From assembly GCA_050012755.1 (NCBI GenBank), contig JBEKGO010000017.1, positions 1 to 50,094 on the forward strand: a DNA stretch of 50,094 bases, written 5' to 3'. The DNA comes from Candidatus Bathyarchaeia archaeon. GTDB lineage: Archaea; Thermoproteota; Bathyarchaeia; Bathyarchaeales; Bathycorpusculaceae. The notes under the pieces were generated by a model, which made no database searches, was not told the DNA's origin, and was given only the letters and a program-made list of their open reading frames with translations. How positions within the stretch are numbered: position 1 is the stretch's first letter; each line of letters begins with the position of its first letter. Below are positions 1 through 50,094 of the stretch, piece by piece. Made by a program: the position numbers and the translations under genes.

Positions 1-37
1 TTTCACCACTCATGCCTGCAATGTGCAATTTTTTAGC

Positions 38-961
38 TTATTCTACGATCTTTTCCCAGCTAGTGACTAAGTCAAGAACTTCTTGACCTGCTTTGCCGCC
101 GTAGCTCTTCAAGCGCTCACGAGTATCCTTCTGAGCGATCATAGCTTTCTGGAACTCTACCATCTGCGCAGCTTTGTCTGTTAAGTACAGGATTCCGTCG
201 ACACCTGCTCTTGCCATGCGAACTGATACAGTCAAGAGTTCGCTTGTTGTTGGTGTTTCTCTTGGATCGTCGCCAGGCCCGATAACGTAGAGTGCAATGT
301 TTAGCTTTACGTCTTTGAAGAGTTTCTTGAAGTTACGAGTAAGCATTTCCCAATACCAAGGTGTAGCATAGTTTTTGCTGAACATAACAACTAGGAATTC
401 GTCGGTGAGTGGTGCTAAGTCGTCGAAGTTGACGCCGAAGCGTTCATAGTTTGTGACTGGATCTGGAAGTACACCGATGACAAATTGACTCTTTGCTCTG
501 TCACGTACTCGTTCGCTTGTTGCCGTCATGTAATCAGTGATTTCTTTTCGTCTCCATTCATACCAGCTTAAACCGCTTTTTTCGTGAAGTGCTTTGCAAC
601 GTGGGCATATGCAGTGTCCATGTTCTGCGAAGTGAATGCTGTTTAGCCAAATGCCTGGGCTTTTTCTTGCAACGTCTTCCATATAGTCGAGTTGTTCTGC
701 ACGGTGTTCAGGTTGAGTTGCGCATAAAACATCCCATCTGACGTTAAAGTTGTCATTTGTTCTCCATGCTGGACCGAGTGCTGATTGTGAAATCCAGTCT
801 GGATGATTTCGAGCGGTTACGTTGTCTCCGAAAATGGCGATGTTGCTGTACATTTCAGGGTGAGGTGGCATTCGTCTGCCGACTTCTGGTTTAACGCGGA
901 AAAGGTCAAAGTCAAAGCCTGGAACTTTCTTTGCTTCAAACATGTATGTGCCGAATTTCAT
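38..961 (-). CDS. Putative glycoside-hydrolase-like TIM-barrel protein with CxCxxC motif
   Basis: 307-aa ORF; HPDW, LC-x-T-x-P and HCICPRC motifs typical of GH42/GHL-like barrels; family not certain. Confidence 0.45.
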   Translation of the reverse strand: MKFGTYMFEAKKVPGFDFDLFRVKPEVGRRMPPHPEMYSNIAIFGDNVTARNHPDWISQSALGPAWRTNDNFNVRWDVLCATQPEHRAEQLDYMEDVARKSPGIWLNSIHFAEHGHCICPRCKALHEKSGLSWYEWRRKEITDYMTATSERVRDRAKSQFVIGVLPDPVTNYERFGVNFDDLAPLTDEFLVVMFSKNYATPWYWEMLTRNFKKLFKDVKLNIALYVIGPGDDPRETPTTSELLTVSVRMARAGVDGILYLTDKAAQMVEFQKAMIAQKDTRERLKSYGGKAGQEVLDLVTSWEKIVE

Positions 962-1287
962 CTTGATTCTACCTTTTTAGAAACCAAAACGTTTGGCGAT
1001 GTTATAAAGTTTTGCATAAGAACAGAAAAACAGTTTGCAAGAGCTAAAAACCTGTTTGGCGATTGCTTACGATTCGACTATTTCGTTTCGCGCATGGTAT
1101 TAAGCTTTTAACCATGACTTTGTTTTTGATTAAAAATGTTTTTTCATGTTGCCAATCCTAACCTGTAACATAAATAGTGAAATAGGAAATCAAGGCAGCC
1201 GCTAAAATATTAGCGATTGGTTACGCAACGTTTTTAGGGCAAATTTCCTTCGCAACCTTAGCAAACTATCAACTTTCAGGTGCTGCA

Positions 1288-3906
1288 ATGAGCCAGTGGC
1301 ATTCCCAAAACTCGGAAGAGACGATTCGTCAATTAGGTGTTAATCCTGAGAAGGGCTTAACAGACCAAGAGGCAGCACAACGGATAGATAAGTACGGAAG
1401 AAACGTTCTTGTTCAGCAAAGAGAAATCCGATTCTTAGGCATCTTACGCGAAGAAATAACGGAACCCATGATTCTACTGCTAATTGCCATAGGCGTACTC
1501 TACAGTATCTTAGGCAGCTTAACAGACGCCTTGACCATTATAGTGATAATAATTGTTTTGGTCCTAGCGGAAGTGTGGAATGAGTACAGGGCTAAACGTT
1601 CAATTGCATCTTTAAAGCAGCTAGCTCCGCCGACTACGATGGTTCTCAGAAACGGGCAACTCCAAGAGGTTGAGACAGCCCTTGTTGTTCCAGGCGACAT
1701 TCTAATTTTGAAGACAGGACAAAGAATTCCAGCAGATGCGAGGCTTCTTGAAGCTTTTGGATTAGAAGTTGATGAGTCCTCTTTAACTGGCGAATCCTAT
1801 CCGGTAGTTAAAGACGCCACAGCGACTTTGCCGACTGAAACCAGAATTACAGAGCAAACAAACATGCTCTTTGCAGGAACCGTCATAACTCGAGGAAGAG
1901 CCAAAGCGCTCATTACTGCAACAGGAATAAGCAGTGAGCTTGGGCGAGTTGTAGGTATAACTAAGGCTGCTAAAGAGCCAAAAACGACCTTACAGTTGGC
2001 AATGAAACAGCTCTCCAAAACATTGGTTTGGATTGCACTTTTTTTCGCCATTCTAATTCCAGTCTTAAGCTACATTAGAGGACTGCAGCCAAGTCCAGCA
2101 GAAGCCGTGCTTTACGGATTATCGTTGGCTTTTGTAGTTATCCCTGAAGAACTGCCCATCATCATCACCATGGTTCTTGGCGTGGGCAGTTATGCATTAT
2201 CCAAGAAAGGAGCAATAGTGAAGCGTTTACGGGCAGCTGAAGCCCTTGGAAATGTGACAGTCATTGCTACAGATAAAACGGGTACGATAACAGAAAACAA
2301 AATGCGGCTTGAACATCTCTATTTCGACGGCGCAATTCGCAGAAGCCAAGATTTTAAGGAAAATGAGAAAGCCGCTTTAAGAAACGCATTTTTAGCTAGT
2401 GACGCCGTTGCAAACACGGCAAGCAGCATGGTTCTGGGGAATCCGATGGCTCAGGCAATCCTTGAACGACTCACACAAGATGGAATCAATGCTCAGAGGG
2501 CAACTGAAGGCTGGATTCTAAAAGACGAATTAAGCTTTGACGTTAAACGAAAACTCGCTTCATATATTTACCAACATGGCAACTCCAAAGTTGTTTTAAG
2601 CAGCGGTGCACCAGAAAGAATCTTGGCTAATTCCACAAAAATCCTTCTAGGAGGCGAAGAAGCCCCCCTCGATGAAGACACCAGAAATGAAGTCAACAAA
2701 GTTATGGAGCAAATGGCTCAGTCGGGGGAACGCCTACTCGGTTTCGGCTACCACAGACTCCAAGCTGATTCAGTCGATAAACAGAACCTTGAAAGCAACA
2801 TTACCTTCGTCGGCATCTTAGGTTTCATTGACCCGCCAAGAAAAGAAGTAAAAGCAGCCATCCAAACCTGCCAAGAAGCAGGCATAAAAGTCGTAATGAT
2901 TACGGGAGACCACCCAGAAACCGCCAAATCAATCGCTTCTCAAGTTGGAATAAACAGCGCCAACGTGTTAACAGGCATCGAAATCGCAAAAATGACAGAT
3001 GAAGAACTCAAAAAAGCGCTAAAGAACACTTATGTTTTCGCACGGGTAACTCCTGAGGATAAACTGCGGTTAGTTCATCTCTTAAAAGAAAACGGCGAAA
3101 TCGTAGCTGTCACAGGAGACGGAATAAATGATGCACCAGCCCTCAAAGAAGCCCACATTGGCGTAGCAATGGGAATCAGAGGAACTGACGTTGCAAAAGA
3201 AACAGCCGACATGATTCTTACCGACGACAATTTTGCCACTATAGAAACTGCAGTTAAGGAAGGACGCAAACTTTACAGCAACCTCCGCAAGGGCGTCCGT
3301 TACTACCTCGCCTGCAAAGTTGCTCTAGTCTCAATTTTCCTTGTTCCAATTATACTAGGGATTCCGCTGCCTTTTGCTCCGATTCAAATTATTGTACTTG
3401 AGTTGTTCATGGATTTGGCAGCGTCAGCCACCTTTGTGGCTGAACCAGCAGAGGCCGGAATTATGAACAGGCCGCCGAACGATCCTAAAGAAAAGTTCCT
3501 GAACAGAAGTATGCTTACAAGTTTAGCGTTAGGGTCGCTTAGTCTATTTGCTGCGGTAACTGCAACCTATTTGTTCACGTGGTATCAAAACCCAACCTCA
3601 AGTGCAATTCAACATGCACAGACAGTAGCTTTCGCCACATGGATGATAGGCCACATTCTACTAGCTCTAAACTTCCGCTCCGAAAAAGAACCTCTCTCAA
3701 AGCTGGGTGTTCTTTCAAACAAGGTTATGGTGCTTTGGGGTCTAATCGTAATAATTACATTGCTCGTGGCAACGAACGTGGCGGGTATAGCTAGCTCGCT
3801 TAAAATAACAGGTTTAGCTCCGATGGACTGGGTACTAATTATTGTTGTAGCGTTCGTTTCAACTTTCTGGATTGAACTTAATAAAATACGGCGGAAAAGG
3901 ACTTAG
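1288..3906 (+). CDS. Cation-transporting P-type ATPase (type IIA, Ca2+-like)
   Basis: TGES, PEEL, DKTGT, TGD and GDGINDAPAL motifs; multiple TM segments. Confidence 0.95.
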   Translation: MSQWHSQNSEETIRQLGVNPEKGLTDQEAAQRIDKYGRNVLVQQREIRFLGILREEITEPMILLLIAIGVLYSILGSLTDALTIIVIIIVLVLAEVWNEYRAKRSIASLKQLAPPTTMVLRNGQLQEVETALVVPGDILILKTGQRIPADARLLEAFGLEVDESSLTGESYPVVKDATATLPTETRITEQTNMLFAGTVITRGRAKALITATGISSELGRVVGITKAAKEPKTTLQLAMKQLSKTLVWIALFFAILIPVLSYIRGLQPSPAEAVLYGLSLAFVVIPEELPIIITMVLGVGSYALSKKGAIVKRLRAAEALGNVTVIATDKTGTITENKMRLEHLYFDGAIRRSQDFKENEKAALRNAFLASDAVANTASSMVLGNPMAQAILERLTQDGINAQRATEGWILKDELSFDVKRKLASYIYQHGNSKVVLSSGAPERILANSTKILLGGEEAPLDEDTRNEVNKVMEQMAQSGERLLGFGYHRLQADSVDKQNLESNITFVGILGFIDPPRKEVKAAIQTCQEAGIKVVMITGDHPETAKSIASQVGINSANVLTGIEIAKMTDEELKKALKNTYVFARVTPEDKLRLVHLLKENGEIVAVTGDGINDAPALKEAHIGVAMGIRGTDVAKETADMILTDDNFATIETAVKEGRKLYSNLRKGVRYYLACKVALVSIFLVPIILGIPLPFAPIQIIVLELFMDLAASATFVAEPAEAGIMNRPPNDPKEKFLNRSMLTSLALGSLSLFAAVTATYLFTWYQNPTSSAIQHAQTVAFATWMIGHILLALNFRSEKEPLSKLGVLSNKVMVLWGLIVIITLLVATNVAGIASSLKITGLAPMDWVLIIVVAFVSTFWIELNKIRRKRT

Positions 3907-3954
3907 CTTTTAAATGGAACCTTCATATAGATTGCCCTGAGGGAGAGAGAAAGG

Positions 3955-4365
3955 GTGCCGATTAAATATTTTGAGGCTCCAGAAATCAAAAAGCAAGTGG
4001 ATCAGTTAGCAGAGGAATGCGAGTTTTACCATGTTGTTCCACAATTCGTTTACTGTGTCAGAAGCAGAGGCTCCAAAGCGCGAAGAACCATCGCCCGCAT
4101 TCACGGCTTAGGTAAAATTTGGCAAGGAGTCCTAAACCTGCCTACATCCTACATTATTGAAGTTATCTCAGAAATCTTCGACAAAATGACGCCTGAAGAC
4201 AAAGAAAAAACACTAATTCATGAACTTATGCACATTCCAGGCGGATTTTCAGGTGGCTTCCGACCCCACAAAGGTTATGTCGAACGGAAAGATGTTGAGG
4301 CGGTTTACAAGAAGCTACAGAGCGATCGGGCTGCAAATAAGCAGAAAAAACTGTTTTTCGAGTAA
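3955..4365 (+). CDS. Small putative metallopeptidase (HExxH)
   Basis: LIHELMHIP motif; GTG start after purine-rich SD. Confidence 0.7.
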   Translation: MPIKYFEAPEIKKQVDQLAEECEFYHVVPQFVYCVRSRGSKARRTIARIHGLGKIWQGVLNLPTSYIIEVISEIFDKMTPEDKEKTLIHELMHIPGGFSGGFRPHKGYVERKDVEAVYKKLQSDRAANKQKKLFFE

Positions 4366-4520
4366 ACTTTGCTATTTTTCGCCTATTTCTTCTTAAGTTC
4401 CGAAGCAATGTTATCGAATTAAGCGCTCCAAAACCGAAAAGCAAAAAAACCATGCCTAAACAAATATTGGGCAAGACACAAACTAATCCTAGTCTTTGCC
4501 ATGGAATTTGAGGTTTAGTT

Positions 4521-6182
4521 ATGAAGCATGTAATGAAAAGTTTAAAGCATAACGGCATATTCGTTCCAGTTTACGATTACAAAGGCTTCAGCATCAAAAT
4601 TAGCGGTCAACCATTAAAGTTGACGCCTAAAAGCGAGCAGATGGCGGTTGCATGGATAAGAAAATCATTGTCAACCGTCTCGCCGCCAGACAGCCTTTTC
4701 AAGAAGAATTTCATGAAAGAGTTCCTTGTACAAATCAAAAAGGATAATCCTTCTGCTGCTTTCTTGGATGCTTTTACTTCAAATTACTTAAACAGCATCG
4801 ACCATCCATCTGCAACTCTAAACAATGGAAATCACCTGGCAAGTCATGAAATCGATTTTGGTCAAATCTGCAGTTTTATCGAAAGTGAAAAAGCGAAGAA
4901 AGAAGCTTTGACAAAAGAAGTTAAAAAGCAGCAAGCCGAAGAACGCAAAGTTAAGCGTCTAGAATTCAAAGAAAAATATGGCTATGCCGATGTTGATGGG
5001 CAAAAACTTGAAATTGCCAATTGGACATCAGAGCCCTCTTGCCTTTTTGCTGGACGTGGAGACCATCCGCAACGTGGAAAATGGAAGGACGGTCCGGCCG
5101 AGCAAGATATAATTCTTAATTTGCCGCCTGACGCGCCTATTCCAGCGGGAAATTGGAAAGGTGTAGTTTGGGAACCCGACAAGATGTACGTGGCGAAGTG
5201 GGAAGATAAGCTTACGGGCAAAATAAAGTACGTCTGGTTCAGCGACACCGCTTTTCTTAAGCAGAATCGCGAGAAAGAAAAATTCCAGAAAGCCGAAACA
5301 TTGGGCAAACAAATTAAAACCATCGAACAGCACATTCAAAGGAATCTGGATTCCGAAGAGGAAGACAGACGCAAAGTCGCCACTGTCGCTTGGCTTATTT
5401 TCGCGGTTAACATGAGGGTAGGCGACGAAAAAGACCCCGATGAAGCAGACACCGTAGGAGCAATTACTCTTAGGGCGGAACACGTGAAAATCGATGGAAA
5501 CCAACTAAACTTCCATTTTCTGGGCAAAGACAGCGTAGAATGGGACAAGACTCTTCCAGCACCTCCAGCAGTCATTAGGAACATCCAAAACTACATGCAG
5601 ACAAGCAAAGAATACCTTTTTGAAGGCGTCGACTCCAAGAAGGTCGCCCGCTTTCTCTCCGAGAAAATACCCAAACTCTCAGCCAAAGTGTTCCGCACAT
5701 GGAAATGCACCACCACACTTGAAACCTCGCTAAAAGAAGCAACGGACCAGAAAAAAGTGACAAAAGAATCACCAGACTACAAAAAAACCTACTATGCAAA
5801 ACTAGCCAACTACGAAGTGGCAGTCGTGGCAAACCACAAGAAAAAGGTGCCGCCGACATTTGACCAGCGACTCGAGAAGAAGGAAGTCAACCTCAAATCA
5901 CTCGAAGCCCAGTTGCAGGCCAAGAAGGCAGCGGGCAAAAAAACCGAGTCCCTTGAAAACCGAATCGAACGAGCGAAATTGGATTTGGAGCTCACCAGGT
6001 TAACCAAAGAATACAACTTGGGCACTTCATTGAAATCGTATATTGACCCGACAGCTTACGTGAAATGGGCTAAAAAAGTAAAATTTGACATCGAAAAATT
6101 CTACCCCAAAACGCTACGCAACAAGTTCAGCTGGGCACTGCAGAGCAACAAGGCACAGGAAGCCGAGTGCATAACTGCATGA
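4521..6182 (+). CDS. DNA topoisomerase IB (eukaryote-like)
   Basis: GRGDHP, NMRVGDEKD, FLGKDS, AKVFRT, NH and GTSLKSYIDP (catalytic Tyr) motifs. Confidence 0.95.
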   Translation: MKHVMKSLKHNGIFVPVYDYKGFSIKISGQPLKLTPKSEQMAVAWIRKSLSTVSPPDSLFKKNFMKEFLVQIKKDNPSAAFLDAFTSNYLNSIDHPSATLNNGNHLASHEIDFGQICSFIESEKAKKEALTKEVKKQQAEERKVKRLEFKEKYGYADVDGQKLEIANWTSEPSCLFAGRGDHPQRGKWKDGPAEQDIILNLPPDAPIPAGNWKGVVWEPDKMYVAKWEDKLTGKIKYVWFSDTAFLKQNREKEKFQKAETLGKQIKTIEQHIQRNLDSEEEDRRKVATVAWLIFAVNMRVGDEKDPDEADTVGAITLRAEHVKIDGNQLNFHFLGKDSVEWDKTLPAPPAVIRNIQNYMQTSKEYLFEGVDSKKVARFLSEKIPKLSAKVFRTWKCTTTLETSLKEATDQKKVTKESPDYKKTYYAKLANYEVAVVANHKKKVPPTFDQRLEKKEVNLKSLEAQLQAKKAAGKKTESLENRIERAKLDLELTRLTKEYNLGTSLKSYIDPTAYVKWAKKVKFDIEKFYPKTLRNKFSWALQSNKAQEAECITA

Positions 6183-6460
6183 GCATCAAAGAAACCGAGG
6201 CCGGCACAGTCATCACCATTTTTGTTAAACCAAACTCTCCCAAGTTTAAGATAGAATTTGATGGCGACGAAATTGTTGTCCTTGCAACTGAGGAGCCTGA
6301 GAAAGGAAGAGTGAACAAGGAAATTTTAAAAGAATTTTCAAAGATTTTCCATGCCAAAGTTGTGCTCGCATCAGGCGCTACTTCAAGACAGAAAACGTTG
6401 TTTGTAGAGGACATCGGAAAAAGCCATGCAGCACAGCTCTTGCACCTAGTTGAATCTTGA
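6179..6460 (+). CDS. DUF167 / UPF0235 (YggU-like) protein
   Basis: VKPNS...PEKGRVNKE...GATSRQK pattern; ATG at 6179 overlaps TopoIB stop (ATGA). Confidence 0.85.
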   Translation: MSIKETEAGTVITIFVKPNSPKFKIEFDGDEIVVLATEEPEKGRVNKEILKEFSKIFHAKVVLASGATSRQKTLFVEDIGKSHAAQLLHLVES

Positions 6461-6687
6461 TATATCAGAAATTGAAATATCCCTTATATACAAAACAAGC
6501 GCTAAAAAAAGTAGAAATAATGTAGTTCAAAGGCAGAGGGGGCAACCCTCAACACCTTACCCCAAAAAGGCTCCAAATTTCTTAAAAGAAAATCATTCAT
6601 TTTTACAATAAATTGCACAAGCAAGAAAATCGATAATTGCCAATAAGCATAAATTCGAATATAGAGAAAGGATTAGTAGTGTTCAAA

Positions 6688-6867
6688 TTGACTACCGAAG
6701 AAGTTTTAGAAGAAATACGTGAAGAATTGCAAGAAATCAAGCTTCTATACAAAGAGCTAGTGGATAGACTTGTTCCTATCGAAGAGGCAACAGAAGATGA
6801 AAAGAACGCCATAAAAGAAAAAGACGAAATAGCTGACGAAAAAGAATTAATGCAGACATTAGGCTGA
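6688..6867 (+). CDS. Putative antitoxin of RelE-type TA pair
   Basis: Small acidic ORF directly upstream of RelE-like toxin; start uncertain (TTG 6688, GTG 6679 or 6637). Confidence 0.65.
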   Translation: MTTEEVLEEIREELQEIKLLYKELVDRLVPIEEATEDEKNAIKEKDEIADEKELMQTLG

Positions 6868-6872
6868 ACTGA

Positions 6873-7136
6873 ATGTTCACCATCAAAATTAAGAGAAAAG
6901 CGCTCAAAAACTTATGCAAAATAGACCAAGAACAAAAACGTAATCTAAAAGAAGTCATATTGCTTTTGAAGAACGACCCAATTCCATTCAAGAAAACAGA
7001 TATCTGTAAACTCAAAGGCTATGACAACACCTATAGAATCAGATTAGGTACAATTAGGATAGTATATGATGTTTTATGGAAGCAAAAAACTATATTGATT
7101 CATTATGTTGGAACAAGAGAAAAAGCATATAGTTAG
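6873..7136 (+). CDS. relE: RelE/ParE family toxin
   Basis: Basic 87 aa; KLKGY...YRIRLGTIRIVY...GTREKAY motif. Confidence 0.88.
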   Translation: MFTIKIKRKALKNLCKIDQEQKRNLKEVILLLKNDPIPFKKTDICKLKGYDNTYRIRLGTIRIVYDVLWKQKTILIHYVGTREKAYS

Positions 7137-7154
7137 AATCCGAAAAATCTAATT

Positions 7155-8423
7155 TTAGGTTTGTTGCTTGAATCTAAGCATCGCCGCTATGCCGCCAAAA
7201 GCGTTCTTTAGCATCTGTCCTTCTTCAGTTTCAGTAGAAATAACCTCTACATCCGTATTTGACATTTCTGCGAGTTCAGCCAAGTCATCTATGACATCTT
7301 TTTTCTCCAGCACAGTCGTCGATGGCGCGGCACATTTTGCGCATGGTTTCCCAACTAAGCCCTGCTCAAAAGCTGCTACATCTTGGCTTTTAACGGTATG
7401 TTGCTCTTCGTAGCCGCAAGCACTGCATTTAATGGTGACACGAACCAAGTCAAGGCTTTCAGACATGATAAGCAAGCGAACTGCGCCTGCCTGCAAAAGC
7501 CGCCTCACTTCAGCTTCACCGTAAGTTATCATTCCTGTGTCATGGCCGATTTCGTAGAGGAATTTCTGCATGATATCTTTCTCTTCGATATATCGGACTT
7601 TCTTCATGATTTCGGGCGCTTTATCCATCACTTCTTTAACGCCCTGCTCTTCAACGTAAGCAGTGTCAACTACATCGAGAATTTTGTCTTTGAGTTGATA
7701 ATTTAGGTAACCGCCTTTCTCAAAATCATATTTTGTGGGTCCAGGTCCGCCCAAAATAATGCCTTTCAATGTGTCAATTGGCAAGAAAGTTTCGTTTGCA
7801 TGGATACCAACGCGGGTAAAATACTCGTTTAGCTGCATGTCTCGCAGGCGTTCATATCGCCGTGCTGATTGTCCACCTGCCTTAGTTTTACCGGTAACGC
7901 CCGAATGCATTTGACGAACAATATCCAGCCGTTTTCCCTGCAAGGTTGCGATTGTAGCGTTATTAGCGTCTACTAGCAAGATGCCGTAGGTTTCTTTTTC
8001 GCGCAACATCTCTTGCAAATGCTCAGTGTGGAAACGGGAGTCACAACGATAAAGGAAAATTCTGATAGGTTCAGGTGGAACGATGACATATGCTTCCATG
8101 CGTTCGGTACCTGGTGCCGCACCCTCCCCAAGAAGTGCGCCTGTAAAAACTACTATGCCTTTTTCTCCTGGGTCTTTGAAGAGTTTGAGTTTCTGCTGGG
8201 CTTTAGTGATGGCGTCGAGTACGTTTTTGCGGGTAACGTTGGACTTGATGTTGCTGGCGGTTCCATATTCGTTGCGCAGAAGGTTAAGGGCGTCGCTGAT
8301 TTGTTTGCCCGGCGGAACATAAACCGTTATGAGTTCTGTGTGGCTGCCCTCTTTGGAAGCTAAGTTATTAAGCATTTTCCGCAATCGGAATAGTTCAAGA
8401 GACGATTTTTTCGGTGCACTCAA
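7155..8423 (-). CDS. prf1: Peptide chain release factor aRF1
   Basis: ASNIKS, YRCDS and GGQSARR motifs. Confidence 0.97.
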   Translation of the reverse strand: MSAPKKSSLELFRLRKMLNNLASKEGSHTELITVYVPPGKQISDALNLLRNEYGTASNIKSNVTRKNVLDAITKAQQKLKLFKDPGEKGIVVFTGALLGEGAAPGTERMEAYVIVPPEPIRIFLYRCDSRFHTEHLQEMLREKETYGILLVDANNATIATLQGKRLDIVRQMHSGVTGKTKAGGQSARRYERLRDMQLNEYFTRVGIHANETFLPIDTLKGIILGGPGPTKYDFEKGGYLNYQLKDKILDVVDTAYVEEQGVKEVMDKAPEIMKKVRYIEEKDIMQKFLYEIGHDTGMITYGEAEVRRLLQAGAVRLLIMSESLDLVRVTIKCSACGYEEQHTVKSQDVAAFEQGLVGKPCAKCAAPSTTVLEKKDVIDDLAELAEMSNTDVEVISTETEEGQMLKNAFGGIAAMLRFKQQT

Positions 8424-8506
8424 TACAATTCACTAAATACCCTGTCAATTGCTTAACTAACGTTAAAAGGAATCAAATAAAAGTTCCGACACAAAAAAAG
8501 GAACTG

Positions 8507-9520
8507 TTACGCTTTTGCTTTCGCTGGAGCGGCTGGCGCTGATTCAGGCATGGGTGCGCCTATGGCTTCTCTGAGATAAGCCTTGAACGGACCAAGCTTG
8601 CCACCATAGTTGCCTGAGGAAATCTTTAATACGCCAGGCACGCCGATTGCTGCTGTCACGCCTTCTTTCATGCCCTTTTTGACTGCATCCAAAGTCAAGC
8701 CATTCATGACAATTTCATAAACACAAGACACGCCCTCTGGAACAACAGTATCAGGAACAAGCGTCCGCAGAGTTGGGCAGTACGGATGGTTAGTTGAAGC
8801 CTTAAGTTTGTATTTGAGTGAGCCAGCTTTGCTTCCCGCACGACAAACGCCTCCTGGAAACTGCATAATAACGTCAGGAGCATTTGCACGGATTGCGTCT
8901 GCTGCTGCCTCAGCCGCTAGAAGTCCTGAAGGTTGATCTTTCGCAAAAATCATAAAGTTGCCTCCTGCAACTGCTTCCATAGCCCCAAAACCGTTTTCGA
9001 CGATGAAGTTGCCTTCCATAACTGGAATTTTCCAGCATTTTCTTCCGCCAACCATTGCTTTTTTCTGGAAGCCGTCGCCGAAATAGCGTAGGCTGTTGCC
9101 AACATCTAATGTTCGTTTGCCAACTAACCCGTTGAAGGCTGCGGTTGTTGGACAAGTCAAGGTGCATTGACCGATACGCTGCATAAGTTGGTGCTTGAGT
9201 TCGAAGCGGTCACGGTTATAAATTTGAATAAGTACACCTGGTCTTTTGTCAGGAGTCTGATCTGCTGGAACAGCTCGTTCGATTGCTGCTTCTGCAGTTG
9301 CCTCAATTACGCTTGTGGCAAAACCAGTGGTTAAACTTGCGGCGATTTGAGCCCATTTTTCGTTTTGAGCGGTGATTAAAACTCTCCCTACCCAAAGTGG
9401 AAACATTTCGGCAAAGGTATCTTGAACCTTCACGACGTTGCCGCATGACGATTTCACATAAAACATTTTTTCTTTATCATCGTAGCTTTGGATTTCAAGC
9501 GAATTCGTGTTTGATGACAT
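8507..9520 (-). CDS. ftr: Formylmethanofuran:tetrahydromethanopterin N-formyltransferase
   Basis: DTFAEMF, TGFATSVI, TPDKRPG, RIGQCTLTCPTT, GNYGGKLGPF motifs; ATG at 9520. Confidence 0.93.
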   Translation of the reverse strand: MSSNTNSLEIQSYDDKEKMFYVKSSCGNVVKVQDTFAEMFPLWVGRVLITAQNEKWAQIAASLTTGFATSVIEATAEAAIERAVPADQTPDKRPGVLIQIYNRDRFELKHQLMQRIGQCTLTCPTTAAFNGLVGKRTLDVGNSLRYFGDGFQKKAMVGGRKCWKIPVMEGNFIVENGFGAMEAVAGGNFMIFAKDQPSGLLAAEAAADAIRANAPDVIMQFPGGVCRAGSKAGSLKYKLKASTNHPYCPTLRTLVPDTVVPEGVSCVYEIVMNGLTLDAVKKGMKEGVTAAIGVPGVLKISSGNYGGKLGPFKAYLREAIGAPMPESAPAAPAKAKA

Positions 9521-9682
9521 GAACAAGACCTTGCAGTTCAGTGGGGTATTGTGTAATTTAAGAGTTTTTATGATTGACTTAGTGTTCTCTCGAATTTAAA
9601 GACTAATTTCGAACAGAAAGAAGCTAGGAAAACTGAAAAATTGGTTCGAAGGAATTTTTAAAATGATGAGACCATTTAGAGA

Positions 9683-10387
9683 TTAGTTTTTTACCTTAAT
9701 TATTTCTGGGATTTTCCCCGCAGTACCCACTTGTCCTTTAAAGATTATCAGCACTCCATCCACGCCATCAATTGACAGCCCCCTTCTGATTCCCGCTTTT
9801 ATTGCTGATTTGGCATCTTCGCCCTTAACCACATTGCCAACCGCTGTAGCTGCCGCATCGGCTAACGACGCATTTTTGCTGAAAACCGTTGCTGCCTCTG
9901 CATCACCAAAACTTAATGCATGGCTAAAACGTCCTGAACTTGTAGCGACACCAATTGGAAACTCAGTAAGCCTAAAGCCGAAACGTTTTGACAAGGGTTC
10001 TTCTCCAGCGGCAACTGCTACATCAACAGGTCTGTTTGATTGAGCTGAGATTTCTCCGCCGTCCTCAACCACGGCTACGTCACAACCCGCACTGATCATG
10101 TCGGTAACAGCTAAGTCAGCTATAACGCCTGCCACAGCCGCCATGGGTCCAACATCAGCTCTTTCCGCAGATAAGGCCATCAGTTTAGCCACAAGAGGCT
10201 TCTCTGGAGCTACGATTGGCTTTAGAGTGAATAAAAATTTCGGGTTTGTTCTTACGTAGATTTCGAGTTCTTGTCGGTTGCGTTTAATTGACTCTATTGC
10301 GGCTTGGATGGCTTTTTGTTTATCTGAAATAATGGTGCATTGGGTTTCTTTTAAGGTAAAGTTTTCTTTGAACAGGTTATGGGTCAT
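9683..10387 (-). CDS. UPF0280 family (ApbE-like) protein
   Basis: VGPMAAVAG, EDGGEI, TSSG, ADAAATA motifs; usual neighbour of DUF39. Confidence 0.88.
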   Translation of the reverse strand: MTHNLFKENFTLKETQCTIISDKQKAIQAAIESIKRNRQELEIYVRTNPKFLFTLKPIVAPEKPLVAKLMALSAERADVGPMAAVAGVIADLAVTDMISAGCDVAVVEDGGEISAQSNRPVDVAVAAGEEPLSKRFGFRLTEFPIGVATSSGRFSHALSFGDAEAATVFSKNASLADAAATAVGNVVKGEDAKSAIKAGIRRGLSIDGVDGVLIIFKGQVGTAGKIPEIIKVKN

Positions 10388-10818
10388 TTGTTTTTCCTAA
10401 TGTTCACTGGTTGATCATAGTTGTTTTGTTTAATGGATTTTATTGCTCTTGCTGGGCACGCATCAACGCATACGCTGCAGGTGCTACCGACGCATTTCTC
10501 CTTGTTGAATTGCACAGTGGAGTCCTTATCTATGGAGATGGCTTCCACGGGGCATAGAGCGACACATGAGCCGCAGCTGAAACATTTTTCCTCGTCTACT
10601 TCGATGAGTTTAGGCACTGTGACTGAGATGCCTCTTTCCCTGAGTGCCTTCACTATTTTATCCTGCTGCTCATCTGGGATTTCTGTAAGTATTTCGCCGC
10701 CCTTTGAGCTTATTTGCGCTGACAAAATTATCATGGGCACTTTGTACTCAATGATTATTTGAGAAACAATCGGTTGCGAAACCTGCTCTTCTGAAAACCT
10801 CAAGAAAATACGTACCAT
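10384..10818 (-). CDS. NIL domain + 4Fe-4S ferredoxin (MA1822-like partner of the sulfurtransferase)
   Basis: N-terminal NIL-like domain; CxxCxxCxxxCP and CxxxxCxxCxxxCP. Confidence 0.88.
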   Translation of the reverse strand: MVRIFLRFSEEQVSQPIVSQIIIEYKVPMIILSAQISSKGGEILTEIPDEQQDKIVKALRERGISVTVPKLIEVDEEKCFSCGSCVALCPVEAISIDKDSTVQFNKEKCVGSTCSVCVDACPARAIKSIKQNNYDQPVNIRKNK

Positions 10819-10821
10819 GTT

Positions 10822-12324
10822 TTACCGTCCTAGCAGTTTAGAAACATCTTCTGCGGTGACTATTCCCAGTACTTTCTTTTCGATGTCAATAACTGGAAGA
10901 GCAGAAATATTATGTTGCGCCATCCGTTTTGAAGCAACCTCTAATGGCTCATCTGGTTTAGCGGTAAAGACATTGTGCGTTTCGATGTCGGCTAAAGCCT
11001 TTTTGCCTTCAGCCATAGCCCGAGTGACATCCCACGAAGTAACTATTCCCTTTAATTTGCCAACGTTATCAATCACAACTATGTGGTTAACTGATTTGGT
11101 GACGATTCGATGGGCAATGGCTTGTATTTCCTCATTTTCAGTACATGTTACTGCTGGGTGCATTACGCTGACGACAAATGGTATTTCTTCAGTTTGCCGC
11201 ATAGGTTTAAAGATACTATCATTTGGTAAACGCTCAACAGGCGATGTTAAGAAAAATGAGCCTTCCTCAATCCAAGATTTCAATGTTTGAGAAACTTTCT
11301 TAGCCATCTTTGTGCTCGATAAAGAGCTTACTCTAACTTTCTTATCATTGATAATTATAGAGCCAGACTTTAGCTCTTTATAACTTACCTGTCTAAGTTT
11401 CGGTCGGTCCCTACGCGGCACGCTATAATCAACAACGTCAGTCATGATTTCGCTATCGCGAATCGCTGTCTTCTTAGCCAAGCCCTCATTGAGAATTGGG
11501 ATAGGGATGCCTAACCCGACATACATTGTAGTGCCATATTTAGTGAAAGCAGCACCCTGCAAAAACTCAGGCGACATCTTCTTTGCGTCTCCCTTAACCA
11601 TTAAGGTCCCGTTCAGGTTTTTGGGGCTGTGCTGTGTGCCTTCGCCAATAACGTATCCTTGTCCTCCGCCAAGGAAGATGCGGGTACCCATGCCGATGGT
11701 TTCATAGTCGGGGTCATTCATGAGGGGATTTAATTCGCCTGCACCAGAAAACGTGGCGTTTCGCAGTCTTGGCAGAAGTTTGCTCATGTAAGTGTAAATT
11801 GTTTCGTCGCTGGTGTTTACGGCGCAGTTGTAGCGTTGGTAGCAGTTGCGGAAGTTCAATAGGTAAAACTGGTTTAGATCGTCTTTTGTTATGTTTGTTT
11901 TAATTTGAGTTCTTGGATAACAGTCTGTTCCATATCCGTCTGCGCGGAGCTCAACTTCTTTTCCAGCTACTAAGTCCTGGATTAAGTGGCCACCCCCGTA
12001 TTCGAACGGCTGTTTTTCCGACATGCTAGTTGCGCCGATAAACAGGTCGACCGCTGCCCCTGGATGGCAAACTTCTACGTCGTTCATCCATGCATGATCA
12101 ATCTTTATTGGCGGATCAGAATGGCCAAGGTTAATAACTGCACCTGATGAACACATGGCTCCAAAAGTGCCTGTTGTTACTACGTCAACTTCTTTGAAGG
12201 CAACTTCAACGCCGCTGCTTTCCACTAGTTTTTTCATTTCTTCAGCGGTTAAAACCTGAACATCGCCGTTTTTAATTTTCTGGTTAATTTCTTCTACTGT
12301 CCTAGTTTTAGCTTGTTTAGACAA
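10822..12324 (-). CDS. L-aspartate semialdehyde sulfurtransferase (DUF39 + CBS; homocysteine biosynthesis, MA1821-like)
   Basis: VDVVTTGTFGAMCSSGA, YGGGH, GTDCYPR; C-terminal CBS pair; probable TTG start 12324 (track start 12387). Confidence 0.92.
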   Translation of the reverse strand: MSKQAKTRTVEEINQKIKNGDVQVLTAEEMKKLVESSGVEVAFKEVDVVTTGTFGAMCSSGAVINLGHSDPPIKIDHAWMNDVEVCHPGAAVDLFIGATSMSEKQPFEYGGGHLIQDLVAGKEVELRADGYGTDCYPRTQIKTNITKDDLNQFYLLNFRNCYQRYNCAVNTSDETIYTYMSKLLPRLRNATFSGAGELNPLMNDPDYETIGMGTRIFLGGGQGYVIGEGTQHSPKNLNGTLMVKGDAKKMSPEFLQGAAFTKYGTTMYVGLGIPIPILNEGLAKKTAIRDSEIMTDVVDYSVPRRDRPKLRQVSYKELKSGSIIINDKKVRVSSLSSTKMAKKVSQTLKSWIEEGSFFLTSPVERLPNDSIFKPMRQTEEIPFVVSVMHPAVTCTENEEIQAIAHRIVTKSVNHIVVIDNVGKLKGIVTSWDVTRAMAEGKKALADIETHNVFTAKPDEPLEVASKRMAQHNISALPVIDIEKKVLGIVTAEDVSKLLGR

Positions 12325-12484
12325 AATAGGTACCTTAATGCCAATCGAAAAGGCAGCGCAAGTTAATATTTTTTGCGCAATAACCAATCAATTCACTGCA
12401 CTTTTGGCTGAACAAATAACTGACTAATAGCAAAGAATTGAACAAACTGAACTAAACCCTACTTAAGAACAGAATACATAGGGA

Positions 12485-12538
12485 TCCGAACTCATTTGGG
12501 TTCAAATTCGATAGAGATTTGAACCCAAATGGGTCGGA
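12485..12538. repeat. Strong inverted repeat / hairpin
   Basis: Perfect 15-bp arms CATTTGGGTTCAAAT (12493-12507) / ATTTGAACCCAAATG (12517-12531), 9-nt loop, extended by TCCGA/TCGGA. Confidence 0.85.
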
Positions 12539-12576
12539 ACCAATGACCACCTAACGGAAAGCTGGAAAATCTGCAA

Positions 12577-12831
12577 CTACTCAACAGTATAAAGTGGTTG
12601 TGCGTAAGAGTCTTGTGTTTCAAAAGGTATTGATTTGGTAACGCGAAGAATGCTTGCAGCAGGACCAGACGTAACGTAGATGATTTCAACTTCTGGGAAT
12701 TGCGTCTTAATTAATTCTCTAATTTTATCAAAGTCTTTGTAGTTCGCTTTAAATATGAGTGCTCTCGGCTTGATTTTTTTTGAACAAGCAGTTTCCGAAG
12801 CCGAAGGTACTTCATGCGCTTCTTGCGCCAT
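12577..12831 (-). CDS. Small hypothetical protein
   Basis: ATG at 12831 with AGGAGG upstream; protein-like C-terminal part of track ORF 12577..13002. Confidence 0.55.
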   Translation of the reverse strand: MAQEAHEVPSASETACSKKIKPRALIFKANYKDFDKIRELIKTQFPEVEIIYVTSGPAASILRVTKSIPFETQDSYAQPLYTVE

Positions 12832-12853
12832 ATCTTCCACTTGGTTGCCTCCT

Positions 12854-13426
12854 TTAGAAGATAATTCTATCTCGGGTTTTTCCACACCTACTCTGCCCCC
12901 ATTCTTTTGGTCCCAAAACAGGGAAAGGGAATGTTTTTTGTTTTTGTGACGCTTCCTTTGCACTAGTAAGATCGCTCTGCAATTCATCTCCTTTGCTGAC
13001 AAATTTCTTTCTCATCAACTCATCAATTTCATGGTAAATACTCTTGTCTGACTTAGAAATCACAGGCAAACCAACATCTTCTGTTGTTTGTGTGGCCACA
13101 GCGTTTATCCTCTTCGCATTGCTCTTCCGTTCTTTCAAATAATCTTTGTAATTCGAATGCTTCTCTTTCCATTCACGTCCGTAGTTTGGGTGCTCCTTAC
13201 GCCATTCACTCATATAGTTCGGATGCTTCTGATTCCAAGTTTCCCTATAATGCCTCTGTTTCTCTCTGTTTCTACTTTTCCATTCCTTCATGTAGTTCGG
13301 GTGTTTCTTAATCCATTCACTCCGGTAGTCCGGATGCTTCTTATTCGAGTTATCTATTGTTTCCGTAAGGACCTCTGGTTGACTAGTTTGCCACATATGT
13401 TCCTTTTTTTCATTCTCAGTCAGCAT
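12854..13426 (-). CDS. Hypothetical basic protein with HPNY/W helical repeats
   Basis: About 5 repeats of W-x-x-K/E-H-P-N-Y. Confidence 0.6.
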   Translation of the reverse strand: MLTENEKKEHMWQTSQPEVLTETIDNSNKKHPDYRSEWIKKHPNYMKEWKSRNREKQRHYRETWNQKHPNYMSEWRKEHPNYGREWKEKHSNYKDYLKERKSNAKRINAVATQTTEDVGLPVISKSDKSIYHEIDELMRKKFVSKGDELQSDLTSAKEASQKQKTFPFPVLGPKEWGQSRCGKTRDRIIF

Positions 13427-13650
13427 CTTTTCAACCCCGTAACATTCTTTTCTATTCTATTGCGAAGGGTTTGCTGAGGCTCTGGAAGAGATTACAGGAA
13501 GAAAAGAATGGAGAAAAGAAGACTAAGCCATTCTTCAACCGCGACAACGTTAATTTATCCAAAGCCCACTCAGCCCCGTTTTTTTACTGTGTTTTTTTTA
13601 TATTCCCAAAAAAAGGGAAGGGAAATTGATTTTCTATTTGCTGCATCGTT

Positions 13651-16314
13651 TTATGGTCGTTTTCGAAGCATCATTATTACTACTAAAGCGAGGACTATGA
13701 TGATTAAGACGAATAGTCCAGCGATAGCAGGAACAAAGTATGTATCAGCAACGGATGTTGCAGTTGTAGCGGTTGGCGTTGATGTTGATGCTGGTGTGCC
13801 GGCATAGATTAGTGTCGATGCTGAAGACGCATAGTAACTGTTGGAACCTGCAAAGCTCGCGTATACTTTGTAGCCGCCTGGTATGTCTGGGGTCCAAGTG
13901 TAGCCAAAGGTGCCTAGTGCATCAGATGTGGTTGTGCCTATTGTTCTGTAATTGTTGTTTGCGTCAAGAACACTCAAAGTGATTGGAACGCCTGTAATAT
14001 CTGCTGGCATAGCTTGTTGCTGGTAAACGGCTTCCATAAAGTGACTCTGGCTTTGTTCAGATACGCATGGTAGGCCGTTGGGGAAGTTCGATTTGACTAG
14101 TTGTTGTTGAGCGCCTGCAGAGACATCGGTTATTTTTCCTGTTATGGTTATTGGTGTTTCGGTTGTGACTCCAACGCTAGGTGCTGAAACAGTAATAGAG
14201 CTCGGTCCTTTGCCCATAGCGTATAATTGGTTGTCATAAGCGTTTAGTGACACAAGAATTCCGTACGCAATCGCTGTTGAAGTAACACTTGTATCCAGTT
14301 CGCTCCATAATAGCTTTCCGTTAGTAGTGTTTACTGCAATTAGCTGTGCTCCGTGGAATAGCGGTGGATCGTATTCGTGACCAACAGCAAAGTATCCTAC
14401 ACCTGGTGACAAGCAACTGCTGGCAAAAGTCCATAATGGCCAAACGCCGTAGGGTGTTTCGATTCCTGGGTCTCCGACCAGTGCTGTTGTGTTTGTGTAC
14501 CATCTTAATGTTCCGTCTAAGTTCCGGCACCATATATCTCCACCCAAGCCTTCTAAGTAGATGGCATCGCTGGTGAAGAATTGTCTATAGCTGAATTGAT
14601 CGTAGTTGTTCACTTTGGCTCCATTTAAGCCTGTATTAGTTTGTTCCCATAGTTTGACACCAGTGCGCACATCGAAAGCGGCTTCCACGTTATTAACGTC
14701 GTTGGTGATCACAATCATTCCTTGCCCTATAGCATTGTAACCTGTTACCCGTGTATATGGTAGCAATGCGTCAGTTTGTGTATAGGTTATGTTCTTCAAA
14801 AACAGCTGTGTGCCAGTGTATTGATCGAAATCGCAGAGAACTAGCCAGCCCGCGGTTTCTCCTCCGACGCCTTGTCCATGAACGAATCCTGCGGTCATAA
14901 CTACTGCGTTGTTAGTTAAACAATTGATGTAGAGTGCTGCGGGACTAAATGGTACACCTGATATGTTGGTAGGTACTGCGACATCGTACATGTATCCAGT
15001 TTTCATTTCTTGCACTGTGTTCAGCGCTGGTTGCCATGAACCACCAGTTTGCCCAATCGCAACAGTCATGTTGACAGCGGTTAAGTGTGGTCCTGTTTGT
15101 GTTGAGATCACGTTTTGTCCTGCTTGTGGATGAACCATTTCTGTGCCAGCAGTGTTGTTAATGAAGTAGCCAATCATGTCTCCTTGATCATCTGTTCCAA
15201 TAGTTAGAGCAGAACCGTTGACAATGCTGAGTAGATAATGTCCTGTGAAAGCATCATACATGTTCCACTGTGTTAGCCCAGCAGCGTTTGCGGGAATAGT
15301 GCCGCCTGTGTCACCTGGTGGTAGCGTTCCAGTGGTCCAGATGAAGGGACCGAGACAGCCGTATTGGTTAACCTGCTTATACTGTACAACCATACCGCAT
15401 CTCAAAGTGTTTGTGGTGTTTATTGTCCATATCGTATTTCCGGTGTATAAGTCGACACATTGTATACCTTGTCCCATGTTTGTGCCCATGTTTGTGTCAA
15501 ATGTCTGAGAGTAAATTCTACCGTTAATTATGACTGGGGCATATTTAGGCTGGTATTGTGACGTTGACCAATAATGACCTGTATCTTCAGTTCCACCTGC
15601 AATTCCGCCAGCTACACCACCTGCCGCCCAAGGCTTTGTCCATAGTATGTGACCAGAGAGAACATCAGAAGTGTAAGGATTTTGATAGCTAGAACAATTG
15701 TATGCGCCGGTGGTTGCAAATGAATTCGCACCGTATCCTAGCCATGGTCCCATAATGGCATACCAGTTTTGCACGTTCATTGCGGATACAGGGGTCTGCC
15801 ACCAACTTGTTGGAAGCGGAGTAAATGGATAACTAGTGTGCGTTATCGGTTCTTGCTGCACTATAAGGGTTACCACCTCACTTTGGCTGGGATCGTTAAT
15901 AAGTCCCGCCCATGAGTTTGGTCCTGGGGTTCCTGCAAGTACTTGTCCAAGATATATGAATTGGAATGTATAGTTGCCAGCGGTTGGTGGAACGAAATTG
16001 TAATATGTGCCTCCGGTGGTGTCACCTGTAAATGGTCCTAGTGTGGTAACTTTTCCCGATGGGTCTACTTCTCTAACTGTCATGTTCACGGGTCTTTCAC
16101 TTGTTTCTAGTGGTGTTGCAAGGAAGAAGTTGACGTTTACTGTTTGACCAACGCCGACTGGGTTAGGAGCGACATTGATTCGAGCATATGTTGGAATGTG
16201 GGTTCCTGTTGGAGGATAAACTTGGCCGAGCGTCGGTCGGGTTGCAACTATCATAGAGAGCATAAGTATTGCTGTAAGCAAAATTATCGCGGATTTCTTA
16301 TTTAGTTTTTTCAT
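13651..16314 (-). CDS. Secreted, membrane-anchored PQQ-like beta-propeller protein (paralog 1)
   Basis: Signal peptide, PNPVGVGQ Ig-like N-terminus, D-x-x-TG-x-x-x-W repeats, Thr linker, C-terminal TM + KRP. Confidence 0.85.
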   Translation of the reverse strand: MKKLNKKSAIILLTAILMLSMIVATRPTLGQVYPPTGTHIPTYARINVAPNPVGVGQTVNVNFFLATPLETSERPVNMTVREVDPSGKVTTLGPFTGDTTGGTYYNFVPPTAGNYTFQFIYLGQVLAGTPGPNSWAGLINDPSQSEVVTLIVQQEPITHTSYPFTPLPTSWWQTPVSAMNVQNWYAIMGPWLGYGANSFATTGAYNCSSYQNPYTSDVLSGHILWTKPWAAGGVAGGIAGGTEDTGHYWSTSQYQPKYAPVIINGRIYSQTFDTNMGTNMGQGIQCVDLYTGNTIWTINTTNTLRCGMVVQYKQVNQYGCLGPFIWTTGTLPPGDTGGTIPANAAGLTQWNMYDAFTGHYLLSIVNGSALTIGTDDQGDMIGYFINNTAGTEMVHPQAGQNVISTQTGPHLTAVNMTVAIGQTGGSWQPALNTVQEMKTGYMYDVAVPTNISGVPFSPAALYINCLTNNAVVMTAGFVHGQGVGGETAGWLVLCDFDQYTGTQLFLKNITYTQTDALLPYTRVTGYNAIGQGMIVITNDVNNVEAAFDVRTGVKLWEQTNTGLNGAKVNNYDQFSYRQFFTSDAIYLEGLGGDIWCRNLDGTLRWYTNTTALVGDPGIETPYGVWPLWTFASSCLSPGVGYFAVGHEYDPPLFHGAQLIAVNTTNGKLLWSELDTSVTSTAIAYGILVSLNAYDNQLYAMGKGPSSITVSAPSVGVTTETPITITGKITDVSAGAQQQLVKSNFPNGLPCVSEQSQSHFMEAVYQQQAMPADITGVPITLSVLDANNNYRTIGTTTSDALGTFGYTWTPDIPGGYKVYASFAGSNSYYASSASTLIYAGTPASTSTPTATTATSVADTYFVPAIAGLFVLIIIVLALVVIMMLRKRP

Positions 16315-16373
16315 TTTTATTTTCTCCTTAATTTTGTAGTTTAGAGTCTAATGAAAAGCGCTAATAAGGCTGG

Positions 16374-16388
16374 CTCACGTATCGTGAG
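16374..16388. promoter_or_regulatory. Palindromic operator copy 1
   Basis: CTCACG-TAT-CGTGAG just upstream of minus-strand TATA-like CTTATTAG. Confidence 0.75.
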
Positions 16389-16500
16389 TACAAAAAAGCG
16401 ATAACCTTTTTTGAGATTACAACCAAGCGTGTGAGTTTTAGACCCTATTTATCGAAAGAAGAGAAAATATCTTATAGAAAGAATGCACAAGATAGGCACT

Positions 16501-17170
16501 ATGTCTGCTAACATGTATCCTACAGAGCGGATGATAATAGAGTCCGTCGGGGCAATTATTTGTTTTGTTCTTGTGAGGTTCATGATAAAACCGTATAAGC
16601 TCACTAGAGAGGGAAGTTAACTCGGCTTACCGCTCGGATTTGCTTTTCTAGGCATATCATTTGCTCTTGCAGCTATAGCGTATTCCCCCCTAGCTATGGC
16701 CCAGAATTAATGTGGCTTCCATTTCTAGCAAGAACATTTGCGTTTGTGTTTCTTGCAACCACATACTTGTTTTCAAACAGGAAATCAAAGAGTGGCCAAG
16801 TGTTGGGAGAGATAACTATAAGTCTGTTAATCATTGCACTTGCCAGTTCAGTTCTACTTGCTTTTGTTGCCCCACAATTTGCTTTCGCGGGTTACTCACA
16901 AGCTAATGTGTACTTGAGGATTTTCAATGTAATCTGTCTCGCCTATATTTCAATCTGCACGCTCCGAAGTCATGTAAAGAATCCTCATCCAACCACGATT
17001 TGGATTCCTTTCGGTTTTATTTTTCTAGCAATGAGCCAATACTCGTTACTTTTTTGGTATATTGATTCAAGCTTTTCGGCATTTGTAGGATCCTTGGTTG
17101 TTCGTTTTGCGAGTTTAGCTATCTTTCTTTTTGTCGCGTATCGAACTTTCTACGGTTCAGACAAAAAAAG
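16501..17170 (+). pseudogene. Decayed duplicate of the multi-TM protein at 20185
   Basis: Colinear with 20185..20871; in-frame TAA at 16618-16620, frameshift near 16700; downstream wHTH gene absent. Confidence 0.85.
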
Positions 17171-17200
17171 GGGAAATGTTGTTTTTGTTTGTGTTTTGTT

Positions 17201-20002
17201 TTAGGGTCGTTTTCTCAGCGACAGCATAATCAAAGCGCCAACTATTGCGACGGCGAGTATTATCGCGACTCCGATGCCTACGACGTACATTTGGGTTGGT
17301 TGCAGGTTAACTGGTTGCGCTGTTGCAGTTGGCATTGTTATTGGTGCATTCATTACTGTGAAGCTTGTTGAAGCAGAAGATGGCCAGTAGCCGTTTGTGC
17401 CCGCGAATTGGGCGTAGACCGTGTAGTTGCCTGCGATGTCAGGAGTCCAAGTTAGGGTGTACATGCCGTTTATGTTTGTTGTAGCTGTGCCGATTGTCCG
17501 GTAGTTGCCGTTAGAGTCCAAAACGTAGAGTTGCACTGGGACACCGGTGAAGGTTGTGGGCATTGGCTGCTGCTGGTAAACATAGCTCATCCAAGCACTC
17601 ATGCTTTCGTCAGATGCACATGGAACACCGTTGGGGAAGTCTGATGTCTGCTCGGTCTGTCGTGTGCCAGCAGAGATATCCATCTCTGTACCTCTAATCA
17701 CAATAGGTGTTCCCAACGATGTGCCAACGTCGGGCGCTGAAACTATAGTTGCGCTGGGTCCTCTGCCTACACTGTAGATTGAATTGTCATAGCCATTGAG
17801 AGACACTGAATAGCCGTCTGCTATGGCACCTGTTTCCAAAGCTCCGACAGGTGAACCCGCTTCGGACGTAACTTCAATTAGGCTCCAAATTAGTTTCCCG
17901 TCTGTCGCGTTGATGGCTTGTTGCGTAGCGCCTTTGTAAATTGGGTCTTCGACCGTATGCTCAGTAGTTGTAGTGTAGATTACTCCGTTGCCGATAGCCA
18001 TTATAGACATTGGGTATGGACCTGGAGTTTCAAAGCCGCTGTTGGTGCTGTTGCCTGCGCCGCCGTTACCGTAAGTCCACAGCAGGTTTCCAGTTTGCAA
18101 GTCGTAGCAGGACATTACTCCTCCGAAACCATCATAGTAAAGTCTACCGTACGCGTATGCTGCTCCGTTTTCGTTTCCGCCGCTATTGTAGCCTGAATTG
18201 TAGTACATTAGCTGGTTTTGTGATTGATTACCTATCGGACCCCACATTTGATGCCCGTTAACTAAGCTGTATCCTACAAACTGCATTGTCTCTTTGTAAA
18301 ATTCACAGAAGACCCCGTTTGTTGGGTCACCGTTGGCTGGTCCTGAGTAGCTGACAGTGATGTTACCTGCTGGTGGGTGAATGGTGTTGCTCCACAGCAT
18401 GCTGCCGACTGTGCCTACGGAGGCATTGAGGTTTACGGCGTAATATGTGTAGGGGGTTTGTGAGCCGCCTAATGCTGGGTAAGAGCCGCTTCTGAGGAGC
18501 ACTTTATCTCCTGCCCAACCTGCAACTATAGAGGGCACTGGTGTAATAGTGTTGAGCCATGATAACGAGACGTTCCAGTCATAACTGTACAATGAACTAC
18601 TGGAGTTTACTACATTACCATAAACTACGTAGTTAGAGGTTGCTGGTTGGTTTGGGTCGTTGCCTGCAGGTGTGCTTATTGCTGGTTGTGTAACGCTTGC
18701 ATACTGCGCTTGAGTGGTTGTTAAACTGGCGCCAGTAGTTATTGAGTCGTTGTATAGCGTTGGGCTTGTCATAACGGCTGCGTTAGTCCATGGGTTCTCC
18801 CATGTCTCCCAAAGCCTGGATGAATTCCACTCACTTAAGTACATCACCGGATTTGCTGCGTTGCCATTGTTTGTTAAGATAAGCTTCAGCTGTTCTCCTT
18901 GAGGACCAGGGACTGCTGTGCCAGAGGGGACACCGGTCACGTTAAAGAGAGGATCTCCTGTGTATGCGTCAAAGGCTCGGGCAAAGTTGGCCGTGAAAAG
19001 TATCGGTGGGTAAATGCCGTGCTGGTCTGGGTCCTCAAGGTCATAGACGTAGCCGAAGGATAATGCAGGTATCTGGGTGCTGCTCCACACGATTTTGCCT
19101 GTTCTAAGGTCTTGGCAGACAGTTGCTCCGGTACTGGCACCTGCAAACGATACAGGTAAAGTGTAGTAAAGGTATCCGTCGATTATTATGGGGTTAGTGA
19201 ATCGGCCGTTGTATGCTGACCCTTCAAAATATGAGGCACCTTGATTTGCAAATGTGTTGCCTCCGACGACTCCGCCCATATCAATTGGATAGGTCCACAT
19301 GACATGGCTGGTTTGAGGCCCTGAAGCTTCACCTGGAGGGTAATTGCAGCCTGCTGCACCGTTACCATATCCTGCTGAACCCGTGCCAAGCCAGTTTGAA
19401 GATATAGTGAACCAATAGGAATTTTCACCGTAGATGGGACGTGTCCAATATGTGGTTGGAAGTGGGGTGGTGGGGTAGTTTGTAACAGCTGCCTGCTGCA
19501 CTGTGCAGGTGCATGCTGCTGAACTGGGTAGATACGTGTCGTTGATGGATGCTGAGGTTGTGAGGTCATTGTTGACTGTCAGGGTTTGTCCGGGGAAGGT
19601 AAAGTTGAAGCTGTAGGTGCCTACTTCGGTGGGTGTGAAGTCGTAGAACTGGTTTGAGGTTGAGTCTGAGATAAATGGAAAAGTTATTGTGTTGGACGTA
19701 CCGTTTGGCGCTGTGATGGTGAGCTGGTAGTTGCGGAATCTGTAATTGTTGATTATCGCTGCATTGTCATAGATATTGGTTAGCCACATGTATACGGTTG
19801 CTGTCTGGCCGATTCCGATTGGGTTAGGAACAACCTGTACGTAAGCATATGTTTCAAGGTTCCATGGAGGCGTATGCGAACTAGCATTCGGTATGAGCAT
19901 TACTGAAGCACTCATTGAAACGGTCAAAAGCAAAGCGATCAGGGTTGCAAATGTTTTTTTGTTTATTCTTTGTAATTCTCTTTTGATTTTTAAGTTTGTC
20001 AT
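17201..20002 (-). CDS. Secreted, membrane-anchored PQQ-like beta-propeller protein (paralog 2)
   Basis: Same architecture as 13651..16314; FPNGVPCASD, WTPDI, C-terminal TM + KRP. Confidence 0.85.
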   Translation of the reverse strand: MTNLKIKRELQRINKKTFATLIALLLTVSMSASVMLIPNASSHTPPWNLETYAYVQVVPNPIGIGQTATVYMWLTNIYDNAAIINNYRFRNYQLTITAPNGTSNTITFPFISDSTSNQFYDFTPTEVGTYSFNFTFPGQTLTVNNDLTTSASINDTYLPSSAACTCTVQQAAVTNYPTTPLPTTYWTRPIYGENSYWFTISSNWLGTGSAGYGNGAAGCNYPPGEASGPQTSHVMWTYPIDMGGVVGGNTFANQGASYFEGSAYNGRFTNPIIIDGYLYYTLPVSFAGASTGATVCQDLRTGKIVWSSTQIPALSFGYVYDLEDPDQHGIYPPILFTANFARAFDAYTGDPLFNVTGVPSGTAVPGPQGEQLKLILTNNGNAANPVMYLSEWNSSRLWETWENPWTNAAVMTSPTLYNDSITTGASLTTTQAQYASVTQPAISTPAGNDPNQPATSNYVVYGNVVNSSSSLYSYDWNVSLSWLNTITPVPSIVAGWAGDKVLLRSGSYPALGGSQTPYTYYAVNLNASVGTVGSMLWSNTIHPPAGNITVSYSGPANGDPTNGVFCEFYKETMQFVGYSLVNGHQMWGPIGNQSQNQLMYYNSGYNSGGNENGAAYAYGRLYYDGFGGVMSCYDLQTGNLLWTYGNGGAGNSTNSGFETPGPYPMSIMAIGNGVIYTTTTEHTVEDPIYKGATQQAINATDGKLIWSLIEVTSEAGSPVGALETGAIADGYSVSLNGYDNSIYSVGRGPSATIVSAPDVGTSLGTPIVIRGTEMDISAGTRQTEQTSDFPNGVPCASDESMSAWMSYVYQQQPMPTTFTGVPVQLYVLDSNGNYRTIGTATTNINGMYTLTWTPDIAGNYTVYAQFAGTNGYWPSSASTSFTVMNAPITMPTATAQPVNLQPTQMYVVGIGVAIILAVAIVGALIMLSLRKRP

Positions 20003-20055
20003 TTGTTTTTCTCCTAATTTGTGGTTTCTTCATTGAGGGGAACGCTAATAAGCCT

Positions 20056-20074
20056 CACTCACGTATTGTGAGTG
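20056..20074. promoter_or_regulatory. Palindromic operator copy 2
   Basis: CACTCACG-TAT-TGTGAGTG adjacent to TATA-like element of the gene starting at 20002. Confidence 0.75.
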
Positions 20075-20184
20075 CAAAAAAATGATAAGTATTTTTTTGA
20101 GATTGCAACCAATCTCGTTAGTTTTAGACTATTAGTCGAAAAAAGCGAAATTAAATAAAGATCAAACACCAACAGATCAACACC

Positions 20185-20871
20185 ATGTTTGCTACTAATA
20201 TGTATCCTACCGAGCGGGTTATAATAGAGGTTGTTTCGACACTTCTTTGCTTTATTCTTGTCCGGTTCATGTTAAAGCCTTATAAGCTCACTGGAGAGGG
20301 AAGATATCTAGGTTTACCGCTTGGATTTGGTTTTCTAGGCATATCATTCGCCTTAGCAGCTCTATCATATTCCCCTCTAGCTCTAGGTCTTAACCCAAAA
20401 TTAATGTGGTTTACACTTTTAACAAGAACATTCGCGTTCGTATTCATTGCAACCACTTACTTATTTTCAAATAAGAAATCAAAAAATAGCCTGCTATTGG
20501 GAGAGATAACTATTAGTCTGTTATTCATTGTTCTCGCCAGTTTGCTTTCATTGACATTTATCACTACGCAATTTACTTTCAATAGTTATAGTCAATCTAA
20601 TGTATACTTCAGAATTTTTAATGTAATCTGCCTGTCTTACGTTGCTATCTTTACGCTAAGGAGTCATGTTAGAAATCCTGATCCAACAACGATTTGGATT
20701 CCTTTCGGTTTTATTTTTCTTGCAATAAGTCAGTATTCGTTGATATTTTGGTATGTTGATACAAGTTTCTCGGCATTTATAGGATCCTTGGTGACTCGTT
20801 TTGCAGGTTTAGCTATCTTTCTTTTTGTTGCCTATCGAACCTTCTATGGTTCAAACAAAAAGGATGGATGA
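20185..20871 (+). CDS. Multi-pass (~7 TM) membrane protein, putative sensor
   Basis: About 7 hydrophobic segments; stop abuts start of wHTH gene. Confidence 0.7.
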   Translation: MFATNMYPTERVIIEVVSTLLCFILVRFMLKPYKLTGEGRYLGLPLGFGFLGISFALAALSYSPLALGLNPKLMWFTLLTRTFAFVFIATTYLFSNKKSKNSLLLGEITISLLFIVLASLLSLTFITTQFTFNSYSQSNVYFRIFNVICLSYVAIFTLRSHVRNPDPTTIWIPFGFIFLAISQYSLIFWYVDTSFSAFIGSLVTRFAGLAIFLFVAYRTFYGSNKKDG

Positions 20872-20872
20872 A

Positions 20873-21163
20873 ATGAAGAAAATTCCTCGGAGGGACAAAT
20901 TAAAGATTTACGGGGATTTGTTGTCTGTACTGAGGAGCGAAGCTAATATTGAAAAAGTTGTGTTAACTCATATTCAGGTGCGAATTAACGTGCCTTTTGA
21001 TCGGCTTAAAAATTACATCACAGAACTTAAGAATCTTAATTTAATTGAAGATGAGACGTCGCTTAGACTTACTGAAAAGGGTAAGCAGTACCTCCAGGAG
21101 TACGAAAAAATTCTCGATTTCATGAAATCCATGGGACTCACCTATAGCAACAAGCTTGACTAG
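20873..21163 (+). CDS. Winged-helix transcription regulator (archaeal HTH_45-like)
   Basis: RRDKLKIYGDLL...THI...NVPFDRLKNYI...LTEKG pattern; ATG at 20873. Confidence 0.85.
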   Translation: MKKIPRRDKLKIYGDLLSVLRSEANIEKVVLTHIQVRINVPFDRLKNYITELKNLNLIEDETSLRLTEKGKQYLQEYEKILDFMKSMGLTYSNKLD

Positions 21164-21480
21164 TTCACTTGCAAGCAACCACCAAAGCAGGCAAGTATGC
21201 TCAATATTGTAAATTTAAAAATCTGCTTTTTCGGTTGTTTAAAAGCTAACCAAATTTAATCAGTTATCTTTATTATGTTACTGAACTGTTTTTTAAAAGA
21301 AATTCGATAAGAATTTATTCATTTTGATGGAAATATCAAAGTGCTAAAGTGCGCAATAGTGTAGCTCTGGAACAGACTTAGGAAGAAAAACGATTAATGG
21401 CAGGAGAGATTCAAACCTGTTGCTTTTCAAAAGTTTTTGCTTATTTCGCTCTTTCAGCTCTTGTGGTTTGAACCCATTAG

Positions 21481-21610
21481 AGACTGTGTGAAAACTCAAA
21501 TCGTCGTCAAAAAAATTGCGTACTACATGTAAATTACGGAGACTGATGCTGTCAATTTGATCTTAAAGATAGCATTTTTCTAAAATCTTTTGGAGTTTTT
21601 ACACAGTCTG
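21481..21610. mobile_element. MITE (~130 bp), IS1182-like ends
   Basis: 17-bp TIRs AGACTGTGTGAAAACTC / GAGTTTTTACACAGTCT (1 mismatch); flanking direct repeat ATTA(G); no transposase; IS family is inference. Confidence 0.8.
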
Positions 21611-21614
21611 ATTA

Positions 21615-21640
21615 GGGTTCAAATCCCACCCCCTGCACCA
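21615..21640 (+). other. tRNA 3'-end fragment (Leu-like), possible att remnant
   Basis: GGGTTCAAATCCCACCCCCTGCACCA = T-loop, acceptor strand and CCA; no 5' half seen. Confidence 0.7.
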
Positions 21641-21800
21641 AATCCTCATTGAAAATTAACTTTCAGAGTTCAATGAAACTCATATCATATCGATTGTTTT
21701 CAGCATGGGATGGGATAATGGGTGAAACTGCGAGCGCAAAGCGGCATCATATCTGCTCCGCTAACTTGACAATTTATAAAATAAAAAAAGAAGAAGAGGT

Positions 21801-22556
21801 TTACAGCTTTGTGTACTTTGAGTCAGCAGTTTTTGGTCGTTTCAAGAAGTAGCTGGTTACTACTGCAACAGATGACAACAACGCAACCAAGCCAAATGTT
21901 AAGCCCTCTGGAACAGCGGTACTCACGGTAAGTGTTGAAACGCCTTTGTTTCCTATTGCATCTACTGCCGTTACAGAGTAGCTTCCGCTAGCCAAAGCGG
22001 CGGGCACAGTGATGGAGGCTGTGAAGGTGCCTGATGCACTTGTGGTTACGTTAGCAGCAGGAGTCACTTTATACTGATAATAAGTGTAGCTGCAGGTGGC
22101 CGTTAAAGCATAGGTTGATAAATCCAATGTGGAAGTACGACCAAATACGCCTGTTACATAATTCACAGTGCCCCCGGCAGAGTAGCTACTTGTGCTTGAT
22201 AGTGTTCCATCGCCATTATCGGTCCAATCGGATCCCGTACCAGCAGTGTCCCAGTGCATGCTGAAGGAACCTGGTTTGATCGGATAATGAGCTAATGTGG
22301 CCGTATATGGACCATTACCAGTTCCTGAAAAGGTGGTGATTGTTTCGTTAGTTACCGTTATCTCTTGTCCAAGTCCTATGCCTACAGCTTGTGTTGCCCC
22401 AAAGCCTGTGCCTGCGACTGTTACTGATCCGCCTGTTGTTTGTGTTGTTGGCGTTAGGGTTATCGATCCTGCCGCCGCTGTTACAGAAGCGAAAGCAAAA
22501 GATAGCATTAAGATTGCCATTATACATGCGATGACATGTTTTGTTTTATATTTCAT
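21801..22556 (-). CDS. Secreted Thr/Ser-rich Ig-like surface protein with PEF-CTERM-like anchor
   Basis: Signal peptide; GTGF, ASGTFTASITVP; VPEG + TM + basic tail. Confidence 0.75.
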   Translation of the reverse strand: MKYKTKHVIACIMAILMLSFAFASVTAAAGSITLTPTTQTTGGSVTVAGTGFGATQAVGIGLGQEITVTNETITTFSGTGNGPYTATLAHYPIKPGSFSMHWDTAGTGSDWTDNGDGTLSSTSSYSAGGTVNYVTGVFGRTSTLDLSTYALTATCSYTYYQYKVTPAANVTTSASGTFTASITVPAALASGSYSVTAVDAIGNKGVSTLTVSTAVPEGLTFGLVALLSSVAVVTSYFLKRPKTADSKYTKL

Positions 22557-22614
22557 ATTTTTTCTCCTAGATTCTTATGGAAAGTTGATATCATTGGACT
22601 TTCTAAATAAGCCT

Positions 22615-22633
22615 CACTCACGTATCGTGAGTG
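22615..22633. promoter_or_regulatory. Palindromic operator copy 3
   Basis: Perfect CACTCACG-TAT-CGTGAGTG adjacent to TATA-like element of the gene starting at 22556. Confidence 0.78.
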
Positions 22634-22875
22634 CAAAAAGAGCTAAATTTGCGAAATTGCCCTTAGACTTTTTTTAGCGTTTTCAATAAGAGTTTATCGG
22701 ATTTTGTTTCTTGTTGACTCAAGATTCGCTAATATTTTAAGCGCTCCCCATCGGAGTCGCCGTAAAACCAAACTCAACCTGAAAGGTGACCAATATTCAA
22801 ATATTTGCCGAATGAAAATTATTAATTCATATTATTTTCAATTTAGTTATAGAGGTCTGCCGCAAAATAGTTACC

Positions 22876-23330
22876 ATGTTTTTATGTTCAAGTCGACTGA
22901 AGAGATTGATAAATAGCTTAACACTAATTATGCAAAATCTAAAGGTGTTTGGCAAGACCTGCGATGAAAAATCTTGGCTGAGAAAATTCACTCCTGGTAG
23001 ACCAAATAGTGTTTGGTCAAAAATCAACACAGAAATTGCAGTGCTTTTAATCAAAGAAGACAGGATGAAGCCACCAGGTCTAAGTCAAATAAAGGCTGCA
23101 GAATAAGATGGCAGATGGAAGATAGCTTACAAGCCACAGAGAACAGCCGTGTCGTCTACTGATCTTGGAAATGAACTGGAGAAACACAAGGAAGCAGCGG
23201 ATTTCCTGAAGACTCTTAACAAATCAGACGTTTACATAATTATTTTTCTGATTGAGACTACCGCAAGAAACGTATTAGTTCAAAATCAGCTTTGAAAAAA
23301 ATCAAATTACTAAAAAAAGGGAAAACTAAA
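22876..23330 (+). pseudogene. YdeI/OmpD-associated family pseudogene
   Basis: FTPGRPNSVWSKIN...RMKPPGL...AAE*DGRWKIAY with in-frame stop at 23104-23106; ends degenerate, boundaries approximate. Confidence 0.75.
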
Positions 23331-23346
23331 ATCTGACCTTGAGAGC

Positions 23347-23757
23347 CTAGTTACCAGTATTAGTTTCTGAGTCTTTTGCGTTTGATTCTTCGGGGTTTTG
23401 TTGCTCAGAGTTTTTGTGGTGCATTGCTATGACTTCATCTGTCAGCCTCTCTAATTCATCTATGTCTTCATTGAACTGTGTTTCGTCGTAGCCTTTTGCC
23501 AAATTGCCCATAACTTGTCCAATATTCGCTGTGACTTGTGCCCACATTTGCCGTTCTTTAGGTGTTATCGACTGCAACTTGCTTCCAACTTGCTGCTGAT
23601 CCACTTTGCCCTTAGCTATCAAAACGGCTATCTCAAATAATTCGTCAAGTTCAGTTATCCACTTTTTTCTCAACGTCTGTGTTTCAACTGCAACTGTGTG
23701 TTTAAGCCGACTAATGCGTGCTTCAATCTGCGTAGTATACTCAGGATTTTGTTTCAT
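23347..23757 (-). CDS. Hypothetical helical protein
   Basis: 136-aa ORF with GGAGGTGA SD. Confidence 0.7.
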   Translation of the reverse strand: MKQNPEYTTQIEARISRLKHTVAVETQTLRKKWITELDELFEIAVLIAKGKVDQQQVGSKLQSITPKERQMWAQVTANIGQVMGNLAKGYDETQFNEDIDELERLTDEVIAMHHKNSEQQNPEESNAKDSETNTGN

Positions 23758-23987
23758 TTTGTTTTTTCACCTCCAAAATTCCCTTTTTTATTTATTCTCT
23801 TATGCGAGAACCAAGACTATGGAAACTATCGTATGGGTATTAATCAAGCAAATCGATTTTCAAATCTCGTTCACAAATACAACTGGACTATTCAATTTCG
23901 ACGCAGATAATTTCGCCAAAAAAAGTGGTTAAGTTTCTATCCGATGCAAAAATTACAAAAAGATAAAGGCAGAGTCTCCACCCAACA

Positions 23988-24092
23988 CCACTCTTTAGGC
24001 GGCGACAGCGACCAAACGCGTTTCTTGCGAAAAACGCTTGCTCACTGCAATATTGCTCCATACTATTCTACAGGCCACTCTTTGGGCGGCGA
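23988..24092. repeat. 18-bp direct repeat pair
   Basis: CCACTCTTTAGGCGGCGA (23988) and CCACTCTTTGGGCGGCGA (24075), 87-bp spacing. Confidence 0.7.
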
Positions 24093-24256
24093 GGATAGAC
24101 GAGATGCTTTTACGCGGAAAAGCAATGGCTCGTGTGTTTCAGTTATCCTGTGAGTTTAAAAAGATTCTGGCATCTCCAAAGAGCTGTATCTGAAAACGGA
24201 CATATTGCCTCCAGAATTTTGCCGGATACTTTTGATCGAAATTACATAAGACAGAT

Positions 24257-24535
24257 TTACGCTGGTTCAATCATGACTTCTAGTGGATATCCAGGCAAAC
24301 TCGTTTTCTCATCTTCAAAGAGGCCCAACACCAACTTTGGAATAGATATGCGCCCGTCTTTTCGCATCTTTGCATAAAAAAACTGCCAGCCTTTATGCAA
24401 CTCTAAAAAATTCACTCCCACCTTCAATGCCTGATCAGTCTCCATTTTGAAGCGCCACCGAACCAGTTTTGGAATTTGCACCGTGTTGGTTTTCTGAAGT
24501 GTTGCAGTAAAGGTAACTTTCTCTGTTAGTGGCAT
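24257..24535 (-). CDS. Tandem AbrB/SpoVT (MraZ-like) swapped-hairpin DNA-binding protein
   Basis: Two internal repeats LQKTNTVQIPKLV and MRKDGRISIPKLV; ATG at 24535 with TATA-like CTTAAG about 30 bp upstream. Confidence 0.7.
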   Translation of the reverse strand: MPLTEKVTFTATLQKTNTVQIPKLVRWRFKMETDQALKVGVNFLELHKGWQFFYAKMRKDGRISIPKLVLGLFEDEKTSLPGYPLEVMIEPA

Positions 24536-24570
24536 ATAGATTCTTGCTTTAGACACTTGTACTTAAGGAT

Positions 24571-24724
24571 TTAGAGAACGCAGGGAAACGGGAATAAACG
24601 CAGACAAACGCGATTAAACGGGAAAACACTCAAAACAACGCAGATCAACGGGAAAAAACGCAACCTGCAAACGGATCACATTGTAAATCAAAAAAGCAAA
24701 CTGGAACACAAACAACAAAATTTA
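24571..24724 (+). repeat. Decamer-array + core element, copy 1 (motif AACG)
   Basis: 9 decamers ending AACG (one variant), 24571-24660; core GCAACCTGCAAACGG...AAAATTTA 24660-24724. Confidence 0.9.
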
Positions 24725-24805
24725 CCCCTGCTTCCCCCACCAGGAACTCAGCCTACACATTAATAAAATGCGCAATTAATAATTCAATTTAGAAGGTCTC
24801 TAGTT

Positions 24806-26857
24806 TTGCAGCCAAGTCATGAAAATAAGCCTAATCGACTCATTAAAGAAAAAAGCCCTTATCTTCTCCAGCATGCCTACAACCCAGTAGACTGGTACCC
24901 TTGGAGCCGAGAAGCCCTAGAGAAAGCGAAAGCTGAAGATAAACCAATTTTTCTCAGCATCGGCTACTCCAGTTGCCACTGGTGCCACGTTATGGAGGAG
25001 GAATGCTTCAACGACCAACAAGTTGCAGACCTCTTAAACAAGGTTTTTGTCTGCATTAAAGTTGATCGCGAAGAAAGACCCGACTTGGACGCGGCTTACA
25101 TGGCTGTTTGTCAAGCTATGGGCAGAAACTGCGGTTGGCCACTTAACATAATGCTTACGTCTAAGCTTAACCCGTTTTACGCTGCCAGCTACATACCAAA
25201 ATTCAGCAGAGCAGGCTTAGTGGGCATGTTGGATCTTGTTCCTCAAATTATGAAAATTTGGAAGGGACAACGCCCTCAGCTTGAAGTTGTGGGAGCTGAC
25301 ATCAAGAGCCGAATCGAATACTTGGAAAAGAGAACTCCTCAACAATCTTTAGGCAAAGAAGTGCTAAGAGACACTTTTGAGCGCTTAACATTAGATTTTG
25401 ATAAGGAAAACGGTGGCTTTGGCACTTCTCCAAAATTTCCAACTCCCCATAGGCTGATGTTTCTAATGCATTACTACGCGAGAACGCAAGAAACGAAGGC
25501 ATTAGCTATGGCTGAGCAGACGCTAAGGCAGATGAGGCTAGGCGGAATCTTTGATCAGATCGGTCTTGGATTTCATCGTTACAGCACAGATCCGCGATGG
25601 CTGGTGCCCCACTTCGAAAAAATGCTTTACGACCAAGCTCTGCTCACATTAGCTTATGTTGAAGCGTACCAGGTAACAAAGGCTGGAAAATTTAGGATAA
25701 CCGCAAAGGAAACGATGGATTACTGCATGAGAGATTTATCTTCGTCAGAAGGCGGCTTTTTCTCAGCTCAAGATGCCGATTCAGAGGGTGAAGAGGGCAA
25801 ATATTATCTGTGGACCATGCAGGAAGTCATGGATTCATTAAAACCGGCAGATGCAGACTTGGCTGTTCACCTATTTGGGTTAAAGGCTGACGGCAACTTT
25901 CCAAATAGCAGAGGACAAAATATTCTTCACCTCGCCGAACCCCTTGACGAACTCGCAGCATACAAAGGCTTAACACTGGATGAACTCATAATGAGGCTGG
26001 GCAAAATTCAACATATATTTCTTGAAGTAAGAAAAAAACGGGTGCCCCCGGCGATAGATGACAAAGTTTTAACTGACTGGAACGGCTTGATCATAGCAGC
26101 TTTGGCCAAAGCCGGCGGTATTTTTAATGAATCAAAGTACCTTGATGCTGCAAAGAAAACAGCAGACTTCATCCTAAACCGTCTGTTCAAAGAGGGCACG
26201 CTGTTTCATCGGTATGCAAAAGGCGAAGCAGCAATAGATGGCTTTCTAGACGACTACGCGTTCTTCACATGGGGGCTAATTGAGCTCTATGAAGCAACGT
26301 TCGAAGACAAATATCTCGAAGCAGCCACAGCACTAACAAAGAGTATGGTAGCGAAGTTTTGGGATGACAAAAACGGCGGATTTTACCACACACAAACCAG
26401 TGAGGCGGGACTGCCAAAACTCAAGCAGCTGTATGACGGAGCAGCTCCCTCAGGCAACTCTGTGGCACTTTACAATCTGTTGCGGCTAAGCCGCTTAACC
26501 AACGAACTTACCTACGAAACAATGGCAACCCAAATAACAAAAACATTCGCGCAGGAAGTAGAAGGAGCGCCTGAAGCATACACATTCTTTCTTTTGGCTT
26601 ATGATTTTTTGATCGGCCCATCTTACAGCGTTACTTTAGTTGGCGAACAAACGCACAAAGACATCGCGGAAATGCTTGATGAATTAAAGAAGCGTTATCT
26701 TCCTACAACCACTGTGTCAATTAAGAGTCCAGAAAAATCTGCTTTCGATTATCAGCAAATCGAGGGCAAAGCAACGGCATACGTCTGTCGAGACCAAATG
26801 TGCCTTCCACCCACCAATAACGTCACCCAAATGCTTGAACAGCTAGGTGTGAAATGA
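24806..26857 (+). CDS. Thioredoxin-domain protein YyaL/SSP411 (DUF255 + six-hairpin fold)
   Basis: [46 protein letters not shown]. Confidence 0.93.
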
Positions 26858-26964
26858 GATACCTTTTCCAAACACTAATCGTTAAGTTAAAGACTAAACC
26901 CTCATAGACTCCTAAGTTAATAAGAAGAGATTTGGGCAAATGCTTAAATTCTGATTTCATATTA

Positions 26965-26991
26965 GTGTGAAATGTGTGAAAAGTGTGATTT
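26965..26991 (+). promoter_or_regulatory. Three 9-bp direct repeats, probable autoregulatory operator
   Basis: GTGTGAAAT-GTGTGAAAA-GTGTGATTT between TATA-like CTTAAAT (26943) and ATG 26995. Confidence 0.6.
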
Positions 26992-26994
26992 GAA

Positions 26995-27228
26995 ATGGAA
27001 AGAAAACGTAACGTACAACTCTATGGAACTGTAAAAGTCGGCGACAGAGGACAAGTAGTCATACCAGCTGATGCCCGCAAAGAACTCGACATTAAACCAG
27101 GCGACCTCCTCCTCGTTATGTCAGGCAGAAACCGACGAGGCGTCACTATGGTCAAAGCTGACGCGATGAGAGAACTTGCAGAAAAAATAATGCAAGGCTT
27201 AGAATCTCCAGAAGAAAAAAACGAATAA
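26995..27228 (+). CDS. AbrB/MazE/SpoVT family regulator
   Basis: GTVKVGDRGQVVIPADARKELDIKPGD. Confidence 0.9.
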   Translation: MERKRNVQLYGTVKVGDRGQVVIPADARKELDIKPGDLLLVMSGRNRRGVTMVKADAMRELAEKIMQGLESPEEKNE

Positions 27229-27241
27229 CTAGGAAAAACAA

Positions 27242-27751
27242 ATGTTTAGAAACCCAGAAGAAATACGGCGACGAATAAGCGAGATAGTGGAAAAGTTCCG
27301 TCAAAAAGGAGCTACAAGCCCCGAGAAAGCAATGACACTTCAGGAACTGGATCTGCCGCCCCGTTTCGAACAAGCCATGCATCGTAGGCTCGGTCAAACA
27401 GGAATTTTTCTTGAAGTAAGCGGCAAATACTACCTAAACGAAGAACGGCTTAAACAGATTCAAGAGCAACGTGCAAATTCATCGTCTGGCAGCTATGGCG
27501 GCGGGATGAGGCAGCGTCCTCCGACTTGGCTACGTTACGCCGGAATCTTACTTATGTTACCAATCGGCATAATCGTTGCTGTTGTTCTGTACTTCTTTTT
27601 TGTCACCACGGGATCAGGATATTATCCAGGAGAATTCCTAATCATACTTTTGGTTGTTATGTTAATTGTGTTTGCGGCTCGAATGATGCTCTGGAGGTCA
27701 CGAAGGCGATACTGGGGTCAACAAAGAACAGGCAACGGACCTTACGCATGA
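27242..27751 (+). CDS. Hypothetical membrane protein (2 C-terminal TM)
   Basis: Soluble N-terminal domain followed by two hydrophobic segments. Confidence 0.75.
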   Translation: MFRNPEEIRRRISEIVEKFRQKGATSPEKAMTLQELDLPPRFEQAMHRRLGQTGIFLEVSGKYYLNEERLKQIQEQRANSSSGSYGGGMRQRPPTWLRYAGILLMLPIGIIVAVVLYFFFVTTGSGYYPGEFLIILLVVMLIVFAARMMLWRSRRRYWGQQRTGNGPYA

Positions 27752-27805
27752 CTGCCCTTATGTCCTTTCTATTTTTGCTCAAATAAGATAAAAAACTGAA
27801 AAAAA

Positions 27806-29212
27806 CTAAATTTTATCCAGATTAAATTCTTGGTGAATCGCTTTCACTACTGCTGCTCCATCCTTTTCCTTGACAACGAATGAAATGTTTAGCTCTGAGC
27901 TACCTTGTGCAATCATGCGTATGTTTATCCCTTTCTTCGCGACGGTTGAGAATATTTTTGATGCGACACCTAACATGCCTTTCATGTTTGCTCCCATAAC
28001 AGCAATTACTGCAACATCGTCCTCGGCTGAGACTTCGCTCACTAACCCCCCTCTGTCCAACAATGCGATTTCAAGGCTGCTGATTGCCCTGCCAAGGAGA
28101 CCTCGTTTGATAATCATTGAAATATTGGCTTCTGAAACAGCGGTGGAAATCATCATTACGTTTACGTCGTTTTTGCCTAAAACATCGAACACTTTTGTGT
28201 AGCTGCCTGGTGCACCTACCATTCCTGCACCGTTAACGTTCACCATGGCTACGTCTTTTATCAAAGCTACGGCTTTGACTACTTCTGTTGCTTTGGGATC
28301 TGGTTCTTTTGTTATGAGTGTGCCTGGGTTTTCAGGGTGGAAAACACTGCGTATTCTTACTGGGATATTTTCTTTCATTACTGGTTCCAATGCGCGTGGA
28401 TGCATGGCTTTTGCGCCGAAAATTGCCATTTCAGCGGCTTCTTGGTAGCTAAGCTGAGGTAGCATTTTAGCAGTTGGCACAATTTTGGGGTCAGTGGTCA
28501 TTATGCCGTCAACATCGGTCCATATCCAGACTTCGTCAGCCTCTAATGCTGCGCCTAGAATTGTGGCTGTATAATCTGAGCCGCCTCGGCCAACAGTCGT
28601 AACAATGCCATCCTGATTTGCGGCGATAAATCCTGTTACGACGGGGATTACGCTTTTTTCAAGCAGCGGTACGAGACGTTCTCGGATGAGATGAGTGGTA
28701 TAGTTCATCAGTGGATCGGCTTCGCCAAAGTTGGAGTCGGTAACAATGCCTGCTTCTTTGCCAGTGAACCATTGAGTTTCAAGTCCTTTGTCTTTTATTG
28801 CACCCCAAACTATAGGCGCAGATAATCGTTCACCAAAAGAAACCACATAATCTTTAGATTTGGGCGTCACTTCGCCAACATAGCAGATGCCTGTTAAAAC
28901 CTTCTCTAGCTCAGCTAAGGTTTTCTCAGTGGTCTGAGTAACTTCCGTTTGAACCTCTTTGCTGCTAATTGCGGATGAAACCACCTCCAAATGTTTCTTC
29001 AACAGCTGTTTGATGAAGTCTTCGATGTGTTTTTCATCGCTTTTTTTAGCTTGCTCGGCTACTTCAATTAGGCTGTTAGTTACACCTGCTAATGCTGAGA
29101 CAACCACCGCCACTTTGTCTTTTTTCGCGTTTTTAGCTACTAAGTCAACTACATGGCGTATGTTTTCGCCCGTGGCAACGCTTGTGCCGCCAAACTTCAT
29201 TACGATTTTCAT
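27806..29212 (-). CDS. lysC: Aspartate kinase
   Basis: KFGGTSV, GRGGSDYTA, TDVDG, C-terminal ACT domains. Confidence 0.95.
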   Translation of the reverse strand: MKIVMKFGGTSVATGENIRHVVDLVAKNAKKDKVAVVVSALAGVTNSLIEVAEQAKKSDEKHIEDFIKQLLKKHLEVVSSAISSKEVQTEVTQTTEKTLAELEKVLTGICYVGEVTPKSKDYVVSFGERLSAPIVWGAIKDKGLETQWFTGKEAGIVTDSNFGEADPLMNYTTHLIRERLVPLLEKSVIPVVTGFIAANQDGIVTTVGRGGSDYTATILGAALEADEVWIWTDVDGIMTTDPKIVPTAKMLPQLSYQEAAEMAIFGAKAMHPRALEPVMKENIPVRIRSVFHPENPGTLITKEPDPKATEVVKAVALIKDVAMVNVNGAGMVGAPGSYTKVFDVLGKNDVNVMMISTAVSEANISMIIKRGLLGRAISSLEIALLDRGGLVSEVSAEDDVAVIAVMGANMKGMLGVASKIFSTVAKKGINIRMIAQGSSELNISFVVKEKDGAAVVKAIHQEFNLDKI

Positions 29213-29214
29213 TT

Positions 29215-30258
29215 TTAGGACTCCGGGTAATTATTTAGCATTCGATTTGCTAACTTATGTCTTATGTCTAGGAGGTCTCTTAAAACTGCGCTTGCTGTTT
29301 CTATTCCGCCTGCGCCTCTGCCGATGAGAGTTTGTTCTGCGGCGTATTCGGTAGAGTAGGTTATTGCGTTTAGTACTCCGCTGACGCATAATGGGCTGTT
29401 TTTCGGTATTTCCGTTGGTTTGACTGACGTTTTGTCGCCGTCTATTGAGCCGATGAGCTTGATCGTATTGCCTCTCTTTGAAGCTTCATCAAGCGCTTGC
29501 AAAGACACATCGCGAATGCCTGTTCTTTCCACGTCTTTTAGCGTTATTTTCTTATTCATTATCCAGTTCGCTAGAATAACCACTTTGCACGCGGTATCAA
29601 ATCCGTCAATATCCATGGAAGGTTCTGTTTCGGCGTAGCCAAGCTTCTGCGCATTTTTGAGGGCTTCTTGGAAGGTTACGCGGTTTTGCGACATTTCTGT
29701 CAGTATGTAATTTGTCGTGCCGTTTAGTATGCCTCGTATGGAAAGGATTTTGTCTCCTGCTAGGCATCGTTTGGCAAACTCAAGCATGGGTGTTCCACCG
29801 CCTACCGTGCCGCTGAACCGCAGGTAAACATTGTTGTATTCTGCTAGTTCGGTGAGGGCTGGCATTGCCAGTGCTAATGGTCCTTTGTTGGTTGTAACGA
29901 CATGTTTTCCTGTTTTAAACGCAGTGGTGATATGTGATAGGGCTGGTTCTCCGTTTTTAATGTTGACAGGTGTGACCTCTACAACTACTTCTGCTTCAAC
30001 CGATGCGATAACGTCTAATGCAGGCATTCCTGGGTGTCCAAAGTCGGGGTCTGCAGATATTGGGTAACCCCGTTGCTTAATTGCTTCCAGCTTTTCAGGG
30101 CTTAAGCCTCTTGGGTTTAAAACCGCACCATCAATATCGGCAATTGCAACTATTTTTGGGTTAAACCCGTAATCCTTGACCTTTTCAGTATATCGCTGAG
30201 CCAGAATGGTAGTTACACCTTTCCCAACTACCCCATACCCAACTAAGATAATCCTCAT
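29215..30258 (-). CDS. hom: Homoserine dehydrogenase
   Basis: GYGVVG, VVTTNKGP, GILNGTTNYIL, GRGAG. Confidence 0.95.
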   Translation of the reverse strand: MRIILVGYGVVGKGVTTILAQRYTEKVKDYGFNPKIVAIADIDGAVLNPRGLSPEKLEAIKQRGYPISADPDFGHPGMPALDVIASVEAEVVVEVTPVNIKNGEPALSHITTAFKTGKHVVTTNKGPLALAMPALTELAEYNNVYLRFSGTVGGGTPMLEFAKRCLAGDKILSIRGILNGTTNYILTEMSQNRVTFQEALKNAQKLGYAETEPSMDIDGFDTACKVVILANWIMNKKITLKDVERTGIRDVSLQALDEASKRGNTIKLIGSIDGDKTSVKPTEIPKNSPLCVSGVLNAITYSTEYAAEQTLIGRGAGGIETASAVLRDLLDIRHKLANRMLNNYPES

Positions 30259-30264
30259 TCATAT

Positions 30265-31515
30265 TCACCTAGCTAAAATGACCCTTCGCGTTTGTAAGCC
30301 CAAAGCTTCTTCGATAGCAGATATTTCAGCATCAACCTCAATAGGTCTTTCGCTCTGCTTAATAGCAGTATCAGGATCTTTAAGCCCATGTCCCGTCGTT
30401 ATGCAGACAACTCGTTCGTCCTTATTGATAACTCCATTCCGAACAAGTTTCCTTAATCCTGCAATAGATGAGGCGCTCGCTGGCTCCACGAAAATTCCTT
30501 CAATCCGTGCAAGCATTTTCTGAGCATCTAAGATTTCCTCGTCGGTTACGGTTTCAGCTGTTCCATGCGATTCATGGATAGCGTTCATTGCTTTCTTCCA
30601 GCTTACTGGGGCACCGATTCGGATGGCTGTAGCTATGGTTTCTGGTTTTTCAACTGGAATTATTTTGGCGCTGCCCGTTTTGATCGCATGCGCTATGGGG
30701 GCTGAACCAACAGCTTGTATACCAGTCATTTTTGGAAGTGTTTTTATGAAGCCAAGTTGATGAAATTCCGTTAATCCTTTCCAGACGGCACTTATATTTC
30801 CTGCATTGCCAACAGGTATAATGATTCTGTCGGGTGCTTTGTTGTTTAGTTGCTCGCAGATTTCGTAACCCAATGATTTCTGTCCTTCGATACGGAAGGG
30901 GTTAATTGAGTTAAGTAGGTAAATGCTCTTGTGCTTCTCTGCAAGTTTAAGCACGAATTCTAAGGCTTGGTCAAAGTTGCCCCTGACCTGCAAAACTTTG
31001 GCTCCGTGAATCATGGCTTGAGCCAGTTTTCCATATGCAATTTTGCCAGAGGGAATTAAAACTGTGCATTTTATTCCAGCTCTTGCAGCGTAAGCGGCTA
31101 AACTTGCAGAGGTGTTGCCTGTTGAGGCACAAATGACGCGTCTTGCGCCAAGTTCAACGGCTTTTGTCACGCCGACAGTCATGCCTCGGTCTTTGAAGCT
31201 GCCAGTTGGATTTTCGCCCTCGTTTTTAACGTATACTTCTTTGAGACCTACTTCTTCGGCCAAACGTGGGGAACGATGCAGTCCTGTTCCGCCTTCGTTT
31301 AGGGTGACTATGTGGGCGGCTTCGTGGATAGGCATGAAGTCCCGGTATCTCCAAACGGATAGGGGCTTTGTTTTCCAGTCACTTTCTTTAAGCGTTTGGG
31401 CTAGCTCTTTGAAATCGAATTTTATTTCAAGGATGTCTCCGCATTTCCTGCAGAAATACAGAATTTCATCTACGTCATATTGTGTTTTGCAGTTTATGCA
31501 TTCTTGATGTGGCAT
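30265..31515 (-). CDS. thrC: Threonine synthase
   Basis: NPTGSFKDRG, ASTGNTSAS, PVGNAGN, TGHGLKD. Confidence 0.95.
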   Translation of the reverse strand: MPHQECINCKTQYDVDEILYFCRKCGDILEIKFDFKELAQTLKESDWKTKPLSVWRYRDFMPIHEAAHIVTLNEGGTGLHRSPRLAEEVGLKEVYVKNEGENPTGSFKDRGMTVGVTKAVELGARRVICASTGNTSASLAAYAARAGIKCTVLIPSGKIAYGKLAQAMIHGAKVLQVRGNFDQALEFVLKLAEKHKSIYLLNSINPFRIEGQKSLGYEICEQLNNKAPDRIIIPVGNAGNISAVWKGLTEFHQLGFIKTLPKMTGIQAVGSAPIAHAIKTGSAKIIPVEKPETIATAIRIGAPVSWKKAMNAIHESHGTAETVTDEEILDAQKMLARIEGIFVEPASASSIAGLRKLVRNGVINKDERVVCITTGHGLKDPDTAIKQSERPIEVDAEISAIEEALGLQTRRVILAR

Positions 31516-31609
31516 ATTGAATCTCCGTTAAATTGTCTTTTGTGATTGGAGAGTTGTAGCTGAACTATCAGTCTAACATTATTAATTTTGTTGTTAGCCA
31601 TCGTGTTTC

Positions 31610-32188
31610 TTAACCCACCATGTTGGTTAAAGTTTCGTAGGTTTTGAGGCTGTCTTTTTTCTCAACAACAATAATTGTTTCAGTCCAACAGGAAATGAAC
31701 TCGACTATGTTCACGTTTTGCTCTGCCAACAAAGTGGCTAAGAATGCAACTACTCCAGGTGTTGCCTCCAACTCCTCAGGTGAATGAACAACAATCATGG
31801 TGCAGTTGTCATGCTTAACAAGGACGTTTATGCGTTCGGGCAACTCGCTTCTGTCAAGCAAATAAACAAATTTACCGACTAAATCAACTTTCATGCCTGT
31901 TTTTGTGCTAATCTCTTTGGCTGTTATCATTACTGATTTTCGGTCGTAAACAGCTATGCTGCTATGCTTTAGCAGATGCAGGACTTTTTCTTCTCTTTTC
32001 TGCTTGTGCTTTTGCAATTCCTCTGAATAGCGGCGCAAGGCAGCTTTTATCGCGGATGTGTCATTAGTTTTTATTTCCTTCTGTATTTGCCGCGACAGTT
32101 CGCTTAGGTTTACTATGCCTTTTTCGAGGGCTTCCAGTAGGTATGGTTTGTTTCGCAAGTGGTTTCGAACGTTTTGAGCAATAGTCAT
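31610..32188 (-). CDS. ACT-domain putative amino-acid-responsive regulator
   Basis: N-terminal HTH-like GIVNLSELSR...AIKAALRRY; C-terminal ACT (PGVVAFL...NIVEFISCWTE); start ATG 32188 or TTG 32200. Confidence 0.75.
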   Translation of the reverse strand: MTIAQNVRNHLRNKPYLLEALEKGIVNLSELSRQIQKEIKTNDTSAIKAALRRYSEELQKHKQKREEKVLHLLKHSSIAVYDRKSVMITAKEISTKTGMKVDLVGKFVYLLDRSELPERINVLVKHDNCTMIVVHSPEELEATPGVVAFLATLLAEQNVNIVEFISCWTETIIVVEKKDSLKTYETLTNMVG

Positions 32189-32312
32189 ATTGGGACTCAA
32201 TGTATCAAATGGTACATTTAAATTTTATTAAGTAACAGAAAAGTCAAAACCTTTAAAAATACAGCGTTCAAGGTAACGGGAACAATTTAACCTGAAAAAT
32301 GAGGGAGCAACA

Positions 32313-33551
32313 ATAACCGAAAAAATCGTATTAGCATATTCCGGCGGATTAGACACCTCCGTATTAATCAAGTATCTTCAAGAAGAATACGATGCACAAG
32401 TAATAACAGTAACTGTCGATGTTGGTCAAGGGGAAGACCTCAAAGCAGCTGAAGAAAAAGCGAAAAAGCTCGGCGTTCTCAAACATTTTTCGATCGATGC
32501 AAAAGATGAGTTTGCAAAAGACTATATTTTTCCAGCCATAAAAGCAAATGCGCTCTACGAGGGAAAGTATCCTATCAGCACAAGCCTCTCCAGACCATTA
32601 ATCGCTGCAAAGATGGTGGAAATCGCCGAAAAAGAGGGCGCCACTGCATTAGCGCACGGGTGCACGGGAAGAGGCAACGACCAAGTACGGTTCGATGTGA
32701 CGCTGGGTTCTTTAGCGCCTGACAGAAAAATTATTGCTCCAGTGCGCGAGTGGGGCATGACGCGTGAAGAAGAAATCGCTTACGCAAAAACCAAAGGCAT
32801 CCCTGTCTCTAACGCAGCCAAAAAGTATAGCATAGACGCAAGCCTTTGGGGAAGAGCGATCGAATGTGGATTGCTTGAGGATGCAAATCAATCGCCGCCA
32901 GAAGACGCTTATGAATGGACGGTTTCTGGCGAAAAAGCACCTAACAATCCTGAAATTGTAACCATTCAATTCGAAGCCGGAGTCCCGGTAGCTGTTAATG
33001 GCAAATCTATGTTGCCGCTTGAACTTATTGAGGAAATGAATAAAATTGCTGGCCGAAACGGTGTGGGCAGAATAGACCATATTGAAGACCGCCTTGTCGG
33101 TATCAAATCCCGTGAAGTTTACGAGTGCCCCGCTGCGACGGTGATTTTGGAGGCCCATAAGGACCTTGAAAAAATGGTTATGACCCGTCATCAGGTCCTT
33201 TTCAAGCAACAGGTTGACGCCGAATGGGTTTTCCTTGCATACGCTGGATTGTGGGTTGACCCACTCAAAGATGATCTGGACGCATTCATCAACAAGTCCC
33301 AAGAAAATGTCACTGGAGAAGTCAAACTCAAACTCTACAAAGGCAGCCTGCAAGTTATCGGACGCTCTTCGCCAATGTCCCTCTACGACAAAAATCTAGC
33401 CAACTACAACATCAAAACCTCATTTAACCAGTCCTACTCTAAAGGCTTCATTGAGCTGTGGGGACTACAAACAAGAATGTACAATGCACTTAAGAAAACA
33501 AGTAAAAAGACGGCTGAAAGAAACAGGTCTGACCGGACTGTAAGCAAATAG
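32313..33551 (+). CDS. argG: Argininosuccinate synthase (probable ATA start)
   Basis: Frame extends 100 codons upstream of track start to KIVLAYSGGLDTS; AHGCTGRGNDQVRF, GIKSREVYE. Confidence 0.93.
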   Translation: MTEKIVLAYSGGLDTSVLIKYLQEEYDAQVITVTVDVGQGEDLKAAEEKAKKLGVLKHFSIDAKDEFAKDYIFPAIKANALYEGKYPISTSLSRPLIAAKMVEIAEKEGATALAHGCTGRGNDQVRFDVTLGSLAPDRKIIAPVREWGMTREEEIAYAKTKGIPVSNAAKKYSIDASLWGRAIECGLLEDANQSPPEDAYEWTVSGEKAPNNPEIVTIQFEAGVPVAVNGKSMLPLELIEEMNKIAGRNGVGRIDHIEDRLVGIKSREVYECPAATVILEAHKDLEKMVMTRHQVLFKQQVDAEWVFLAYAGLWVDPLKDDLDAFINKSQENVTGEVKLKLYKGSLQVIGRSSPMSLYDKNLANYNIKTSFNQSYSKGFIELWGLQTRMYNALKKTSKKTAERNRSDRTVSK

Positions 33552-33563
33552 GTAGGCAAGAAG

Positions 33564-35084
33564 ATGTCAAAAATACTGCATGGCGGAAGATTATCGTCTA
33601 TGCGTGAGGATGTAGCAAAGTTTACGTCTTCGCGAAAAGATGATGAACGCTTAGCTACTGCTGTTATTGACATCAACAAAGCCCACATTATAATGCTCAT
33701 AGAACAAAAAATAATTTCACGGCAAGACGGCGCAAAAATTCTAGAAGCCCTATCTAAACAACTGTGCTCAAAATTAGACCCTTCTGCCGAAGACGTCCAC
33801 ATGGCAGTAGAAGAAAAAGTCCTTGCGGAAACTGGATCGGAAGTTGGCGGGAATCTGCATATCGCAAAAAGCCGAAACGATCAAGTTGCAACAGCCATCC
33901 GAATACAACTAAGAAAAGAACTCATCGAAACAATGCTTCGTGTTCTTGAGATGCAGAAAAACCTCATATTCACAGCCAGCAAACACGTAGACACGGTCAT
34001 TTTGGAGTACACTCATCTTCAAGCGGCGCAACCCGTTACATTTGCCCACTATTTGCTTTCACATGTTCAAGGGCTCGAGCGTGACTTAGAGCGTCTGCAG
34101 GGCGCTTATAAACGGGTCAACTTGTGTCCTCTTGGCGCAGGAGCATTGGCAACTACAAGTTTTCCTATAAATCGCAAACGAACCGCCGAGCTTTTAGGCT
34201 TCGATAGTGTGTTGGAGAATTCTCTTGATGCGGTAGGCAGCAGAGACTTTATACTTGAAACTCAAGCTGCATTGGCTTTGCTTGCAATTAATTTGAGCCG
34301 TTTGGCTGAGGACTTGATAATTTGGAGTTCGCAAGAATTCGGCACAGTTGAGTTGCCCGACGAATTCACATCAACCAGCAGCATAATGCCACAGAAAAAG
34401 AATCCTGAAATGCTTGAGATAATTCGCGCACACGCCAGTTACGCACTAGGCGATTTCGTAGCTTCAACCGCAGCAGTCAAAAGTTTACCCTCTGCATATA
34501 ACCTTGATTTCCAAGAGGTAACCCCGAAGCTTTGGGCTACAATAGACAACTTATCCCAGTCGCTCACCATATTTGCAGTCCTAATACCTAACTTAAAAGT
34601 GTCATCAGATATTGAAAGCAAAGCCGCCGCAGGCTTCGTTGGCGCAACTGAACTCGCTAACATGCTTGTACGGAAGTACAATGTTGCTTTCCGCACCTCG
34701 CACAAGATAGTCGGCGCTCTTGTCAAGGCATTGATTGATTCTCATGAGACTCTGCTGGATGCGAATCCTGAAATGCTTAAAAAAATAGCTAAGGAAGACG
34801 CTGGAGTAGAATTAACAGTAAAAAAAGAGGATATATCTGAATGCTCGAATCCGCGTAAACTAGTCGAAACCTATAAAGTGCAAGGCGGTCCTTCAGCCGT
34901 TGAGGTTGAAAAATCAATCGCAACAGCAAAGGAAAGCATGGCAGATGCAAAAAACAACATCGCTAAACTTAAAAAGAACCTTGCTGATGCTGAAAAGAAA
35001 CTTAACGCAACCTTGGACTCTTACGCTGTTTCAGTCAGCGCAGAAAACGTAAGACTTAAAAATTCAAACGCGCAGGTAGAATAG
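33564..35084 (+). CDS. argH: Argininosuccinate lyase
   Basis: EDVH, SRNDQVAT, YTHLQ, SSIMPQKKNP. Confidence 0.96.
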   Translation: MSKILHGGRLSSMREDVAKFTSSRKDDERLATAVIDINKAHIIMLIEQKIISRQDGAKILEALSKQLCSKLDPSAEDVHMAVEEKVLAETGSEVGGNLHIAKSRNDQVATAIRIQLRKELIETMLRVLEMQKNLIFTASKHVDTVILEYTHLQAAQPVTFAHYLLSHVQGLERDLERLQGAYKRVNLCPLGAGALATTSFPINRKRTAELLGFDSVLENSLDAVGSRDFILETQAALALLAINLSRLAEDLIIWSSQEFGTVELPDEFTSTSSIMPQKKNPEMLEIIRAHASYALGDFVASTAAVKSLPSAYNLDFQEVTPKLWATIDNLSQSLTIFAVLIPNLKVSSDIESKAAAGFVGATELANMLVRKYNVAFRTSHKIVGALVKALIDSHETLLDANPEMLKKIAKEDAGVELTVKKEDISECSNPRKLVETYKVQGGPSAVEVEKSIATAKESMADAKNNIAKLKKNLADAEKKLNATLDSYAVSVSAENVRLKNSNAQVE

Positions 35085-35088
35085 GGCT

Positions 35089-36234
35089 TTGGTCCCACAA
35101 CATAATACGTTCAACAAAAATAAAAAAGCGATTCTGCTTCTCGAAGACGGAACGTCATTCATCGGTAATGGTTTTGGAGCAACGGGAAAAATCAGCGGCG
35201 AAGTAGTTTTTTCAACACAGATGGTTGGTTACCCCGAAGCGTTAACTGACCCATCGTATAAAGGCCAAATTTTAACGTTAACTTACCCGCTTATAGGCAA
35301 TTATGGCGTTCCATCAAATGAATTAAACCTTGGTCTTCCTTTATATTTTGAATCCGACCACATTCAGGTTCAAGGGTTAGTAATTCACGAATTATGCCAC
35401 GATCCCTTCCATTGGGCATCAACAAGAACACTTGATAAGTGGCTTCTAGACGAAGGAGTACCTGGAATCTACGGAATTGACACCAGACGCTTAACAAAGA
35501 AACTTCGAACCCACGGTGTGATGCTGGGCATTTTGCAGGTTTTTGAAAAGGGTGAAGAACCTGATTTGGATGCTATTTTAAAGAATGGCAAAAACATTGT
35601 TGACCCGAACTTAACTGATTTAGTTAAGGAAGTTTCAGTTAAAAAACCCATCAAATACAGCGTAGACGGCAAAAAAACCGTTGTCCTCATCGACTGCGGA
35701 GTAAAATACAGCATCATCCGAAACCTGCTTAAGCGGGGAATAAACGTTGTGCGAGTGCCTTATGACACTTCAGCCAGCGAAGTAGTGGCATACAACCCCG
35801 ATGGAGTATTCTTAAGCAACGGTCCAGGCGACCCCAAAAAATGCACGGAAACAATCCAGTGCATAAAAGAACTAACAGAGAAAGTGCCGCTCATGGGCAT
35901 TTGCCTTGGCGCTCAAATATTAGCCTTATCGATGGGCGGAGATACTTACAAACTCAAATTTGGACACCGCGCCCAAAACCAACCAGCCCTCGATATAAAT
36001 ACTAATCGCTGTTACATTACAACTCAAAATCACGGTTACGCTGTTGATTTGGAGTCCTTAAAGAAAACGCCGCTGGAACTATGGTTTGTAAACCCCAATG
36101 ACAAAACAACCGAAGGAATCAAACACAGAAACAAGCCAGTTTTTGCTGTGCAGTGGCATCCTGAAGCTTCACCAGGACCTTATGACACCGAGTTGCTTTT
36201 TGACAAATTCGCTAAGGCCTTGGAGGTTAAGTAA
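35089..36234 (+). CDS. carA: Carbamoyl-phosphate synthase small subunit
   Basis: TDPSY, LSNGPGDP, GICLG, HPEASPGP. Confidence 0.96.
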   Translation: MVPQHNTFNKNKKAILLLEDGTSFIGNGFGATGKISGEVVFSTQMVGYPEALTDPSYKGQILTLTYPLIGNYGVPSNELNLGLPLYFESDHIQVQGLVIHELCHDPFHWASTRTLDKWLLDEGVPGIYGIDTRRLTKKLRTHGVMLGILQVFEKGEEPDLDAILKNGKNIVDPNLTDLVKEVSVKKPIKYSVDGKKTVVLIDCGVKYSIIRNLLKRGINVVRVPYDTSASEVVAYNPDGVFLSNGPGDPKKCTETIQCIKELTEKVPLMGICLGAQILALSMGGDTYKLKFGHRAQNQPALDINTNRCYITTQNHGYAVDLESLKKTPLELWFVNPNDKTTEGIKHRNKPVFAVQWHPEASPGPYDTELLFDKFAKALEVK

Positions 36235-39200
36235 TGCCCAAGTTTGACTGGATAAAGAAAGTGATGGTTCTTGGAAGCGGTGCTATAAAAATCGGTGAAG
36301 CAGCCGAATTTGATTATTCAGGAAGTCAATGTCTCAAAGCTCTAAAAGAAGAGGGCATTGAAACAATCCTGATTAACCCTAACATAGCCACTATTCAAAC
36401 AGACCCACGTTTATCTGGCAAAGTCTATCTTCTTCCAGTCACTCCTGAATATGTCGAAAGAGTCATCGAAAAAGAACGCCCAGACGGCATACTCTTGGGT
36501 TTCGGCGGACAAACGGCCTTAAACTGCGGTTTAGAACTTGAAAAAAAAGGCATCCTGCAAAAATATAATTGTAAAGTCTTAGGCACCCCTGTCAAAGCTA
36601 TAGAAGACACTGGTGACAGAGAACGGTTCCGGCAAGCGATGCTCAAAGCAGGCGTTCCCCCTTTACAAAGCAAATCAGCTACAAGCGTGAATCACGCGTT
36701 GGAAGTGGCTGAGGAAATCGGTTATCCCGTCATAGTGCGTGTTGCATACACTCTCGGTGGGAAAGGAGCAGGTGTAGCTCACAACGTTGCAGAACTAAAG
36801 GAGATAGCAACTCGTGGGATAGCTCAAAGCCGTATAGGTCAAGTGCTTATCGAAGAGTACGTTGGGCACTGGAAAGAAGTCGAATATGAAGTGATGCGTG
36901 ACTACTCTGATAACTGCTTGACAGTTTGCAACATGGAGAACTTTGACCCTATGGGCGTTCACACAGGTGACTCCATAGTTGTCGCACCATCACAGACCCT
37001 ATCTAATCGTGAATACCATCTGATTCGTTCCACCTCGATAAACGCGATCCGAAGCTTAGGCATTGTTGGCGAATGCAATATTCAATGGGCACTAAACCCT
37101 AAATCAGAAGAATACCGCGTTATCGAAGTTAACTCACGCATGTCTCGAAGTTCTGCCCTAGCAAGCAAAGTAACAGGTTATCCCCTAGCCTACATAGCGA
37201 CAAAACTGACGCTTGGGTACACGCTTCCAGAATTGATTAACAAAGTAACTGAAGTTACAACCGCCTGTTTCGAACCAGCCTTAGACTACATAACCGTCAA
37301 GATTCCACGTTGGGACCTGCAGAAATTCAAGAATGCAGACCGCCATATTGGTCCCCAGATGCGTTCTGTGGGCGAGGTTATGGCGATTGGACGCTGCTTC
37401 GAAGAGGCACTGCAAAAAGCCGTTCGCATGTTGGATACCGGCAAAATAGGATTAGTCGGTAACCCAGAAGATTCTGAACCTGAATCTGAAGAAAGACTAA
37501 GAGATGCAATGGCTAACCCCACCGACGAGCGACTCTACAAAATTGTTAAAGCATTAAAAAAAGGCATACCTATCTCTGAAATATACCGTCTAAGCGGAGT
37601 AGATCCATTTTTCCTGCATAAAATCCAGAATATTATTGATATGGAAGCAGAACTTCACGCTCTAAATCTTGCAGAAGGCTCCGCAACAGAAATCATTCGT
37701 GAAGCTAAACGTTTAGGCTTCTCAGATGAACAAATCGCTCTGTGCCAAGGCACAGATGAGTCAACAATTCGGGCATTCAGAAAAGGTGCCAACATCATAC
37801 CAGCTGTAAAGCAGATTGACACTTTAGCCGCTGAGTGGCCAGCAAAGACAAACTATCTCTACCTGACTTACGGCGGAGACGAAGATGACATTGAATTAAA
37901 CACTACAGAAAGCAAAGTTATTGTTCTTGGAGCCGGCGTCTTTCGCATCGGTTCAAGCGTAGAGTTTGACTGGTGCGGTGTCAACACTATATGGGCACTT
38001 AAGAAAAACGGCATAAAAGAAGCCATCATGGTCAACTATAACCCAGAAACCGTTTCAACAGATTATGACGTTTCGGACAAACTTTACTTTGAAGAACTAA
38101 CAACTGAACGCATTCTAGATATTTACGAAAAAGAAAACCCGCTTGGCGTAATCACCAGCGTCGGCGGACAAATCCCGAATAATTTAGCCATGAAACTCGC
38201 GAACTCAGGCGTAAAACTTCTAGGAACATCTGCTAAAAACGTTGATTTAGCTGAAGACCGCTCAAAATTCAGTGCCCTTCTAGATCAATTGGGGATTTCT
38301 CAGCCGGCTTGGAGCAAACTATTATCAATTGCTGATGCGAAACGGTTTGCTGATAAAATCGGGTACCCAGTTATTGTTCGTCCAAGCTATGTGCTTTCAG
38401 GTTCAGCTATGCGTGTAGCTTACAATGAAACGTCTCTGGAGAATTTCCTCAACTTAGCAGCTAAAGTTTCACGTGATCACCCTGTAGTTATCAGCAAATT
38501 CATAAATCGTGCAAAAGAAGTTGAGGTCGACGGGGTTTCAGACGGCGAAACCGTTTTTATCGGTGCCATAATGGAGCATGTAGAAAACGCTGGGGTCCAC
38601 AGCGGCGACGCAACCATGACTATTCCGCCTCAAGCATTGAAACTTGAGGTTCAAAAGAAAATCGAGGATTGCACACAACGTATCGTTAAAGCCCTCACCA
38701 TTCATGGACCATTCAACATCCAGTACCTTGTCAAAGACGACGTTGTAAACGTTATAGAATGCAATCTGCGGGCATCTCGTTCAATGCCGTTTGTCAGCAA
38801 AACACGAGGAATAAACCTAATTGAACTCGCGACTTTAGCGATGTTGGGCAAAAAAATCGATGGCGTTCAACTTTCACCTATGACTGTTGCACCGCACGTT
38901 GGAGTTAAAGTTCCACAGTTTAGCTTCATGCGACTAAGTGGTGCAGACCCAGTTCTCGGAGTAGAAATGCTCAGCACGGGCGAAGTGGCATGCCTGGGAG
39001 AAAACTTCTCTGATGCATTCTCAAAGGCTTTGCAGTCTGCAGAATTTAATATTCCGCCAAAAGACGGGGCAGTGTTCATAAGTGTAGGCGGCAATGAAGA
39101 ACGCAAAAGACGGGTTGTGCCTATCGCTCAGGCTTTTGTTGAGATGGGTGTCAAAATTTACGCAACAGCGCACACAGCGAAGGTTCTCAATGACGCAGGC

Positions 39201-39509
39201 ATAAATTCCACCATGCTCTTCAAAGCTAGAGAGGCTCAAGCTAACCCAAACATTTTGGATTACTTGCAAGAGCGTAAGATAGATTTAGTTATTAACGTGC
39301 CTATTGCTAATCGGCAGAATAGTTTCTCAGACATCTTGACTGACGGCTACATAATTCGACGTCAAGCAGTCGAATTCAACGTGCCAGTCATTACGAATCT
39401 ACAGTTGGCCGCTGCTTTGGTGGATGTGTTGAAGCAGAAGGGCAAAAACGGAACCTCAATCCGATCCCTTAACGAGTACATGGATGAGCTACCCTGGAAA
39501 CTCTGGTAA
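36234..39509 (+). CDS. carB: Carbamoyl-phosphate synthase large subunit
   Basis: EFDYSG, two ATP-grasp halves (GVHTGDS, GVHSGDA), C-terminal MGS domain. Confidence 0.97.
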   Translation: MPKFDWIKKVMVLGSGAIKIGEAAEFDYSGSQCLKALKEEGIETILINPNIATIQTDPRLSGKVYLLPVTPEYVERVIEKERPDGILLGFGGQTALNCGLELEKKGILQKYNCKVLGTPVKAIEDTGDRERFRQAMLKAGVPPLQSKSATSVNHALEVAEEIGYPVIVRVAYTLGGKGAGVAHNVAELKEIATRGIAQSRIGQVLIEEYVGHWKEVEYEVMRDYSDNCLTVCNMENFDPMGVHTGDSIVVAPSQTLSNREYHLIRSTSINAIRSLGIVGECNIQWALNPKSEEYRVIEVNSRMSRSSALASKVTGYPLAYIATKLTLGYTLPELINKVTEVTTACFEPALDYITVKIPRWDLQKFKNADRHIGPQMRSVGEVMAIGRCFEEALQKAVRMLDTGKIGLVGNPEDSEPESEERLRDAMANPTDERLYKIVKALKKGIPISEIYRLSGVDPFFLHKIQNIIDMEAELHALNLAEGSATEIIREAKRLGFSDEQIALCQGTDESTIRAFRKGANIIPAVKQIDTLAAEWPAKTNYLYLTYGGDEDDIELNTTESKVIVLGAGVFRIGSSVEFDWCGVNTIWALKKNGIKEAIMVNYNPETVSTDYDVSDKLYFEELTTERILDIYEKENPLGVITSVGGQIPNNLAMKLANSGVKLLGTSAKNVDLAEDRSKFSALLDQLGISQPAWSKLLSIADAKRFADKIGYPVIVRPSYVLSGSAMRVAYNETSLENFLNLAAKVSRDHPVVISKFINRAKEVEVDGVSDGETVFIGAIMEHVENAGVHSGDATMTIPPQALKLEVQKKIEDCTQRIVKALTIHGPFNIQYLVKDDVVNVIECNLRASRSMPFVSKTRGINLIELATLAMLGKKIDGVQLSPMTVAPHVGVKVPQFSFMRLSGADPVLGVEMLSTGEVACLGENFSDAFSKALQSAEFNIPPKDGAVFISVGGNEERKRRVVPIAQAFVEMGVKIYATAHTAKVLNDAGINSTMLFKAREAQANPNILDYLQERKIDLVINVPIANRQNSFSDILTDGYIIRRQAVEFNVPVITNLQLAAALVDVLKQKGKNGTSIRSLNEYMDELPWKLW

Positions 39510-39560
39510 CACCGTAAATGTTCCAACTGCATACCCTGCGAAATCGTTGACGATGACTTT

Positions 39561-39702
39561 TCTAGTCAAAAAGGGTCAAATGTAGTCAATTCTGGTCAAA
39601 TCTAGTCAAAAAGAGTCAAAACTAGTCAAATCTAGTCGCAACCTGCAAACGCTGCAAACCCTGAAGCAACGAAGCAAACTGAAACACAAACAACAAAATT
39701 TA
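39561..39702 (+). repeat. Decamer-array + core element, copy 2 (motif GTCAAA)
   Basis: 8 decamers NNNRGTCAAA 39561-39637; core 39638-39702. Confidence 0.92.
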
Positions 39703-39788
39703 CCTCCCCTGCCTAGGCGCGGCAGACTTATAGCAATTCTTTTTTGATATTGACAAATTATTAAAGTAACATCAATTGTAACCTGCAG

Positions 39789-41600
39789 TTGGGAAACACA
39801 TTGGCAGCTAAGCTAACGTTTTACGGAGGAGTCGACGAAATCGGCGGAAACAAAATCTTACTTCAGACAGAAAACGGCTCCGTTCTTATGGATTTTGGAC
39901 GCAGAATGAATGAGTTCGGAAAGTTCTTTTCAGATTTTCTTCAAGCACGCAGCAAAAATGCACTAAGAGACATGCTTAGGCTGGGGATTCTGCCTAAAAT
40001 TGATGGTGTTTACACGCCATATTTGGTTGATATGACTGTTTTGTTTGAGAATGATCAGGTTAAAGATAAGGTTCCTTTAGGTGAAGCTTTGGATTATTGG
40101 AAAACTATAGATGTTTGTCCCTGCAATTCAGAGCATCCCGCGGTCGACGCTGTTTTTGTTTCACATGCTCATTTTGACCATATTCAAGATGTCAGTTTCC
40201 TTGATCCCCACATTCCAGTTTTCTGCACAGAGAAAACGAAGGTTTTGGCAAAGGCAATGACTGATGTTTCAGTCTCAGGTGTGGATGATCAATACTATAG
40301 AGTTGCCAAGAAAGTAACCATAAAGCAGAAAGATCCGCTGTTTAAGACGCTGTGTCCCGGCGAATGCGCATGGTGTGAAGAAAAAGAAGAGGAGCACCCG
40401 ATTGTTGAAGATCCAAAAACCAAATTCAAATTTACCTATGACATTGCTCCCCAATATAGAACCTTTAACACAGCTTCTGAAGGGCAGATTAAGGGCATTA
40501 AGTACAAGATGATTCCTGTTGGGCATTCGGTACCGGGCGCCTGCTCAATACTTCTCACCCTTCCGAACGGCAAAAGCATCCTATATACTGGAGACGTGAG
40601 ATTTCACGGAGCAAATGAAGTTTCAATCGATGACTATGTTCACTCAATCGGCGTAACAGTTGATGTTTTAATTACTGAAGGAACCAGAGTCAGCCAAGAA
40701 GAGGTTTTAACAGAAAACGAAGTTGAAAAAGAAATCAGAGCAGACATCAGTCATGCGCAAGGGTTGGTTCTCATAAATTTCGGTTGGAAAGACCTAACAC
40801 GTTTCAACACCGTTTACCAAGCAACAAAAGAAAATAGACGAACCCTCTTAATTTCACCCAAACTAGCATACCTGCTTTACGAAATGCACTCCAATTTTCC
40901 AACAGAATATGCAGACCCAAGAAAAATACCTAATCTAAAAGTCTATTTGAAAAGAGAAGGCGACTTACTATACTCTAAAGCCGATTATGACAAGTATAGC
41001 ATGGGCTACCTACATTTTCATGGAAGAAACATTGCACAAGATGACCGAAATATTGTGCGTGTAGCAGAAAGACTTGGAGTAGGCGGCAACCCAAACAACC
41101 CCAAAAACCCCTTACCGAAAACAAGCGAGAAAGAACCCTACGATTACAAAGAACTCTATGAGTTAGCAACTCATCATTTGGATAATGGAGTAAGAGCATA
41201 TGAAATTAGGAAGAACCCTAGCAAGTATGTTTTGATGTTTTCTTATTGGGATAAGAATGAGCTTTTTGACTTAATTCCGATAGATAACAACTCGAAGACT
41301 CTGTATGTTTCGGCTTCAACTGAGCCCTTTAGTGAAGAAATGGAGATTGACGAATCTAAAATGGTGAATTGGTTGGATTTCTTCAACATTAATTATGATT
41401 ATGAAACAAAAGATAAACAGATAATTTTCGTTAGAAGACATGCCTCGGGACACGCATCAAAAAACGAGTTGAAAGAGCTGATAAAGAGGATAAACCCGGA
41501 AAAAATAGTGCCCATTCACACAACTAATCCAGAGCTGTTTGAGGATATGTTTCCTGGGAGGGTAATTTTGCCCAAATATGCCCAACCAATTGAAATATAG
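39789..41600 (+). CDS. MBL-fold / beta-CASP metallo-hydrolase (RNase J-like)
   Basis: GGVDEIGGN, SHAHFDH, GHSVPG, YTGD, HASGH, PIHT. Confidence 0.85.
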   Translation: MGNTLAAKLTFYGGVDEIGGNKILLQTENGSVLMDFGRRMNEFGKFFSDFLQARSKNALRDMLRLGILPKIDGVYTPYLVDMTVLFENDQVKDKVPLGEALDYWKTIDVCPCNSEHPAVDAVFVSHAHFDHIQDVSFLDPHIPVFCTEKTKVLAKAMTDVSVSGVDDQYYRVAKKVTIKQKDPLFKTLCPGECAWCEEKEEEHPIVEDPKTKFKFTYDIAPQYRTFNTASEGQIKGIKYKMIPVGHSVPGACSILLTLPNGKSILYTGDVRFHGANEVSIDDYVHSIGVTVDVLITEGTRVSQEEVLTENEVEKEIRADISHAQGLVLINFGWKDLTRFNTVYQATKENRRTLLISPKLAYLLYEMHSNFPTEYADPRKIPNLKVYLKREGDLLYSKADYDKYSMGYLHFHGRNIAQDDRNIVRVAERLGVGGNPNNPKNPLPKTSEKEPYDYKELYELATHHLDNGVRAYEIRKNPSKYVLMFSYWDKNELFDLIPIDNNSKTLYVSASTEPFSEEMEIDESKMVNWLDFFNINYDYETKDKQIIFVRRHASGHASKNELKELIKRINPEKIVPIHTTNPELFEDMFPGRVILPKYAQPIEI

Positions 41601-41698
41601 CAAAAAAATCGAAGAATGCGCTTAGGGGCTTGATTATGGAAAACCTTTATTACCTAAAAAAGTCATCAGGGATTCACTCCAACTAGAAGTGAACTTAC

Positions 41699-42601
41699 TT
41701 GAAAAAGATAGTAGCCTTCGTAATTATTGCAGCTTTGGTTTTAGCTGCTTTTACTGTGCTTGCAGGAAATGTGAAAGCGGAATCTTCTGAAACTATCGTT
41801 TTAACTTACAGTCGGTATATTGCTCCTTCAACCTCAACTCTTGCATCTGCGCCTGGCGATTTAATTGTGGTCGGTGAGTTACAGAATATCGGCCCAAACA
41901 TCATTGAAAATATGACTGTTCAAGGAACCGCGATAGGCGCCAATGGACAGACTTTGGCTGTCACCACTTCGATAGCTTTTGTGTATTATATGGCTCCTGG
42001 TCAGAGAGCTCCTTTCTATCTTGATTTTACAGCTCAAAGCAGTCAAACTCAAGACCTAACTTGGATTCCCTCAGTAAGTCAAGTGGTGTTTACATTTCCT
42101 TCTGTTGTGCATGCTAATACGAGACAGTATTCAGATGCAAAAGTGGTTCATGAAATAAATTACACTGATAATTCAGGTCTTTATGTTATTCGTGGAATAG
42201 TTGAGAATGATGGTGGCCTTGTAGATCAGAACCCTTGGGTTGTTACAACTTTTTATAATGCTTCTGGATCGGTTATAGGTTTGAACTACACGAATTTCTT
42301 AACCGACACGCTTTCGCCTAACGGCGGAGTTCCGTTTTATGCGACACCTGTCGACAACGATACGCAATTAACAAGTCAAATAGTAAGTTATGCTTTTCAA
42401 GTTGACTCATTAACCCTTACCAACTCCTCAACATCCTCGCCAACGTCTACACCTACCTCCTCCGGCTCAGCTTCACCAGCCGGGCAAATCCCAATTCTGC
42501 CAATAGTAATCGTTGTAGTGCTCGTTGCAGTTGCTCTTGTCGCTTTGATGCTGTTTAGAAGCCGCAGAAAACCGTTGCCGCCTCCTCCTCCAACAGAATA
42601 A
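41699..42601 (+). CDS. Secreted membrane-anchored protein with two Ig-like (FxLYD-like) domains
   Basis: Signal peptide; VGELQN / GIVEN...TFYNASG; Ser/Thr linker, TM, poly-Pro tail. Confidence 0.7.
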   Translation: MKKIVAFVIIAALVLAAFTVLAGNVKAESSETIVLTYSRYIAPSTSTLASAPGDLIVVGELQNIGPNIIENMTVQGTAIGANGQTLAVTTSIAFVYYMAPGQRAPFYLDFTAQSSQTQDLTWIPSVSQVVFTFPSVVHANTRQYSDAKVVHEINYTDNSGLYVIRGIVENDGGLVDQNPWVVTTFYNASGSVIGLNYTNFLTDTLSPNGGVPFYATPVDNDTQLTSQIVSYAFQVDSLTLTNSSTSSPTSTPTSSGSASPAGQIPILPIVIVVVLVAVALVALMLFRSRRKPLPPPPPTE

Positions 42602-42640
42602 CTTTGTTTCAAGAAACTGCTGACTTATTTTCTCAGTTCT

Positions 42641-42792
42641 TTTCCATACTTTTCTATACTTTTTTGTACGTTCCTATCCTTTTCCATACGTTCCCATACG
42701 TTTCTGTAGGTTTTCATACGTTTTAGTACGCAACCTGCAACCAATTCAAACCTCAAATCAAAAAAGCAAGCCAAAACACAAGAATAAAATTT
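42641..42792 (+). repeat. Decamer-array + core element, copy 3 (motif TACGTT)
   Basis: 9 decamers TTYYNRTACK 42641-42730; core 42730-42792. Confidence 0.9.
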
Positions 42793-42800
42793 GGGGATGG

Positions 42801-42938
42801 TTTGCTTAGGTTTGCGTAGGTTTGCTTGCTTTTGCTTCTGTTTGCATGTTTTTGCTTTTATTTGCTTCCTTGTACGCAGCCTGCAAACGATTTAAGGTTA
42901 GATTCAAAAAAGCAATCCAAAATATAAAGAAAAAATTT
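42801..42938 (+). repeat. Decamer-array + core element, copy 4 (motif TTTGC)
   Basis: 7 decamers starting TTTGC plus TGTAC junction; core GCAGCCTGCAAACG 42876-42938. Confidence 0.88.
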
Positions 42939-43145
42939 GCGTGAAAATCCGCCAATAATTAACTACTACAAGTTTATTAGATAAATTTTAGAAAAGTCAA
43001 AATGAATCTAAAAAAGTTCTTACTGAAAATCTATGGGAGAGCTTTGCCTAAACTAAGCAGAATATGAACAAAAGCGAAGCCTCTCAAGTAGCCTAATTGC
43101 TACAAGATGAAAATGTAGTCGCTTGATATATCTAGCAAAGAGCCT

Positions 43146-43355
43146 TCAAATTCTTGAAAAGTATTCCAGTGGCGCATACCAGTAAATCATTATCGCTTTC
43201 TTGCAACCGGGCTTCTCGCATTTATGAATCTTCCTAACAATTCTACCGTAATAACTCTCAGGCATAGGCTTCACCAATGAAAAAGCGTTATGCAGTTTAT
43301 CCGGCGGATCAACTTCCAAAATTTCAAAACAGAAAGGGCATTCTATAGTCGCCAC
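43146..43355 (-). CDS. Small Zn-ribbon-like protein
   Basis: CPFC...CEKPGC; GTG start with GAGGG SD. Confidence 0.65.
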   Translation of the reverse strand: MATIECPFCFEILEVDPPDKLHNAFSLVKPMPESYYGRIVRKIHKCEKPGCKKAIMIYWYAPLEYFSRI

Positions 43356-43457
43356 AATACACCCTCACAAACACTTATGTATGTCTATGCTAAAAGATTT
43401 TTCGCATCAAAACAAAAAGAACCAAAAAATTCTGTTAGAGCTGAAACACCTGCAAAT

Positions 43458-43733
43458 TCATTTTTGAAAGCTTTTTAAGACTTTTCTTTTATCCAAATAG
43501 CTTATCAGAATCACTCCTAAAAAAACAAGTAAAATTGCAGCCAAAATAGTTGAGAAAATGGCGAGATAAACATCGATATAAATTTTAAAAAATATGTACC
43601 TGTAAAAATTACTCACTGAACCAAAAATAAAAAATGACTCCAAAGCCAAAAGCCCAACTACCGCTAAGCGATCTTTAGTTTTCTGGTTAAGCGGCTTAAT
43701 CTTCCTTCTCTCCTCGAAGACTTTACTTGGCAG
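43458..43733 (-). CDS. Small membrane protein (possible CTG start)
   Basis: Frame open upstream of track start (43649) to CTG 43733; basic N-terminus + 2 TM. Confidence 0.5.
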   Translation of the reverse strand: MPSKVFEERRKIKPLNQKTKDRLAVVGLLALESFFIFGSVSNFYRYIFFKIYIDVYLAIFSTILAAILLVFLGVILISYLDKRKVLKSFQK

Positions 43734-43888
43734 ACGACATAAATAAAGTTACAAAATTAAAAAAGTTAACTAAAAAGAACTGACCCTAAGCAACATCTAC
43801 CAATCAAACATTTTTTTGCCATGATCTCATCCAAGAAATGTCTAAAAGGCGACAAACTGCGCTTAGAAAAAGGTCAAAATCAAAAGAT

Positions 43889-44023
43889 TTACAGACGCCC
43901 ACCGAGAACGCCCGCAACTATTGAAATTATAAAAAGCACAATAATACCAACAACTATGATTTTTTTAATTGAAGACTTCATTTGCTCTATTTCCGTGATC
44001 CTTTGCTGTGATATACTCGGCAT
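43889..44023 (-). CDS. 44-aa single-TM peptide
   Basis: MPSISQQRITEIEQMKSSIKKIIVVGIIVLFIISIVAGVLGGRL; below track cut-off. Confidence 0.5.
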   Translation of the reverse strand: MPSISQQRITEIEQMKSSIKKIIVVGIIVLFIISIVAGVLGGRL

Positions 44024-44111
44024 TTGAATTTAGGCTTTGTGAATTCAGAATTAAGCTAGATTTTGGGTTTTTTAGCAAGTCTCAAATTTGCAGGGTGATT
44101 TCATTTATTTT

Positions 44112-44660
44112 TCAACCTTCAAAGCCCAAATGTTTCCTAAATATTTCTTCTCGCCATTTCCCTTCCCAACTTGCCCAACCAGTCTTCACAAGACTCTCCC
44201 GCAAATGAGGACTCTCAGCAACCCAATCAAGAAAACTCCAAAACCGGCTCTTATCCTCAAGCATTTCCCGCGGCACACCTTTTTCAACACACCACCTAAC
44301 ATAGGCATCATCCACCAATTGCCTAAGCATACCAGTAGATGGGACTTTTTTGACTTTGAACCCCAGCTTCTGCAGATGCTCAATTACGGTGGACAGAACG
44401 TATTCTGAGCAAACATCAAAGCAGGTTTCACTATCAGGCTGCATCACCGCCACAATTTCATCTGCAATCTTTACAGCATCATCCAAGTATTTCTTGTTGC
44501 GAAAGTTTGGCGGCTGAAATGAAGAGGTGGAAATTCTGCGTTCCAAAAGCATCGGCGCTGGTGGCTTAAGCGCGCCCACAACAACACCCAATAAGAGGTC
44601 ACTCCATCCTGACGCATCAATCAAAATCATTTTGCCTGGAAGAAAACAATCCAACGCCAT
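44112..44660 (-). CDS. Hypothetical protein, possible RNase H-like fold
   Basis: ILIDASGWSDLLLGVVVG resembles the RNase HII N-terminal strand motif; alternative ATG at 44630. Confidence 0.55.
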   Translation of the reverse strand: MALDCFLPGKMILIDASGWSDLLLGVVVGALKPPAPMLLERRISTSSFQPPNFRNKKYLDDAVKIADEIVAVMQPDSETCFDVCSEYVLSTVIEHLQKLGFKVKKVPSTGMLRQLVDDAYVRWCVEKGVPREMLEDKSRFWSFLDWVAESPHLRESLVKTGWASWEGKWREEIFRKHLGFEG

Positions 44661-44720
44661 ATCTATTCCGCCAGCAACTCAACGACCTTTTACAATACTT
44701 TCTAGGCCTCAGATATAAGT

Positions 44721-44850
44721 TAATTTTTGTTGTTTGTGTTTCAGTTTGCTTCCTTGATTTAGGATTTGACGCGTTTGCGGGTTGCGTCTCTATGCGTATC
44801 TGTGCGTCTCCACGCGTCTCTACCCGTCTCGTAGCGTCTCCTTGCGCCCA
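44721..44850 (-). repeat. Decamer-array + core element, copy 5 (motif GAGACG)
   Basis: Core reverse complement 44721-44785; 6-7 decamers with CGTCTC on + strand. Confidence 0.9.
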
Positions 44851-44867
44851 GAAAGTCGTGAAAGTGC

Positions 44868-45009
44868 AATTTTTTTCTTTGTGTTCCGGGTTGCTTTTTT
44901 GAAGCCGAATCTGATTCCTTTGCAGGCTGCGTCACCATACGTCACTAAACGTCATAGAAGTCATTAAACGTTAATACACGTCACCAAACGTCACTATAAG
45001 TCACCACTC
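44868..45009 (-). repeat. Decamer-array + core element, copy 6 (motif TGAC)
   Basis: Core reverse complement 44868-44930; 8 GTCA-starting units (one 9-mer). Confidence 0.9.
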
Positions 45010-45057
45010 ATCAAAAGCTAAATTATCAAAAAAGTTGACATAATTAAAAGGCCAATG

Positions 45058-45516
45058 TCATTTAGGGTCGTCCAGCAATTTAGCCCGCAACAGACGCCTC
45101 TCAGTCAATAAACCAACCATACTCTCGCCCTTAAGAACCACCAATCTTCTAACATGATTATGCAGCATAATTTCAAGCGCATCCTCAACAGATCTGTCAA
45201 ACGAAATTGTAATCAGCGGCGCAGTCATTATTTCCTGAGCAACAATCTCTCGCGCATCCTTCCCAGCATAAATCACCTTTCGCACAAGGTCTCTCTCTGT
45301 CACAATACCTAAAGGTTCAGTATCTCGCATAACGATAACAGCGCCAATGTTACTGTTTACCATAAGTGAGGCGATTTCAGAGACGGTTTCTGAACGATTA
45401 ACAGTTGGAACAGGCATCCTGGCTATTGAACCAACAGTTACCCTTGATAAAGTAGAAGGTTTTCCATATGTGCTTTCGCCGATTTTCACAATCTTAACCT
45501 CAAATAAGATTTTCAC
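45058..45516 (-). CDS. CBS-domain pair protein
   Basis: GIVTERDL and GLLTERRL motifs; start uncertain. Confidence 0.85.
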   Translation of the reverse strand: MKILFEVKIVKIGESTYGKPSTLSRVTVGSIARMPVPTVNRSETVSEIASLMVNSNIGAVIVMRDTEPLGIVTERDLVRKVIYAGKDAREIVAQEIMTAPLITISFDRSVEDALEIMLHNHVRRLVVLKGESMVGLLTERRLLRAKLLDDPK

Positions 45517-45783
45517 TGTTTGACTTAATTAACTTACGATTGCACACTAACTAACTGATGCGGGCAACACGCATATGGCAAATTAGTTAAATATTTGATT
45601 CTTCTCTGTATTTTTGGGAGTAGTAAACAGCTTTCGCGGCGAGCTTAAGGGCAAACAACACAGTTGGGTTCAGCATGTTAATATGCTTGTTAAATGCCCC
45701 AACAATGACCGTCAGTAAACCCTTCAATGGCTTGCATGCCAAAGTTTGCGAACCTCTCAAAGTGAAAAGGAGAAAAACAAAAA

Positions 45784-48375
45784 ATGAAAATCTTAACCAA
45801 AAAAACAGCCGTAATTTTATTGGCTACAATTCTAATGATTTCAATGACGACATCACTATTACCCAAAACACTAGGCCAACTCACTAATCCAGCAGGAACT
45901 GTGCAGACATCATATCCTTATGTTAGAGTCGGTCCTAACCCCATAGGCGTCGGCCAAACTGCAACCATTATTATGTTTGTTGCTCAACCCACCTTAACCA
46001 GTGAACCCGTGACTGGCTGGACTGTCGTAGTAACTGATCCCAACGGAGTTAAAACAACACTTGGACCATTCGTATCAGACGCAACAGGAGGCACAGACAC
46101 GCTGTTCACTCCATCAATTGTTGGCAACTACACATTCCAAGGTTTCGTAGCTAGACAAGTGTTGTCCGATGGCACTATCTGGGCAGCCGGTACATCTAAC
46201 GTGGACACGCTTGTAGTACAATCAGCGCCTGTATCGCTTAGTAATTATCCGATAACTCCGCTTCCGACTTCATGGTGGCAAACTCCAGTTACCGCTGAAA
46301 ACGTACAAAACTGGTATGCAATCTCTGGACCTTGGCTTGGATATGGTATTAACGCTTTTGCTATCACTGGAGGATACAACAATACACAAAACCAGTATAA
46401 TCCCTACACTCTACCAGTAATGTCTGGTCACATCCTCTGGACGAAGCCTTGGGCTACCGGCGGTGTAGTTGGAGGAAACGCAGGCGGAAATGAGGTAAGC
46501 AGCCACTTCTGGTCAACCGACCAATACTGGCCTAAATATGCACCAGTTGTAATGAACGGAATAATGTACTCCACCCAATTTGACACAGACACATCAAACA
46601 ATCACGGCACAATTGCAACAGACTTATACACTGGAAAAACACTCTGGACACTCAACAGCACTAGTGGCAACTTAGTTTGTGGCATGGAAACTTTCTATAA
46701 GAATGCTAACCAATACGGCACAGTCGGTCCATACATCGTTACCATGGGAGTCCTCCCAGGACTTACGTCTCCGAGCGGGACAGCATACAACCTTTGGGAT
46801 GCAATGAACGGACAATATGCAGACAGCATCATAAACGCGCCCGCAATGGGTTCATTTGGTCCGTTCGGAGGACCAGAATGGGGCGCAGATGACAACGGAA
46901 ACTTAATCGCGTACTACGTTGACAGCACTAATGCGTCTCAACCGATGCTTCAATTGTTTAACATGACAGTTGCTCTTGGTGAGGCCTTTAATTTCGGGTG
47001 GAATCCACCGCAAGGCGGCATTTTCAATTGGACCGCTGGACTAGAATGGTCTAAACCAATATTCACAAGCGTTAATGGCGGAGCATTAAAGACAGGACTC
47101 GCAGTAAACGGAGTAACAGACAATACAGTAATATTGACTGGCGAATACACTTTCGGACAATTCTACGGCGGATTACAACAAGGCTACAACATTGTAGCAG
47201 GCATGGACGCAACAACAGGAGCTCAATTATGGATTAAGAACTTCACATCAGCCGATACTCCATCGTTAGCACCGTGGACAAGGACACAAATGCAAATTTT
47301 CGACGGACTATGGGTTCAAGTAAACCAAGATAATGATGCTATAATCGCAGTAAATGCAAGAGATGGCAGCATTGCATGGCAATCAACTCTACCTGCTGGC
47401 ATAAACAGTAATGGCTACGACGTGTTCAACCTCAGAACCTACAACGGACTAGGTTGTCTAGTATGCGTAGGCTTCGGAGGAGACATCTGGTGCGTTAACG
47501 AAACAAACGGAAAAACGATATGGCAAACGAATACCATCAGCCTACTAGGCAATCCAGGGCTTGAAACTCCCTACGCTACATGGCCACTATGGACTTTCAT
47601 ATGCGATTGCATAACCAACAACGTAGGATACTTCGCAGTCGGCCACGAATACAACCCACCGCTATTCCACGGAGCACAACTAATAGCGCTCAACATGACA
47701 AATGGACAATTCATATGGAGCGTACTGGACATGTCCATTGAATCCACAGAAATCTCATATGGCATCATGCTATCACGCAATGCTTACGACAACCAAATAT
47801 ACGCTTTCGGCAAAGGGCCAAGCACAATGACTGTTACAGCCCCCAACATCGGAGTTACAACCGCTACCCCAATAACCATAACTGGCACAGTAATGGATAT
47901 CTCTGCAGGCGCATCGCAAGATGCAGTTGCAAAGAACTTCCCCAATGGTATCCCATGCGTTTCTGACGCTAGCCAGAGTCACTGGATGGAATATGTATAC
48001 GAGCAGCAACCGATTCCGGCTAACACTACTGGTGTTCCAATCACTTTAAGCGTCATTGATGCCAACAACAACTTTAGGACAATCGGCACTACCACAAGCG
48101 ATGCCAGCGGCACTTACTCATTTACATGGACACCTGACATACCTGGCGCATACGCAGTCATCGCATCATTTGGAGGCTCCAACTCATACTACGGATCAAC
48201 AGCTGAAACCCACTTCTACGCAAGCTCGCCAGCAGCAACGGCTACACCAGCAGCTACACCAGCAACGGGCCTAGTAAACAACACAACGCTAGAATACGGA
48301 ATCATAGCAATCATAATCGTCATCATCATAATCGGCGCAGTCCTAGCACTGTTGATTATGAGAAAACATCCATAA
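45784..48375 (+). CDS. Secreted, membrane-anchored PQQ-like beta-propeller protein (paralog 3)
   Basis: Close to 13651..16314 (SWWQTPV, GHILWTKPW, GHEYNPPLFHGAQL); AGGAG SD; TM + KHP. Confidence 0.85.
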   Translation: MKILTKKTAVILLATILMISMTTSLLPKTLGQLTNPAGTVQTSYPYVRVGPNPIGVGQTATIIMFVAQPTLTSEPVTGWTVVVTDPNGVKTTLGPFVSDATGGTDTLFTPSIVGNYTFQGFVARQVLSDGTIWAAGTSNVDTLVVQSAPVSLSNYPITPLPTSWWQTPVTAENVQNWYAISGPWLGYGINAFAITGGYNNTQNQYNPYTLPVMSGHILWTKPWATGGVVGGNAGGNEVSSHFWSTDQYWPKYAPVVMNGIMYSTQFDTDTSNNHGTIATDLYTGKTLWTLNSTSGNLVCGMETFYKNANQYGTVGPYIVTMGVLPGLTSPSGTAYNLWDAMNGQYADSIINAPAMGSFGPFGGPEWGADDNGNLIAYYVDSTNASQPMLQLFNMTVALGEAFNFGWNPPQGGIFNWTAGLEWSKPIFTSVNGGALKTGLAVNGVTDNTVILTGEYTFGQFYGGLQQGYNIVAGMDATTGAQLWIKNFTSADTPSLAPWTRTQMQIFDGLWVQVNQDNDAIIAVNARDGSIAWQSTLPAGINSNGYDVFNLRTYNGLGCLVCVGFGGDIWCVNETNGKTIWQTNTISLLGNPGLETPYATWPLWTFICDCITNNVGYFAVGHEYNPPLFHGAQLIALNMTNGQFIWSVLDMSIESTEISYGIMLSRNAYDNQIYAFGKGPSTMTVTAPNIGVTTATPITITGTVMDISAGASQDAVAKNFPNGIPCVSDASQSHWMEYVYEQQPIPANTTGVPITLSVIDANNNFRTIGTTTSDASGTYSFTWTPDIPGAYAVIASFGGSNSYYGSTAETHFYASSPAATATPAATPATGLVNNTTLEYGIIAIIIVIIIIGAVLALLIMRKHP

Positions 48376-48413
48376 AGTGGAAGCAAACACAAAAAACCAC
48401 TTTCCCTTTTTTT
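48374..48413 (+). terminator. Hairpin + oligo-T terminator
   Basis: AAAGTGG...CCACTTT followed by CCC-T7 immediately after stop. Confidence 0.55.
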
Positions 48414-48555
48414 GTTTTGTAAAATAGCCAAACTGTAGAATTTATTTCGTCCCGAAAAGACCTTAAAAGTTGACTATTGAGGAACTTGAAATTTCTTCAG
48501 TTGTTACTTCAGAAATTAAAACACCGCAATCAAGTTGTTGATGTGTTTTGTAGCA

Positions 48556-48668
48556 TGTTCTGTTCTTTGTGTTTTGAGTTGCTTTTTCAATTTGGGGTTT
48601 GATTTGTTTGCAGGTTGAGTCTGGAAAAGTCCAAAAAAGTCTAAATAAGTCCAAAAATGTTCATGACA
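48556..48668 (-). repeat. Decamer-array + core element, copy 7 (motif GACTT)
   Basis: Core reverse complement 48556-48618; 5 units GTCY...AA. Confidence 0.85.
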
Positions 48669-48715
48669 GAAAAATGAAATAAAGTGAAGGCTAGCTGGGG
48701 TTCCATATTTTTGAC

Positions 48716-48880
48716 TAAATTTTGTTCTTTGTGTTTGGGGTTGGTTTTTTGGTTTAGGGTTTGTGGTGTTTACAGATTGAATCACTAGAAGTCATAGGAA
48801 GTCACCAAAAGTCATAGAAAGTCACTAAAAGTCCCTACAAGTCATAAAACGTCACACAACGTCACTATCCGTCAAAATCT
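48716..48880 (-). repeat. Decamer-array + core element, copy 8 (motif TGAC)
   Basis: Core reverse complement 48716-48780; 10 decamers starting mostly GTCA. Confidence 0.9.
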
Positions 48881-48887
48881 CAAAAAG

Positions 48888-49079
48888 CTATTTTGAACCC
48901 CGATCAGACTCGCCCCAATCCAAATCCTCTAACTCAACAACACTAAGAGACCTATCCTTTCCAACCTCAAGTTCAGTTCCACAATCAGGACACTGAATAA
49001 TTTCTCCCGGCTCAGCATACCTCAAAAAATCTGGCTTACTAGAAAAATCAAACCCACACTCAGGACACCTTTCACTCAT
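48888..49079 (-). CDS. lysW: LysW/ArgW-like amino-group carrier protein with C-terminal extension
   Basis: CPECG...GEIIQCPDCGTELEV...DWGE followed by SDRGSK. Confidence 0.7.
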   Translation of the reverse strand: MSERCPECGFDFSSKPDFLRYAEPGEIIQCPDCGTELEVGKDRSLSVVELEDLDWGESDRGSK

Positions 49080-49335
49080 CAATCAAACCCCCACAACCCA
49101 AACAATCATACCCAGGTCACAATCACAAATCGCTCTAATCAAATAAATAACCTTGCACTCTACCCTTCATTTGTTGAATCGTGGACAGCTTTCTTCATGT
49201 TTAGGCGTGCATGAGAAATTTTGTGGAAAATGTTTTGACAAATACAGCAACAGTAATGATTTTGAGACTGTGGGGTCGTTGCAAAATTGATAAGCCAGTT
49301 AAAGTGTAATAGATTATCCGATGTGGGGGTTGAAA

Positions 49336-50094
49336 ATGCAATATAGAACAGTACCAAAAAACGGAGACATGTTGTCTATCCTGGGATTTGGCACGATGCG
49401 ATTACCACTAAAGGGCGAGAACATCGATGAAAAACGCGCCATAAAACAAATCCGCTACGCAATAGACAACGGCGTAAACTACGTTGACTCAGCCCCACCC
49501 TATCATGGCGGCGAAAGCGAGAAAGTGCTTGGAAAAGCGCTATTAGACGGCTACAGAGAAAAAGTGAAGATCGCCACTAAACTCACGTCTTTTCTGCTAG
49601 CCAAAGCCGAAGACATGGATAAAATGCTTAGTCTTCAGCTGAAAAAACTCCAAACAGACCATATAGACTACTACCTTCTACATGGGCTTGAAGAACAATC
49701 TTGGAACAAACTGCTTGGTTTTGGTGTTTTTGAATTTTTAGAAAAAGCGAAAGCTGCTGGAAAAATCGTTAACTTGGGTTTTTCCTTTCATGGTTCACTT
49801 GAAACTTTCAAAGAGATCGTTGACGCCTATGATTGGGCGATGTGCCAAATACTCTATAATTTTTTGGATGAGAAATTGCAGGCTGGAACTAAGGGTCTGA
49901 AGTATGCTGCTTCTAAGAATCTTGCGATTATGATTATGGAGCCGCTAAGAGGGGGAACGTTAGCGGGCAACCTTCCAGATGAAGTAAAGCGGATTTATGA
50001 TAACGCTAAGATTAAAAGGTCTCCGGCTGAGTGGGGTCTTCGGTGGGTTTGGAATCATCCGGAAGTAACTTTGGCGCTTTCTGGAATGAACGAT
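49336..50094 (+). CDS. Aldo/keto reductase (partial, runs off window)
   Basis: Read manually: MQYRTVPKNGDMLSILGFGTMRLP...GVNYVDSAPPYHGGESE...IATK...IDYYLLH...IMEPLRGG. Confidence 0.9.
   Translation, partial: MQYRTVPKNGDMLSILGFGTMRLPLKGENIDEKRAIKQIRYAIDNGVNYVDSAPPYHGGESEKVLGKALLDGYREKVKIATKLTSFLLAKAEDMDKMLSLQLKKLQTDHIDYYLLHGLEEQSWNKLLGFGVFEFLEKAKAAGKIVNLGFSFHGSLETFKEIVDAYDWAMCQILYNFLDEKLQAGTKGLKYAASKNLAIMIMEPLRGGTLAGNLPDEVKRIYDNAKIKRSPAEWGLRWVWNHPEVTLALSGMND

What the first reader, a model, noticed from the sequence alone, without database searches (positions are those of the whole stretch)
24571..48880. Candidate undescribed dispersed element: helical-period decamer array fused to a conserved ~65-bp core (8 copies)
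Seen: eight intergenic loci (24571, 39561, 42641, 42801 on +; 44721, 44868, 48556, 48716 on -) share a nearly ungapped core, consensus GCAACCTGCAAAC-NNN-TCAAA-N4-AAATCAAAAAAGCAA-N-C-N-RAAACACAAA-N-AA-N-AAAATTT. Each core is always preceded on the same side by 5-10 tandem 10-bp units. It lacks TIRs, hairpin symmetry and CRISPR repeat-spacer form, so it fits no IS, MITE, REP or CRISPR class I know. Inference: a nucleoprotein platform where an oligomeric protein coats one helical face of the array next to a site bound by a second factor. Candidates are a recombination site/element end, a replication or segregation site, or an enhancer-like module.
Basis: partly seen in the sequence, partly recalled or inferred. 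Interest (0 to 1): 0.92.

Follow-up and report, generated by a model that had tools for sequence, protein, structure and literature searches.

The report
Decamer operator arrays with cognate regulator
The eight repeats are real members of a roughly 130-copy family in a peat Bathyarchaeia genome, and their 10-bp arrays look like binding sites for a small, undescribed AbrB/MraZ-like protein whose gene sits beside one of them.

Summary
All 8 loci exist, and the genome holds 130 copies at 76 loci. Each copy has 5-10 direct 10-bp units, in which a 3-5-nt box is kept and the spacer drifts. The units are fused in fixed register to a 64-68-nt A/C-rich core.

New here: element 1 lies directly beside, and divergent from, a 92-aa gene at window 24260-24535(-). 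The gene matches no Pfam or NCBIfam family. Its model (pLDDT 94) is a single-chain swapped-hairpin barrel, closest to PhS018 and then MraZ, including MraZ bound to its 4-box promoter.

Of 71 full-length copies from 22 genomes of the genus, 58 have array plus core just upstream. Protein subfamily tracks box type. Gene and element counts co-vary across 25 genomes (rho 0.86).

Best reading: these are MraZ-like phased operator arrays, one protein per box. In this species they were amplified into about 120 orphan, species-specific copies.

The role of the core is unresolved; it could be a promoter or a terminator. No RNA data were available. The kind is a new variant of a known one. Binding is inferred, not shown.

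The parts
24260..24535 (-). Gene for the 92-aa single-chain swapped-hairpin (AbrB/MraZ/PhS018-fold) protein. It is divergent from element 1 and is the proposed cognate binder of the AACG-box array.
   Evidence: Translation. No Pfam or NCBIfam family. AF2 model pLDDT 94.3. Foldseek top hit 2glw, TM 0.75, then MraZ. 125 homologues, none with a Pfam domain.
24570..24659 (+). Element 1 array: 9 decamers, box AAC followed by G. The array starts 35 nt from the ATG of the 92-aa gene, with a TACTTAAGG TATA-like motif in between.
24660..24723 (+). Element 1 core.
39558..39637 (+). Element 2 array: 8 decamers, box GTC followed by AA. It starts 49 nt after the carB stop.
39638..39701 (+). Element 2 core. 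The downstream beta-CASP/RMMBL gene keeps its own conserved TATA (AAATTATTAAAG) 3' of the core.
42640..42729 (+). Element 3 array: 9 decamers, box TAC.
42730..42793 (+). Element 3 core.
42796..42875 (+). Element 4 array: 8 decamers, box TGC (TTTGC type). It is the reverse complement of the GCAAA-containing blocks of the core.
42876..42939 (+). Element 4 core, followed by a weak tail (CCGCCAATAA).
44931..45010 (-). Element 5 array: 8 units, one of them 9 nt long; box GAC (GTGACG/T type).
44867..44930 (-). Element 5 core.
44786..44845 (-). Element 6 array: 6 decamers, box GAC (GAGACGC type).
44722..44785 (-). Element 6 core. The TATA (ACTTATATC) of the 182-aa gene follows directly.
48781..48880 (-). 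Element 7 array: 10 decamers, box GAC (GTGACT type). It begins 8 nt after the stop of the LysW-like ORF.
   Evidence: A 30-nt (3-unit) deletion variant was seen in one run.
48717..48780 (-). Element 7 core, the most diverged of the eight.
48619..48668 (-). Element 8 array: 5 decamers, box GAC (GGACTTTT type).
48555..48618 (-). Element 8 core.

Best explanation
Each element is a two-part DNA module.

Part one is an operator array of 5-10 direct repeats with a 10-bp period. Only a 3-5-nt box at the 3' end of each unit is kept, for example GAC, TAC, ACC, TGC, CAC, GTC, GAT or AAC.

Part two is a 64-68-nt A/C-rich core, joined in fixed register and orientation.

I propose that the arrays are bound, one protein per box along one face of the helix, by members of an undescribed family of 92-aa proteins. 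These are single-chain swapped-hairpin (AbrB/MraZ/PhS018-fold) proteins. This is the binding mode solved for MraZ on its GTG(G/T)+6-nt-spacer boxes.

The ancestral unit is regulator gene <- [boxes][core], with the boxes lying over or just upstream of the gene's own promoter. That arrangement would give autoregulation.

The family has split into at least 12 protein/box specificity classes across the genus.

In this species the gene-less [array+core] part was copied into about 120 intergenic sites. The sites have no preferred orientation and the neighbours are unrelated housekeeping genes. The copies were stacked in tandem and shuffled by recombination at the shared core. Orphan copies probably act as extra binding sites in trans (a regulon, or titration sites) or are neutral passengers.

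What is shown: the anatomy, the periodicity, the copy number, the gene-array adjacency, the fold, the co-distribution, and the match between protein subfamily and box.

What is inferred: the binding itself, autoregulation, the role of the orphans and the role of the core. The core could be a promoter, since a GATTTAAGC TATA-like motif occurs in a subset. It could instead be a T-rich terminator on the opposite strand.
For: (1) Adjacency. In G000 all 8 family hits lie at an array or at a contig end beside one: 4 are full length and 4 are cut by contig ends. Of 71 full-length copies from 22 genomes, 58 have a core (E<0.01) on the expected strand within 300 nt of the start codon. The best lag is 10 in 62 of the 66 copies with any core hit.

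(2) Specificity classes recur across species. RP(L/I)EGCNK proteins go with TTGAC boxes at 7 loci from 5 genomes. LQK(Q/K)NR goes with GTAC, LKKRDLLY with CACA, RHNRLAVPT with TATC, xTNT/ANA with AACG, and FNK/SNK with AGTCG.

(3) The protein columns most informative about box type are 16, 58 and 18. They lie in the two hairpin loops of the model. The MraZ paper places its base-contacting residues Lys13, Arg15 and Arg86 in the equivalent 'cradle' (passages read).

(4) Fold. pLDDT is 94.3, with a beta-beta-alpha-beta unit repeated twice. Foldseek ranks 2glw PhS018 first (E 3.6e-5, TM 0.75, 92 of 92 columns), then MraZ entries 9r4j, 9sz7, 1n0e and 9qlg.

(5) Box selection. Within arrays, unit positions 8-10 are 0.93-0.97 conserved against 0.59-0.75 elsewhere (102 arrays).

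(6) Co-distribution. In the 25 genomes scored for both, Spearman rho is 0.86. The 7 genomes with 0 elements have 0 genes in 6 cases and 1 stop-containing fragment in the seventh. The 9 genomes with at least 8 elements have 3-12 genes.

(7) Outside the genus the gene is rare: 12 of 201 class genomes including G000, 9 of 87 genera. Where found it again has 3-5 phased boxes and a partial core (TTAAGC...GAAAAGCAAGC) upstream.

(8) Orphans are recent gains. 0 of 18 orthologues of the 182-aa gene carry an element upstream. The carB 3' site is empty, or differently occupied, in other species.
Against: No binding experiment exists, and no RNA data were available.

Gene and array are physically linked. 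Shared descent alone would therefore give some protein-box correlation, and the mutual-information and rho figures are not corrected for phylogeny.

G000 holds only 4 protein types in its assembly. 88 of 128 arrays share their 3-nt box with one of these types. 40 of 128 (TGC, CAC, GTC, GAT and others) have no resident cognate gene, so they are either unbound or served by genes lost in assembly gaps.

Only 9 of 130 elements have a gene or a gene remnant next to them. Most copies therefore cannot be autoregulatory operators.

The protein is not a sequence member of MraZ or AbrB: no Pfam or NCBIfam hit, and a profile search against PDB sequences gives only E 0.45 to 2glw. It also lacks MraZ's extra oligomerisation helices.

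The strong strand asymmetry of the core (A/C-rich) is not explained by a double-stranded DNA site. It hints at an RNA-level or termination role that I could not test.
Confidence: 0.6

Rival explanations
1. A new kind of mobile element. The 92-aa protein gene plus array plus core is the autonomous unit. The protein binds the subterminal arrays as transposon-end-binding proteins do. The gene-less copies are MITE-like derivatives mobilised in trans by a still unknown catalytic factor.
For: Copy number ranges from 0 to 122 among congeneric species. Orphans are species-specific insertions. They show no orientation bias relative to neighbours: 41 same against 30 opposite, p 0.24. The order of units within an array is conserved among copies of a subfamily, so whole elements were copied. 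Copies sit at contig ends and in variable regions enriched in toxin-antitoxin genes: 8 of 27 PIN genes lie within 1.5 kb against 11.5% expected. There are several subfamilies, each with a possible 'master' gene.
Against: There are no terminal inverted repeats. No target duplications could be defined. No transposase, recombinase or reverse transcriptase is conserved beside the module. A 92-aa barrel has no known catalytic activity. The element was not found in viral contigs (0 of 52 pattern hits were real; that scan was limited to one pattern), plasmids or phages. In element-poor genomes gene and module are about 1:1 and syntenic downstream of carB, which fits a resident regulator better.
Confidence: 0.15
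2. The modules are small non-coding RNA genes or leaders. Array plus core is transcribed and acts as RNA, for example as a protein sponge with repeated motifs and an unstructured A/C-rich tail. The neighbouring protein would then be an RNA binder or unrelated.
For: The core has strong strand asymmetry, with almost no G or T on one strand. The loci are independent, gene-like and dispersed, with random orientation and tandem clusters. A TATA-like GATTTAAGC sits inside the core in 22 of 54 gene-linked and 30 of 128 G000 copies (TTTAA[AG] count).
Against: There is no Rfam match, no base-pair covariation and no consistent fold. Array types occur in both orientations relative to the core: GTCAA arrays are the inverse of TTGAC arrays. 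That fits duplex DNA sites better than an RNA motif. The fold relatives of the protein are double-stranded-DNA binders. No transcript data exist either way.
Confidence: 0.1
3. The modules are structural or insulating DNA with no dedicated protein. Phased T/A tracts would give curved DNA or histone-positioning sequence. The T-rich arrays on one strand and the T-rich reverse core on the other would act as bidirectional transcription terminators between genes.
For: Many units carry T4-T6 runs in helical phase. The reverse complement of the core has several T runs, including GCTTTTTTG. In 10 of 16 gene-linked loci the core faces the 3' end of the upstream gene. 30 of 71 orphan loci have a convergent gene on the core side.
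Against: Some array types (GAGACGC, AACGC, AGGCGC) have no T/A tracts. It is the specific 3-5-nt box that is conserved, not the tract. Curvature or termination does not explain the tight link to one protein family or its box-specific subfamilies.
Confidence: 0.08
4. The modules are centromere-like or recombination sites of the ParR/parC type or the integron-attC type, which were among the first reader's candidates.
For: Phased iterons bound cooperatively by small dimeric proteins are the architecture of type II plasmid centromeres (recalled, not from a call). Elements flank small cassette-like toxin-antitoxin genes on contigs C33, C54, C60 and C61.
Against: No partner NTPase or integrase is conserved next to the module. 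There are 76 chromosomal loci rather than one or two. There is no attC-like hairpin symmetry. Neighbours in the window are housekeeping genes.
Confidence: 0.05

Closest known systems
MraZ and the repeated boxes of its own promoter (Mycoplasma genitalium cryo-EM structures 9r4j and 9sz7; Nat Commun 2026, PMC12957436. I read the abstract and passages; supplements were closed.)
   Same: The protein is a single chain made of two AbrB-like halves. The boxes are short (4 nt) with 6-nt spacers, giving a 10-bp period, in direct orientation just upstream of the regulator's own gene. One subunit binds per box in successive major grooves. MraZ entries hold most of Foldseek ranks 2-12 for the model.
   Different: The protein here is 92 aa against about 140. 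It lacks the helices that build MraZ rings and has no sequence-level match to MraZ. Arrays have 5-10 boxes rather than 4. There are many specificity classes instead of one conserved box. A conserved 64-68-nt core is fused to the array. There are about 120 gene-less dispersed copies. The host is archaeal, and there is no dcw operon.
PhS018 of Pyrococcus horikoshii (PDB 2glw)
   Same: This is the best structural match: 92 of 92 residues, TM 0.75, E 3.6e-5. It has the same length and a weak profile hit at E 0.45. That it is a single-chain swapped-hairpin barrel is my recollection of the literature, not something read here.
   Different: Identity is 21%. No DNA target or repeat array is known to me for PhS018 (recalled). 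It belongs to a different archaeal phylum.
AbrB/MazE/VapB-type antitoxins and transition-state regulators with repeat operators
   Same: The fold class is the same, the proteins are small, and the operator sits at the regulator's own promoter. JGI names 5 of the 120 listed homologues 'PrlF-type antitoxin/regulator'. An Atlas neighbour cluster is an AbrB-family cluster at score 0.86, which is a lead only.
   Different: Those proteins are homodimers of a half-barrel, usually with an adjacent toxin gene. Here the protein is a single chain and no toxin partner is conserved. PF04014 does not hit this gene.
Dispersed intergenic repeats with internal tandem modules: staphylococcal STAR elements (PMC3532100, abstract seen in the search listing only) and pneumococcal BOX elements (recalled)
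   Same: They are multi-copy, intergenic and species-variable. Their build is modular, with a variable number of short direct repeats.
   Different: Those elements have no known cognate adjacent protein family, no 10-bp box/spacer design and no shared long core. BOX and REP elements rely on hairpins, which are absent here.

Membership tests
MraZ-type phased-box operator (works like) | Direct repeats with about 10-bp period, a short conserved box and a variable spacer | tested here: met
   Lag-10 identity is 0.586 against 0.274 in controls. Unit positions 8-10 are 0.93-0.97 conserved against 0.59-0.75 elsewhere.
MraZ-type phased-box operator (works like) | Boxes lie directly upstream of the regulator's own gene | tested here: met
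   58 of 71 gene copies have array plus core within 300 nt of the start codon. Window element 1 starts 35 nt from the ATG.
MraZ-type phased-box operator (works like) | The regulator is a single chain with two AbrB-like (swapped-hairpin) halves | tested here: met
   AF2 model with pLDDT 94.3 and a duplicated beta-beta-alpha-beta unit. Foldseek finds 2glw, then MraZ. This is a model, not a solved structure.
MraZ family (membership) | Sequence match to the MraZ family profile, about 140-150 aa, with oligomerisation helices | tested here: not met
   No Pfam or NCBIfam family at E<=1 apart from an insignificant Arcadin_1 hit. Length is 92 aa. Identity to MraZ chains is 11-16%.
MraZ-type phased-box operator (works like) | Specific, cooperative binding of the protein to the boxes | not testable with these tools
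   Needs EMSA, footprinting or cryo-EM. No protein-DNA modelling tool was available.
MITE / IS-derived element | Terminal inverted repeats | tested here: not met
   No terminal inverted repeats in the 5 window regions. A 7-nt TTGACGG/CCGTCAA match occurs between array start and tail in the GTGACG subfamily only (my reading).
MITE / IS-derived element | Multi-copy and dispersed, with insertion polymorphism between relatives | tested here: met
   130 copies. 0 to 122 matches per genome across the genus. 0 of 18 orthologous sites are occupied.
MITE / IS-derived element | Target-site duplication and a cognate transposase | tested here: inconclusive
   Relatives are too diverged (70-85% identity in genes) to define empty sites to the base. 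No transposase-like gene is conserved beside 16 gene-linked modules. No genome-wide transposase survey was done.
CRISPR array | Regular identical repeats separated by unique spacers | tested here: not met
   Tandem stacks have 145-190-bp spacing, but the 'spacers' are decamer arrays drawn from a small set of recurring types, and 41 of 76 loci are single. No CRISPR family in Rfam matched.
Rfam RNA families | Match at the gathering score | tested here: not met
   0 matches in the window. Only 3 tRNAs in 18 related loci, none overlapping an element.
Integron attC / REP-type hairpin elements | Imperfect inverted repeats forming a hairpin | tested here: not met
   No inverted repeats within elements. 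No Watson-Crick covariation.
ParR/parC-type centromere | An adjacent partition NTPase gene and one or a few sites per replicon | tested here: not met
   No conserved partner gene beyond the core in 16 loci. There are 76 loci in the genome.

The most novel reading that the evidence does not exclude
The genus carries a self-expanding, multi-specificity protein-DNA recognition system. A minimal 92-aa reader would have two hairpin loops (around residues 16, 18 and 58) that set a simple code for a 3-5-nt box. It has diversified into a dozen or more orthogonal protein/array pairs. The array+core modules spread through the chromosome as a new class of archaeal mobile or recombination-shuffled element with no transposase of a known kind. 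The result would be stacked, combinatorial nucleoprotein landmarks (up to 5 different arrays in a row) that wire unrelated genes to these readers.
Probability: 0.15. Interest if true: 0.9.

Novelty: new variant of a known kind. Interest (0 to 1): 0.72.

Why it matters
If the binding holds, this is a natural library of at least 12 matched pairs between a 92-aa DNA reader and a short phased box. Such a set is rare material for working out, and re-using, a recognition code in the AbrB/MraZ fold.

It would also give the first concrete regulator-operator system for Bathyarchaeia, a very abundant and uncultured group.

It shows a repeat family and its binding protein expanding together from about 1:1 to about 15:1 within a single genus.

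On the practical side, these elements explain many contig breaks in MAGs of this genus. They are a source of spurious 70-130-aa ORF calls.

Tried and rejected
Coding reading of the arrays: rejected. TGAC-type arrays carry TGA every 10 nt and so close all three frames. TTTGC-type arrays open in inconsistent frames between copies (my reading).

RNA structure: no Watson-Crick covariation in core plus tail. No consistent fold around the TGTTGTTCTTCT motif, with z between -3.8 and +0.8 in 18 loci. Rfam found nothing but 3 tRNAs.

Expression: no RNA holder was listed for window 39400-49300. The four DNA runs laid were contigs. They added only repeat-related breaks and one 30-nt array deletion.

Protein self-association: the 4-copy complex job returned no verdict. 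I use it neither for nor against.

Partner gene beyond the core: none is conserved in 16 loci.

Toxin-antitoxin link: the enrichment is modest, with 8 of 27 PIN hits within 1.5 kb against 11.5% expected, p 0.009. Contig C41 has 5 PIN genes and no element. I read this as co-residence in variable regions.

Promoter for the downstream gene: rejected as a general role. 41 loci are co-oriented with the downstream gene and 30 are opposite, p 0.24. Orthologues keep their own TATA without the element.

Outside collections: 0 of 52 viral_contig pattern hits were real, though the scan was limited to one exact gapped pattern that only 29 of 128 genuine copies match. There was no match in plasmids or phages. 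In genome contigs, 36 of the fetched loci scored as real. One of the titles I saw among them was not Bathyarchaeota/Bathyarchaeia: L055 is titled Acidoferrum and is possibly misbinned. The title list was cut after L092.

Metagenome loci found with the 863-aa neighbour gave only 3 further elements and no empty site.

Gene remnants beside orphans: only 2 (C16, C32) beyond the intact or contig-cut genes.

Gene calls outside the window come from my own crude ORF picker.

Literature: there were 0 papers with 'Bathyarchaeia' plus 'AbrB'. Nothing was relevant among the 5 papers with Bathyarchaeia/intergenic/repeat/tandem or the 15 listed of 47. These searches cover only the held open-access library. 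Supplements of PMC12957436 were closed and may hold the MraZ alignment that bears on the loop-residue comparison.


Full report
**Observation.** The eight loci are real. Reading the sequence shows a shared A/C-rich core at each (GCAACCTGCAAAC ... CAAAAAAGCAAC ... AAACACAAAGAACAAAATTT). Each core is preceded on the same strand by tandem decamers. The eight cores align without gaps over 68 columns at 82% mean identity. Tandem Repeats Finder reports a period-10 array at all 8. The decamer differs from locus to locus: AACGC, GTCAA..TAC, TTTGC, GTGACG, GAGACGC, GTGACT and GGACTTT. The core is shared. Rfam has no match in the window, and no terminal inverted repeats are present.

**Scale and anatomy.** The window is contig C17 of a 2.41-Mb, 65-contig genome. 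They form 76 loci:
- 41 single
- 23 double
- 7 triple
- 3 quadruple
- 2 quintuple

Copies in a stack are spaced 145-190 bp and all point the same way.

In 128 analysable copies the 80 nt 5' of the core have lag-10 identity 0.586, against 0.274 in 3,905 control intergenic 80-mers. The best lag is 10 or 20 in 123 of 128.

In the register fixed by the core, unit positions 8-10 are 93-97% conserved within an array, while the other positions are 59-75% conserved (102 arrays). The unit is therefore a short box plus a drifting spacer. Box trinucleotides are GAC (51), TAC (19), ACC (11), TGC (10), CAC (9), GTC (8), GAT (6), AAC (5) and others (9).

Copies of one subfamily share the order of their slightly different units, so whole elements were copied rather than expanded in place. 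Many copies carry a 3' tail, GCACAAAAAACCGTCAATAAC.

There is no Watson-Crick covariation in core plus tail.

**Distribution.** A sequence-only covariance model of the core hits 17 of 24 other species of the same genus. Matches per genome range from 0 to 86. It hits 0 of 16 genomes from other genera of the order. Public records holding true copies are titled Bathyarchaeota or Bathyarchaeia MAGs, with one exception among the titles I saw. DNA runs that hold the stretch are labelled peat or wetland metagenomes.

**The key link.** Element 1 lies 35 nt from the start codon of a divergent 92-aa gene at 24260-24535(-). This protein has no Pfam or NCBIfam family. It has 125 homologues in the large protein database, none with a Pfam domain. 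Most are unnamed or 'hypothetical', and 5 are named PrlF-type regulator by JGI.

In G000 there are 8 hits. Four are full length (C17, C2, C14, C53) and four are cut by contig ends. Every one sits at an array.

Across 47 genomes of the genus, 28 have the gene. I fetched 71 full-length copies from 22 genomes.
- 58 have a core (E<0.01) on the expected strand within 300 nt of the start codon.
- 8 have a weaker core hit.
- 5 have none.
- The best lag is 10 in 62 of the 66 with any core hit.

Protein subfamily goes with box type, repeatedly and in different species:

| Protein motif | Box |
|---|---|
| RP(L/I)EGCNK | TTGAC (7 loci, 5 genomes) |
| LQRGNRVQVPKYVRW | CAGAC |
| LQK(Q/K)NR | GTAC |
| LKKRDLLY | CACA |
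| RHNRLAVPT | TATC |
| ENRNR | TACCC |

Within the closest group (74-86% identical), xTNT/ANA/KNT goes with AACG and FNK/SNK/FSK goes with AGTCG.

The alignment columns most informative about the box are 16, 58 and 18 (not corrected for phylogeny).

Gene counts and element counts co-vary over the 25 genomes scored for both, with Spearman rho 0.86. The seven element-free genomes have no gene in six cases and one stop-containing fragment in the seventh.

**Fold and precedent.** The AlphaFold model has pLDDT 94.3 and pTM 0.85, and is a duplicated beta-beta-alpha-beta unit. Foldseek against the PDB ranks PhS018 of Pyrococcus horikoshii first (2glw, 92 of 92 columns, TM 0.75, E 3.6e-5). MraZ entries follow, including the 2026 cryo-EM structures of MraZ on its 4-box promoter.

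Passages of that paper (PMC12957436) state three things. MraZ recognises four GTG(G/T) boxes separated by six spacer nucleotides. One subunit's 'cradle-like' motif enters the major groove of each box through Lys13, Arg15 and Arg86. Oligomerisation aids binding.

The geometry is the same as here. The informative columns 16, 18 and 58 fall in the two hairpin loops of the model.

The protein is not a sequence member of MraZ or AbrB, and it is much shorter. I file it as 'works like MraZ', not 'is MraZ'.

**Orphans.** Only 9 of 130 elements in G000 have the gene or a remnant next to them. The rest begin at the array.

They show no orientation preference relative to neighbours: 41 are co-oriented with the downstream gene and 30 are opposite, p 0.24. 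In the window their neighbours are unrelated housekeeping genes: carB, a beta-CASP RNase, a DUF255 thioredoxin-like protein, a CBS protein, a PQQ-repeat surface protein and LysW.

They are recent gains.
- None of 18 orthologues of the 182-aa gene has an element within 420 nt upstream, even in element-rich species.
- The site downstream of carB is empty in some species and holds the gene-linked module in reverse orientation in G043, G046, G015 and G019. In G000 it holds an unrelated GTC-type orphan.
- The beta-CASP gene keeps its own TATA in species without the element.

Mosaics exist in which the same core-linker-second element follows different first arrays. This shows recombination at the shared core.

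88 of 128 arrays share their 3-nt box with one of the four resident protein types and 40 do not. Because four gene copies are cut at contig ends, missing paralogues may lie in assembly gaps.

**The core.** Its role is unresolved.

The best-conserved block is CAAAAAAGCAACC.AAAACA. Together with an upstream TTAAGC, it is recognisable even next to homologous genes in other families of the class.

A TATA-like GATTTAAGC(TTTGC) is present in a subset (22 of 54 gene-linked and 30 of 128 G000 copies by the TTTAA[AG] count). A core promoter, possibly divergent from the regulator, is therefore plausible.

The reverse strand is T-rich with several T runs. In 10 of 16 gene-linked loci it faces the 3' end of the upstream gene. 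A terminator or insulator role is equally plausible.

No RNA run was available.

**Verdict.** The finding is real, far larger than reported, and undescribed as far as my searches reach.

The most likely mechanism is MraZ-like reading of phased boxes by an undescribed archaeal single-chain AbrB-fold family that has diversified into many protein/box pairs. The gene-less array+core part was then amplified in a lineage-specific way. Binding, regulation and the means of spread are inferred, not shown.

Noticed in passing
window 48798 (array of element 7): One contig of run X5 lacks 30 nt here, exactly three decamers, and differs at several array positions. Unit number therefore varies between strains in steps of whole units.
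   Followed up: no
window 42796-42875; also G000 C1:30549-30628, C4:11155-11234, C60, C61, C33, C40: TTTGC-type arrays are the reverse complement of the GCAAA-containing blocks of the core (13-nt matches at 85-92%). In every case read they stand second in a stack, after a core that ends AAAAATGGGG.
   Followed up: partly
G000 C5:31493-31742, C27:9663-9992, C33:25088-25418, C60:10234-10455, C46:1-222, C55:81-228, C61:81-228: A fixed composite recurs: core variant ...CCCAATGTACAGAGGACAAAGTCT, a 45-nt linker, then a CACACA-type element. It sits behind first arrays of different types, which suggests shuffling by recombination at the core.
   Followed up: partly
L235 (G055:C6:214460-215075): Next to one gene copy the array begins with about 16 perfect copies of a 6-nt unit (GAACGG) before the usual decamers. 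This looks like a slipped, off-period expansion of the box.
   Followed up: no
G000 contig ends: C16, C40, C43, C46, C53, C54, C55, C60, C61; gene fragments at the ends of C53, C54, C56, C65: Elements and the adjoining 92-aa genes sit at many contig ends. They break the assembly, and some paralogues are probably missing from the MAG despite 100% marker completeness.
   Followed up: partly
G000 C33, C54, C60, C61, C53, C43: The small contigs richest in elements (17 in 27.9 kb on C33) are also rich in VapBC/PIN, MazF-like and other toxin-antitoxin-like pairs. 8 of 27 PIN hits lie within 1.5 kb of an element.
   Followed up: partly
Gene-linked modules in other species (L232, L233, L234, L239, L251, L253, L257, L264, L287); G000 C59:2817, C54:1511, C53:7095: 'Short-form' cores diverge after about position 53. 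They are followed 20-30 nt later by a conserved TGTTGTTCTTCTA(N)CAGAC motif of unknown role. No consistent hairpin was found.
   Followed up: partly
L294, L296, L299, L301, L303 (other genera of the class): About 35-45 nt beyond the core-like block there are long G-rich runs (GGGAGGGGG and similar). In some species of the window's genus the same place holds the C-rich complement.
   Followed up: no
window 48888-49079 (-): A 63-aa zinc-ribbon ORF matches Zn_ribbon_LysW (E 1.3e-9). Its stop is 8 nt before the array of element 7.
   Followed up: yes
window 42940-44111: A stretch of about 1.17 kb has only small ORFs (a 69-aa Cys-rich ORF at 43146-43355, -). Public contigs covering it show raised depth and internal joints, so it may be a variable or repeated region.
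   Followed up: no
window 27028-27117 (+): A separate, ordinary MazE/AbrB-domain (PF04014) small gene is present in the window. It is not a member of the 92-aa family and has no element beside it.
   Followed up: no
G012:C1:7616-11303 (L257, L260, L261): Three tandem copies of the regulator gene lie 1.5 kb apart. Each has a 2-box CAGAC array and a strongly diverged core. This is an element-poor genome where gene and module are about 1:1.
   Followed up: no
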